From Squalus acanthias (lineage: Eukaryota), in NCBI GenBank assembly GCA_030390025.1, contig CM059430.1:72478001-72542000 (forward strand): DNA of 64,000 bases, written 5' to 3'. Of the stretch, positions 1-64,000 are shown one piece after another. The position numbers were made by a program, and so were the translations under genes. The notes under the pieces are model-generated. The model worked only from the letters and a program-made list of their open reading frames with translations, made no database searches and had not been told where the DNA came from. The first letter of the stretch is position 1. Each line of letters opens with the position of its first letter.

Positions 1-1204
1 ACCAAGGGCAGATATTATTCAGTTCCCATCTGTAAGTCATACATTCTTGTATTTATTTTAATATCACATAAATATTTTTTGATTCTTAGGATCAGAATTA
101 AAGCTTTTCACGCCCTATCTCCAGGGGTTTGCGGATCTTCCACCGAAATTAAGGCGAAAAATGGGGAGAATCCCGTGAAAATTCCACCCATTATATTATT
201 AATAGTCACAATCCCTTGGTGTTGCCCAGGGGGTTGTAAACTAAATGTAGTCCTGGGGTTAACTTGCAATATAGGGCGGGGTGTTAACTGGAATTAGGTG
301 AGGGAAGGCGACGACCATGGAGTCGAAAGGAACCCAGAGGGGACGGCACAGTGGCGAGGGCGGAGGTAGACTGCCGGGAAGAAGGATGGGAGGATGGCGG
401 ATGATTTTGGACGGAGGAGAGAGGGTAAAGAGATGCGGAGGAGGAGGGGAAGAATCGTGCGAAGAGGAAGGAGCTGGATAGACATGGAAGAATTAGATGT
501 TTGTGGGAACCAAGAGGACATTAGATGGGCTGGAGGGGAATGGGGAGGTGGAGGGGTGCAGTGAGAGAGAGAGCGTGCAGGGCCAGTATTCGCGAGGACA
601 GCGAGGAGCCTAACAGGTGCCCTGAAGGGGCGAGTGGGTAATGGGCTGCTAGAGGATGGTTATGAGCAGCGGATGGAAAGCAAGTCAGCAGCAATTGATG
701 GGCTGAGAGCCAGGCGGGGCTTTGAGCATGGAAGGACAGAGGAGATCCTGGGGTGAAATTTTACTTCGGCTGGGGCGGAAAACGGCCAGTAGCGGATCGG
801 TCGCCTGTTAAACACGATTTTCGGAAAACTGAATGCGGGTACTTTAACTTTGGGTAATAGTGTTAAACAGGCTAAAAGGATTCAGCCCTCGTCATGCATC
901 TCTCTGGATTTTCATTTCCAAGGTCAAAATCGAAAGCCTTTTGAGATTGAAATGAGCGCAGTAACCCCTTTACCCACTCACCGCATCGAGAATGTTCTGG
1001 TGCGGATCAATGGAGACAGAAAATCCCCAACAGGCCCCAATTCAGGGCAGTATTGCGAATCTGAGCCTCTTACCCTTATAGCTGTCGCAGGCTGGACCCC
1101 TGAGAGAGACATGAGACACCTGACAGATATAAACCGACCCGCTCTCTACAGGGTTGAGGGAGCTGGAATCTTGATACAATCCAACCTTTGAACATGTATT
1201 GTAC

Positions 1205-1496
1205 CTTTACAGCCTAGAAGGACAAGGGGCAGCAGGCGCATGGGAACACCATCACCTCCAAGTTCCCCTCCAAGTCACACAGCATCCTGACTTGGAAGTA
1301 TATCGCCGTTCCTTCGTCATCGCTGTGTCAAAATCCTGGGACTCCCTCCCTAACACACTGTGGGAGTACCTTCACCACACGGACTGCAGCTGTTCAAGAA
1401 TGTGGCTCACCACCACATTCTAAAGGGCAATTAGGGATGGGCAATAAATGCTGGCCTTGCCAGTGACGCCCAGATCCCATGGACGAATAAAAAAAA
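1205..1496 (+). mobile_element. 3' end fragment of a CR1/L2-group LINE with A-rich tail
   Basis: C-terminal ORF2-like peptide (RRSFVIAVSKSWDSLPN), 3' tail GGCAATTAGGGATGGGCAATAAATGCTGGCC...GAATAAAAAAAA. It overlaps in sequence with the reverse complement of 8481-8530 (AGAAGGACAAGGG-CAGCAGGCGC). Confidence 0.75.
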
Positions 1497-1633
1497 CGTG
1501 CTACACCAGTGGCTGCAGCATGGCTGAGGTGGAAGGCTGCTGACTTCCAGTGGTGGTCATTGCAAATGGCCTTGCAGTTCGACCTTGAAGAGTTGCTGGC
1601 TGTGCGTGTGAAATCAAATGATGGTGTTTCTTT

Positions 1634-1708
1634 TTCTTCTTCTTCTTCTTCTTCTTCTTCTTCTTCTTCTTCTTCTTCTTCTTCTTCTTCTTCTTCTTCT
1701 TCTTCTTC
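1634..1708 (+). repeat. (TTC)25 perfect microsatellite
   Basis: 75 bp of uninterrupted TTC repeats. Confidence 0.98.
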
Positions 1709-2775
1709 ACTCTCCTCTCCTCTCCCTCTTCCTGGTCAACTACTGGCTGGCCAGGCTGCATTTCTTGGCTGTGTGAAACGAGGACGTCACAAAGGTGGAG
1801 TTGTGGTCAGGGGAGGACAGGAAAATAATAGGTGCATGCGAGAAGGAGGATAACGTATGAGGATACCAACATCGTGTATCCTTTAAGCCTCCCTGCTAGC
1901 CAAGTGTTCAATCATGCCCCTGCCAAGAATGGTCTACACCGTCTCCTCCAACGGGGTGATGTGAGGCTAGGAATGGGAGCTGTGCCTCGTCATTGGTGCA
2001 GCTTGTTGTTAGGTCAGTGCCTGGGGGTTGTGCATTGAGCAGTGTGTGATGCTAGTGGTGCAGTTGGTAGGAGATGGCTTTTGAAGATGCATTTACTGAC
2101 TTTGACCAGTGGTCTGCGTTCATGAAGCTTCTTTGGGCACTGGGGCCAAGTGGTTGGGGGCAACACTGCTGGCAGTGACGGCCTCGGTGATCTGGTCCCA
2201 TATCCTTCCTTCTGGAAGGGCTCCTGGCCCCTGTGGGTAGAGAACCTCGATGCAGTGTTGATCCCCCTGCATTAAGCTGGGGTGCTGCGTGCGAGACCAG
2301 GGTGCCCCTTCCCTGATTGTTGTTAGTGCTGAAGCACTTTTCCCATTTGTTTAGCTGCAGAAGGCAATTCCGCTTTAAGAGCTGAAGCCTCATATTTGGA
2401 AATTCTTTTTCATACATTTTTTCAAAGGCATTTGAGCTGTACGGGCTAAAACCTGCTAATTTTACATGATTTTTAGTTTTTTCATTTCAGAAAGCAGATC
2501 CCCTTTAAGAGACCGAATTACTCTCTGAAATGAGAGCCTCGCTTTAACAAGATGTTGTTCTTGCTGCAATGATGCTACGGCAACGCTACATTGGGGCCTA
2601 CTGCCAGGACGAACGCCACCACAACAGCGTTGCACTGTAGGTTCAGTGCTGGGCTAATGTTAATTAACCATCAGCGCCAATTTACCAGACCGGCCAGCGC
2701 CACCATTTTCGGCGGACTTTAAAACCGGCTTGCATTGGCACAGGCAGATTTTTACCACTATTGAATTTTTAGCCT

Positions 2776-4733
2776 TGTGGTCTTAAATCTGAACAAAACA
2801 AACTATGCAGGTATGAAGGGCGAATTGGCTAAGGTAGATTGTGAAACTGAATTAAAAGATGTGAACATTTAAAGAATTAATTCATAATTTGCAACAAATA
2901 TACATACCCTAAGGAATAAAAACCCCGTGGAAAACGTGATCCGACCGTGTCTAACAAGAGAAGTTAAAGATAGTATTAGATTAAAGGAAGAGGCTTATTA
3001 TGTTGCCAAAAAGCATAGTAATCCTGAGGATTGGGAGTATATTAGAATTCAGCAAATGATGACTTAGAAATTGATAAAGAAAGGGAAAATATGTTATCAG
3101 AGTAAACTAGCAAGAGACATAAAACCTGATTGCAACAGCTTCTATCGGTATGTAAAAAGGAAGAGATTAGCGACAGTAAACATCCCTTAGAGGCAAAAAT
3201 TATAATGGGGAATAAGGAAATGGCAGAGACATTAAACAAGTACTTTTTATCTGGCTTCACGGTAGAAGACACAACAAATATTCCAGAAATAGTGGGGAAC
3301 CAAGGGTCTAGTGAGAACGCAGAAACTTAAATAAATCAGTATTAGTAAAGAAATAGTGCAGGAGTAATTAATGGAACGAAAATCCAACAAATCCCCTGGA
3401 CCTGATGGCCTACACCCGAGGGTTCTAAAAAAGGTGGCTACAGAGATAGTCCATGCATTGCTTTTGATCATTCAGAATTCCCCAAATTCTAGAATGGTCC
3501 CAGAGGATTGGAAGGTAACAAATGTGGGGGAGATAAATAGGGGTCCAATTGATGTAGTGAATTTGGATTTTCCAAATGGATTCGATAAGGTGCCACACAA
3601 AAGGTTATTACACAAAATTGGGGCTCATTGGATTGGGAGGTAATATAATAGCATGGATTGAGCATTGGTTAACGAACAGAAAACAGAGAATAGCAACACA
3701 TGAGTCATTTTTGGGATGACAGGCTGTACCTAGTGGGGTACAGAGTGGATCAGTGCTTGGCACTCAGCTATTTACAATCTATATCAATGACTTAGATGAG
3801 GGAACCGAGTGTATTGTATCCAATATTGATAATGATACAAATTTAGGTGGGAAAGTAAGCTGTGAGGAGGACGCAAAGAGGCTGCAAACGGCTATAGATT
3901 AATTAAGTGAATGGGCAAGAACATGGCAGATGGAATATAATGCGGAGAAGTGTGAAGTTATCCATTTTGGTAGGAAAATAGAGAAGAATATTTTTTTAAT
4001 TTTGAGATATTGGGAAATGTTGGTCTTCAGAGGGACCTGGGTGTCCTTGTATACGAATCACAGAAGGTTAATATGCCAGTACAGCAAGCAATTAGGAAAG
4101 CAAATGGTATCTTAGCCTTTATTACAAAAAGCATTGGAGTAAAAGAGTAAAGAAGATTAGTGCAATTATATACGGCCTTAGTGAGACCACACCTGGAGGA
4201 CTGTGTACAGTTTGGGTCTCCTTACCTAAGGAAGGCTATACTTGCCTAAGAAGTTGTCCAAACACGATTCCACTAGATTGATTCCTCGGATGAAGGGATT
4301 GTTCTATGAGGAGAGATTGAGCAGACTAGTTCTATATTGCCTAGAGTTTAGAAGAATGAGAGGTTATCTCATTGAAATACATAACATTCTTAAGGGGCTT
4401 GACAGCGTAGATTCTGGGAGGGTGTTTCTTCTGGCTGGGGCTCTAGAACCAGGGGTCAAAGTCTCAGAATAAGGAGTCGGCCATTTAGGACTGAGATGAG
4501 GAGAGATGTCTTCACACAAAGGGCTGTGAATCTCTGGAATTCACTACCCCAGAAGACTGTGGATGCTAAGTTGTAGAGTATATTGAAGACAGAGATCGAT
4601 TGATATGTGGATACTAAGGGAATCAATGGATATGGGGATAATGCGGGAACGTGAAGATGAGGTAGGAGATCAGCCATGATTGACGGAGCAGGATCGAATG
4701 ACATGTTTCTGCTCCTATTACTTATGTTCCTAA
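2776..4733 (+). mobile_element. Degenerate CR1 LINE ORF2 (RT) fragment with internal deletion and 3' UTR
   Basis: Frame-shifted RT motifs KSPGPDGLHPRVLK, DVVNLDFPNGFDKVPHKRLL, MEYNAEKCEVIHFG and YEERLSRLVLYCLEFRRMRG. CR1-type 3' end ...CTCCTATTACTTATGTTCCTAAG. Confidence 0.9.
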
Positions 4734-5758
4734 GTTTTTATATACCAAACTCACCCACTCGGTTCATTTCCGAGATAATGCTCAAGTCCTGACCCCCATA
4801 ATTGTGAATTATTTCAATCCTTCACGCGTGTTCAGATACAAAGTGCAAACAGATGGAGCGGGTAAATTCATAAGACAATAACCAGCTAACAAATATGAGG
4901 GATAAGGTGAAGCATCTGCAGTTACAGAGATCCGTTTCACTCACATCATAGGGAACAAATAAATCCAGGAGACAGCGCTCCCGGCATGGAGCCTTGAGGG
5001 ACGAGATTGCGGGCTGAAATCTGACCCTATGAAATGGCCCATGTTTGACCCGCAGTTTGATCGGACTAAGCTGGGTACCCCGATGCCCTACATCGCTCAA
5101 TTTCTCCGCGAGCAACTCCCTTTTGCTCCTTTTTCTCGAGTGAAATCATAGAAATCTAAGCACAGTAGGAGCCAACGTTTCCGGCCCACCACAGTCTCGC
5201 TCCCAGCTCTCTAACCAATATTTTCATTCCCCTTTCCCACGCATTTTCTTTATTTGTTTTTCTAATTTCCCTCTAAACCGTCAGCTCGATTCCCTTCACT
5301 AGCCTCTTGTGCCGGTATATTCCATGCACTTAAGCGCCCGTGAGTGAAATGTTTTCTCTGCCCTCACCTTCCTGTTTCTGGAGCTGATACTAAGTTTATG
5401 ACCCCTTGTTGCTCCTAATGTGGTCAGTGGAAATAGCCTCTCAAACCTCTGAAACCACTTCTCAAACCTCTTCTAATGAGACTCCCTCGAACTTTCTCAA
5501 CTGGACAGAATATAGGCTGGGTTTTTCAAATCGCCCATAATAAACATCTTCTCTCATTCAGGGATAATCGCAGTGAAGTCGGCTTGTACTTTCTTGTTCA
5601 AATTAATGTCCTTTCTCTTATGGAACTCTCAATATAACATGCACTCCTCCGAGTGTGGCCTCCTCAACGGCTTGTTAAAGGGCATACTTGAATTCAAACC
5701 TACTTTGAACTTCATTGTGCAACTTACATCGACTGTAGACCAAGAGGTAAGATTTAAA

Positions 5759-6402
5759 ATAAAAACAGAAAATGTTGGATACACTCAGCAGGTCAGGCTG
5801 CCTCTGTGGAGAGAGAAACAGAGTTAACGTTTCAGGTCGATGACCCTTCGTCAGAACTGGAAAAAGCTGGAGATGGAACAGGTTTTTAAGCAAGTGTAGG
5901 GGCAGGGAGAGGGGGGAGGGGAGGAAAGAACAAAAGGGAAGGTGTGTGATCGGATGGAAGCCAGGAGAGATTAAGAGACATTCGGAAAGATTAAGAGATG
6001 ATGCAAAGCAAAAGGAGATGGTAATGGGACAAATTAAGAAACAAAAGATGACTCTAGATGAAGTGTAAATGGCACTGGCAGAATGAAAGACAGCTGCCAT
6101 GTGAGAGAGAGAGAAATAAATATATAAATTAAAAAAAGATAGGAGCAGAGGTTATGATCTGAAATTGTTGAACTCTATGTTGAGTCCAGAAGGTTGTAAA
6201 GTGCCTAATCGAAAGATGAGGTGCTGTTCCTCGAGCTTACCTTGTGCTTCATTGGAACTGTGTTAGAGGCCGAGGGCGGTGAGGTCTGAGTGGGAGAGGA
6301 GCGGAGAATTAAAGTGACAAGCGACCAGAAGCTCGGGGCCACCCTTATGGACTGAACGGAGGTGTTCCGCAAAGCGGTCACCCAATCTGCGTTTGGTCTC
6401 CC
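5759..6402 (-). mobile_element. 5'-truncated Penelope-like retroelement (GIY-YIG endonuclease C-terminus + 3' region)
   Basis: Minus strand 6400->6152 translates ETKRRLGDRFAEHLRSVHK...VACHFN...GL*HSSNEAQGKLEEQHLIFRLGTLQPSGLNIEFNNFRS* (PLE GIY-YIG tail with one stop). It is flanked by a 14-bp direct repeat AGGTAAGATTTAAA at 5745-5758 and 6403-6416. Confidence 0.88.
5822..5858 (-). ncRNA. Minimal type-I hammerhead ribozyme motif in the PLE terminus
   Basis: Minus strand AGTT-CTGACGA-AGGGTC-ATC-GACCT-GAAA-CG-TT-AACT: stem I AGTT/AACT, CUGANGA and GAAA cores, stem II hairpin, and palindromic AACGTT in place of stem III. Confidence 0.75.
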
Positions 6403-6959
6403 AGGTAAGATTTAAACATTATTTCTCATTAGGAGAAGTGTATTATTTGTATTGTTTCGGTTTGTGTCAGTGACAATGAAGGATTTCAGACGAACCTCCG
6501 ATTACTCGCTAACCACGGAAAAAACGGCCTAAATCCTCGCGGAAACTGCAGGCATTAGGGCCTGAATTCTCGGGGGTCACCGGCGAGAGATTTGTAGAAT
6601 CCACCGGAGTTTAGGGACCAGGACGGCACAAGTTGAAGCATTTCCGTTACTTGCTCATTATCTTATTGGGAAGGAAAAGGTACCTATATCCGGGCTGGAA
6701 AAGGGACAGTAATGTAGAAGTCGTACTTCTGATAAATGTACAAATGTACCTGCTGAGGAAGGGCCCAGATCGTCTTGACTGTAAATGGAATGTTTTCCCG
6801 AAATTGCTTACCCTCGCACATAAACAATAGAAGCAAAGGAAGCGCAAAGTGACGCCCGCAGTCCATGGAGATGAATCTGAGTTACTATTAACAGTTTTTC
6901 TATTCATTATATAGAATATATAGACATCATTTTATTTGAGAAACATGCACGCCACTTAC

Positions 6960-7265
6960 CTGAAAAGTGAATAACGTGATATACACGTGCGCCAGTGTGA
7001 AGAGAGACGTGTGATATCTGACAGGTATAATTCGTTCCGCTCTGCAAAGAACCTGTTTCATGGAGATAACTGGAAACTTCATACAGTCCCGCTCTGTTCT
7101 GTTTTTTATTTAGTTCCATACCGCTCTGAATTTCGGATCCATTTTTAAACCAAGTGATGTTCAGCTTTTCCGGGAAAAACGCAGCCGTTTTACACTCAAG
7201 AGTCAAAGAAGTCGATGACACAGTTCTAAGCACAGAGGAGAAGATCTGTAAAGGCGTCGGAGGAA
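6960..7265 (-). CDS. IgSF VJ-C1 gene, exon 3 (C1-set constant domain)
   Basis: Acceptor tatttttccacag|TT, donor TCAG|gtaagt, 306 nt, phase 1/1. The translation has C1 motifs TLECKTAAFFPEKLNITWFKNG, GLYEVSSYL and NYTCQISHVSL (YxCxV/IxHxxL). Confidence 0.92.
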
Positions 7266-8480
7266 CTGTGGAAAAATAGTTAGACATTTTATCTTCAGTT
7301 CATTTGATAACCAGTGTGGACTGAAATCCAAACAACAATAAGGAAGTCAACAATCAGCTGAAATAGAACCACGTCCAATTTCACATTAACACTGTTATTA
7401 TATAAAGTTGGCGCTTATATTTTCAGTATGTTAACTACGCAACTATAAGTAATGTCAAGATAAAATGTACAGGCTCATGATATTTTATAAATATGATTGT
7501 CAGTTAAAGAAATCTTCTGCTGTATAGTTAACTCTGTTGTCAAAAGTTTCATAGAGCTCATCTCCATTTGACTTATGGTTAAAATCGGTTTATATTTGCG
7601 GGAGTTTAAAAATGTTCTCAGTCAACTATTGATGTTTCTTTACTCGAAATAAAATATTGCATAATATAAAGACATGGTCCAATGATAAAAGCTCTTCTGC
7701 ACATTTGATTTCCACCTCTAGAATACTAATCGAACCGTATTTCCTTTAAGCATCTCTCTGTTTTCCAAATGTGCCCAGTAATTGATCAAGCCGATATGTC
7801 AAATTTTCGAAACGAACAATGGAACTAAAATTCCGCGCAAGTCCCACCAGGTTAGCGCTATTACTTCAAATGGGAAACTTGCAGAAACCTCAGAGGCGTA
7901 TATAACCGTCCGTTGTCATTCATTTATCACGTTGCTATGGAGCTTTTGACGGTGTCCTCGTGGCAGCCCCACTTTACTTCGAGACCGTAGAGATCTTATC
8001 GCCAGAGAATGTTACATGGATTTTTTTTGGCTTTGCTGAATTTTGATCTGAAACGGGACTGATGCATTCCTAATTTCCTCCTTCTCCCAACATCTTAACA
8101 TCATTTACCTTTAATCATTTTTCAGTAGTGTTTCAAATCTTGTAATCGATTTAGCATTGAGCACTTGCTGTGAGCAAGTATTCCCTATTCCAAAAGAATC
8201 TTTGCGTGTAACATTATTCTTCCAATTCCCGCCTTTTAATTTTCATCAGAAAAAAGTCAATATGTCCCCTTTATGTTAAGTAGCAGAAATTTACAGCACG
8301 AAAAAAAAACATACGGACTTCACATTCCCGACGAGTTTTCCCTTTCTTCCACCGTAACCGCGACTTAAAATAATTTCAAATCCTGGAGAAACCGCGCTTT
8401 TAGTACTTGCGCTGATTGTCCGGCGTTACTAGAATCTCCCTTTGAATATCCTGGGCATCAAGTATCCTTGTATCCTTACA

Positions 8481-8790
8481 GGTGATGGTGTTACCACGCG
8501 CCTGCTGTCCTTGTCCTTCAAGTTGGTAGAGGTCGCGGGTTTGGCAGGTGCTGCCGCAGAAGCCTTGGTGAGTTGCTGCAGTGCATCTTGTAGACGATAC
8601 ACACTGCAGCCACGGTGCGCCGGTGGTGGATGGAGTCAATCTTTAAGGTGGTGGATTGGGTGCCAATCAAGCGGGCTGTTTTGTCCTGGATGCTGTCGAG
8701 CTTCTTGAGTGTTGTTGGAGTTGCACTCATCCAGGCATTTGGATAGAATCCCATCACAATGCTGAACTTGTGCCTTGTAGATGGTGGACT
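8481..8790 (-). mobile_element. CR1/L2-group LINE ORF2 C-terminal fragment (intronic)
   Basis: ORF 8518-8757 AWMSATPTTLKKLDSIQDKTARLIG...HHRRTVAAVCIVYKMH is typical of a non-LTR RT C-terminus. Same family as 1205-1496. Confidence 0.8.
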
Positions 8791-8818
8791 TGCTTTTCGG
8801 AGTCCACAAATCTGCTAT

Positions 8819-8964
8819 NNNNNNNNNNNNNNNNNNNNNNNNNNNNNNNNNNNNNNNNNNNNNNNNNNNNNNNNNNNNNNNNNNNNNNNNNNNNNNNNNN
8901 NNNNNNNNNNNNNNNNNNNNNNNNNNNNNNNNNNNNNNNNNNNNNNNNNNNNNNNNNNNNNNNN
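8819..8964. other. Assembly gap (146 N) within the V-C1 intron
   Basis: Run of N seen directly in the sequence. Confidence 0.99.
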
Positions 8965-9013
8965 TTATTTCTGAGTTTCATCGACATTTAGATTGGTATA
9001 GAACGACACTTAC

Positions 9014-9334
9014 GAAATACAATTAGTTCTGTGCCGTTTCCATTAACAAATTCGGATGTCCCAACTTGCACTCTGCTTTTATAGACTCCAGAGTCCTGGA
9101 ATGTCACATTCTGCAGATGAAAGGAAACTGTTCCATTCTGTAGAGCTTCAAATTTTCTACGGTTGTCAGGCGTTACTGTTATCAATTTTTTGTCTACGAC
9201 CTTGCCCCAGAAAACTTTTATTTCCTCGTCCTTCTTGAATCCAGATACCGTGGCAAGTAGGGTAACGTTTTCACCCCTTTTCACCGCTACAGATTCGGGG
9301 AACTGAGTGCATTTCAGAGAAACATCTTCGGCAG
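9014..9334 (-). CDS. IgSF VJ-C1 gene, exon 2 (V-set domain with germline-encoded J-like G strand)
   Basis: Acceptor tatttccgacag|CT, donor TTTC|gtaagt, 321 nt, phase 1/1, open frame: AEDVSLKCTQFPESVAVKRGENVTLLATVSG...KVFWGK...SFHLQNVTFQDSGVYKSRVQ...FVNGNGTELIVF. V-set hallmarks: GxxVTL, C-strand W, L-x-I/L-x-N-V-x-x-x-D-S-G-x-Y, and GxGTxLxV. Confidence 0.9.
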
Positions 9335-9551
9335 CTGTCGGAAATAGATATCATTGCAGAATATTTACTTGATAAACAGAAGAATATGAAGAGTTAAAAT
9401 GCAGAACAAAGCAGTGATGAGCACAATACGGCAATGTAAAGAACAATGTTTAATTCGTGACTATTAAAACAGTACAAAGAGAAATATAAGGCTTGATCAA
9501 TTTCCGATATTTTGCTACTGCAGAACCTGTTATATGAAATCGGTCACATAC

Positions 9552-9633
9552 CTGTGCAGAAAATCCACAGCATGGCACAATACTGAAACGCAACGTTCCG
9601 AAACAAACTTAAACCCATCACTGAGTTTAGCAT
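9552..9633 (-). CDS. IgSF VJ-C1 gene, exon 1 (leader/signal peptide)
   Basis: ATG at 9633 gives MLNSVMGLSLFRNVAFQYCAMLWIFCT+G (82 nt, phase 1), ending at donor CACAG|gtatgt. It is hydrophobic and splices in frame to the V exon. The second ATG (M6) is an alternative start. Confidence 0.75.
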
Positions 9634-9659
9634 TTTCGAAACTCCAATGTGACTACAGT

Positions 9660-9800
9660 TACAGTGACGTGTAAGATGTTAACATTTCTAAAGAGATTTG
9701 CAGCCCGCTGAGGAACTGGGCTGGGCAGGGTGAAAGCTCCGCCTACAACGCGAGTGTATCGATTCGCTGTTCCGCTCCTGCAACTCTCACTCAGGAAATA
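9660..9800 (-). promoter_or_regulatory. Putative TATA-less proximal promoter of the IgSF gene
   Basis: Directly upstream of the ATG: CRE-like TGACGT (9665-9670), ETS/PU-box GAGGAACT (9710-9717), a GC-box-like CTCCGCCT, and CAGGAAAT (9792-9799). These are short motif matches only. Confidence 0.25.
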
Positions 9801-10729
9801 TACAAAACACAGGTTTGTTGAACGCACGAACAGTAGAAAATTACTTCAGAAAGTTTCGTACCTTACCGACTTTCAATATTCTTCGTCGTCTTCAGTAACT
9901 TATAATTTGAATTTAGATCTACTGCTGCTCTTCTGGAAGGTTTGTGCACACATGTGAGATAACGCTAAAGATTGCAATTAAAACATCGCAATACGTCCAG
10001 CCCATCTGGTGTGTGGCTCGTAGGGGAGTCAGCTTAAGGTTAGTCTGAAATAGACCAGGCCCAGGCCATTAACTGCTGGGGAGGAGTGTAAATTCACACA
10101 AGATGTCACTGATGAGCTGTAGCGATGTGAAAAGTACCCATTGTTGGAGGTAAAGTAGCTACTATGGGGCTGGTAGAACTCAATCACAATACAGATTGTA
10201 TACCGGAGAGAATGGATTACGGAGGAGGTTAGTGTAGTGAATTATCCCAAATGCCATGGAAGGTAAGAAAGGATATCGCGCACCATTATAATTGCTGAGG
10301 AAGTACTTTGTAACGTAGCCTGTCAGTCGCCTTATTTAAAGGTTGATGAGCCCAATTTCTATTATGTTCATCACAATCCTTGCAATATAACCTCTCAACA
10401 ATGACTTATAATATTCGAGATAACTCAAAAGATTATTGAAGTTTTCTGAACTTCTAAAGTCACTCATCAAATTTAACTAAATAGTTTTATTTTGACACAG
10501 AATATTTTCACACATATTTTCGTGTACAATATTTGCAAACCAATAACATTCTCAAAACCTTGCGGTTTTGACCTCAGGTCACCACTAGATTATGAGCTTC
10601 TTTTCCTTTGTGTCGCTTGGTTGAGCAGCTTATGTTGCACGACATGCTTTTGTCACACATTCTTTGCGGTTGATATTCTTTATTCCAAACAGTTACTGCT
10701 GGCTGCTGCGTTTTGCACTTTTTGCAAGT

Positions 10730-12328
10730 CATAGGATCATATAGCACAGTTGGAGGCCATTTGGCCCATCGTCTCTGTGTCGGCTCTCTGAAACAGCTAC
10801 CAATTAATTCCACCCTATACACTTGCACAATATCCCTGCAAATGGCCTTTTCAAGTATTTATCCAATTCTATTTTGAAATTACTATTGAATCGAATTCCA
10901 CCATCCTTTCAGTCAATGAATTCCAGTTCATAACAACTCGCTGAGTAAAATAAATTCTCAGCATCTCCCCCCTGGCTCCCCCCCCCCCCCCAATTATCTT
11001 AAATCTGTGTCCTGGTTACCGACCATCCGTCCTGTGGAAACAGTTTCTCCCGATCTACTCTATCAAAAGCGCCTCAATTTTAAACACCTTTATTACATCT
11101 CCTCCCTTAACGTTCTTTGCCCTAAGGAGAATTATCCCAGATCCTCTAGTCTCTCTAGATAACTGAATGTTCTCCATTCCTGCTAATATTCTGGTAAATC
11201 TCCTCTGCACCGTCCCCAGGCCTTGACATTCTTTCTAAAGTCTGGTGCCCAGACTTGAAAACAAATACTCTGAATGACGTCTAACCAGTGAATTATTATC
11301 TTTTACCATAACTTCCTTGTTTTTGTACTCTATGCCTCTACTTAAAAAGCCCCGTATGTTTTTGCAACGCTTTTGAACTTGTCCTGCCATCTCCAGAAAT
11401 TTGTATATGTGAAACCTTAGGTCTCGCTGTTGCTGCAACCCATTAACATTTTACCATTGCGTTTACATTGCCTTACCTCGTTTTTCCTTCCAAAATGCAT
11501 CAATTCACACCCGTCTGCATTAAATTTCATCTGGCTCGCTTCTGCCCATTTCACAAGTCTGTCTATGTCCTCCTAAATTCAGCTATTATAATCTTCGCTG
11601 TTTTCTACACTTACAAGCTTTGGGTCATCCACAAAATTTTAAATTATGCATCTAACCAAGTCCAGGTAATTATTATATCAAATGAGCAGTGGTTCTAATA
11701 CCGACCCCTGCGGGACACCACTGTATACGTCCCTCCAGTGTGAAAAAAACCCGTTCACCGCTGCTCTCTGCTTTCTGTCTCTTAGCCTTTTGGTGTCCGC
11801 GCTGTAACTGCCCCTTTACTCCCATGGGCTTTAATTTTGCTAACAAGTCTATCATGTGTTGATTTATTAAAGTTCTTCTGAAAGTCCATATACACAACAG
11901 CAACTGGATTACCTTCATTAAACACTCTCCGTTATTTCATCAAAGAACTCAATCAAGTAGGTCAGACACGATTTGTCTTTAAGAAATCCGTGTTGGCTGT
12001 CGTTTATTAAACCATGTTCTCCAAGTGACAATTAATTTGTTTCGGATTATTGTCTCCCGAAGTTTTCCCAATAGCAATGCTAGGCTGACTTGCCAATAGA
12101 TATCTAGTTTACCTCGCTCCCCTTATTTTGAACAGGCGTGTAACATTTGCAGCCTTCCAGTGTTCTTTATCCGCTCCCATTTACAAGGGGGATTGAAATA
12201 TTGTGACCAGAGCCTCCGTTATTTCCACCCTTACTTTGCTCAGCAGTTTAGGACGCATCACATCCGTACTGGGTACCTATTCTACTTTGAGTGCTGCTAA
12301 TCGTTTCAGTATCTGCTCTTTATCTATT
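10730..12328 (-). mobile_element. Degenerate CR1 LINE fragment (RT to 3' end), minus strand
   Basis: Broken RT peptides GFLSRGIEYKNKEVM..LVRRHSEY and a SGVPQGSVL-encoding segment at 11697-11723. The CR1-type 3' end appears in reverse at ~10730 (CATAGGATCATATAGCACAG..GGCCATTTGGCCCATC). Confidence 0.85.
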
Positions 12329-12713
12329 ACCTGGCACTTGTGTGGCACGAATGTTACCTGCCACTTATCAGCCCAAGCTCGAATGTCATCCAGCTCTTAC
12401 TGCATGCGGGCATGGACTGCTTCATTATCTGTGGAGTTCGGAATAGCGCTGAACACTGTGCAGTCATTAGCGAACATAACCACTTCTGACCTTATGATGA
12501 AGCAGCTGAAGATGGCTGGGCCTAGGGCACTGCCCTGAGGAACTCCTGCTGCGATATCCTGGGGCTATAATGATTTACCTCCAAACACCATAACCATCTT
12601 CCTTTGTGCTAGCTATGACTCCAGCCAGCGGAGTGTTTTCCCCCCGGTTCCCATTGACTTCAGTTTTACTAGGGTCCCGTGATGCCAAACTCGCTCGAAT
12701 GCTGCCTTGATGT
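12329..12713 (-). mobile_element. LINE RT-core fragment of a second CR1/L2-group family
   Basis: The reverse complement of 12517-12546 encodes GVPQGSALGP. It abuts the CR1 fragment with an abrupt sequence change. Confidence 0.75.
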
Positions 12714-13089
12714 AATTCTATTTAGAACTTTAAGCGACTGATACTTTCATGTCTGGACCTGCATTGCATTGGGACATTATTCAGAATGTGTCTTTTAACT
12801 GTCATTAACTGAGAAATGGATGTAGGTGAGTAACTGAGTTTGTAATACTGAGCTGGGGGTGAATTAAATTATCCTTGGGCGAAAAGCAGGTGATAATGAT
12901 TTGACAGAAGTCCATACAAAAAAAAGTATAGCAAGGTGAAAAACCGAATACTGATTCACAATCACCCGATTGTCGCCGGAGGCCAAAAAGATGAAATGAC
13001 TTTCGATTGAGAGGTAGGTGGGGTTGATTAATAGTGAATGAGAGATGGGTGTGTAAATTAACAGGAAAGGGAGATAGGTGTGCAAAGTA

Positions 13090-16000
13090 AAACTGAGTGA
13101 GAGATGGATGTCTGCGTCACATTGAGTGTGAGATGGGTGTGAGATTAACATTGAGTGAGAGATGGGTGTGGGAGAAAGAGTGAGTGAGAGATGGGTGTGT
13201 GAGTAAGGCTGAGTAAGAGATGCGTGTGTGAGTAAGAGTGAATGAGAGATGGGTGTGTGAGTAACAGTGAGTGAGAGATGGGTGTGTGAGTAAGGGTGAG
13301 TGAGAGATAGGTGTGTGAGTAAGAGTGAGTGAGAGATGGGTGTGTGAGTAACAGTGAGTGAGAGATGGGTGGGAGAGTCACAGTGAGTGAGAGATGGGCG
13401 TGAGAATAACAGTGACTGAGAGATGGGTGTGAGAGCAACAGTGACTGAGAGATGGGGGTGAGAGTAAGAGTGAGTGAGAGATGGGTGTGAGATTAACAGT
13501 GCGTGAGAGATGGGTGTGAGAGTCACAGCGAGTGAGAGATTGGTGTATGAGTAAGTCTGAGTGAGAGATGGGTGCGTGATTAAGAGTGAGTGAGAGATGA
13601 GTGTGAGAGTAACAATGAGTGAGAGATAGGTGTGAGAGTAACAGTGAGTGAGAGATGTGTGTGAGAGTAACAGTGAGTGAGAGATGGGTGTGAGAGTAAG
13701 AGTGAGTGAGAGATGGGTTTAAGAGTAACAGTGAGTGAGAGATGGGTGTGTGAGTCACAGTGAGTGAGAGATGGGTGTGTGAGTAACAGTGAGTGAGAGA
13801 TGGGTGTGAGAGTAATATTGAGTGAGAGATGGGTGGGTGATTAAGAGTGAGTGAGAGATGGGTGTGTGAGTAAGAGTGAGTGAGAGATGGGTGTGTGAGT
13901 AACAGTGAGTGAGAGATGGTTGTGAGAGCAACATTGAGTGAGCGATGGTTGTGAGAGTAACATTGAGTGAGAGATGGTTGTGAGAGCAACAGTGAGTGAG
14001 AGATGGTTGTGAGAGTAACATTGAGTTAGAGATGGGTATGTGAGTAAGAGTGAGTGAGAGATGGGTGTGTAAGTCACAGTGAGTGGGAGATGGGTGTGAG
14101 GGTATCAGTGATTGAGAGATGGGTGTGAGATTAACAGTGCATGAGAGATGGGTGTGTAAAGTAACAGTGAGTGAGAGATGGGTGTGTGATTACGATTGAG
14201 TGAGAGATGGGTGTGAGATTCATGGTGAGTGAGAGATGCGTGTGAGAGTAAGTGTGAGTGAGAGATGGGTGTGTGAGTAAGAGTGAGTGAGAGATGGGTG
14301 TGTGAGTCACAGTGAGTGAGAGATTGCTGTGAGTGTAACAGTGAGTGAGAGATGGGTGTGTGAGTCACAGTGAGTGAGAGATGGGTGTGGGAGTAACAGT
14401 GAGTGAGAGATTGGTGTGTGATTACGATTGAGTGAGAGATGGGTGTGTGAGTAACAGTGAGTGAGGGATGGGTGTGAGAGTAATATTGAGTGAGAGATGG
14501 GTGGGTGATTAAGAGTGAGTGAGAGATGGGTGTGTGAGTAAGAGTGAGTGAGAGATGGGTGTGTGAGTAACATTGAGTGAGAGATGGTTGTGAGAGTAAC
14601 ATTGAGTGAGAGATGGTTGTGAGAGTAAGAGTGCGTGAGAGATGGGTGTGTGAGTAAGAGTGAGTGAGAGATGGGTTTGAGAGTCACAGTGAGTGACAGA
14701 TGGGTGTGAGAGCAACATTGAGTGAGAGATGGTTGTGAGAGTATCATTGAGTGAGAGATGGGTGTGTGAGTAAGAGTGAGTGAGAGATGGGTGTGTGAGT
14801 AACAGTGAGCGGGAGATGGGTGTGAGAGTAACTGAGTGAGAAATGGTTGTGAGAGTAACATTGAGTGAGAGATGGGTGTGAGAGTAACATTGAGTGAGAG
14901 ATGGGTGTGAGAGCAAAAGTGAGTGAGAGATGGGTGTGAGAGTAACAGTGAGTGAGAGATGGTTGTGAGAGTAACATTGAGTGAGAGTTGGGTGTGAGAG
15001 TAAGAATGTGTGAGAGATGGGTGTGAGAAAAACTGTGCGTGAGAGATGGGTGTGTGAGTAACAGTGAGTGAGAGATGGCTGTGAGAGTGACATTGAGTGA
15101 GAGATGGTTGTGAGAGCAACAGTGAGTGAGAGATGGTTGTGAGAGTAACATTGAGTGAGAGATGGTTGTGTGAGTAAGAGTGAGTGAGAGGTGGGTGTGT
15201 AAAGTAACAGTGAGTGAGAAATGGGTGTGTGAGTAAGAGTGAGTGTGAGATGGGTGTGTGAGTCACGGCGAGTGAGAGATGGGTGTGAGAGCAACATTGA
15301 GTGAGAGATGGTTGTGTGAGTAAGAGTGAGCAAGAGGTGGGTGTGTCAAGTAACAGTGAGTGAGAGATGGGTGTGTAAATAAAAGTGATTGAGAGATGAG
15401 TGTGTAAAGTAACAGTGAGTGAGAGATGGGTGTGTAAAGTATCAGTGAGTGAGAGATAGGTGTGTCAACGAACAGTGAGTGAGGGCTGGGTTTGTAAATT
15501 AACACTGAGTGAGCGATTCGTGTTTAAAGTAAGTGAGTGAGGGAAGGGTGTGTATAGTAACAGTGAGTGAGAGTAAGATGCTTAAAGGAACAGTGAGTGA
15601 AAGATGGGTGAGTAAAGGAAAAGTGATTGAGCGATGTGTGTGTAAATAAACAGTGAGTGTGAGATGGGTGTGTGAATAACATTGAGTGAGAGATGGGTGA
15701 GGGAGTAAGAGTGAGTGACTGATGGGTGTGTGAGTAAGGATGAGTGAGACATGGGTGTCTGAGTAAATGAGTGAGAACTGGATGTGTGAGCAAGGGTGAG
15801 TGAGAGATGGATGTGTGAGTAACAGTGAGTGAGAGATGGACATAAGAGTAACAGTGAGTGAGAGATGGGTGTGTGAAAAACAGTGAGTGAGAGATGGGTG
15901 TGAGAGTAACAGTGAGTGAGAGATGGGTGTGAGAGTAAAATTGAGTTAGAGATGGGTGTGTGAGTAACAGTGAATGTGAGATGGGTGTGAGAGTAAAGTG

Positions 16001-17300
16001 AGTGAGAGATGGGTGTGAGAGTAAAAGTGAGTGAGAGATGGTTGTGAGAGTAACATTGAGTGAGAGATGGTTGTGAGAGTAACATTGAGTGAGAGATGGG
16101 TGTATGTGTAACAGTGAGTGAGAGATGGGTGTGAGAGTAAAAGTGAGTGAGTGATGGGTGTATGTGTAACAGTGAGTGAGAGATGGTTGTGAGAGCAACA
16201 TTGAGTGAGCGATGGTTGTGAGAGTAACATTGAGTGAGAGATGGTTGTGAGAGCAACAGTGAGTGAGAGATGGTTGTGAGAGTAACATTGAGTTAGAGAT
16301 GGGTATGTGAGTAAGAGTGAGTGAGAGATGGGTGTGTAAGTCACAGTGAGTGGGAGATGGGTGTGAGGGTATCAGTGATTGAGAGATGGGTGTGAGATTA
16401 ACAGTGCATGAGAGACGGGTGTGTAAAGTAACAGTGAGTGAGAGATGGGTGTGTGATTACGATTGAGTGAGAGATGGGTGTGAGATTCATGGTGAGTGAG
16501 AGATGCGTGTGAGAGTAAGTGTGAGTGAGAGATGGGTGTGTGAGTAAGAGTGAGTGAGAGATGGGTGTGTGAGTCACAGTGAGTGAGAGATTGCTGTGAG
16601 TGTAACAGTGAGTGAGAGATGGGTGTGTGAGTCACAGTGAGTGAGAGATGGGTGTGGGAGTAACAGTGAGTCAGAGATGGGTGTGAGAGTAATAGTGAGT
16701 CAGAGATGGGTTTGTGATTAACAGTGATTGAGAGATGGGTGTGAAATTAATAGTGAGTGAGAGATGGGTGTGAGAGTCACAGTGAGTGAGAGATGGGTGT
16801 GTGAGTAACAGTGAGTGAGAGATGGGTGTGAGATTAACATTGAGTGAGAGATGGGTGTGAGAGTCACAGTGAGTGAGAGATATGTGTGTGAGTAACAGTG
16901 AGTGAGAGATGGGTGTGTGATTAACAGTGAGTGAGAGATGGGTGTGAGATTCACAGTGAATGAGAGATGGGTGTGAGAGCAACAGTGAATGAGAGATGGG
17001 TGTGTGAGTAACAGTGAGTGAGAGATGGGTGTGAGAGTTACAGTGAGTGAGAGATGGGTGTGCGAGCAACAGTGAGTGAGAGATGGGTGTGAGAGTCACA
17101 GTGAGTGACAGATGGGTGTGTGAGTAACAGTGAGTGAGAGATGGGTGTGTGATTAACAATGAGTGAGAGATGGGTGTGAGAGTTACAGTGAGTGTGAGAT
17201 GGGAGTGTGATTAACAGTGAGTGAGAGATGGGTGTGAGAGCAACAGTGAGTGAGAGATGGGTGTGTGAGTAAGAGTGAGTGAGAGATGGGTTTGTAAAGT
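13090..17300. repeat. Satellite domain A, predominantly 29-bp monomer GTAACAGTGAGTGAGAGATGGGTGTGTGA
   Basis: Unit starts at 13261 and 13290, and the register slips 2 nt per 60-nt line. There is a 30-mer-rich patch near 15,330-15,680 and an internal duplication offset by 2267 bp (identical ORF ends 14021/16288, 14077/16344). Confidence 0.9.
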
Positions 17301-20300
17301 AACAATAAGTGAGAGATGGGTGTGCGAGTACGAGTGATTGTTAGATGGGTGTGTGAGTAAGTGTGAGTGAGACATAGGTGTGTAAAGAAATAATGAGTGA
17401 GAGATGGCTGTGTGCGTTACAATAAGTGAGAGATTGGTGTGTAAAGGAACATTGAGTGAGAGATTAGTGTGTAAAGGAACAGTGAGTGAGAGATTGGTAT
17501 GTAAATGAAGATTGAGGGCGAGATTGGTGTGAGAGTCATATTGAGTGAGCGATGGGTGTGTAAATTAGCAGTGAGTGCGAGATGGGTGGGTAAAGGAACA
17601 ATTAGTGAGTGATGGGTGTGTAAAGAAATAGTGAGTGAGAGATGGGTGTGTAAAGGAACAGTGAATGAGAGATATGTGTATAAGGTAACTGTGGGTGTGA
17701 GATGGATGTGTAAAGTAGCAGTGATTGAGAGATATGTGTGTAAAGTAACAGTGAGTGAGATATTGATGTGTAAAGGAACAATGAGTGAGAGATAGGCGAG
17801 TAAAGGAACAGTGAGTGAGAGATTAATTTGTAAAGGACCAGTGAGTGAGAGGTTGGTATGTAAAGGAACAGTGAGTGAGAGATTGATGTGTACAAGAACA
17901 GTGAGTGAGAGATTGGTGTGCAAAGGAACAGTGAGTGAGAGATTGTAGTGAGTCAAAATATGTGAGAGAAGGGTGTTTAAAGGAACAGTGAGTTAGAGTT
18001 GGGTGTGTAAAGGAACAGTGAGTGAGAAATGGGTATGTAAATGAACAGTGAGTGAGAGATGTCTGTGGAAAGGAACAGTGAGTGACAGATGATTCGGTGA
18101 GTAACGGTGAGTGAGAGATGGGTGTGAGAGTCACAGTGAGTGAGAGATGGGTGTGTGAGTAACAGTGAGTGAGAGATGGGTGTGAGATTAACATTGAGTG
18201 AGAGATGGGTGTGAGAGTCACAGTGAGTGAGAGATATGTGTGTGAGTAACAGTGAGTGAGAGATGGGTGTGTGATTAACAGTGAGTGAGAGATGGGTGTG
18301 TGATTAACAATGAGTGAGGGATGGGTGTGAGATTCACAGTGAATGAGAGATGGGTGTGAGAGCAACAGTGAGTGAGAGATGGGTGTGTGAGTAACAGTGA
18401 GTGAGAGATGGGTGTGAGAGTTACAGTGAGTGAGAGATGGGTGTGTGAGCAACAGTGAGTGAGAGATGGGTGTGAGAGTCACAGTGAGTGACAGATGGGT
18501 GTGTGAGTAACAGTGAGTGAGAGATGGGTGTGTGATTAACAATGAGTGAGAGATGGGTGTGAGAGTTACAGTGAGTGTGAGATGGGAGTGTGATTAACAG
18601 TGAGTGAGAGATGGGTGTGAGAGCAACAGTGAGTGAGAGATGGGTGTGTGAGTAAGAGTGAGTGAGAGATGGGTTTGTAAAGTAACAATAAGTGAGAGAT
18701 GGGTGTGCGAGTACGCGTAATTGTTAGATGGGTGTGTGAGTAAGTGTGAGTGAGACATAGGTGTGTAAAGAAATAATGAGTGAGAGATGGCTGTGTGCGT
18801 TACAATAAGTGAGAGATTGGTGTGTAAAGGAACAGTGAGTGAGAGATTGGTGTGTAAATGAAGATTGAGGGCCAGATTGGTGTGAGAGTCATATTGAGTG
18901 AGCGATGGGTGTGTAAATTAGCAGTGAGTGCGAGATGGTAGGGTAAAGGAACAATTAGTGAGTGATGGGTGTGTAAAGAAATAGTGAGTGAGAGATGGGT
19001 GTGTAAAGGAACAGTGAATGAGAGATATGTGTATAAGGTAACTGTGGGTGTGAGATGGATGTGTAAAGTAGCAGTGATTGAGAGATATGTGTGTAAAGTA
19101 ACAGTGAGTGAGATATTGATGTGTAAAGGAACAATGAGTGAGAGATAGGCGAGTAAAGGAACAGTGAGTGAGAGATTAATTTGTAAAGGACCAGTGAGTG
19201 AGAGGTTGGTATGTAAAGGAACAGTGAGTGAGAGATTGATGTGTACAAGAACAGTGAGTGAGAGATTGGTGTGCAAAGGAACAGTGAGTGAGAGATTGTA
19301 GTGAGTCAAAATATGTGAGAGAAGGGTGTTTAAAGGAACAGTGAGTTAGAGATGGGTGTGTAAAGGAACAGTGAGTGAGAAATGGGTATGTAAATGAACA
19401 GTGAGTGAGAGATGTCTGTGGAAAGGAACAGTGAGTGACAGATGATTCGGTGAGTAACGGTGAGTGAGAGATGGGTGTGAGAGTCACAGTGAGTGAGAGA
19501 TGGGTGTGTGAGTAACAGTGAGTGAGAGATGGGTGTGAGATTAACATTGAGTGAGAGATGGGTGTGAGAGTCACAGTGAGTGAGAGATATGTGTGTGAGT
19601 AACAGTGAGTGAGAGATGGGTGTGTGATTAACAGTGAGTGAGAGATGGGTGTGTGATTAACAATGAGTGAGGGATGGGTGTGAGATTCACAGTGAATGAG
19701 AGATGGGTGTGAGAGCAACAGTGAGTGAGAGATGGGTGTGTGAGTAACAGTGAGTGAGAGATGGGTGTGAGAGTTACAGTGAGTGAGAGATGGGTGTGTG
19801 AGCAACAGTGAGTGAGAGATGGGTGTGAGAGTCACAGTGAGTGACAGATGGGTGTGTGAGTAACAGTGAGTGAGAGATGGGTGTGTGATTAACAATGAGT
19901 GAGAGATGGGTGTGAGAGTTACAGTGAGTGTGCGATGGGAGTGTGATTAACAGTGAGTGAGAGATGGGTGTGAGAGCAACAGTGAGTGAGAGATGGGTGT
20001 GTGAGTAAGAGTGAGTGAGAGATGGGTTTGTAAAGTAACAATAAGTGAGAGATGGGTGTGCGAGTACGCGTAATTGTTAGATGGGTGTGTGAGTAAGTGT
20101 GAGTGAGACATAGGTGTGTAAAGAAATAATGAGTGAGAGATGGCTGTGTGCGTTACAATAAGTGAGAGATTGGTGTGTAAAGGAACAGTGAGTGAGAGAT
20201 TGGTGTTTAAATGAAGATTGAGGGCGAGATTGGTGTGAGAGTCATATTGAGTGAGCGATGGGTGTGTAAATTAGCAGTGAGTGCGAGATGGGTGGGTAAA

Positions 20301-22190
20301 GGAACAATTAGTGAGTGATGGGTGTGTAAAGAAATAGTGAGTGAGAGATGGGTGTGTAAAGGAACAGTGAATGAGAGATATGTGTATAAGGTAACTGTGG
20401 GTGTGAGATGGATGTGTAAAGTAGCAGTGATTGAGAGATATGTGTGTAAAGTAACAGTGAGTGAGATATTGATGTGTAAAGGAACAATGAGTGAGAGATA
20501 GGCGAGTAAAGGAACAGTGAGTGAGAGATTAATTTGTAAAGGACCAGTGAGTGAGAGGTTGGTATGTAAAGGAACAGTGAGTGAGAGATTGATGTGTACA
20601 AGAACAGTGAGTGAGAGATTGGTGTGCAAAGGAACAGTGAGTGAGAGATTGTAGTGAGTCAAAATATGTGAGAGAAGGGTGTTTAAAGGAACAGTGAGTT
20701 AGAGATGGGTGTGTAAAGGAACAGTGAGTGAGAAATGGGTATGTAAATGAACAGTGAGTGAGAGATGTCTGTGGAAAGGAACAGTGAGTGACAGATGATT
20801 CGGTGAGTAACGGTGAGTGAGAGATGGGTGTGAGAGTCACAGTGAGTGAGAGATGGGTGTGTGAGTAACAGTGAGTGAGAGATGGGTGTGAGATTAACAT
20901 TGAGTGAGAGATGGGTGTGAGAGTCACAGTGAGTGAGAGATATGTGTGTGAGTAACAGTGAGTGAGAGATGGGTGTGTGATTAACAGTGAGTGAGAGATG
21001 GGTGTGTGATTAACAATGAGTGAGGGATGGGTGTGAGATTCACAGTGAATGAGAGATGGGTGTGAGAGCAACAGTGAGTGAGAGATGGGTGTGTGAGTAA
21101 CAGTGAGTGAGAGATGGGTGTGAGAGTTACAGTGAGTGAGAGATGGGTGTGTGAGCAACAGTGAGTGAGAGATGGGTGTGAGAGTCACAGTGAGTGACAG
21201 ATGGGTGTGTGAGTAACAGTGAGTGAGAGATGGGTGTGTGATTAACAATGAGTGAGAGATGGGTGTGAGAGTTACAGTGAGTGTGCGATGGGAGTGTGAT
21301 TAACAGTGAGTGAGAGATGGGTGTGAGAGCAACAGTGAGTGAGAGATGGGTGTGTGAGTAAGAGTGAGTGAGAGATGGGTTTGTAAAGTAACAATAAGTG
21401 AGAGATGGGTGTGCGAGTACGCGTAATTGTTAGATGGGTGTGTGAGTAAGTGTGAGTGAGACATAGGTGTGTAAAGAAATAATGAGTGAGAGATGGCTGT
21501 GTGCGTTACAATAAGTGAGAGATTGGTGTGTAAAGGAACAGTGAGTGAGAGATTGGTGTTTAAATGAAGATTGAGGGCGAGATTGGTGTGAGAGTCATAT
21601 TGAGTGAGCGATGGGTGTGTAAATTAGCAGTGAGTGCGAGATGGGTGGGTAAAGGAACAATTAGTGAGTGATGGGTGTGTAAAGAAATAGTGAGTGAGAG
21701 ATGGGTGTGTAAAGGAACAGTGAATGAGAGATATGTGTATAAGGTAACTGTGGGTGTGAGATGGATGTGTAAAGTAGCAGTGATTGAGAGATATGTGTGT
21801 AAAGTAACAGTGAGTGAGATATTGATGGGTAAAGGAACAATGAGTGAGAGATAGGCGAGTAAAGGAACAGTGAGTGAGAGATTAATTTGTAAAGGACCAG
21901 TGAGTGAGAGGTTGGTATGTAAAGGAACAGTGAGTGAGAGATTGATGTGTACAAGAACAGTGAGTGAGAGATTGGTGTGCAAAGGAACAGTGAGTGAGAG
22001 ATTGTAGTGAGTCAAAATATGTGAGAGAAGGGTGTTTAAAGGAACAGTGAGTTAGAGATGGGTGTGTAAAGGAACAGTGAGTGAGAAATGGGTATGTAAA
22101 TGAACAGTGAGTGAGAGATGTCTGTGGAAAGGAACAGTGAGTGACAGATGATTCGGTGAGTAACGGTGAGTGAGAGATGGGTGTGAGACT
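16750..22190. repeat. 1353-bp higher-order repeat, ~4 near-identical copies mixing 29- and 30-bp monomers
   Basis: Diagnostic GGGAGTGTGATT at 17201, 18584, 19937 and 21290 (spacing 1383, 1353, 1353). Near-identical ORFs start at 17602, 18955, 20308 and 21661. Confidence 0.92.
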
Positions 22191-23983
22191 TACAGTGAGT
22201 GAGACAATGGTGTGTAAATAAACAGTGAGTGTGGGATGGGTGTGAGAGTCACAGTGAGTCAGACATGGGTGTGTGAGTAACAGTGAGTAAGAGATGGATG
22301 TGTAGAGGACCGGTGAGTGAGAGATGGGTGTGCAAATTTACAATGAGTGAGAAATGGGTGTGTAATGTAGCAATGATCGAGAGATTGGTGTGTAAAGGCA
22401 CAGTCAGTGAGCGATTGGTGTGTAAATGAAGAGTGAGTGAGAGATGTGTGTGTAAAGTAACAGTCAGTGGATATGGGTGTGTGTATATTAACAGTGAGTG
22501 AGAGATGGGTGTGCATTGTAAGAGTTAGCGTGAGATCGGTGTGTAAAGTAGCACTGATTGAGAGATGTGTGTGTAAAGTAACAGTGAAGGAGATAAGAAA
22601 GGGTGTAAAGTAACTTAAGTGAGGGATGGGTGTGAGATTCATAGTGATTAAGAAATGGATGTGCAAAACAACAGCGAGTGAGAGATGGATGTGTAAAGTA
22701 ACAGTGAGTGAGGGATGGGTGTGCAAAGGAATTGTGAGTGAGAGATGGGTGTGTAATTGAACTGTGGGTGAGAGAAGGGTGTGAATCACAGTGAGTGATA
22801 GATGAACGTGTAAAGGAACAGTGAATGAGAGATTGGTGTGTAAAGGAACAGTGAGTGAGAGGTTGATCGGTAAAGGAACAGTGAGTAAGAGATTGGTGTG
22901 TAAAGGAACAGTGAGTGAGAGATTGGAGTGTAAAGGAACAGTGAGTGAGAGATGGAGTGTAAAGGAATAGTGAGTGAGAGATTGATGTGTAAAGGAACAG
23001 TGAATGCGAGATTGGTGTGTAAAGGAACAGTGAGTGAGAGATTGTTGTGAGTCAAAATATGTGGGAGATGGGTGTTTAAAGGAACGGTGAGTTAGAGATG
23101 GTGTGTGTAAGGGAACAGTGATTGAGAGATGGGTCTGTAAAGGAACAGTGAGTGAGAAATGGGCATGTAAATGAACAGTGAGTGAGAGATGGGTGTGGAA
23201 AGGAACAGTAAGTGAAAGATGGGTCTGTAAAGTAACAGTGAGAGGCAGACGATTCGGTGAGTAACGGTGAGTGAGAGATGGGTGTGAGACTTACAGTGAG
23301 TGAGACAATGGTGTGTAAATAAACAGTGAGTGTGGGATGGGTGTGAGAATCACAGTGAGTCAGACACGGGTGTGTGATTAACAGTGAGTAAGAGATGGAT
23401 GTGTAGAGGAACGGTGAGTGAGAGATGGGTGTGCAAATTAACAGTGAGTGAGAAATGGGTGTGTAATGTAGCAATGATCGAGAGATTGGTGTGTAACGGC
23501 ACAGTGAGTGAGCGATTGGTGTGTAAATGAAGAATGAGTTAGAGATGAGTGTGTAAAGTAACAGTGAGTGAGAGATCGGTGTGTAAAGGAACAGTGAGTG
23601 AGAGATGTGTGTGTAAAGTAACAGTCAGTGGATATGGGTGTGTGTATATTAACAGTGAGTGAGAGATGGGTGCGCATTGCAAGAGAGAGTGTGAGATCAG
23701 TGTGTAAAGTAGCACTGATTGAGAGATGTGAGCATAAAGTAACAGTGAATTACAGATGGGTGTGTAAAGTAACTTAAGTGAGGGATGGGTGTGAGATTCA
23801 TAGTGATTAAGAGATGGATGTGTAAAAGAACAGTGAGTGAGAGATGGATGTGTAAAGTAACAGTGGGTGAGGGATACGTGTGCGAAGGAATTGTGAGTGA
23901 GAGATGGGTGTGTAAATGAACTGTGGGTGAGAGAAGGGTGTGAGTCACAGTGAGTGAGAGATGAATGTTTAAAGGAACAGTGA

Positions 23984-24363
23984 TGCGGAGATGCCGGTGT
24001 TGGACTGGGGTGGACAAAAGAGGGAAGTCGCCCAACACCAGGTTACAGTCCAACAGTTTTATTTGAAATCACAAGCTTTCGGTGTGGCTGCCCCTTCGTC
24101 AGGTGAAGTGAAGGAATACGAATCGGCAAAGCATATATAGACAGAGAACAATGCATGTGTAGCGTACAATTTCAGATGACTACATTTAATCCTCCTGACT
24201 GCCTTTCATCACACCTCGGCAGAGAAACAATCAGGTCAGCCAGGAAGGCACCACATCAAATACATAGCAAGATATAACTGAGACAATGAGGTGGGGTCAC
24301 AGGGGGTGTAATGTGTCAAATGCAGCGGTCTGTTTGGAAAACCATAAACTTTAAAATTTAAAC
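23984..24363 (-). mobile_element. Non-coding PLE-terminus-like hammerhead cassette, copy 1
   Basis: 380-bp non-satellite insert flanked by TTTAAAGGAACAGTGA on both sides (23968-23983, 24364-24379). Hammerhead core at 24069-24106, with stem II mutated in this copy. Confidence 0.8.
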
Positions 24364-26438
24364 TTTAAAGGAACAGTGAGTAAGAGATTGGTGTGTAAAG
24401 GAACAGCGAGGGAGAAATAGGCGTGTAAAGTAACAGTAATTGTGAGATTTTCAGTGTAAAGGTACAGTGAGTGAGAGATTAGTGTGTAAAGGAACAGTGA
24501 GTGAGAGATTGGTGTGTAAAGGAACAGTGATTGAGAGATTGGGTTGTAAAGGAACAGTGAGTGAGAGATTGATGTGAAAAGGAACAGTGAGTGTGTGTTT
24601 GATGTGTAAAGGAACAGTGAGTGAGAGATTGTTGTGTAAAGGAACAGTGAGCGAGAGATTGCAGTTAAATGGGACACGAGTGAGAGATAGTTGTGTAAAG
24701 GGGCCGTGAGTGAGATTGGTGTGTAAAGGAACAGTGAGTGAGAGATTGTTGTGTAAAGGAACACGAGTGAGAGATAGTTGTGTAAAGTAGCAGTGAGTGA
24801 GAGATTGGTGAGTAAAGAAACATTGAGTGAGAGATTGGTGTGTAAAGGAACAGTGAGGGAGAGATTGGTGTGTAAAGGAACAGTGATGGAGAGATTGGTG
24901 TGTAAAGGAACAGTGAGTGAGAGATGGATGTGTAAAGGAACAGTGAATGAGAGATTGACGTGTAAAGTAACAGTGAGTGAGAAATTTATGTGTAAAGGAA
25001 CAGTGAGTGGGAGATTGGTGTGTGAAGGATGAGTGAGGGAGAAATAGGTGTGTAAGTAACAGTAATTGTGAGATTTTCAGTGTAAAGGTACAGTGAGTGA
25101 GAGATTGGTGTGTAAAGGAACAGTGATTGAGAGATTGGTGTGTAAAGGAACAGTGAGTAAGAGATTGGGTTGTAAAGGAACAGTGAGTCAGAGATTGATG
25201 TGTAAAGGAACAGTGAGTGAGAGATTGGTGTGTAAAGGAACAGTGAGTGAGAGATTGGTGTGTAAAGGAACAGTGAGTGACAGATTGATGTGTAAAGGAA
25301 TTGTGAGTGAGAGATAGTTGTGTAAAGGGGCAGTGAGTGAGAGATATGTGTATAAAGTAACAGGGAGTGTGAGATTTATACGTAAAGGAACAGCGAGTGA
25401 GAGATTGGTGTGTAAAGGAGAGTGAGTGAGAGATTGGTGTGTAAAGGAACAGTGAGTGAGAAATTGGTGTGTAAAGGAACAGTGAGTGAGAGACTGGTGT
25501 GTAAAGGAGCAGTGGATTAGAGATTGATGTGTAAAGGAACATTGAGTTAGTGATTGATGTGTAAAGGAACAGTGAGTAAGAGATTCGTGTGTAAAGGCAC
25601 ACGAGTGAGAGATTGGTGTGTAAAGGAACAGTGAGTGAGAGATTGGTGTGTAAAGGAACAGTGAGTGAGAGATTGGTGTGTAAAGGAACAGTGAGCTAGA
25701 GATTGATGTGTAAAGGAACATTGAGTGAGTGATTGATGTGTAAAGGAACAGTGAGTAAGAGATTGGTGTGTAAAGGCACACGAGTGTGAGATAGTTGTGT
25801 AAAGGGGCAGTGAGTGATAGATTGGTGTGTAAAGGAACAGTGAGTGAGAAATTGGTGTGTAAAGGAACAGTGAGTGAGAGATAGGTGTGTAAAGGAACAG
25901 TGAGTGAGAGATAGGTGTGTAAAGGAGCAGTGAGTTAGAGATAGGTGTGAAAAGGAATACTGAGTGAGAGATTGGTGTGTAAAGGAACAGTGAGTGAGAC
26001 ATTGATGTGCAAAGGAACACAAGTGAGAGATAGTTGTGTAAAGGAACAGTGAGTGAGAGATGTGTGTGTAAAGTAACAGTCAGTGGATACGGGTGTGTGT
26101 ATATTAACAGTGAGTGAGAGATGGGTGTGCATTGTAAGAGTGAGTGTGAGATCGGTGTGTAAAGTAGCACTGATTGAGAGATGTGTGTGTAAAGTAACAG
26201 TGAATGAGAGATGGGTGTGTAAAGTAACTAAAGTGAGGGATGGGTGTGAGACTCATAGTAATTAAGAGATGGATGTGTAAAAGAACAGTGAGTGAGAGAT
26301 GGATGTGTAAAGTAACAGTGAATGAGGGATAGGTGAGCAAAGGAATGGTGAGTGAGAGATGGGTGTGTAAATGAACTGTGGGTGAGAGAAGGGTGTGAGT
26401 CACAGTGAGTGAGAGATGAATGTTTAACAGAACATTGA

Positions 26439-27696
26439 TGCAGGTGCCGGTGTTGGACTGGGGTGGACAAAAGTGGGAAGTCGCCCAACACCAGGTGAAA
26501 GTCCAAGGGGTAGAAATTAGGTCGCGCCCCATTTGGGGCGCAAATATCGTCCGGACGCAAATATTAGCGCCTGGCGCTAATTATCGGCACTGACGGGAAA
26601 CTTCACTTTTACCGCCCCGGGAGGTGAGTGGATCGCTAAAGCAGGCGCTGCACACCTCTCTTAAGGCGCAAAGGCCGAGCAGTGAGGCGCTAACTCGGAG
26701 CGCTGGCGAAGCTCATGTAATGTCAGTCAGCAATGGAACACACACACAATGGCACGGGCCAGTTCTTAAAGGGGATGTTTAATCTTGCTTTCCATCCACA
26801 TCCTGTTCATTGCTGCCTTGAATCTCGGCCTGGAGAGACTTGCACATCAAATGTGCTGGAAAGAACAATGGAGAGCACCAGGCAAAGAGCTCAGAGTGCA
26901 GCTCCCACGGTCTCTGCTAAATCGATACAAGGAATGGCAAATCAAAATGAACCTGCAAAGTGCTGCTCAGTACCCAAAACTCCTTCACACAACGTTGAAT
27001 CTCTCCAGAAGTCTCTCCCTCTCTCTCTCAGAATGCGTAGTTCAAAAATGCCACCAACAATAAAAGAAAGGAAGAGGCCCCCTTTAAATAGCGCCCCCCC
27101 CCCCAGCCCCACAGCGATTGATAGCGTTCCAGTCTTCTGGTCGTTGGAAGCGCCAGGCGGTAAGGCAGGGGGCGTCACTCAATTTCCGCTACGGGGCGCC
27201 CCAAGGGCGTTGCACCATGGAATGACGTCACAATCTGCGCGCGCAGGTGGTCGCAGCGGTAAGTTTTAGCGCCGCCGCACAATCTCAAGTTAAGTTCTCG
27301 AGCGGCGCAAACATCGCTGCGCCCGGGCGTTAGCAGCTTTGCGCCCCATTAGCGCCCTCTTAAGGCGCTAACGGGTGGCACAACCAAGTGAATTTTTACC
27401 CCCAACAGTTTTATTTGAAATCCCAAGCTTTCGTAGCGGCTGCCCCTTCGTCAGGTGAAGTGAATGAATACGAATCGGCAAAGCATATATAGACAGAGAA
27501 CAATGCATGTGTATCGTACCATGTCAGACGACTACATTTAATCCTCCTGAATGCCTTTCATCACACCTCGGCAGAGAAACAATCAGGTCAGCCAGGAAGG
27601 CACCACATCAAATACATAACAAGATACAACTGAGACAATGAGGTGGGGTCACAGGGGGGTCTAATGTGTCAAATGCTGCAGTCTGTTTGGAAACTT
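26439..27696 (-). mobile_element. Hammerhead cassette copy 2, split by a DNA transposon insertion
   Basis: 26439-26506 and 27403-27696 join to give the cassette. Hammerhead motif at 27421-27458 (one stem II and one stem I mismatch). Confidence 0.8.
26507..27402. mobile_element. 896-bp non-autonomous PIF/Harbinger-like DNA transposon
   Basis: TIRs GGGGTAGAAATT / AATTTTTACCCC (11/12 match) and 3-bp TSD CAA (26504-26506, 27403-27405). The empty site GTCCAACAG is present in sister cassette copies. Confidence 0.88.
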
Positions 27697-30600
27697 TAAA
27701 GGAACAGTGAGCGAGAGATTGGTGTGTAAATGAACTGTGAGTGAGAGATTGTTGTGTAAAGGAACAGTGATTGAGAGATTGATGTGTAAAGGAACAGTGA
27801 GTCAGAGATAGGTTTGTAAAGGAACAGTGAGTGAGAGATTGGTGTGTAAAGGAACAGTGAGTGAGCGACAGGTGTGTAAAGGAAAAGTGAGTGAGCGATT
27901 GGTGTGAAAAGGGACAGTGAGTGACAGATTGATGTGTAAAGGAACAGTGAGTGAGAGATAGTTGTGTAAAGGGGCAGTGAGTGAGTGATATGTGTGTAAA
28001 CTAACAGTGAGTGAGAGATTTATAGGTAAAGGATCAGCGAGTGAGCGATTGGTGTGTAAAGGAACAGTGAGGGAGAGATAGGTGTGTAAAGGAACAGTGA
28101 GTGAGAGACTGGTGTGTAAAGGAACAGTGAGTTAGAAATAGGTGTGTAAAGGAACAGTGAGTGAGCGATTGGTGTGTAAAGGAACAGTGAGGGAGAAATA
28201 GGTGTGCAAAGTAACAGTAATTGAGATATTTTTAGTGTAAAGATACAGTGAGTGAGAGATTGGTGTGTAAAGGAACAGTGAGTGAGAGATTGGTGTGTAA
28301 AGGAACAGTGAGTGAGAGATTGGTGTGTAAAGGAACAGTGAGTGAGAGATTGGTGTGTAAAGGAACAGTGAGTGAGGGATTGGGTTGTAAAGGAACAGAG
28401 AGTGAGAGATTGGTGTGTAAAGGAACAGTGAGTGAGAGATTGGGTTGTAAAGGAACAGAGAGTGAGAGATTGGTGTGTGAAGGAACAGTGAGTGAGAGAT
28501 TGATGTGTAGAGGAACAGTGAGTGAGAGATTGGTGAGTAAAGGAACAGTGACCGAGAGATTGATGTGTAATGGAACATTGAGTGAGTGATTGATGTTTAA
28601 AGGAACAATGAGTAAGAGATTGTTGTGTGAAAGGAACACGTGTGAGAGATAGTTGCGTAAAGGGGCATTGAGTGATACATTGGTGTGTAAAGGAAAATTG
28701 AGTGAGAATTGGTGTGTAAAGGAACAGTGAGTGAGAGATAGGTGTGTAAAGGAACAGTGAATTAGAGATAGGTTTGTAAAGGAACACTGAGTGAGAGATT
28801 GGTGTGTAAAGATGCAGTGAGTGAGACATTGATGCGTAAAGGAACACGAGTGATAGATAGTTGAGTTAATGAACAGTGAGTGAGAGATAGTTGCGTAAAG
28901 GAACAGTGATTGAGAGATTGATGTGCAAAGGAAAAGGGAGTGAGAGATTGAAGTGTAAAGGAACAGTGAGGGAGAGATAGGTGTGTAAAGGAACAGCGAC
29001 TGAGAGACTGGTGTGTAAAGGAACAGTGAGTTAGAAATAGGTGTGTAAAGGAACAGTGAGTGAGAGATTGGTGTGTAAAGGAACAGTGAGTTAGAGATAG
29101 GTGTGTAAAGGAACACTGAGTTAGAGATTGGTGTGTAAAGGAACAGTAAGTGAGACATTGATGTGTAATGGAACACGAGTGAGTGTTTGATATGTAAAGG
29201 AACAGTGAGTGAGAGATTGTTGTGTAAAGGAACAGTGAGTGAGAGATTGCTGTTTAATGGGACACGAGTTAGAGATAGTTGTGTAAAGGGGCAGTGAGTG
29301 AGAGATTGGTTTGTAAAGGAAGAGTGAGTGAGAGTTTGTTGTGTAAAAGAACACGAGTGAGAGATAGTTGTGTAAAGGGGCAGTGAGTGAGAGATTGGTG
29401 TGTAAAGGAACAGTGAGTGAGAGATTGTTGTGTAAAGTATCACGAGTATGAGATAGTTATGTAAAGGAGCAGTGAGTGAGAGATTGGTGTGTAAAGGAAA
29501 TGTGAGTGAGAGACTGGTGTGAAAGGAACAGTGAGTGAGAGATTGGTGTGTAAAGGAACAGTGAGTGAGAGATTGGTGTGTAAAGGATCAGTGAGTGAGA
29601 GATTGATGTGTAAAGGAACAGTGAGTGAGAGATAGGTGTGTAAAGGAACAGTGAGGGAGAAATAGGTGTGTAAAGTAACAGTAATTGAGAGACATTTAGT
29701 GTAAAGGTACAGTGAGTGAGAGATTGGTGTGCAAAGGAAAAGTGAGTGAGTGATTGGTGTGTAAAGGAACAGTGAGTGCCAGATTGGGTTGTAAAGGAAC
29801 AGTGAGTCAGAGATTGATGTGTAAAGGAACAGTGAGTGAGAGATAGTTGTGTAAAGGAACAGTGATTGAGAGTTTGATGTGCAACGGAACAGTGAGTGAG
29901 AGATTGATGTGTAAAGGAACAGTGAGCGAGAGTTTGACGTGTAAAGGAACAGTGAGTGAGAGATTGTTGTGTAAAGTAACACGAGTGAGAGATAGTTGTG
30001 TAAAGGGGCAGTGAGTGAGAGAGTGGCGTGTAAAGGAACAGTGAGTGAGAGATTTATGTGTAAAGGAACAGAGAGTGAGAGATAGGTGTGTAAAGGAACA
30101 GTGAGTGAGAGATTGGTGTGTAAAGGAACAGTGAGTGAGAGATTGGTGTGTAAAGGAACAGTGAGTGAGAGATTGGTGCGTAAAGGAACAGTGATGGGGA
30201 GATTGGTGTGTAAAGGAACAGTGAGTGAGAGATTGGTGTGTAAAGGAACAGTCAGTCAGAGATTGATGTGTAACGGAACAGTGAGTGAGAGATTGGTGTG
30301 TAAAGGAACAGTGAGTCAGAGATTGGTTTGTAAAGGAACAGTGAGGGAGAGATGGGTGTGAGACTTACAGTGAGTGAGACAATGGTGTGTAAACAAACAG
30401 TGAGTGTGGGATGGGTGTGAGAATCACAGTGAGTCAGACACGGTGTGTGATTAACAGTGAGTAAGAGATGGATGTGTAGAGGAACGGTGAGTGAGAGATG
30501 GGTGTGCAAATTAACAGTGAGTGAGAAATGGGTGTGTAATGTAGCAATGATCGAGAGATTGGTGTGTAAAGGCACAGTGAGTGAGCGATTGGTGTGTAAA

Positions 30601-31056
30601 TGAAGAGTGAGTTAGAGATGACTGTGTAAAGTAACAGTGAGTGAGAGATCGGTGTGTAAAGTAATAGTGAGTGAGAGATGTGTGTGTAAAGTAACAGTCA
30701 GTGGATATGGGTGTGTGTATATTAACAGTGAGTGAGAGATGGGTGTGCATTGTAAGAGTGAGTGTGAGATCGGTGTGTAAAGTAGCACTGATTGAGAGAT
30801 GTGTGTGTAAAGTAACAGTGAATGAGAGATGGGTGTGTAAAGTAACTTAAGTGAGGGATGGGTGTGAGACTCATAGTAATTAAGAGATCGATGTGTAAAA
30901 GAACAGTGAGTGAGAGATGGATGTGTAAAGTAACAGTGAGTGAGGGATAGTTGTCCAAAGGAATTGTGAGTGAGAGATGGGTGTGTAAATGAACTGTGGG
31001 TGAGAGAAGGGTGTGAGTCACTGTGAGTGAGAGATGAATGTTTAACGGAACAGTGA

Positions 31057-31437
31057 AGCGGAGATGCCGGTGTTGGACTGGGGTGGACAAAAGTGGGAAG
31101 TCGCCCAACACCAGGTTATAGTCCAACAGTTTTATTTGAAATCCCAAGCTTTCGGAGCGGCTGCCCCTTCGTCAGGTGAAGTGAAGGAATACGAATCGGC
31201 AAAGCATATATAGAGAGAGAACAATGCATGTGTAGCATACCATGTCAGACGACTACATTTAATCCTCCTGAATGCCATTCATCACACCTCGGCAGAGAAA
31301 CAATCAGGTCAGCCAGGAAGGCACCACATCAAATACATAGCAAGATCAACTGAGACAATGAGGTGGGGTCACAGGGGGTCTAATGTGTCAAATGCTGCAG
31401 TCTGTATGGAAAACCATAAACTTTAAAATTTAAACTT
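31057..31437 (-). mobile_element. Hammerhead cassette copy 3
   Basis: Near-identical to copy 1, with the same satellite flanks. Confidence 0.8.
31142..31179 (-). ncRNA. Minimal type-I hammerhead ribozyme motif
   Basis: TCAC-CTGACGA-A-GGGGC-AGCC-GCTCC-GAAA-GC-TT-GGGA: stem II intact, one mismatch in stem I. Confidence 0.7.
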
Positions 31438-33450
31438 TAAAGGAACAGTGAGTAAGAGATTGGTGTGTAAAGGAACAGTGAGCGAGAGATTGGTGTGTAA
31501 AGGAACAGTGAGTGAGAAATTGGTGTGTAAAGGAAGTGAGTGAGATTTAGGTGTGTGAAGGAACAGTGATTGAGAGATTAATGTTTCAAGGAACAGTGAG
31601 TCAGAGATAGGTTTGTAAAGGAACAGTGAGTGATAGATTGGTGTGTAGTGTAACAGTGAGTGAGCGACAGTTGTGTAAAGGAACAGTGAGTGAGCGATTG
31701 GTGTGTAAAGGGACAGTGAGTTAGAGATTGATATGTAAAGGAACAGTGAGTGAGAGATTGGTGTGTAAAGGAACAGTGATTGATAGATAGATGTGTAAAG
31801 GAACAGTGAGTGAGAGATTGGTGTGTAAAGGAACAGTGAGTTAGAAATAGGTGTGAAAAGGAACAGTAAGTGAGGGATTGGTGTGTAAAGGAACAGTGAG
31901 TGAGAAATTGTTCTGTAAAGAAACAGTGAGTGAGTGATAGGTGTGTAAAGGAACAGTGAATGCGAGATTGGTGTTTAAAGCAACAGTGAGTTAGAGATAG
32001 GGGTGTAAAGGAACACGAGTGAGGGACAGTTGTGTAAAGGAACAATGAGTGAGAGATTGGTGTGTAAAGGAACAATGAGTGAGAGATGGGTGTGTAAAGG
32101 AACAGTGAGTGAGAGATTGCTGTTTAATGGGACACGAGTGAGAGATAGTTGTGTAAAGGGGCAGTGAGTGAGAGATTGATGTGTGGAGGAAGTGAGTGAG
32201 AGATTGTTGTGCAAAAAAACACAAGTGAGAGATAGTTGTGTAAAGGGGCAGTGAGTGAGTAATTGGTGTGTAAAGGAACAGTGAGTGAGAGATTGGCGTG
32301 TACAGGATCAGTGAGTGAGAGATTGGTGTTTAAAGGAACAGTGAGTGAGAGACTGGTCTGTAAAGAAAATGTGAGTGAGAGATTGATGTGTAAAGGAACA
32401 GTGAGTGAGAGATTGAAGTGTAAAGTAACAGTGAGTGAGAGATTTATGTGTAAAGGAACAGTGAGTAAGAGATTGTTGTGTGAAGGAACACGTGTGAGAG
32501 ATAGTTGTGTTAAGGGTCAGTGAGTGATACATTGGTGTGTAAAGGACAAGTGAGTGAGAAATTGGTGTGTAAAGGAACAGTGAGTGAGAGATTGGTGTGT
32601 AAAGGAGCAGTGAATTAGAGATAGGTGTGTAAAGGAACACTGAGTGAGAGATTGGTGTGTAAAGGAACAGTGAGTGAGACATTGATGCGTAAAGGAACAC
32701 GAGTGATAGATAGTTGTGTAAAGGAACAGTGAGCGAGAGTTTGACGTGTAAAGGAACAGTGAGTGAGAGATTGTTGTGTAAAGGAACACGAGTGAGAGAT
32801 AGTTGTGTAAAGGGGCAATGAGTGAGAGATTGGTGTGTAAAGGAACAGTGAGTGAGAGATTTATGTGTAAAGGCACAGTGAGAGAAAGATAGGTGTGTAA
32901 AGGAACAGTGAGTGAGAGATTGCTGTGTAAAGGAACAGTGAGGGAGAAATAGGCGTGTAAAGTCACAGTAATTGAGAGATTTTTAGTGTAAAGATACAGT
33001 GAGTGAGAGATTGGTGTGCAAAGGAACAGTGAGTGAGAGATTGGTGTGTAAAGGAACAGTGAGTGAGAGATTGGTGTGTAAAGGAACAGTGAGTTAGAGA
33101 TTGGTGTGTAAAGGAACAGTGAATGAGAGATTGGGTTGTAAAGGAACAGTGAGTGAGAGATGTGTGTGTAAAGTAACAGTCAGTGGATATGGGTGTGTGT
33201 ATATTAATAGTGAGTGAGAGATGGGTGTGCATTGCAAGAGTTAACGTGAGATCGGTGTGTAAAGTAGCACTGATTGAGACATGTGTGTGTAAAGTAACAG
33301 TGAGTGAGAGATGGATGTGTAAAGTAACAGTGAGTGAGGGATAGGTGTGCAAAGGAATTGTGAGTGAGTGATGGGTGTGTAAATGAACTGTGGGTGAGAG
33401 AAGGGGGTGAGTCACAGTGATTGAGAAATGAATGTTTAACGGAACAGTGA

Positions 33451-33831
33451 TGCGGAGATGCCGGTGTTGGACTGGGGTGGACAAAAGTGAGAAGTCGTCC
33501 AACACCAGGTTATAGTCTAACAGTTTTATTTGAAATCCCAAGCTTTCGGAGCGGCTGCCCCTTCGTCAGGTGAAGTGAAGGAATACGAATCGGCAAAGCA
33601 TATACAGACAGAGAACAATGCATGTGTAGCGGACAATGTCAGACGACTACATTTAATCCTCTTGACTACCTTTCATCACACCTCGGCAGAGAAACAATCA
33701 GGTTAGCCAGGAAGGCACCACATCAAATACATAGCAAGATCAACTGAGACAATGAGGTGGGGTCACAGGGGGTCTAATGTGTCAAATGCTGCAGTCTGTA
33801 TGGAAAACCATAAACTTTAAAATTTAAACTT
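33451..33831 (-). mobile_element. Hammerhead cassette copy 4
   Basis: Near-identical to copies 3 and 5. Confidence 0.8.
33536..33573 (-). ncRNA. Minimal type-I hammerhead ribozyme motif
   Basis: Same motif as 31142-31179. Confidence 0.7.
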
Positions 33832-36800
33832 TAAAGGAACAGTGAGTAAGAGATTGGTTTGTAAAGGAACAGTGAGCGAGAGATTGGTGTGTAAAGGAAC
33901 AGTGAGTGAGAAATTGGTGTGTAAAAAAGTGAGTGAGATTTAGGTGTGTGAAGGAACAGTGATTGAGAGATTAATGTTTCAAGGAACAGTGAGTCAGAGA
34001 TAGGTTTGTAAAGGAACAGTAAATGATAGATTGGTGTGTAGAGGAACAGTGAGTGAGCGACAGGTGTGTAAAGGAACATTGAGTGAGCGATTGGTGTGTA
34101 AAGGGACAGTGAGTTAGAGATTGATATGTAAAGGAACAGTGAGTGAGAGATTGGTGTGTAAAGGAACAGTGAGTGAGAAATTGTTCTGTAAAGGAACAGT
34201 GAGTGAGTGATAGGTGTGTAAAGGAACAGAGAATGCAAGATTGGTGTTTAAAGGAACAGTGAGTTAAAGATAGGGGTGTAAAGGAACACTGAATGAGAGA
34301 TTGTTGTGTAAAGGAACAGTGAGTGAGACATTGATGTGTAAAGGAACACGAGTGAGAGACAGTTGTGTAAAGGAACAATGAGTGAGAGATTGGTGTGTAA
34401 AGGAACAGTGAGTGAGAGATTGATGTGTAAAGGAACAGTGAGTGAGTGTTTGATGTGTAAAGGAACAATGAGTGAGAGATGGGTGTGTAAAGGAACGGTA
34501 AGTGAGAGATTGCTGTTTAATGGGACACGAGTGAGAGATAGTTGTGTAAAGGGGCAGTGAGTGAGAGATTGATGTGTGAAGGAAGTGAGTGAGAGATTGT
34601 TGTGTAAAAGAACACAAGTGAGAGATAGTTGTGTAAAGGGGGAGTGAGTGAGAGATTGGTGTGTAAAGGAACAGTGAGTGAGAGATTGTTGTGTAAAGGA
34701 ACACGAGTGAGAGATAGTTGTGTAAAGGAGCAGTGAGTGAGAGATTGGTGTGTAAAAGAAGAGTGAGTGAGAGATTGGTGTGTAAAGGGACAGTGAGTGA
34801 GAGACTGGTCTGTAAAGAACATGTGAGTGAGAGATTGATGTGTAAAGGAACAGTGAGTGAGAGATTGACGTGTAAAGTAACAGTGAGTGAGAGATTTATG
34901 TGTAAAGGAGCAGTGAGTGAGAGATAGGTGTGTAAAGGAACAGTGAGTGAGAGATTGGTGTTTAAAGGAACAGTGAGGGAGAAATAGGTGTGTAAAGTAA
35001 CAGTAATTGAGAGAGTTTTAGTGTAAAGGTACAGTGAGTGAGAGATTGGTGTGTAAAGGAACAGTGAGTGAGAGATTGGTGTGTAAAGCAACTGTGAGTG
35101 AGAGATTGGTGTGTAATGGAACAGTGAGTGTCAGATTGGTGCGTAAAGGATCAGTGATTGAGAGATTGTTGTGTAAAGGAACAGTGACTGAGAGATTGGG
35201 TTGTAAAGGAACAGTGAATCAGAGATTGATGTGTAAAGGAACAGTGAGTGAGAGATTGGTGTCTAAAGGAACAGTGAGTGAATAATTGGTGTGTAAAGGA
35301 ACAGTGAGTGACAGATTGATGTGTAAAGGAACAGTGAGTGAGAGATAGTTGTGTAAAGGGGCAGTAAGTGAGAGATATGTGTGTAAAGTAACAGGGAGTG
35401 AGAGATTAATACGTAAAGGAACAGTGAGTGAGAGATTGGTGTGTAAAGGAACAGTGAGTGAGAGATTGGTGTGTAAAGAACAGTGAGTGAGAGATTGGTG
35501 TGTAAAGGAACAGTGAGCGAGAGATTGGGTTGTAAAGGAACAGAGAGTGAGAGATTGGTGTGTAAAGGAACAGTGATTGAGAGATTGATGTGTAAAGGAA
35601 CAGTGACTGAGAGCGTGATGTGTATAGGAACAGTGAATGAGTGAATGATGTGTAAAGGAACAGTGAGTAAGAGATTGTTGTGTGAAGGAACACGAGTGAG
35701 AGATAGTAGATTAAAGGGGCAGTGAGTGATACATTGATGTGTAAAGGAATTGTGAGTGAGAGATAGGTGTGTAAAGGAACAGTGATTGAGAGATTGGTGT
35801 GTAAAGGAACAGTGAGTGAGACATTGATGCGTAAAGGAACACGAGTGAGAGATAGTTGTGTTAATGAACAGTGAGTGAGAGATTGATGTGCAAAGGAAAA
35901 GTGAGTGAGAGATTGATGTGTAAAGGAACAGTGACCGAGAGTTTGACGTGTAAAGGAACAGTGAGTGAGAGATTGTTGTGTAAAGGAACACGAGTGAGAG
36001 ATAGTTGTGTAAAGCGGCAGTGAGTGAGAGATTGGTGTGTAAAGGAACAGTCAGTGAGCGATTTATGTGTAAAGGAACAGTGAGAGAAAGATAGGTGTGT
36101 AAAGGAACAGTGAGTGAGCGATTGGTGTGTAAAGGAACAGTGAGGGAGAAATAGGTGTGCAAAGTAACAGTAATTGAGACATTTTTAGTGTAAAGATACA
36201 GTGAGTGAGAGATTGGTGTGTAAAGGAACAGTGAGTGAGAGATTGGTGTGTAAAGGAACAGTGAGCGAGAGATTGGTGTGTAAAGGAACAGTGAGTGAGA
36301 GATTGGTGTGTAAAGGAACAGTGAGTGAGGGATTGGCTTGTAAAGGAACAGAGAGTGAGAGATTGGTGTGTAAAGGAACAGTGAGTGAGAGATTGGGTTG
36401 TAAAGGAACAGAGAGTGAGAGATTGGTGTGTGAAGGAACAGTGAGTGAGAGATTGATGTGTAGAGGAACAGTGAGTGAGAGATTGGTGAGTAAAGGAACA
36501 GTGACCGAGAGATTGATGTGTAATGGAACTTTGAGTGAGTGATTGATGTTTAAAGGAACAGTGAGTAAGAGATTGTTGTGTGAAAGGAACACGTGTGAGA
36601 GATAGTTGTGTAAAGGGGCATTGAGTGATACATTGGTGTGTAAAGGAAAATTGAGTGAGAATTGGTGTGTAAAGGAACAGTGAGTGAGAGATAGGTGTGT
36701 AAAGGAACAGTGAATTAGAGATAGGTTTGTAAAGGAACACTGAGTGAGAGATTGGTGTGTAAAGAAGCAGTGAGTGAGACATTGATGCGTAAAGGAACAC

Positions 36801-37640
36801 GAGTGATAGATAGTTGAGTTAATGAACAGTGAGTGAGAGATAGTTGCGTAAAGGAACAGTGATTGAGAGATTGATGTGCAAAGGAAAAGGGAGTGAGAGA
36901 TTGAAGTGTAAAGGAACAGTGAGTGAGAGATTGACGTGTAAAGGAACAGTGAGTGAGAGATTGTTGTGTAAAGGAACACGAGTGAGAGATAGTTGTGTAA
37001 AGGGGTAATGAGTGAGAGATTGGTGTGTAAAGGAACAGTGAGTGAGAGATTTATGTGTAAAGGAACAGTAAGAGAAATATAGGTGTGTAAAGGAACAGTG
37101 AGTGAGAGATTGGTGTGTAAAGGAACAGTGAGGGAGGAATAGGCATGTAAAGTAACAGTAATTGAGAGATTTTTAGTGTAAAGATACAGTGAGTGAGAAA
37201 TTGGTGTGCAAAGGAACAGTGAGTGAGAGATTGGTGTGTAAAGCAACAGTGAATGAGAGATTGGTGTGTAAAGGAACAGTGAGTTAGAGTTTGGTGTGTA
37301 AAGGAACAGTGAATGAGAGATTGGGTTGTAAAGGAACAGTGAGTGAGAGATGTGTGTGTAAAGTAACAGTCAGTGGATATGGGTGTGTGTATATTAATAG
37401 TGAGTGAGAGATGGGTGTGCATTGCATGAGTTAATGTGAGATCGGTGTGTAAAGTAGCACTGATTGAGACATGTGTGTGTAAAGTAACAGTGAGTGAGAG
37501 ATGGATGTGTAAAGTAACAGTGAGTGAGAGATAGGTGTGCAAAGGAATTGTGAGTGAGTGATGGGTGTGTAAATGAACTGTGGGTGAGAGAAGGGGGTGA
37601 GTCACAGTGATTGAGAAATGAATGTTTAACGGAACAGTGA

Positions 37641-38021
37641 TGCGGAGATGCCGGTGTTGGACTGGGGTGGACAAAAGTGAGAAGTCGCACAACACCAGGT
37701 TATAGTCTAACAGTTTTATTTGAAATCCCAAGCTTTCGGAGCGGCTGCCCCTTCGTCAGGTGAAGTGAAGGAATACGAATCGGCAAAGCATATATAGACA
37801 GAGAACAATGCATGTGTAGCGGACAATGTCAGACGACTACATTTAATCCTCTTGACTACCTTTCATCACACCTCGGCAGAGAAACAATCAGGTTAGCCAG
37901 GAAGGCACCACATCAAATACATAGCAAGATCAACTGAGACAATGAGGTGGGGTCACAGGGGGTCTAATGTGTCAAATGCTGCAGTCTGTATGGAAAACCA
38001 TAAACTTTAAAATTTAAACTT
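37641..38021 (-). mobile_element. Hammerhead cassette copy 5
   Basis: Duplicate of copy 4, offset by 4190 bp together with its flanking satellite. Confidence 0.8.
37726..37763 (-). ncRNA. Minimal type-I hammerhead ribozyme motif
   Basis: Same motif as 31142-31179. Confidence 0.7.
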
Positions 38022-41000
38022 TAAAGGAACAGTGAGTAAGAGATTGGTTTGTAAAGGAACAGTGAGCGAGAGATTGGTGTGTAAAGGAACAGTGAGTGAG
38101 AAATTGGTGTGTAAAAAAGTGAGTGAGATTTAGGTGTGTGAAGGAACAGTGATTGAGAGATTAATGTTTCAAGGAACAGTGAGTCAGAGATAGGTTTGTA
38201 AAGGAACAGTAAATGATAGATTGGTGTGTAGAGGAACAGTGAGTGATCGACAGGTGTGTAAAGGAACATTGAGTGAGCGATTGGTGTGTAAAGGGACAGT
38301 GAGTCAGAGATTGATATGTAAAGGAACAGTGAGTGAGAGATTGGTGTGTAAAGGAACAGTGAGTGAGAAATTGTTCTGTAAAGGAACAGTGAGTGAGTGA
38401 TAGGTGTGTAAAGGAACAGAGAATGCAAGATTGGTGTTTAAAGGAACAGTGAGTTAAAGATAGGGGTGTAAAGGAACACTGAATGAGAGATTGTTGGGTA
38501 AAGGAACAGTGAGTGAGACATTGATGTGTAAAGGAACACGAGTGAGAGACAGTTGTGTAAAGGAGCAATGATTGAGAGATTGGTGTGTAAAGGAACAGTG
38601 AGTGAGAGATTGATGTGTAAAAGAACAGTGAGTGAGTGTTTGATGTGTAAAGGAACAATGAGTGAGAGATGGGTGTGTAAAGGAACGGTAAGTGAGAGAT
38701 TGCTGTTTAATGGGACACGAGTGAGAGGTAGTTGTGTAAAGGGGCAGTGAGTGAGAGATTGATGTGTGAAGGAAGTGAGTGAGAGATTGTTGTGTAAAAG
38801 AACACAAGTGAGAGATAGTTGTGTAAAGGGGGAGTGAGTGAGAGATTGGTGTGTAAAGGAACAGTGAGTGAGAGATTGTTGTGTAAAGGAACACGAGTGA
38901 GAGATAGTTGTGTAAAGGAGCAGTGAGTGAGAGATTGGTGTGTAAAAGAAGAGTGAGTGAGAGATTGGTGTGTATAGGATCAGTGAGTGAGAGATTGGTG
39001 TGTAAAGGAACAGTGAGTGAGAGACTGGTCTGTAAAGAACATGTGAGTGAGAGATTGATGTGTAAAGGAACAGTGAGTGAGAGATTGACGTGTAAAGTAA
39101 CAGTGAGTGAGAGATTTATGTGTAAAGGAGCAGTGAGTGAGAGATAGGTGTGTAAAGGAACAGTGAGTGAGAGATTGGTGTTTAAAGGAACAGTGAGGGA
39201 GAAATAGGTGTGTAAAGTAACAGTAATTGAGAGAGTTTTAGTGTAAAGGTACAGTGAGTGAGAGATTGGTGTGTAAAGGAACAGTCAGTGAGCGATTTAT
39301 GTGTAAAGGAACAGTGAGAGAAAGATAGGTGTGTAAAGGAACAGTGAGTGAGCGATTGGTGTGTAAAGGAACAGTGAGGGAGAAATAGGTGTGCAAAGTA
39401 ACAGTAATTGAGATATTTTTAGTGTAAAGATACAGTGAGTGAGAGATTGGTGTGTAAAGGAACAGTGAGTGAGAGATTGGTGTGTAAAGGAACAGTGAGT
39501 GAGAGATTGGTGTGTAAAGGAACAGTGAGTGAGAGATTGGTGTGTAAAGGAACAGTGAGTGAGGGATTGGGTTGTAAAGGAACAGAGAGTGAGAGATTGG
39601 TGTGTAAAGGAACAGTGAGTGAGAGATTGGGTTGTAAAGGAACAGAGAGTGAGAGATTGGTGTGTGAAGGAACAGTGAGTGAGAGATTGATGTGTAGAGG
39701 AACAGTGAGTGAGAGATTGGTGAGTAAAGGAACAGTGACCGAGAGATTGATGTGTAATGGAACATTGAGTGAGTGATTGATGTTTAAAGGAACAGTGAGT
39801 AAGAGATTGTTGTGTGAAAGGAACACGTGTGAGAGATAGTTGTGTAAAGGGGCATTGAGTGATACATTGGTGTGTAAAGGAAAATTGAGTGAGAATTGGT
39901 GTGTAAAGGAACAGTGAGTGAGAGATAGGTGTGTAAAGGAACAGTGAATTAGAGATAGGTTTGTAAAGGAACACTGAGTGAGAGATTGGTGTGTAAAGAA
40001 GCAGTGAGTGAGACATTGATGCGTAAAGGAACACGAGTGATAGATAGTTGAGTTAATGAACAGTGAGTGAGAGATAGTTGCGTAAAGGAACAGTGATTGA
40101 GAGATTGATGTGCAAAGGAAAAGGGAGTGAGAGATTGAAGTGTAAAGGAACAGTGAGCGAGAGTTTGACGTGTAAAGGAACAGTGAGTGAGAGATTGTTG
40201 TGTAAAGGAACACGAGTGAGAGATAGTTGTGTAAAGGGGTAATGAGTGAGAGATTGGTGTGTAAAGGAACAGTGAGTGAGAGATTTATGTGTAAAGGAAC
40301 AGTAAGAGAAATATAGGTGTGTAAAGGAACAGTGAGTGAGAGATTGGTGTGTAAAGGAACAGTGAGGGAGGAATAGGCATGTAAAGTAACAGTAATTGAG
40401 AGATTTTTAGTGTAAAGATACAGTGAGTGAGAAATTGGTGTGCAAAGGAACAGTGAGTGAGAGATTGGTGTGTAAAGCAACAGTGAGTGAGAGATTGGTG
40501 TGTAAAGGAACAGTGAGTTAGAGTTTGGTGTGTAAAGGAACAGTGAATGAGAGATTGTGTTGTTAAGGAACAGTCAGTGTCAGATTGATGTATAAAGGAA
40601 CAGTGAGTGAGAGATAGTTGTATAAAGGGGCAGTGATTGAGAGATATGTGTGGAAAGTAACAGTGAGTGAGAGATTTATACGTAAAGAGACAGTGAGTGA
40701 GAGATTGGTGTGCAAAAAGGAACAGTGAGTGAGAGATTGGTGTGTAAAGGAACAGTGAGTGAGAGATTGCTGTTTAATGGGACACGAGTGATAGATAGTT
40801 GTGTAAAGGGGCAGTGAGTGAGAAATTGGCGTGTAAAGGAACAGTGCGTGAGAGATTGTTGTGTAAAGGAACACGAGTGAGAGATAGTTGTGCAAAGGAG
40901 CAGTGAGTGAGAGATTGGTGTGTATAGGAACAGTGAGTGAGAGATTGGTCTGTAAAGGATCAGTGAGTGAGAGATTGGAGTGTGAAGGAACAGTGAGTGA

Positions 41001-44000
41001 GAGAAAGTCTGTAAAGAAAATGTGCGTGAGAGATTGATGTGTAAAGGAACAGTGAGTGAGAGATTGACGTGTAAAGTAACAGTGAGTGAGAGATTTAGGT
41101 GCAAAGGAACAGTGAGTGAGTGCTAGCTGTGTAAAGGAACAGTGAGTGAGAGATTGGGGTGTAAAGGAACAGTGAGTGAGAGATTGGTGCGTAAAGGTTC
41201 AGTGATTGAGAGATTGATGTGAAAAGGAACAGTGAATGAGAGATTGGGTTGTAAAGGAACAGTGAGTCAGATATTGATGTGTAAAGGAACAGTGAGTGAG
41301 AGATTGGTGTGTAAAGGAACAGTGAGTGAGAGATTGGTGTGTAAAGGAACAGTGAGTGACAGATTGGTGTGTAAAGGAACAGTGAGTGAGAGATTGGTGT
41401 GTAAAGGAACAGTGAGTGAGGGATTGGGTTGTAAAGGAACAGAGAGTGAGAGATTGGTGTGTAAAGGAACAGTGAGTGAGAGATTGGGTTGTAAAGGAAC
41501 AGAGAGTGAGAGATTGGTGTGTGAAGGAACAGTGAGTGAGAGGTTGATGTGTAGAGGAACAGTGAGTGAGAGATTGGTGAGTAAAGGAACAGTGACCGAG
41601 AGATTGATGTGTAATGGAACATTGAGTGAGTGATTGATGTTTAAAGGAACAGTGAGTAAGAGATTGTTGTGTGAAAGGAACACGTGTGAGAGATAGTTGT
41701 GTAAAGGGGCATTGAGTGATACATTGGTGTGTAAAGGAAAATTGAGTGAGAATTGGTGTGTAAAGGAACAGTGAGTGAGAGATAGGTGTGTAAAGGAACA
41801 GTGAATTAGAGATAGGTTTGTAAAGGAACACTGAGTGAGAGATTGGTGTGTAAAGAAGCAGTGAGTGAGACATTGATGCGTAAAGGAACACGAGTGATAG
41901 ATAGTTGAGTTAATGAACAGTGAGTGAGAGATAGTTGCGTAAAGGAACAGTGATTGAGAGATTAATGTGCAAAGGAAAAGGGAGTGAGAGATTGAAGTGT
42001 AAAGGAACAGTGAGCGAGAGTTTGACGTGTAAAGGAACAGTGAGTGAGAGATTGTTGTGTAAAGGAACACGAGTGAGAGATAGTTGTGTAAAGGGGTAAT
42101 GAGTGAGAGATTGGTGTGTAAAGGAACAGTGAGTGAGAGATTTATGTGTAAAGGAACAGTAAGAGAAATATAGGTGTGTAAAGGAACAGTGAGTGAGAGA
42201 TTGGTGTGTAAAGGAACAGTGAGGGAGGAATAGGCATGTAATGTAACAGTAATTGAGAGATTTTTAGTGTAAAGATACAGTGAGTGAGAAATTGGTGTGC
42301 AAAGGAACAGTGAGTGAGAGATTGGTGTGTAAAGCAACAGTGAGTGAGAGATTGGTGTGTAAAGGAACAGTGAGTTAGAGATTGGTGTGTAAAGGAACAG
42401 TGAATGAGAGATTGTGTTGTTAAGGAACAGTCAGTGTCAGATTGATGTGTAAAGGAACAGTGAGTGAGAGATAGTTGTATAAAGGGGCAGTGATTGAGAG
42501 ATATGTGTGGAAAGTAACAGTGAGTGAGAGATTTATACGTAAAGAGACAGTGAGTGAGAGATTGGTGTGCAAAAAGGAACAGTGAGTGAGAGATTGGTGT
42601 GTAAAGGAACAGTGAGTGAGAGATTGCTGTTTAATGGGACACGAGTGATAGATAGTTGTGTAAAGCGGCAGTGAGTGATAAATTGGTGTGTAAAGGAACA
42701 GTGCGTGAGAGATTGTTGTGTAAAGGAACACGAGTGAGAGATAGTTGTGCAAAGGAGCAGTGAGTGAGAGATTGGTGTGTATAGGAACAGTGAGTGAGAG
42801 ATTGGTCTGTAAAGGATCAGTGAGTGAGAGATTGGTGTGTGAAGGAACAGTGAGTGAGATAAAGTCTGTAAAGAAAATGTGAGTGAGAGATTTAGGTGCA
42901 AAGGAACAGTGAGAGAGTGCTAGCTGTGTAAAGGAACAGTGAGTGAGAGATTGGGGTGCAAAGGAACAGTGAGTGAGAGATTGGTGCGTAAAGGTTCAGT
43001 GATTGAGAGATTGGTGTGAAAAGGAACAGTGAATGAGAGATTGGGTTTTAAAGGAACAGTGAGTCAGAGATTGATGTGTAAAGGAACAGTGAGTGAGAGA
43101 TTGTTGTGTAAAGGAACAGTGAGTGAGAGATTGGTGTGTAAAGGAACAGTGAGTGACAGATTGATGTGTAAAGGAACAGTGAGTGAGAGATAGTTATGTA
43201 AAGGTGCAGTAAGAGAGAGATATGTGAATAAAGTAACAGGGAGTGAGAGATTTATACGTAAAGGAACAGTGAGTGAGAGATTGGTGTGTAAAGGAACAGT
43301 GAGTGAGAGATTGGTGTGTAAAGAACAGTGAGTGAGAGATTGGTGTGTAAAGGAACAGTGAGTGAGAGATTGGTGTGTAAAGGAACAGTGAGTGAGAGAT
43401 TGGTGTGTAAAGGAACAGTGAGTGAGAGATTGTTGTGTAAAGGAACAGTGATTGAGAGATTGATGTGTAAAGGAACAGTGAGTGAGAGCTTGATGTGTAA
43501 AGGAACAGTGAGTGAGAGCTTGATGTGTAAAGGAACACTGAGTGAGCGATTGATGTGTAAAGGAACAGTGATTGAGAGATAGGTGTGTAAAGGAACAGTG
43601 AGTGAGAGATTGGTGTGTAAAGGAACAGTGAGTGAGACATTGATGTGTAAAGGAACACGAGTGAGAGATAGTTGTGTAAATGAACAGTGAGTGAGAGATT
43701 GGCGTGTAAAGGAACAGTGAGTGAGAGATTGGGTTGTAAAGGAACAGAGAGTGAGAGATTGATGTGTAATGGAACATTGAGTGAGTGATTGATGTGTAAA
43801 GGAACAGTGAGTAAGAGATTGTTGTGTGAAGGAACACGAGTGAGAGATAGTTGTGTAAAGGGGCAGTGAGTGATACATTCGTGTGTAAAGGAACAGTGAG
43901 TGAGAAATTGGTGTGTAAAGGAACAGTGAGTGAGAGATACGTGTGTAAAGGAACAGTGAATGAGAGATTGGTGTGTAAAGGAGCAGTGAATTAGAGATAG

Positions 44001-47000
44001 GTGTGTAAAGGAACACTGAGTGAGAGATTGGAGTGTAAAGGAACAGTGAGTGAGACATTGATGCGTAAAGGAACACGAGTGAGAGATAGTTGTGTTAATG
44101 AACAGTGAGTGAGAGATTGGTGTGTAATGGAACAGTGATTGAGAGATTGATGTGCAAAGGAAAAGTGAGTGAGAGATTGGTGTGTGAAGGAACAGTGAGT
44201 GAGATAAAGTCTGTAAAGAAAATGTGAGTGAGAGATTTAGGTGCAAAGGAACAGTGAGTGAGTGCTAGCTGTGTAAAGGAACAGTGAGTGAGAGATTGGG
44301 GTGCAAAGGAACAGTGAGTGAGAGATTGTTGTGTAAAGGAACAGTGATTGAGAGATTGATGTGTAAAGGAACAGTGAGTGAGAGCTTGATGTGTAAAGGA
44401 ACAGTGAGTGAGAGCTTGATGTGTAAAGGAACACTGAGTGAGCGATTGATGTGTAAAGGAACAGTGATTGAGAGATAGGTGTGTAAAGGAACAGTGAGTG
44501 AGAGATTGGTGTGTAAAGGAACAGTGAGTGAGACATTGATGTGTAAAGGAACACGAGTGAGAGATAGTTGTGTAAATGAACAGTGAGTGAGAGATTGGCG
44601 TGTAAAGGAACAGTGAGTGAGAGATTGGGTTGTAAAGGAACAGAGAGTGAGAGATTGATGTGTAATGGAACATTGAGTGAGTGATTGATGTGTAAAGGAA
44701 CAGTGAGTAAGAGATTGTTGTGTGAAGGAACACGAGTGAGAGATAGTTGTGTAAAGGGGCAGTGAGTGATACATTCGTGTGTAAAGGAACAGTGAGTGAG
44801 AAATTGGTGTGTAAAGGAACAGTGAGTGAGAGATAGGTGTGTAAAGGAACAGTGAATGAGAGATTGGTGTGTAAAGGAGCAGTGAATTAGAGATAGGTGT
44901 GTAAAGGAACACTGAGTGAGAGATTGGAGTGTAAAGGAACAGTGAGTGAGACATTGATGCGTAAAGGAACACGAGTGAGAGATAGTTGTGTTAATGAACA
45001 GTGAGTGAGAGATTGGTGTGTAATGGAACAGTGATTGAGAGATTGATGTGCAAAGGAAAAGTGAGTGAGAGATTGATGTGTAAAGGAACAGTGAGCGAGT
45101 GATTGGTGTGTAAAGGAACAGTGAGTGAGAGATAGTTGTGTAAAGGAAAAGGGAGTGAGAGATTGAAGTGTAAAGGAACAGTGAGCGAGAGTTTGACGTG
45201 TAAAGGAACAGTGAGTGAGAGATTGTTGTGTAAAGGAACACGAGTGAGAGATAGTTGTGTAAAGGGGTAATGAGTGAGAGATTGGTGTGTAAAGGAACAG
45301 TGAGTGAGAGATTTATGTGTAAAGGAACAGTAAGAGAAATATAGGTGTGTAAAGGAACAGTGAGTGAGAGATTGGTGTGTAAAGGAACAGTGAGGGAGGA
45401 ATAGGCATGTAAAGTAACAGTAATTGAGAGATTTTTAGTGTAAAGATACAGTGAGTGAGAAATTGGTGTGCAAAGGAACAGTGAGTGAGAGATTGGTGTG
45501 TAAAGCAACAGTGAGTGAGAGATTGGTGTGTAAAGGAACAGTGAGTTAGAGTTTGGTGTGTAAAGGAACAGTGAATGAGAGGTTGATGTGTAGAGGAACA
45601 GTGAGTGAGAGATTGGTGAGTAAAGGAACAGTGACTGAGAGATTGATGTGTAATGGAACATTGAGTGAGTGATTGATGTTTAAAGGAACAGTGAGTAAGA
45701 GATTGTTGTGTGAAAGGAACACGTGTGAGAGATAGTTGTGTAAAGGGGCATTGAGTGATACATTGGTGTGTAAAGGAAAATTGAGTGAGAATTGGTGTGT
45801 AAAGGAACAGTGAGTGAGAGATAGGTGTGTAAAGGAACAGTGAATTAGAGATAGGTTTGTAAAGGAACACTGAGTGAGAGATTGGTGTGTAAAGAAGCAG
45901 TGAGTGAGACATTGATGCGTAAAGGAACACGAGTGATAGATAGTTGAGTTAATGAACAGTGAGTGAGAGATAGTTGCGTAAAGGAACAGTGATTGAGAGA
46001 TTAATGTGCAAAGGAAAAGGGAGTGAGAGATTGAAGTGTAAAGGAACAGTGAGCGAGAGTTTGACGTGTAAAGGAACAGTGAGTGAGAGATTGTTGTGTA
46101 AAGGAACACGAGTGAGAGATAGTTGTGTAAAGGGGTAATGAGTGAGAGATTGGTGTGTAAAGGAACAGTGAGTGAGAGATTTATGTGTAAAGGAACAGTA
46201 AGAGAAATATAGGTGTGTAAAGGAACAGTGAGTGAGAGATTGGTGTGTAAAGGAACAGTGAGGGAGGAATAGGCATGTAATGTAACAGTAATTGAGAGAT
46301 TTTTAGTGTAAAGATACAGTGAGTGAGAAATTGGTGTGCAAAGGAACAGTGAGTGAGAGATTGGTGTGTAAAGCAACAGTGAGTGAGAGATTGGTGTGTA
46401 AAGGAACAGTGAGTTAGAGATTGGTGTGTAAAGGAACAGTGAATGAGAGATTGTGTTGTTAAGGAACAGTCAGTGTCAGATTGATGTGTAAAGGAACAGT
46501 GAGTGAGAGATAGTTGTATAAAGGGGCAGTGATTGAGAGATATGTGTGGAAAGTAACAGTGAGTGAGAGATTTATACGTAAAGAGACAGTGAGTGAGAGA
46601 TTGGTGTGCAAAAAGGAACAGTGAGTGAGAGATTGGTGTGTAAAGGAACAGTGAGTGAGAGATTGCTGTTTAATGGGACACGAGTGATAGATAGTTGTGT
46701 AAAGCGGCAGTGAGTGATAAATTGGTGTGTAAAGGAACAGTGCGTGAGAGATTGTTGTGTAAAGGAACACGAGTGAGAGATAGTTGTGCAAAGGAGCAGT
46801 GAGTGAGAGATTGGTGTGTATAGGAACAGTGAGTGAGAGATTGGTCTGTAAAGGATCAGTGAGTGAGAGATTGGTGTGTGAAGGAACAGTGAGTGAGATA
46901 AAGTCTGTAAAGAAAATGTGAGTGAGAGATTTAGGTGCAAAGGAACAGTGAGAGAGTGCTAGCTGTGTAAAGGAACAGTGAGTGAGAGATTGGGGTGCAA

Positions 47001-50000
47001 AGGAACAGTGAGTGAGAGATTGGTGCGTAAAGGTTCAGTGATTGAGAGATTGGTGTGAAAAGGAACAGTGAATGAGAGATTGGGTTTTAAAGGAACAGTG
47101 AGTCAGAGATTGATGTGTAAAGGAACAGTGAGTGAGAGATTGTTGTGTAAAGGAACAGTGAGTGAGAGATTGGTGTGTAAAGGAACAGTGAGTGACAGAT
47201 TGATGTGTAAAGGAACAGTGAGTGAGAGATAGTTATGTAAAGGTGCAGTAAGAGAGAGATATGTGAATAAAGTAACAGGGAGTGAGAGATTTATACGTAA
47301 AGGAACAGTGAGTGAGAGATTGGTGTGTAAAGGAACAGTGAGTGAGAGATTGGTGTGTAAAGAACAGTGAGTGAGAGATTGGTGTGTAAAGGAACAGTGA
47401 GTGAGAGATTGGTGTGTAAAGGAACAGTGAGTGAGAGATTGGTGTGTAAAGGAACAGTGAGTGAGAGATTGTTGTGTAAAGGAACAGTGATTGAGAGATT
47501 GATGTGTAAAGGAACAGTGAGTGAGAGCTTGATGTGTAAAGGAACAGTGAGTGAGAGCTTGATGTGTAAAGGAACACTGAGTGAGCGATTGATGTGTAAA
47601 GGAACAGTGATTGAGAGATAGGTGTGTAAAGGAACAGTGAGTGAGAGATTGGTGTGTAAAGGAACAGTGAGTGAGACATTGATGTGTAAAGGAACACGAG
47701 TGAGAGATAGTTGTGTAAATGAATAGTGAGTGAGAGATTGGCGTGTAAAGGAACAGTGAGTGAGAGATTGGGTTGTAAAGGAACAGAGAGTGAGAGATTG
47801 ATGTGTAATGGAACATTGAGTGAGTGATTGATGTGTAAAGGAACAGTGAGTAAGAGATTGTTGTGTGAAGGAACACGAGTGAGAGATAGTTGTGTAAAGG
47901 GGCAGTGAGTGATACATTCGTGTGTAAAGGAACAGTGAGTGAGAAATTGGTGTGTAAAGGAACAGTGAGTGAGAGATAGGTGTGTAAAGGAACAGTGAAT
48001 GAGAGATTGGTGTGTAAAGGAGCAGTGAATTAGAGATAGGTGTGTAAAGGAACACTGAGTGAGAGATTGGAGTGTAAAGGAACAGTGAGTGAGACATTGA
48101 TGCGTAAAGGAACACGAGTGAGAGATAGTTGTGTTAATGAACAGTGAGTGAGAGATTGGTGTGTAATGGAACAGTGATTGAGAGATTGATGTGCAAAGGA
48201 AAAGTGAGTGAGAGATTGATGTGTAAAGGAACAGTGAGCGAGTGATTGGTGTGTAAAGGAACAGTGAGTGAGAGATAGTTGTGTAAAGGAAAAGGGAGTG
48301 AGAGATTGAAGTGTAAAGGAACAGTGAGCGAGAGTTTGACGTGTAAAGGAACAGTGAGTGAGAGATTGTTGTGTAAAGGAACACGAGTGAGAGATAGTTG
48401 TGTAAAGGGGTAATGAGTGAGAGATTGGTGTGTAAAGGAACAGTGAGTGAGAGATTTATGTGTAAAGGAACAGTAAGAAAAATATAGGTGTGTAAAGGAA
48501 CAGTGAGTGAGAGATTGGTGTGTAAAGGAACAGTGAGGGAGGAATAGGCATGTAAAGTGACAGTAATTGAGAGATTTTTAGTGTAAAGATACAGTGAGTG
48601 AGAGATTTATGTGTAAAGGAACAGTAAGAGAAATATAGGTGTGTAAAGGAACAGTGAGTGAGAGATTGGTGTGTAAAGGAACAGTGAGGGAGGAATAGGC
48701 ATGTAAAGTGACAGTAATTGAGAGATTTTTAGTGTAAAGATACAGTGAGTGAGAAATTGGTGTGCAAAGGAACAGTGAGTGAGAGATTGGTGTGTAAAGC
48801 AACAGTGAGTGAGAGATTGGTGTGTAAAGGAACAGTGAGTTAGAGTTTGGTGTGTAAAGGAACAGTGAATGAGAGATTGTGTTGTTAAGGAACAGTCAGT
48901 GTCAGATTGATGTGTAAAGGAACAGTGAGTGAGAGATAGTTGTATAAAGGGGCAGTGATTGAGAGATATGTGTGGAAAGTAACAGTGAGTGAGAGATTTA
49001 TACGTAAAGAGACAGTGAGTGAGAGATTGGTGTGCAAAAAGGAACAGTGAGTGAGAGATTGGTGTGTAAAGGAACAGTGAGTGAGAGATTGCTGTTTAAT
49101 GGGACACGAGTGATAGATAGTTGTGTAAAGGGGCAGTGAGTGAGAAATTGGCGTGTAAAGGAACAGTGCGTGAGAGATTGTTGTGTAAAGGAACACGAGT
49201 GAGAGATAGTTGTGCAAAGGAGCAGTGAGTGAGAGATTGGTGTGTATAGGAACAGTGAGTGAGAGATTGGTCTGTAAAGGATCAGTGAGTGAGAGATTGG
49301 AGTGTGAAGGAACAGTGAGTGAGAGAAAGTCTGTAAAGAAAATGTGCGTGAGAGATTGATGTGTAAAGGAACAGTGAGTGAGAGATTGACGTGTAAAGTA
49401 ACAGTGAGTGAGAGATTTAGGTGCAAAGGAACAGTGAGTGAGTGCTAGCTGTGTAAAGGAACAGTGAGTGAGAGATTGGGGTGTAAAGGAACAGTGAGTG
49501 AGAGATTGGTGCGTAAAGGTTCAGTGATTGAGAGATTGATGTGAAAAGGAACAGTGAATGAGAGATTGGGTTGTAAAGGAACAGTGAGTCAGATATTGAT
49601 GTGTAAAGGAACAGTGAGTGAGAGATTGGTGTGTAAAGGAACAGTGAGTGAGAGATTGGTGTGTAAAGGAACAGTGAGTGACAGATTGGTGTGTAAAGGA
49701 ACAGTGAGTGAGAGATTGGTGTGTAAAGGAACAGTGAGTGAGGGATTGGGTTGTAAAGGAACAGAGAGTGAGAGATTGGTGTGTAAAGGAACAGTGAGTG
49801 AGAGATTGGGTTGTAAAGGAACAGAGAGTGAGAGATTGGTGTGTGAAGGAACAGTGAGTGAGAGGTTGATGTGTAGAGGAACAGTGAGTGAGAGATTGGT
49901 GAGTAAAGGAACAGTGACCGAGAGATTGATGTGTAATGGAACATTGAGTGAGTGATTGATGTTTAAAGGAACAGTGAGTAAGAGATTGTTGTGTGAAAGG

Positions 50001-53000
50001 AACACGTGTGAGAGATAGTTGTGTAAAGGGGCATTGAGTGATACATTGGTGTGTAAAGGAAAATTGAGTGAGAATTGGTGTGTAAAGGAACAGTGAGTGA
50101 GAGATAGGTGTGTAAAGGAACAGTGAATTAGAGATAGGTTTGTAAAGGAACACTGAGTGAGAGATTGGTGTGTAAAGAAGCAGTGAGTGAGACATTGATG
50201 CGTAAAGGAACACGAGTGATAGATAGTTGAGTTAATGAACAGTGAGTGAGAGATAGTTGCGTAAAGGAACAGTGATTGAGAGATTAATGTGCAAAGGAAA
50301 AGGGAGTGAGAGATTGAAGTGTAAAGGAACAGTGAGCGAGAGTTTGACGTGTAAAGGAACAGTGAGTGAGAGATTGTTGTGTAAAGGAACACGAGTGAGA
50401 GATAGTTGTGTAAAGGGGTAATGAGTGAGAGATTGGTGTGTAAAGGAACAGTGAGTGAGAGATTTATGTGTAAAGGAACAGTAAGAGAAATATAGGTGTG
50501 TAAAGGAACAGTGAGTGAGAGATTGGTGTGTAAAGGAACAGTGAGGGAGGAATAGGCATGTAAAGTAACAGTAATTGAGAGATTTTTAGTGTAAAGATAC
50601 AGTGAGTGAGAAATTGGTGTGCAAAGGAACAGTGAGTGAGAGATTGGTGTGTAAAGCAACAGTGAGTGAGAGATTGGTGTGTAAAGGAACAGTGAGTTAG
50701 AGATTGGTGTGTAAAGGAACAGTGAATGAGAGATTGTGTTGTTAAGGAACAGTCAGTGTCAGATTGATGTGTAAAGGAACAGTGAGTGAGAGATAGTTGT
50801 ATAAAGGGGCAGTGATTGAGAGATATGTGTGGAAAGTAACAGTGAGTGAGAGATTTATACGTAAAGAGACAGTGAGTGAGAGATTGGTGTGCAAAAAGGA
50901 ACAGTGAGTGAGAGATTGGTGTGTAAAGGAACAGTGAGTGAGAGATTGCTGTTTAATGGGACACGAGTGATAGATAGTTGTGTAAAGCGGCAGTGAGTGA
51001 TAAATTGGTGTGTAAAGGAACAGTGCGTGAGAGATTGTTGTGTAAAGGAACACGAGTGAGAGATAGTTGTGCAAAGGAGCAGTGAGTGAGAGATTGGTGT
51101 GTATAGGAACAGTGAGTGAGAGATTGGTCTGTAAAGGATCAGTGAGTGAGAGATTGGTGTGTGAAGGAACAGTGAGTGAGATAAAGTCTGTAAAGAAAAT
51201 GTGAGTGAGAGATTTAGGTGCAAAGGAACAGTGAGTGAGTGCTAGCTGTGTAAAGGAACAGTGAGTGAGAGATTGGGGTGTAAAGGAACAGTGAGTGAGA
51301 GATTGGTGCGTAAAGGTTCAGTGATTGAGAGATTGGTGTGAAAAGGAACAGTGAATGAGAGATTGGGTTTTAAAGGAACAGTGAGTCAGAGATTGATGTG
51401 TAAAGGAACAGTGAGTGAGAGATTGTTGTGTAAAGGAACAGTGAGTGAGAGATTGGTGTGTAAAGGAACAGTGAGTGACAGATTGATGTGTAAAGGAACA
51501 GTGAGTGAGAGATAGTTATGTAAAGGTGCAGTAAGAGAGAGATATGTGAATAAAGTAACAGGGAGTGAGAGATTTATACGTAAAGGAACAGTGAGTGAGA
51601 GATTGGTGTGTAAAGGAACAGTGAGTGAGAGATTGGTGTGTAAAGAACAGTGAGTGAGAGATTGGTGTGTAAAGGAACAGTGAGTGAGAGATTGGTGTGT
51701 AAAGGAACAGTGAGTGAGAGATTGGTGTGTAAAGGAACAGTGAGTGAGAGATTGTTGTGTAAAGGAACAGTGATTGAGAGATTGATGTGTAAAGGAACAG
51801 TGAGTGAGAGCTTGATGTGTAAAGGAACAGTGAGTGAGAGCTTGATGTGTAAAGGAACACTGAGTGAGCGATTGATGTGTAAAGGAACAGTGATTGAGAG
51901 ATAGGTGTGTAAAGGAACAGTGAGTGAGAGATTGGTGTGTAAAGGAACAGTGAGTGAGACATTGATGTGTAAAGGAACACGAGTGAGAGATAGTTGTGTA
52001 AATGAACAGTGAGTGAGAGATTGGCGTGTAAAGGAACAGTGAGTGAGAGATTGGGTTGTAAAGGAACAGAGAGTGAGAGATTGGTGAGTAAAGGAACAGT
52101 GACCGAGAGATTGATGTGTAATGGAACATTGAGTGAGTGATTGATGTGTAAAGGAACAGTGAGTAAGAGATTGTTGTGTGAAGGAACACGAGTGAGAGAT
52201 AGTTGTGTAAAGGGGCAGTGAGTGATACATTCGTGTGTAAAGGAACAGTGAGTGAGAAATTGGTGTGTAAAGGAACAGTGAGTGAGAGATAGGTGTGTAA
52301 AGGAACAGTGAATGAGAGATTGGTGTGTAAAGGAGCAGTGAATTAGAGATAGGTGTGTAAAGGAACACTGAGTGAGAGATTGGAGTGTAAAGGAACAGTG
52401 AGTGAGACATTGATGCGTAAAGGAACACGAGTGAGAGATAGTTGTGTTAATGAACAGTGAGTGAGAGATTGGTGTGTAATGGAACAGTGATTGAGAGATT
52501 GATGTGCAAAGGAAAAGTGAGTGAGAGATTGATGTGTAAAGGAACAGTGAGCGAGTGATTGGTGTGTAAAGGAACAGTGAGTGAGAGATAGTTGTGTAAA
52601 GGGGCAGTGATTGAGAGATATGTGTGTAAAGTAACAGTGAGTGAGAGATTTTTACGTAAAGAAACAGTGAGTGAGAGATTGGTGTGTAAATGAACAGTGA
52701 GAGAGATTGTTGTGTAAAGGAACAGTGATTGAGAGATTGATGTGTAAAGGAACAGTGAGTGAGAGATTGTTGTGTAAAGGAACAGTGAGTGAGAGAATGT
52801 TGTGTAAAGGAACAGTGATTGAGAGATTGATGTGTAAAGGAACAGCGAGTGAGAGCTTGATGTGTAAAAGAACAGTGAGTGAGAGTTTGATGTGTAAAGG
52901 AACATTGAGTGAGTGATTGATGTGTGAAGGAACAGTGAGTAAAGATTGGTGTGTAAAGGAACACGAGTGAGAGATAGTTGTGTAAAGGGGAATTGAGTGA

Positions 53001-56000
53001 GAGATTGGTGTGTAAAGGAACAGTGAGTGAGAGATTGATGCGTAAAGGAACAGTGAGTGAGAAATTGACGTGTAAAGTAACAGTGAGTGAAATATTTATG
53101 TGTAAAGGATCAGTGAGTGAGAGATTGGTGTGTAAAGGAACAGTGAGTGAGAGATTGTTGTGTAAAGGAATAGTGAGTGAGAGATTCGGTTGTAAAGGAA
53201 CAGTGAGTGAGAGATTTATGTGTAAAGGAACAGTGAGAGAAAGATAGGTGTGCAAAGGAACAGTGAGTGAGCGATTGTTGTGTAAAGGAACAGTGAGGGA
53301 GAAATAGGTGTGCAAAGTAACAGTAATTGAGATATTTTTAGTGTAAAGATACAGTGAGTGAGAGATTGGTGTGAAAAGGAACAGTGAATGAGAGATTGGG
53401 TTGTAAAGGAACAGTGAGTCAGAGATTGATGTGTAAAGGAACAGTGAGTGAGAGATTGGTGTGTAAAGGAACAGTGAGTGAGAGATTGGTGTGTAAAGGA
53501 ACAGTGAGTGACAGATTGGTGTGTAAAGGAACAGTGAGTGAGAGATTGGTGTGTAAAGGAACAGTGAGTGAGGGATTGGGTTGTAAAGGAACAGAGAGTG
53601 AGAGATTGGTGTGTAAAGGAACAGTGAGTGAGAGATTGGGTTGTAAAGGAACAGAGGTGAGAGATTGGTGTGTGAAGGAACAGTGAGTGAGAGATTGATG
53701 TGTAGAGGAACAGTGAGTGAGAGATTGGTGAGTAAAGGAACAGTGACCGAGAGATTGATGTGTAATGGAACATTGAGTGAGTGATTGATGTTTAAAGGAA
53801 CAGTGAGTAAGAGATTGTTGTGTGAAAGGAACACGTGTGAGAGATAGTTGTGTAAAGGGGCATTGAGTGATACATTGGTGTGTAAAGGAAAATTGAGTGA
53901 GAATTGGTGTGTAAAGGAACAGTGAGTGAGAGATAGGTGTGTAAAGGAACAGTGAATTAGAGATAGGTTTGTAAAGGAACACTGAGTGAGAGATTGGTGT
54001 GTAAAGAAGCAGTGAGTGAGACATTGATGCGTAAAGGAACACGAGTGATAGATAGTTGAGTTAATGAACAGTGAGTGAGAGATAGTTGCGTAAAGGAACA
54101 GTGATTGAGAGATTGATGTGCAAAGGAAAAGGGAGTGAGAGATTGAAGTGTAAAGGAACAGTGAGCGAGAGTTTGACGTGTAAAGGAACAGTGAGTGAGA
54201 GATTGTTGTGTAAAGGAACACGAGTGAGAGATAGTTGTGTAAAGGGGTAATGAGTGAGAGATTGGTGTGTAAAGGAACAGTGAGTGAGAGATTTATGTGT
54301 AAAGGAACAGTAAGAGAAATATAGGTGTGTAAAGGAACAGTGAGTGAGAGATTGGTGTGTAAAGGAACAGTGAGGGAGGAATAGGCATGTAAAGTAACAG
54401 TAATTGAGAGATTTTTAGTGTAAAGATACAGTGAGTGAGAAATTTCTGTGCAAAGGAACAGTGAGTGAGAGATTGGTGTGTAAAGCAACAGTGAGTGAGA
54501 GATTGGTGTGTAAAGGAACAGTGAGTTAGAGTTTGGTGTGTAAAGGAACAGTGAATGAGAGATTGTGTTGTTAAGGAACAGTCAGTGTCAGATTGATGTG
54601 TAAAGGAACAGTGAGTGAGAGATAGTTGTATAAAGGGGCAGTGATTGAGAGATATGTGTGGAAAGTAACAGTGAGTGAGAGATTTATACGTAAAGAGACA
54701 GTGAGTGAGAGATTGGTGTGCAAAAAGGAACAGTGAGTGAGAGATTGGTGTGTAAAGGAACAGTGAGTGAGAGATTGCTGTTTAATGGGACACGAGTGAT
54801 AGATAGTTGTGTAAAGGGGCAGTGAGTGAGAAATTGGTGTGTAAAGGAACAGTGCGTGAGAGATTGTTGTGTAAAGGAACACGAGTGAGAGATAGTTGTG
54901 CAAAGGAGCAGTGAGTGAGAGATTGGTGTGTATAGGAACAGTGAGTGAGAGATTGGTCTGTAAAGGATCAGTGAGTGAGAGATTGGTGTGTGAAGGAACA
55001 GTGAGTGAGAGAAAGTCTGTAAAGAAAATGTGAGTGAGAGATTGATGTGTTAAGGAACAGAAAGTGAGAGATTGACGTGTAAAGTAACAGTGAGTGAGAG
55101 ATTTAGGTGCAAAGGAACAGTGAGTGAGTGCTAGCTGTGTAAAGGAACAGTGAGTGAGAGATTGGGGTGTAAAGGAACAGTGAGTGAGAGATTGGTGCGT
55201 AAAGGTTCAGTGATTGAGAGATTGGTGTGAAAAGGAACAGTGAATGAGAGATTGGGTTGTAAAGGAACAGTGAGTCAGAGATTGATGTGTAAAGGAACAG
55301 TGAGTGAGAGATTGGTGTGTAAAGGAACAGTGAGTGAGAGATTGGTGTGTAAAGGAACAGTGAGTGACAGATTGGTGTGTAAAGGAACAGTGAGTGAGAG
55401 ATTGGTGTGTAAAGTAACAGTGAGTGAGGGATTGGGTTGTAAAGGAACAGAGAATGAGAGATTGGTGTGTAAAGGAACAGTGAGTGAGAGATTGGGTTGT
55501 AAAGGAACAGAGGTGAGAGATTGGTGTGTGAAGGAACAGTGAGTGAGAGATTGATGTGTAGAGGAACAGTGAGTGAGAGATTGGTGAGTAAAGGAACAGT
55601 GACCGAGAGATTGATGTGTAATGGAACATTGAGTGAGTGATTGATGTTTAAAGGAACAGTGAGTAAGAGATTGTTGTGTGAAAGGAACACGTGTGAGAGA
55701 TAGTTGTGTAAAGGGGCATTGAGTGATACATTGGTGTGTAAAGGAAAATTGAGTGAGAATTGGTGTGTAAAGGAACAGTGAATTAGAGATAGGTTTGTAA
55801 AGGAACACTGAGTGAGAGATTGGTGTGTAAAGAAGCAGTGAGTGAGACATTGATGCGTAAAGGAACGCGAGTGATAGATAGTTGAGTTAATGAACAGTGA
55901 GTGAGAGATAGTTGCGTAAAGGAACAGTGATTGAGAGATTGATGTGCAAAGGAAAAGGGAGTGAGAGATTGAAGTGTTAAGGAACAGTGAGCGAGAGTTT

Positions 56001-59000
56001 GACGTGTAAAGGAACAGTGAGTGAGAGATTGTTGTGTAAAGGAACACGAGTGAGAGATAGTTGTGTAAAGGGGTAATGAGTGAGAGATTGGTGTGTAAAG
56101 GAACAGTGAGTGAGAGATTTATGTGTAAAGGAACAGTAAGAGAAATATAGGTGTGTAAAGGAACAGTGAGTGAGAGATTGGTGTGTAAAGGAACAGTGAG
56201 GGAGGAATAGGCATGTAAAGTAACAGTAATTGAGAGATTTTTAGTGTAAAGATACAGTGAGTGAGAAATTGGTGTGCAAAGGAACAGTGAGTGAGAGATT
56301 GGTGTGTAAAGCAACAGTGAGTGAGAGATTGGTGTGTAAAGGAACAGTGAGTTAGAGATTGGTGTGTAAAGGAACAGTGAATGAGAGATTGTGTTGTTAA
56401 GGAACAGTCAGTGTCAGATTGATGTGTAAAGGAACAGTGAGTGAGAGATAGTTGTATAAAGGGGCAGTGATTGAGAGATATGTGTGGAAAGTAACAGTGA
56501 GTGAGAGATTTATACGTAAAGAGACAGTGAGTGAGAGATTGGTGTGCAAAAAGGAACAGTGAGTGAGAGATTGGTGTGTAAAGGAACAGTGAGTGAGAGA
56601 TTGCTGTTTAATGGGACACGAGCGATAGATAGTTCTGTAAAGGGGCAGTGAGTGAGAAATTGGTGTGTAAAGGAACAGTGCGTGAGAGATTGTTGTGTAA
56701 AGGAACACGAGTGAGAGATAGTTGTGCAAAGGAGCAGTGAGTGAGAGATTGGTGTGTATAGGAACAGTGAGTGAGAGATTGGCCTGTAAAGGATCAGTGA
56801 GTGAGAGATTGGTGTTTGAAGGAACAGTGAGTGAGATAAAGTCTGTAAAGAAAATGTGAGTGAGAGATTGATGTGTAAAGGAACAGTGAGTGAGAGATTG
56901 ACGTGTAAAGTAACAGTGAGTGAGAGATTTAGGTGCAAAGGAACAGTGAGTGAGTGCTAGCTGTGTAAAGGAACAGTGAGTGAGAGATTGGTGTGTAAAG
57001 GAACAGTGAATGAGAGATTGGGTTGTAAAGGAACAGTGAGTCAGAGATTGATGTGTAAAGGAACAGTGAGTGAGAGATTGGTGTGTAAAGGAACAGTGAG
57101 TGAGAGATTGGTGTGTAAAGGAACAGTGAGTGAGAGATTGGTGTGTAAAGGAACAGTGAGTGAGAGATTGATGTGTAAAGGAACAGTGAGTGAGAGATTG
57201 GTGTGTAAAGGAACAGTGAGTGAGAGATTGGTGTGTAAAGGAACAGTGAGTGAGAGATTGGTGTGTAAAGAACAGTGAGTGAGAGATAGGTGTGTAAAGG
57301 AACAGTGAGTGAGAGATTGGTGTGTAAAGGAACAGTGAGTGAGAGATTGGTGTGTAAAGGAACAGTGAGTGAGAGATTGTTGTGTAAAGGAACAGTGATT
57401 GAGAGATTGATGTGTAAAGGAACAGTGAGTGAGAGCTTGATGTGTAAAGGAACAGTGAGTGAGAGCCTGATGTGTAAAGGAACAGTGAGTGAGCGATTGA
57501 TGTGTAAAGGAACATTGAGTGAGTGATTGATGTGTAAAGGAACAGTGATTGAGAGATAGGTGTGTAAAGGAACAGTGAGTGAGAGATTGGTGTGTAAAGG
57601 AACAGTGAGTGAGACATTGATGTGTAAAGGAACACGAGTGAGAGATAGTTGTGTAAATGAACAGTGAGTGAGAGATTGGCGTGTAAAGGAACAGTGAGTG
57701 AGAGATTGGGTTGTAAAGGAACAGAGAGTTAGAGATTGGTGAGTAAAGGAACAGTGACCGAGAGATTGATGTGTAATGGAACATTGAGTGAGTGATTGAT
57801 GTGTAAAGGAACAGTGAGTAAGAGATTGTTGTGTGAAGGAACACGAGTGAGAGATAGTTGTGTAAAGGGGCAGTGAGTGACACATTCGTGTGTAAAGGAA
57901 CAGTGAGTGAGAAATTGGTGTGTAAAGGAACAGTGAGTGAGAGATAGGTGTGTAAAGGAACAGTGAATGAGAGATTGGTGTGTAAAGGAGCAGTGAATTA
58001 GAGATAGGTGTGTAAAGGAACACTGAGTGAGAGATTGGTGTGTAAAGGAACAGTGAGTGAGACATTGATGCGTAAAGGAACACGAGTGAGAGATAGTTGT
58101 TTTAATGAACAGTGAGTGAGAGATTGGTGTGTAATGGAACAGTGATTGAGAGATTGATGTGCAAAGGAAAAGTGAGTGAGAGATTGATGTGTAAAGGAAC
58201 AGTGAGCGAGTGATTGGTGTGTAAAGGAACAGTGAGTGAGAGATAGATGTGTAAAGGGGCAGTGATTGAGAGATATGTGTGTAAAGTAACAGTGAGTGAG
58301 AGATTTTTACGTAAAGAAACAGTGAGTGAGAGATTGGTGTGTAAAGGAACAGTGAGAGAGATTGTTGTGTAAAGGAACAGTGATTGAGAGATTGATGTGT
58401 AAAGGAACAGTGAGTGAGAGATTGTTGTGTAAAGGAACAGTGAGTGAGAGAATGTTGTGTAAAGGAACAGTGATTGAGAGATTGATGTGTAAAAGAACAG
58501 TGTGTGAGAGCTTGATGTGTAAAGGAACAGTGAGTGAGCGATTGATGTGTAAAGGAACATTGAGTGAGTGATTGATGTGTGAAGGAACAGTGAGTAAAGA
58601 TTGGTGTGTAAAGGAACACGAGTGAGAGATAGTTGTGTAAAGGGGAATTGAGTGAGAGATTGGTGTGTAAAGGAACAGTGAGTGAGAGATTGATGCGTAA
58701 AGGAACAGTGAGTGAGAAATTGACGTGTAAAGTAACAGTGAGTGAAATATTTATGTGTAAAGGATCAGTGAGTGAGAGATTGGTGTGTAAAGGAACAGTG
58801 AGTGAGAGATTGTTGTGCAAAGGAATAGTGAGTGAGAGATTCGGTTGTAAAGGAACAGTGAGTGAGAGATTGATGTGTAAACGAAGAGTGAGTGAGAGAT
58901 AGGTGTGTAAAGGGGCAATGAGGGAGAGATATGTGTGTAAAGGAACAGTGAGTGAGAGATTGGTGTGTAAAGGAACAGTGAGTGAGAGATTGGTGTGCAA

Positions 59001-62000
59001 AGGAATAGTGAGTGAGAGACTGGTGTGTAAAAGAACAGTGAGTGATAGATTGGGTTGTAAAGGAACAGTGAGTGAGAGATTGTTTTGTAAAGGAACAGTG
59101 AGTGAGAGATTGATGTGTAAAGGAACAGTGAGTGAGAGATTGGGTTGTAAAGGAACAGTGAGTGAGAGATTGATGTGTAAAGGAAGAGTGATTGAGAGAT
59201 TGAAGTGTAAAGGAACAGTGAGTGAGATATAGTTGTGTAAAGGGGCAGTGAGTGAGAGATATGTGTTTAAAGGAACAGTGAGTGAGAGATTGGTGTGTAA
59301 AGGAACAGTGAGTGAGAGATTGGTGTGCAAAGGAATAGTGAGTGAGAGATTGGTGTGTAAAAGAACAGTAAGTAATAGATTGGGTTGTAAAGGAACAGTG
59401 AGTGAGAGATTGGTGTGTAAAGGAACAGTGAGTGAGAGATTGGTGTGTAGAGGAACAGTGAGTGACAGATTGATGTGTAAAGGAAAAGTGAGTGAGAGAT
59501 TGATGTGTAAAGGAACAGTGAGCGAGAGTTTGACGTGTAAAGGAACAGTGAGTGAGAGATTGCTGTGTAAAGGAACACGAGAGAGAGATAGTTGTGTAAA
59601 GGGGCAGTGAGTGAGAGATTGGTGTGTAAAGGAACAGTCAGTGAGAGATTTATGTGTAAAGGAACAGTGAGAGAAAGATAGGTCTGTAATGGAACAGTGA
59701 GTGAGAGATTGGTGTGTAAAGGAACAGTGAGTGAGAGATTGGTGTGTTAAGGAACAGTGAGTATGAGATTGGTGTGTAAAGGAACAGTGAATGAGAGATT
59801 GTGTTGTAAAGGAACAGTGAGTGAGAGATTTTTACATAAAGAAACAGTGAGTGAGAGGTTGGTGTGTAAAGGAACAGTGAGTAAGAGATTGTTGTGTGAA
59901 GGAACACGTGTGAGAGATAGTTGTGTAAAGGGGCAGTGAGTGATACATTCGTGTGTAAAGGAACAGTGAGTGAGAGATAGGTGTGTAAAGGAACAGTGAA
60001 ATGGAGATTGGTGTGTAAAGGAGCAGTGAATTAGAGATAGGTGTGTAAAGGAACACTGAGTGAGAGATTGGTGTGTAAAGGAACAGTGAGTGAGACATTG
60101 ATGCGTAAAGGAACACGAGTGAGAGATAGTTGTGTTAATGAACAGTGAGTGAGAGATTGGTGTGTAAAGGAACAGTGATTGAGAGATTGATGTGCAAAGG
60201 AAAAGTGAGTGAGAGATTGATGTGTAAAGGAACAGTGAGCGAGAGTTTGACGTGTAAAGGAACAGTGAGTGAGAGATTGTTGTGTAAAGGAACACGAGAG
60301 AGAGATAGTTGTGTAAAGGGGCAGTGAGTGAGAGATTGGTGTGTAAAGGAACAGTCAGTGAGAGATTTATGTGTAAAGGAACAGTGAGAGAAAGATAGGT
60401 GTGTAAAGGAACAGTGAGTGATAGATTGGTGTGTAAAGGAACAGTGAGGGAGAAATAGGTGTGTAAATTAACAGTAATTGAGAGATTTTTAGTGTAAAGG
60501 TACAGTGAGTGAGAGATTGGTGTGTAAAGGAACAGTGAGTGAGAGATTGGTGTGTAAAAGAACAGTGAGTGAGAGATTGGTGTGTAAAGGAACAGTGAGT
60601 ATGAGATTGGTGTGTAAAGGAACAGTGAATGAGAGATTGTGTTGTAAAGGAACAGTGAGTGAGAGATTTTTACGTAAAGAAACAGTGAGTGAGAGATTGG
60701 TATGTAAAGGAACAGTGAGTGAGAGATTGTTGTGTAAAGGAACAGTGATTGAGAGATTGATGTGTAAAGGAACAGTAAGTGAGAGATTGTTGTGTAAAGG
60801 AACAGTGAGTGAGAGATTGTTGTGTAAAGGAACAGTGATTGAGAGATTGATGTGTAAAGGAACAGTGAGTGAGAGCTTGATGTGTAAAGGAACAGTGAGT
60901 GAGAGCTTGATATGTAAAGGAACAGTGAGCGAGAGTTTGACGTGTAAAGTAACAGTGAGTGAAATATTTATGTGTAAAGGATCAGTGAGTGAGAGATTGG
61001 TGTGTAAAGGAACAGTGAGTGAGCGATTGATGTGTAAAGGAACATTGAGTGAGTGATTGATGTGTGAAGGAACAGTGAGTAAAGATTGGTGTGTAAAGTA
61101 ACACGAGTGAGAGATAGTTGTGTAAATGAACAGTGAGTGAGAGATTGGTGTGTAAAGGAACAGTGAGTGAGAGATTGATGCGTAAAGGAACAGTGAGTGA
61201 GAAATTGACGTGTAAAGTAACAGTGAGTGAAATATTTATGTGTAAAGGATCAGTGAGTGAGAGATTGGTGTGTAAAGGAACAGTGAGTGAGCGATTGATG
61301 TGTAAAGGAACATTGAGTGAGTGATTGATGTGTGAAGGAACAGTGAGTAAAGATTGGTGTGTAAAGGAACACGAGTGGGAGATAGTTGTGTAAAGGGGAA
61401 GTGAGTGATAGTTTGGTTTGTAAAGGAACAGTGACTGAGAAATTGGGGTGTAAAGGAGCAGTGAGTGAGAGATAGGGGTGTAAAGGAACAGTGAGTGAGA
61501 GATTGGTGTGTAAAGGAACAGTGAGTGAGAAATTGACGTGTAAAGTAACAGTGAGTGAAATATTTATGTGTAAAGGATCAGTGAGTGAGAGATTGCTTTG
61601 TAAAGGAGCAGTGAGTGAGAGATTGTTGTGTAAAGGAACAGTGAGTGAGAGATTGATGCGTAAAGGAACAGTGAGTGAGAAATTGACGTGTAAAGTAACA
61701 GTGAGTGAAATATTTATGTGTAAAGGATCAGTGAGTGAGAGATTGCTTTGTAAAGGAGCAGTGAGTGAGAGATTGTTGTGCAAAGGAATAGTGAGTGAGA
61801 GATTGGTGTGTAAAAGAACAGTGAGTGATTGATTGGGTTGTAAAGGAACAGTGAGTGTGATATTGTTTGGTAAAGGAACAGTGAGTGAGAGATTGATGTG
61901 TAAAGGAACAGTGAGTGAGAGATTGGGTTGTAAAGGAACAGTGAGTGAGAGATTGATGTGTAAACGAAGAGTGAGTTAGAGATAATTGTGTAAAGGGGCA

Positions 62001-62842
62001 GTGAAGGAGAGATATGTGTGTAAAGGAACAGGGAGTGAGAGATTGGTGTGTAAAGGAACAGTGAGTGAGAGATTGGTGTGCAAAGGAATAGTGAGTGAGA
62101 GATTGGTGTGTAAAAGAACAGTGAGTGATAGATTGGGTTGTAAAGGAACAGTGAGTGAGAGATTGATGTGTAAAGGAACAGTGAGTGAGAGATTGGGTTG
62201 TAAAGGAACAGTGAGTGAGAGATTGATGTGTAAAGGAAGAGTGAGTGAGAGATTGAAGTGTAAAGGAACAGTGAGTGATAGATTGGGTTGTAAAGGAACA
62301 GTGAGTGAGATATTGTTTTGTAAAGGAACAGTGAGTGAGAGATTGATGTGTAAAGGAACAGTGAGTGAGAGATTGGGTTGTAAAGGAACAGTGAGTGAGA
62401 GATTGATGTGTAAAGGAAGAGTGAGTGAGAGATTGAAGTGTAAAAGAACAGTGAGTGAGAGATAGTTGTGTAAAAGGGCAGTGAGTGAGAGATATATGTG
62501 TAAAGGAACAGTGAGTGAGAGATTGGTGTGTAAAGGAACAGTGAGTGAGAGATTGGTTTGCAAAGGAACAGTGAGTGAGAGATTGGTGTGTAAAAGAACA
62601 GTAAGTTACAGATTGGGTTGTAAAGGAACAGTGAGTGAGAGATTGTTGTGTAAAGGAACAGTGAGTGAGAGATTGATGTGTAAAGGAACAGTGAATGAGA
62701 GATTGGTGTCTAAAGGAACAGTGAGTGAGAGATTGATGTGTAAAGGAACAGTGAATGAGAGATTGGTGTGTAAAGGAACTGTGAGTGAGTAATAGGTGTG
62801 TATAGGAACAGTGAGTGAGAGATGCGTGTGTAGATTCACAAT

Positions 62843-63602
62843 GGCCCGAAAATTAGACCTAATACGCGAGAGTACGCACTGTGTACTCTCGCGTATTAGT
62901 TCCCGAATTGCCCGTTTCCTGCATGCACTGTGCATGCGCGGGAAACCGGCACTTCGTGTATTGCAAAGGGGGCGGTTCCTAAGTGAACCGCGTGTGCACT
63001 ACAGGTTGTGCGCACGCAGCACACTTAGTTTTTTTTCAGGTTTGAACGCGCAGGTAAGTGGTGAAGATTTTACACATAAAGAAAGCAGGCGTAGGACCCC
63101 CTTTTAAAAAGGTAAGTAGTTAATTAAGTGTTATTTTAATTTTTTTTCAACAGGTTAATCTTTTTTAGAGACTTTAAAGAAAAGTAAGTTTATTTTTATA
63201 ACTTTTAAAAAGATTTTAAATTTTTTCAAAAATAATTTTTTGTTTAAAGTGGTTAATTTATTTAACTATAGTTATTTTATTAATGTGATGGATTTTTAAA
63301 AATTTAATTGAGGTTTTGCTGTTCTTTTGGGGGCTTGTAGTATTCATAGCTTTGACAGCCATTGCTGTCAAAACTATGAATGAAAGATGGTGTGCTGCCA
63401 TTGGCTCTAACTGAATCACGTGATCCCAGAGCTCGCACGAACTAATTGCGCCTCTGGACCACGCAAGCACTGCACGCTGGCAACAGGGAGAGGCCCTGCA
63501 ACTGAAGTTCGTGTGGGCCCAAAACAAAAACGTGGGCGTGGAGTGCGATATCGCGGGGAATCCTTACCCCCGTGGGAACCATCGATGTTTAATTTCTGGG
63601 CC
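62843..63602. mobile_element. 760-bp non-autonomous PIF/Harbinger-like DNA transposon
   Basis: TIRs GGCCCGAAAATTA / TAATTTCTGGGCC (11/13 match), 3-bp TSD AAT (62840-62842, 63603-63605), GC-rich palindromic ends and an AT-rich centre. Confidence 0.85.
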
Positions 63603-63786
63603 AATGTCTGAGAGATGGGCGTGTAAAGGAAAAGTGAGGGAGACATGCGTGTATAAAGTCAAAATGTGTGAACGATGGGTGTCTAAAGTCACAGTGAGTG
63701 AGAGATGGGTGTGTGAGTCACTGCGAGTGAGAGATTGTTGTGTAAAGTAGCAGTGAATGAGGAATGGATGTGTAAAGTAAAAGTCA

Positions 63787-64000
63787 TGATGCGGAGTTAC
63801 CGGTGTTGGACTGGGGTGGACAAAAATGAGAAGTCGCACAACACCAGGTTATAGTCCAACAGTTTTATTTGAAATCACAAGCTTTCGGAGCTTACGTGGC
63901 CCCTTCCTCAGGTGAAGTGAAGAAATACAGAATCGACAAATCATATATAGATAGAGAACAATGCATGTGTAACTTACAATGGCAGACAACTACATTTAAA
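63787..64000 (-). mobile_element. Hammerhead cassette copy 6 (diverged, runs off window)
   Basis: Homologous to copies 1-5 but more diverged and with a different left flank. Confidence 0.8.
63875..63915 (-). ncRNA. Minimal type-I hammerhead ribozyme motif (best-paired copy)
   Basis: TCAC-CTGAGGA-A-GGGGC-CACGTAA-GCTCC-GAAA-GC-TT-GTGA: stems I and II fully paired. Confidence 0.78.

Follow-up and report, generated by a model that had tools for sequence, protein, structure and literature searches.

Does a satellite array carrying six co-oriented hammerhead motifs amount to a self-cleaving, retrozyme-like system, or do the motifs merely travel with the array? The initial annotation of the window (the whole 64-kb stretch of Squalus acanthias DNA analysed here) described six non-coding cassettes of ~380 bp, all on the minus strand and all carrying a hammerhead core and AATAAA, and proposed that RNA from the array is cut into multi-kb units that propagate. 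A descriptor scan and alignment bore out the cassettes and their cores, whereas the propagating RNA units found no support, given the co-amplification of one Penelope-like element (PLE) end, the decay of its helices and the amplification of cassette-free satellite. The cassette is very probably a PLE 3' end (solo pseudo-LTR, pLTR), or a non-autonomous monomer derivative of one, that was passively co-amplified with the satellite.

Hammerhead motifs and the elements that carry them

With partial stems obligatory, the descriptor gave seven matches in the window and none in any of 100 order-2 Markov simulations of it; as five of the seven are mutual duplicates, the independent count is about three. 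Six are minimal hammerhead cores on the minus strand, one in each cassette copy, and the seventh, which the initial annotation overlooked, belongs to another family (Table 1). Matches at 9708(+) and 10109(+) have no stems and were rejected as chance. Every cassette ribozyme combines CUGANGA-A with GAAA-GC-UU, and AATAAA begins 10 nt past each predicted cut. Compared with the published PLE consensus, the CUGANGA core with its unpaired base, GAAA, NUH and the G10.1-C11.1 pair are present in all six, as is a palindromic, loopless helix III (AGCU) that gives 4/4 inter-copy pairs. The proposed class, a PLE-type minimal type I hammerhead whose palindromic stem III would make a dimer necessary, thus matches the published consensus. 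The Rfam check suggested for Hammerhead_1 was negative, a covariance-model scan of the whole window returning 0 matches at E ≤ 1; the model presumably does not cover motifs without helix III.

Table 1 Coordinates of the features in the window.
Feature	Position	Strand	Observations
5'-truncated PLE, other family	5759–6402	-	GIY-YIG C-terminal remnant; 14-bp target duplication
Minimal hammerhead of this PLE	5822–5858	-	Intact; in 3' non-coding end
30-bp G-rich satellite array	13027–63786		TRF period 30, ~1667 copies; monomer map
Target-site duplication of copy 1, left	23968–23983	+	16 bp; identical to 24364–24379
Cassette copy 1, solo pLTR-like PLE end	23984–24363	-	From alignment
AATAAA 3' of copy 1 ribozyme	24058–24063	-	Present in 6/6 copies
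Minimal hammerhead, copy 1	24069–24106	-	Stem I 4/4, stem II 3/5; predicted cut 24073/24072
TATA-like box, copy 1	24132–24139	-	20 bp upstream of Inr-like TCACT
Target-site duplication of copy 1, right	24364–24379	+	16 bp; identical to left copy
Cassette copy 2, split by insert	26439–27694	-	Hammerhead 27421–27458; stem I 3/4, stem II 4/5
Insert in copy 2	26507–27402		896 bp; short terminal inverted repeats; 3-bp target duplication
Cassette copy 3	31057–31435	-	Hammerhead 31142–31179; stem I 3/4, stem II 5/5
Cassette copy 4	33451–33829	-	Hammerhead 33536–33573; stem I 3/4, stem II 5/5
Cassette copy 5	37641–38019	-	Hammerhead 37726–37763; stem I 3/4, stem II 5/5
Cassette-free array part	38024–62842		25 kb; internal control; youngest higher-order duplications
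Cassette copy 6	63787–64000	-	Truncated by window end; hammerhead 63875–63915, both helices intact

Other details of the first description needed revision. Hammerhead stems had been given for all six cassettes, and the cores are indeed there, but helix I and helix II are both intact only in copy 6, with mismatches in one or both of them in copies 1–5 (in copy 1, in stem II). From copy 1 to copy 6 the predicted cut sites fall at 24073, 27425, 31146, 33540, 37730 and 63879 and are separated by 3352, 3721, 2394, 4190 and 26149 bp rather than by 2.4–4.6 kb throughout, and although copy 2 begins near 26439 as reported, its ribozyme lies elsewhere than near 26.5 kb because an insert splits the cassette. 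The ends of this insert suggest a DNA-transposon-like, putatively PIF/Harbinger-like element; Pfam searches of its six frames gave nothing over the cut-off and no recognised coding domain.

The cassette is ordered as a TATA box, TCACT, ribozyme, AATAAA and tail, with 20 bp from TATA to TCACT in copies 1–5 and 21 bp in copy 6. With promoter-like motifs, hammerhead and tail all inside a short terminal repeat, it looks like a solo PLE pLTR. Neither RT nor GIY-YIG is attached to it, Pfam finding 0 families when copy 1 was searched in six frames. At the protein level the cassette translation gave one match (37 aa, 68%, E 5.5e-08) to a 55-aa record that aligns with the translated tail and then diverges. 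A five-row alignment including this record recovered only that record among 825 near-length candidates, and none of 8000 longer candidates was a long protein with the translated tail, a weak negative. Two exact 25-nt scans of a prokaryotic genome collection for stray host DNA, where none would be expected, each gave 0 DNA matches. Tails resembling that of the cassette are presumably a common shark repeat.

The second element, near 5.8 kb, has the classic form of a truncated PLE, and its ribozyme is built like that of the cassette; the two elements have no similarity past 10–17-nt words. Its 88-aa remnant matched 0 Pfam families and is recognised as GIY-YIG only via relatives, the best of which combines a sub-threshold GIY-YIG match (E 0.008) with an RT domain possibly derived from a different element.

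Descent of the cassettes within the array

The array consists of more diverged A-type monomers at 13.0–24.0 kb and B-type monomers from 24.4 kb, carries kb-scale higher-order duplications, and contains the cassette as a rare insert (6 in ~1,600 monomers of the unrelated 30-bp satellite). Copies 1–5 have both junctions and a series of 10–13 diagnostic satellite monomers in common, and diverge by about 5% on either side of the cut site. With the near-identical copy 4/5 pair left out, they differ at 7–10/150 positions in the left flank, 4–6/~89 in the tail and 9–15/~280 in the part 5' of the cut, and this similarity indicates that there is no break at the cut site. The duplicated blocks that copies share traverse the cut site and terminate within satellite, and the 2-kb blocks around copies 4 and 5 are 98.7% identical. 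Judged from these sequences, copies 1–5 derive from one insertion. A 5' junction and upstream monomers common to the copies led to the rejection of 3' transduction. The original insertion is probably copy 1, which lies where A-type and B-type satellite meet, as its position and the A-type flank carried by copies 2–5 suggest. The target-site duplication of copy 1 sits inside a repeat and therefore lends the PLE assignment moderate support, the variant 16-mer occurring 26 times in the window versus 488 for the consensus form.

Spacers between cassettes are neither copies of one another nor homologous end to end, overlapping mutually over only 12–49% of their length and with the cassette-free array over 36–56%. 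Copy 6 has a flank unrelated (not orthologous) to those of copies 1–5, together with the orientation and nearly the monomer register of copy 1. Its most likely origin is an independent insertion by a member of this family; alternatively, it would be a far older duplicate with a replaced flank. No target-site duplication is visible for it within the window, whose end truncates the copy.

The array amplifies without cassettes. Its cassette-free part is 81% covered by duplicated blocks of at least 10 monomers, which reach 3.5 kb, the longest comprising 116 monomers at 99.9%. These blocks come from an ungapped monomer-level scan; gapped self-alignment merged into a single chain and was uninformative.

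Retroelement insertions multiply with flanking monomers in satellite higher-order repeats by array turnover; the cassette would be such a case, set apart by the ribozyme motif that this passenger has. A single copy would have inserted where the satellite is AT-rich, presumably through target-primed reverse transcription, and left the 16-bp duplication. Unequal exchange or gene conversion would then have copied the cassette with 0.3–2 kb of flanking monomers four times, giving the shared junctions and flanks, and copy 6 would have arrived separately or, as an old duplicate, had its flank replaced. The initial annotation had set against its own proposal the case of PLE 3' fragments merely co-amplified, and within the window the flanks and junctions common to copies 1–5 bear out that case.

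Ribozyme decay and competing explanations

The stem I mismatch common to copies 2–5 is older than their duplication, and the ribozymes would have decayed as passengers. Substitutions among copies 1–5 number 4/38 in the ribozyme versus 28/298 elsewhere (p=0.77, a test of low power), so that helices change at about the background rate; all four break a pair and none is compensated. None of the 14 core nucleotides varies among the six copies (chance 0.25 among copies 1–5, 0.05 with copy 6), a weak hint of constraint on the ribozyme. Activity has probably been lost in the damaged copies. With most copies damaged, the cassette resembles an ordinary passenger and not part of a ribozyme-driven satellite system, and the ribozyme's function would be that of the parent element's transposition cycle rather than of the satellite. 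Pairing is nonetheless full between the core of copy 3, 4 or 5 and the copy 1 substrate strand, at that one site, and in the copy 6 homodimer. Modelling of short dimer constructs never returned the active fold as the one of minimum energy, not even for intact copies, and only relative energies were therefore used.

These full pairings favour the best-placed competitor, which we still regard as rather unlikely: that cassettes of passive origin now act as small Pol II units, whose short or read-through satellite RNA would occasionally be cut at copy 1 or 6 and could feed silencing of the array. The layout would suit this, with TATA/Inr, a start ~7 nt before the core and AATAAA ~50 nt later; TATA–Inr spacing is kept in 6/6 copies with a single TATA base changed, in copy 4, and PLE pLTRs contain promoters and start sites. 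The motifs, however, are no more than an inheritance of the pLTR, cleavage by published minimal hammerheads is weak even when they dimerise, and RNA-seq of an anole element gave no ends at the cut site.

We give little credence to the ribozyme-satellite proposal, by which dimeric hammerheads would cut minus-strand RNA, and the units would circularise and be reinserted by PLE RT or, as cassette–satellite–cassette units, move in trans. The core is intact in each of the six copies and always points the same way, but co-orientation follows from tandem duplication. A full PLE has its two pLTR ribozymes ~3 kb apart, which the 2.4–4.2 kb spacing resembles; promoter-like motifs occur in every cassette, and in a rotifer, sequences lying between two pLTRs were mobilised in trans (PMC3846280). 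Yet the units between cut sites are not mutual copies, shared blocks cross the cut site to end in satellite, and four of the five clustered cut sites inherited a stem I mismatch from before the duplication. Described non-LTR retrozyme units, moreover, measure 51–972 bp with a ribozyme in every one, and 8/9 Xenopus dimers assayed did not cleave. Just as doubtful, taken as a whole, is a joint reading in which the PLE family prefers this satellite, pLTR–satellite–pLTR stretches form transcription units, damaged copies complement each other (the copy 1 site being cut by copy 3–5 cores) and PLE RT mobilises the products in trans; the preference is proposed because copy 6 looks independent, with the same orientation and nearly the register of copy 1. 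Retention of ribozymes and AATAAA to stop read-through into the IgSF gene, also suggested initially, is scarcely credible: the cassettes do share a strand with this V-set gene (9.0–9.6 kb), but the nearest cut site is 14.5 kb away from its start codon, satellite devoid of cassettes takes up 11 kb of that interval, AATAAA occurs on the minus strand at five further places within it, the helices are decaying, and the cassettes' own promoter-like motifs face the gene.

Relation to known elements and significance

Cervera and De la Pena (2014, PMC4209133) described minimal type I hammerheads in PLE pLTRs, mostly as single motifs from truncated PLEs. The cassette shares with them CUGANGA plus one unpaired base, G10.1-C11.1, a palindromic 15.2-16.2 without loop 3, a 4-bp helix I, within the 3–5 bp of this class, and sequence that is U-rich before and AU-rich after the motif; their turtle example (Fig. 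S3) has the same GC palindrome and UU, then AAAUAAA. It differs in its five clustered copies, a consequence of duplication along with satellite DNA, in having no ORF attached and in the damaged helices of five of six copies. Adineta vaga Penelope pLTRs (PMC3846280) likewise place TATA and TCACT 20 bp apart, occur as solo pLTRs and show target-site duplication, whereas in this window no pLTR–spacer–pLTR unit is delimited by a target duplication of its own.

Non-LTR retrozymes and hammerhead satellites also place PLE-derived, dimer-dependent type I hammerheads in repeats, of ~330–350 bp in newt and axolotl, and the 380-bp cassette is close to the 363-bp retrozyme average of one chondrichthyan species (PMC7229834; bioRxiv 10.64898/2026.07.22.740005). 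Their motif is canonical, whereas that of the cassette is minimal, and in retrozymes the ribozyme-bearing sequence is itself the head-to-tail repeat unit, whereas the cassette is an insert in an unrelated satellite with unequal, non-homologous spacers. Retrozymes are defined by head-to-tail units under ~1 kb with at least two consecutive hammerheads; here the motifs are 2.4–26 kb apart. The cassette ribozyme thus looks like the known PLE kind and not like a new ribozyme-satellite system.

If the joint reading with mobilisation in trans were true, the minisatellite would have a retro-route for seeding at new loci, and PLE machinery would be linked to how vertebrate minisatellites spread. Under the preferred reading, passive co-amplification, the locus is a worked example of how hammerheads can cluster without function when a PLE end hitch-hikes in satellite turnover, which is relevant wherever a pipeline identifies retrozymes by ribozymes in a common orientation, and it makes available a PLE hammerhead family of chondrichthyan type, natural variants of the helices included.

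Hammerhead cassettes and their Penelope-like anatomy

Six minus-strand hammerhead cores were found, all within the ~380-bp non-coding cassette, whose copies are numbered 1–6 from left to right, with copy 6 truncated by the window end. The initial annotation's six co-oriented cassettes are therefore confirmed, but not its spacing of 2.4–4.6 kb throughout, as successive predicted cut sites lie 3352, 3721, 2394, 4190 and 26,149 bp apart because an 896-bp insert, likely a non-autonomous DNA transposon and presumably PIF/Harbinger-like, splits copy 2. The Rfam hammerhead scan proposed with that annotation returned no matches in the window; a partial-stem descriptor recovered 7 motifs (5 being duplicates of one another) versus none in 100 simulated sequences.

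Features of the window and state of the cassette hammerheads
Feature	Position	Strand	Details
(TTC)27 microsatellite	1628–1708
LINE-like stretch	2780–4730 (approximate)	+	degraded; judged by eye
5'-truncated PLE, second family	5759–6402 (5745–6416 with target duplications)	-	GIY-YIG C-terminal remnant, one stop
Sequence gap	8819–8964		146 N
IgSF V-set exon	9014–9334	-	open; Pfam V-set E 8.7e-10; phase-1 splice sites
IgSF signal-peptide/leader-like exon	9552–9618	-	phase-1 splice sites
LINE-like stretch	10730–12720 (approximate)	-	degraded; judged by eye
Satellite	13027–62842		monomer types A (left of copy 1) and B (right)
Copy 1 hammerhead	core from 24102	-	stem II: two mismatches
Insert in copy 2	26507–27402		896 bp, GC-rich, palindrome-rich; short terminal inverted repeats, 3-bp duplication
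Copy 2 hammerhead	core from 27454	-	one mismatch in stem I, one in stem II
Copies 3–5 hammerheads	cores from 31175, 33569, 37759	-	A-G mismatch, second pair of 4-bp stem I
Second MITE-like insert	62843–63602		760 bp, near array's right end; terminal inverted repeats, 3-bp duplication
Copy 6 hammerhead	core from 63911	-	both helices completely paired (this copy only)

In minus orientation the cassette comprises ~230 bp of non-coding DNA and a TATA-like box separated by 20 bp from TCACT, then the ribozyme, AATAAA and a ~75-nt tail; the same TATA–TCACT spacing is described for a rotifer Penelope pseudo-LTR (pLTR) in an excerpt of PMC3846280. The ribozyme agrees with the minimal-hammerhead consensus of Penelope-like elements (PLEs) in the relevant passages of PMC4209133, where a turtle example shares its palindrome and cut triplet and likewise has AAAUAAA downstream; a poly(A)-like signal is therefore nothing peculiar to this locus. 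By motif it is a PLE pLTR hammerhead, and it would work like one. A 16-bp duplication flanks copy 1 and carries a variant that occurs 26 times in the window, whereas the consensus form occurs 488 times. No coding domain was found in the six frames of the cassette. From this sequence anatomy we infer a PLE parentage, the cassette being read as a solo pLTR or, equally possibly, a non-autonomous PLE derivative; 5' truncation, pLTR promoters and tails of PLEs are described in portions of PMC8557442 and PMC6765202.

The translated tail is matched by one 55-aa protein record, which diverges beyond it, a hint that the tail may occur elsewhere too; further protein searches (825 near-length and 8000 longer candidates) gave nothing more. 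A similar tail is probably a common shark repeat. In a partial literature survey, covering titles and abstract openings and so not establishing absence from print, neither this shark family nor the co-amplification of a pLTR within a minisatellite was described.

The second PLE family, which serves as an internal comparison, has an intact minimal hammerhead at 5822–5858 and a 14-bp target duplication. Its GIY-YIG remnant has 8 relatives among 117 candidates; the nearest named one, at 69% identity, comes from the skate Leucoraja erinacea, which makes a cartilaginous fish the probable source of the window. As in the cassette layout, an Inr-like motif adjoins the ribozyme, here with TTAAAA some 30 nt ahead of it. 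One end of each target duplication (23968–23983 and 5745–5758) reads TTTAAA, but it is not the same end once element orientation is taken into account; an AT-rich nicking preference would fit this.

Multiplication of the cassettes

Copies 1–5 have both satellite junctions in common, copy 2 lacking 22 bp at one of them, and their left flanks hold the same series of 10–13 diagnostic monomers. Their pairwise divergence (0.8–5.7%) is comparable across left flank, tail and the region 5' of the cut, and the predicted cut site is therefore not a boundary. Blocks of 7–56 monomers shared among copies extend across the cassette and terminate in the satellite, and the satellite spacers are mosaics, 12–49% common to one another and 36–56% to the cassette-free array. 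We infer that the cassettes were copied by recombination.

Copy 3 (31057–31435) agrees with copy 2 at two sites, with copies 4–5 in an indel and the right flank, and with copy 1 in the far-left flank, a pattern of few sites that suggests a mosaic formed through gene conversion. Copy 6 diverges by 9–13%, and when 1582 positions are ranked by how well they match its flank, the flanks of copies 1–5 come only at 1157–1472. This copy probably represents a second insertion, whose shared orientation and similar register could stem from chance, microhomology, an old duplication or target preference.

Predicted ribozyme activity

Copies 1 and 6 share the paired base at the position of the stem I mismatch, and the mismatch therefore arose once, before copies 2–5 multiplied. 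Substitutions among copies 1–5 fall in 4 of 38 ribozyme columns and 28 of 298 others (p=0.77 in a low-power test), and all four ribozyme substitutions disrupt pairs. These lesions point to a loss of activity. Three points run against this reading: none of the six copies departs from the others at the 14 core positions (chance 0.25 among copies 1–5, 0.05 once copy 6 is counted), the substitution test has low power, and the core of copy 3, 4 or 5 could fully pair with the copy 1 cut site, because dimer stem I forms between copies. Modelled energies of the active dimer ran from -18.1 kcal/mol (6+6) through -10.3 (pairs among copies 3–5) and -4.5 (1+1) to +1.7 (2+2), the active dimer being the minimum-energy fold in no case. 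Activity reported for known systems is low: dimers of one minimal motif cleave weakly (passages of PMC4209133), an anole ribozyme required protein and RNA-seq ends were absent (parts of PMC11167929), and no cleavage was seen for 8 of 9 Xenopus retrozyme dimers (sections of bioRxiv 10.64898/2026.07.22.740005).

The proposal that the cassettes terminate read-through toward the IgSF gene, a V-set gene left of the array, finds no link, as the closest cut site is 14.5 kb away with five other minus-strand AATAAA between.

Array amplification and retrozymes

The 30-bp G-rich satellite occupies the window from 13,027 almost to its end, the preceding 13 kb being mixed DNA. A-type monomers differ by 17–20% from the common monomer and are older than B-type monomers (8–11%); the A region holds its own 1353-bp higher-order repeat at 17.5–22.2 kb, and the border between types coincides with copy 1.

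The cassette is absent from 25 kb (38,024–62,840), of which duplicated blocks cover 81%, reaching 116 monomers at 99.9%. Amplification of the array thus proceeds in the absence of ribozymes, most recently in a stretch that lacks them. In non-LTR retrozymes the ribozyme-bearing unit, of 51–972 bp in the consulted sections of bioRxiv 10.64898/2026.07.22.740005 and ~300 bp in those of PMC7229834, is itself the tandem repeat, which the cassette is not. Of the suggested retrozyme-like ribozyme–satellite system the PLE-type motif is supported, the ribozyme-driven array is not. We are fairly confident that the hammerhead motif is real and of a known class and that its arrangement in this shark satellite is passive.
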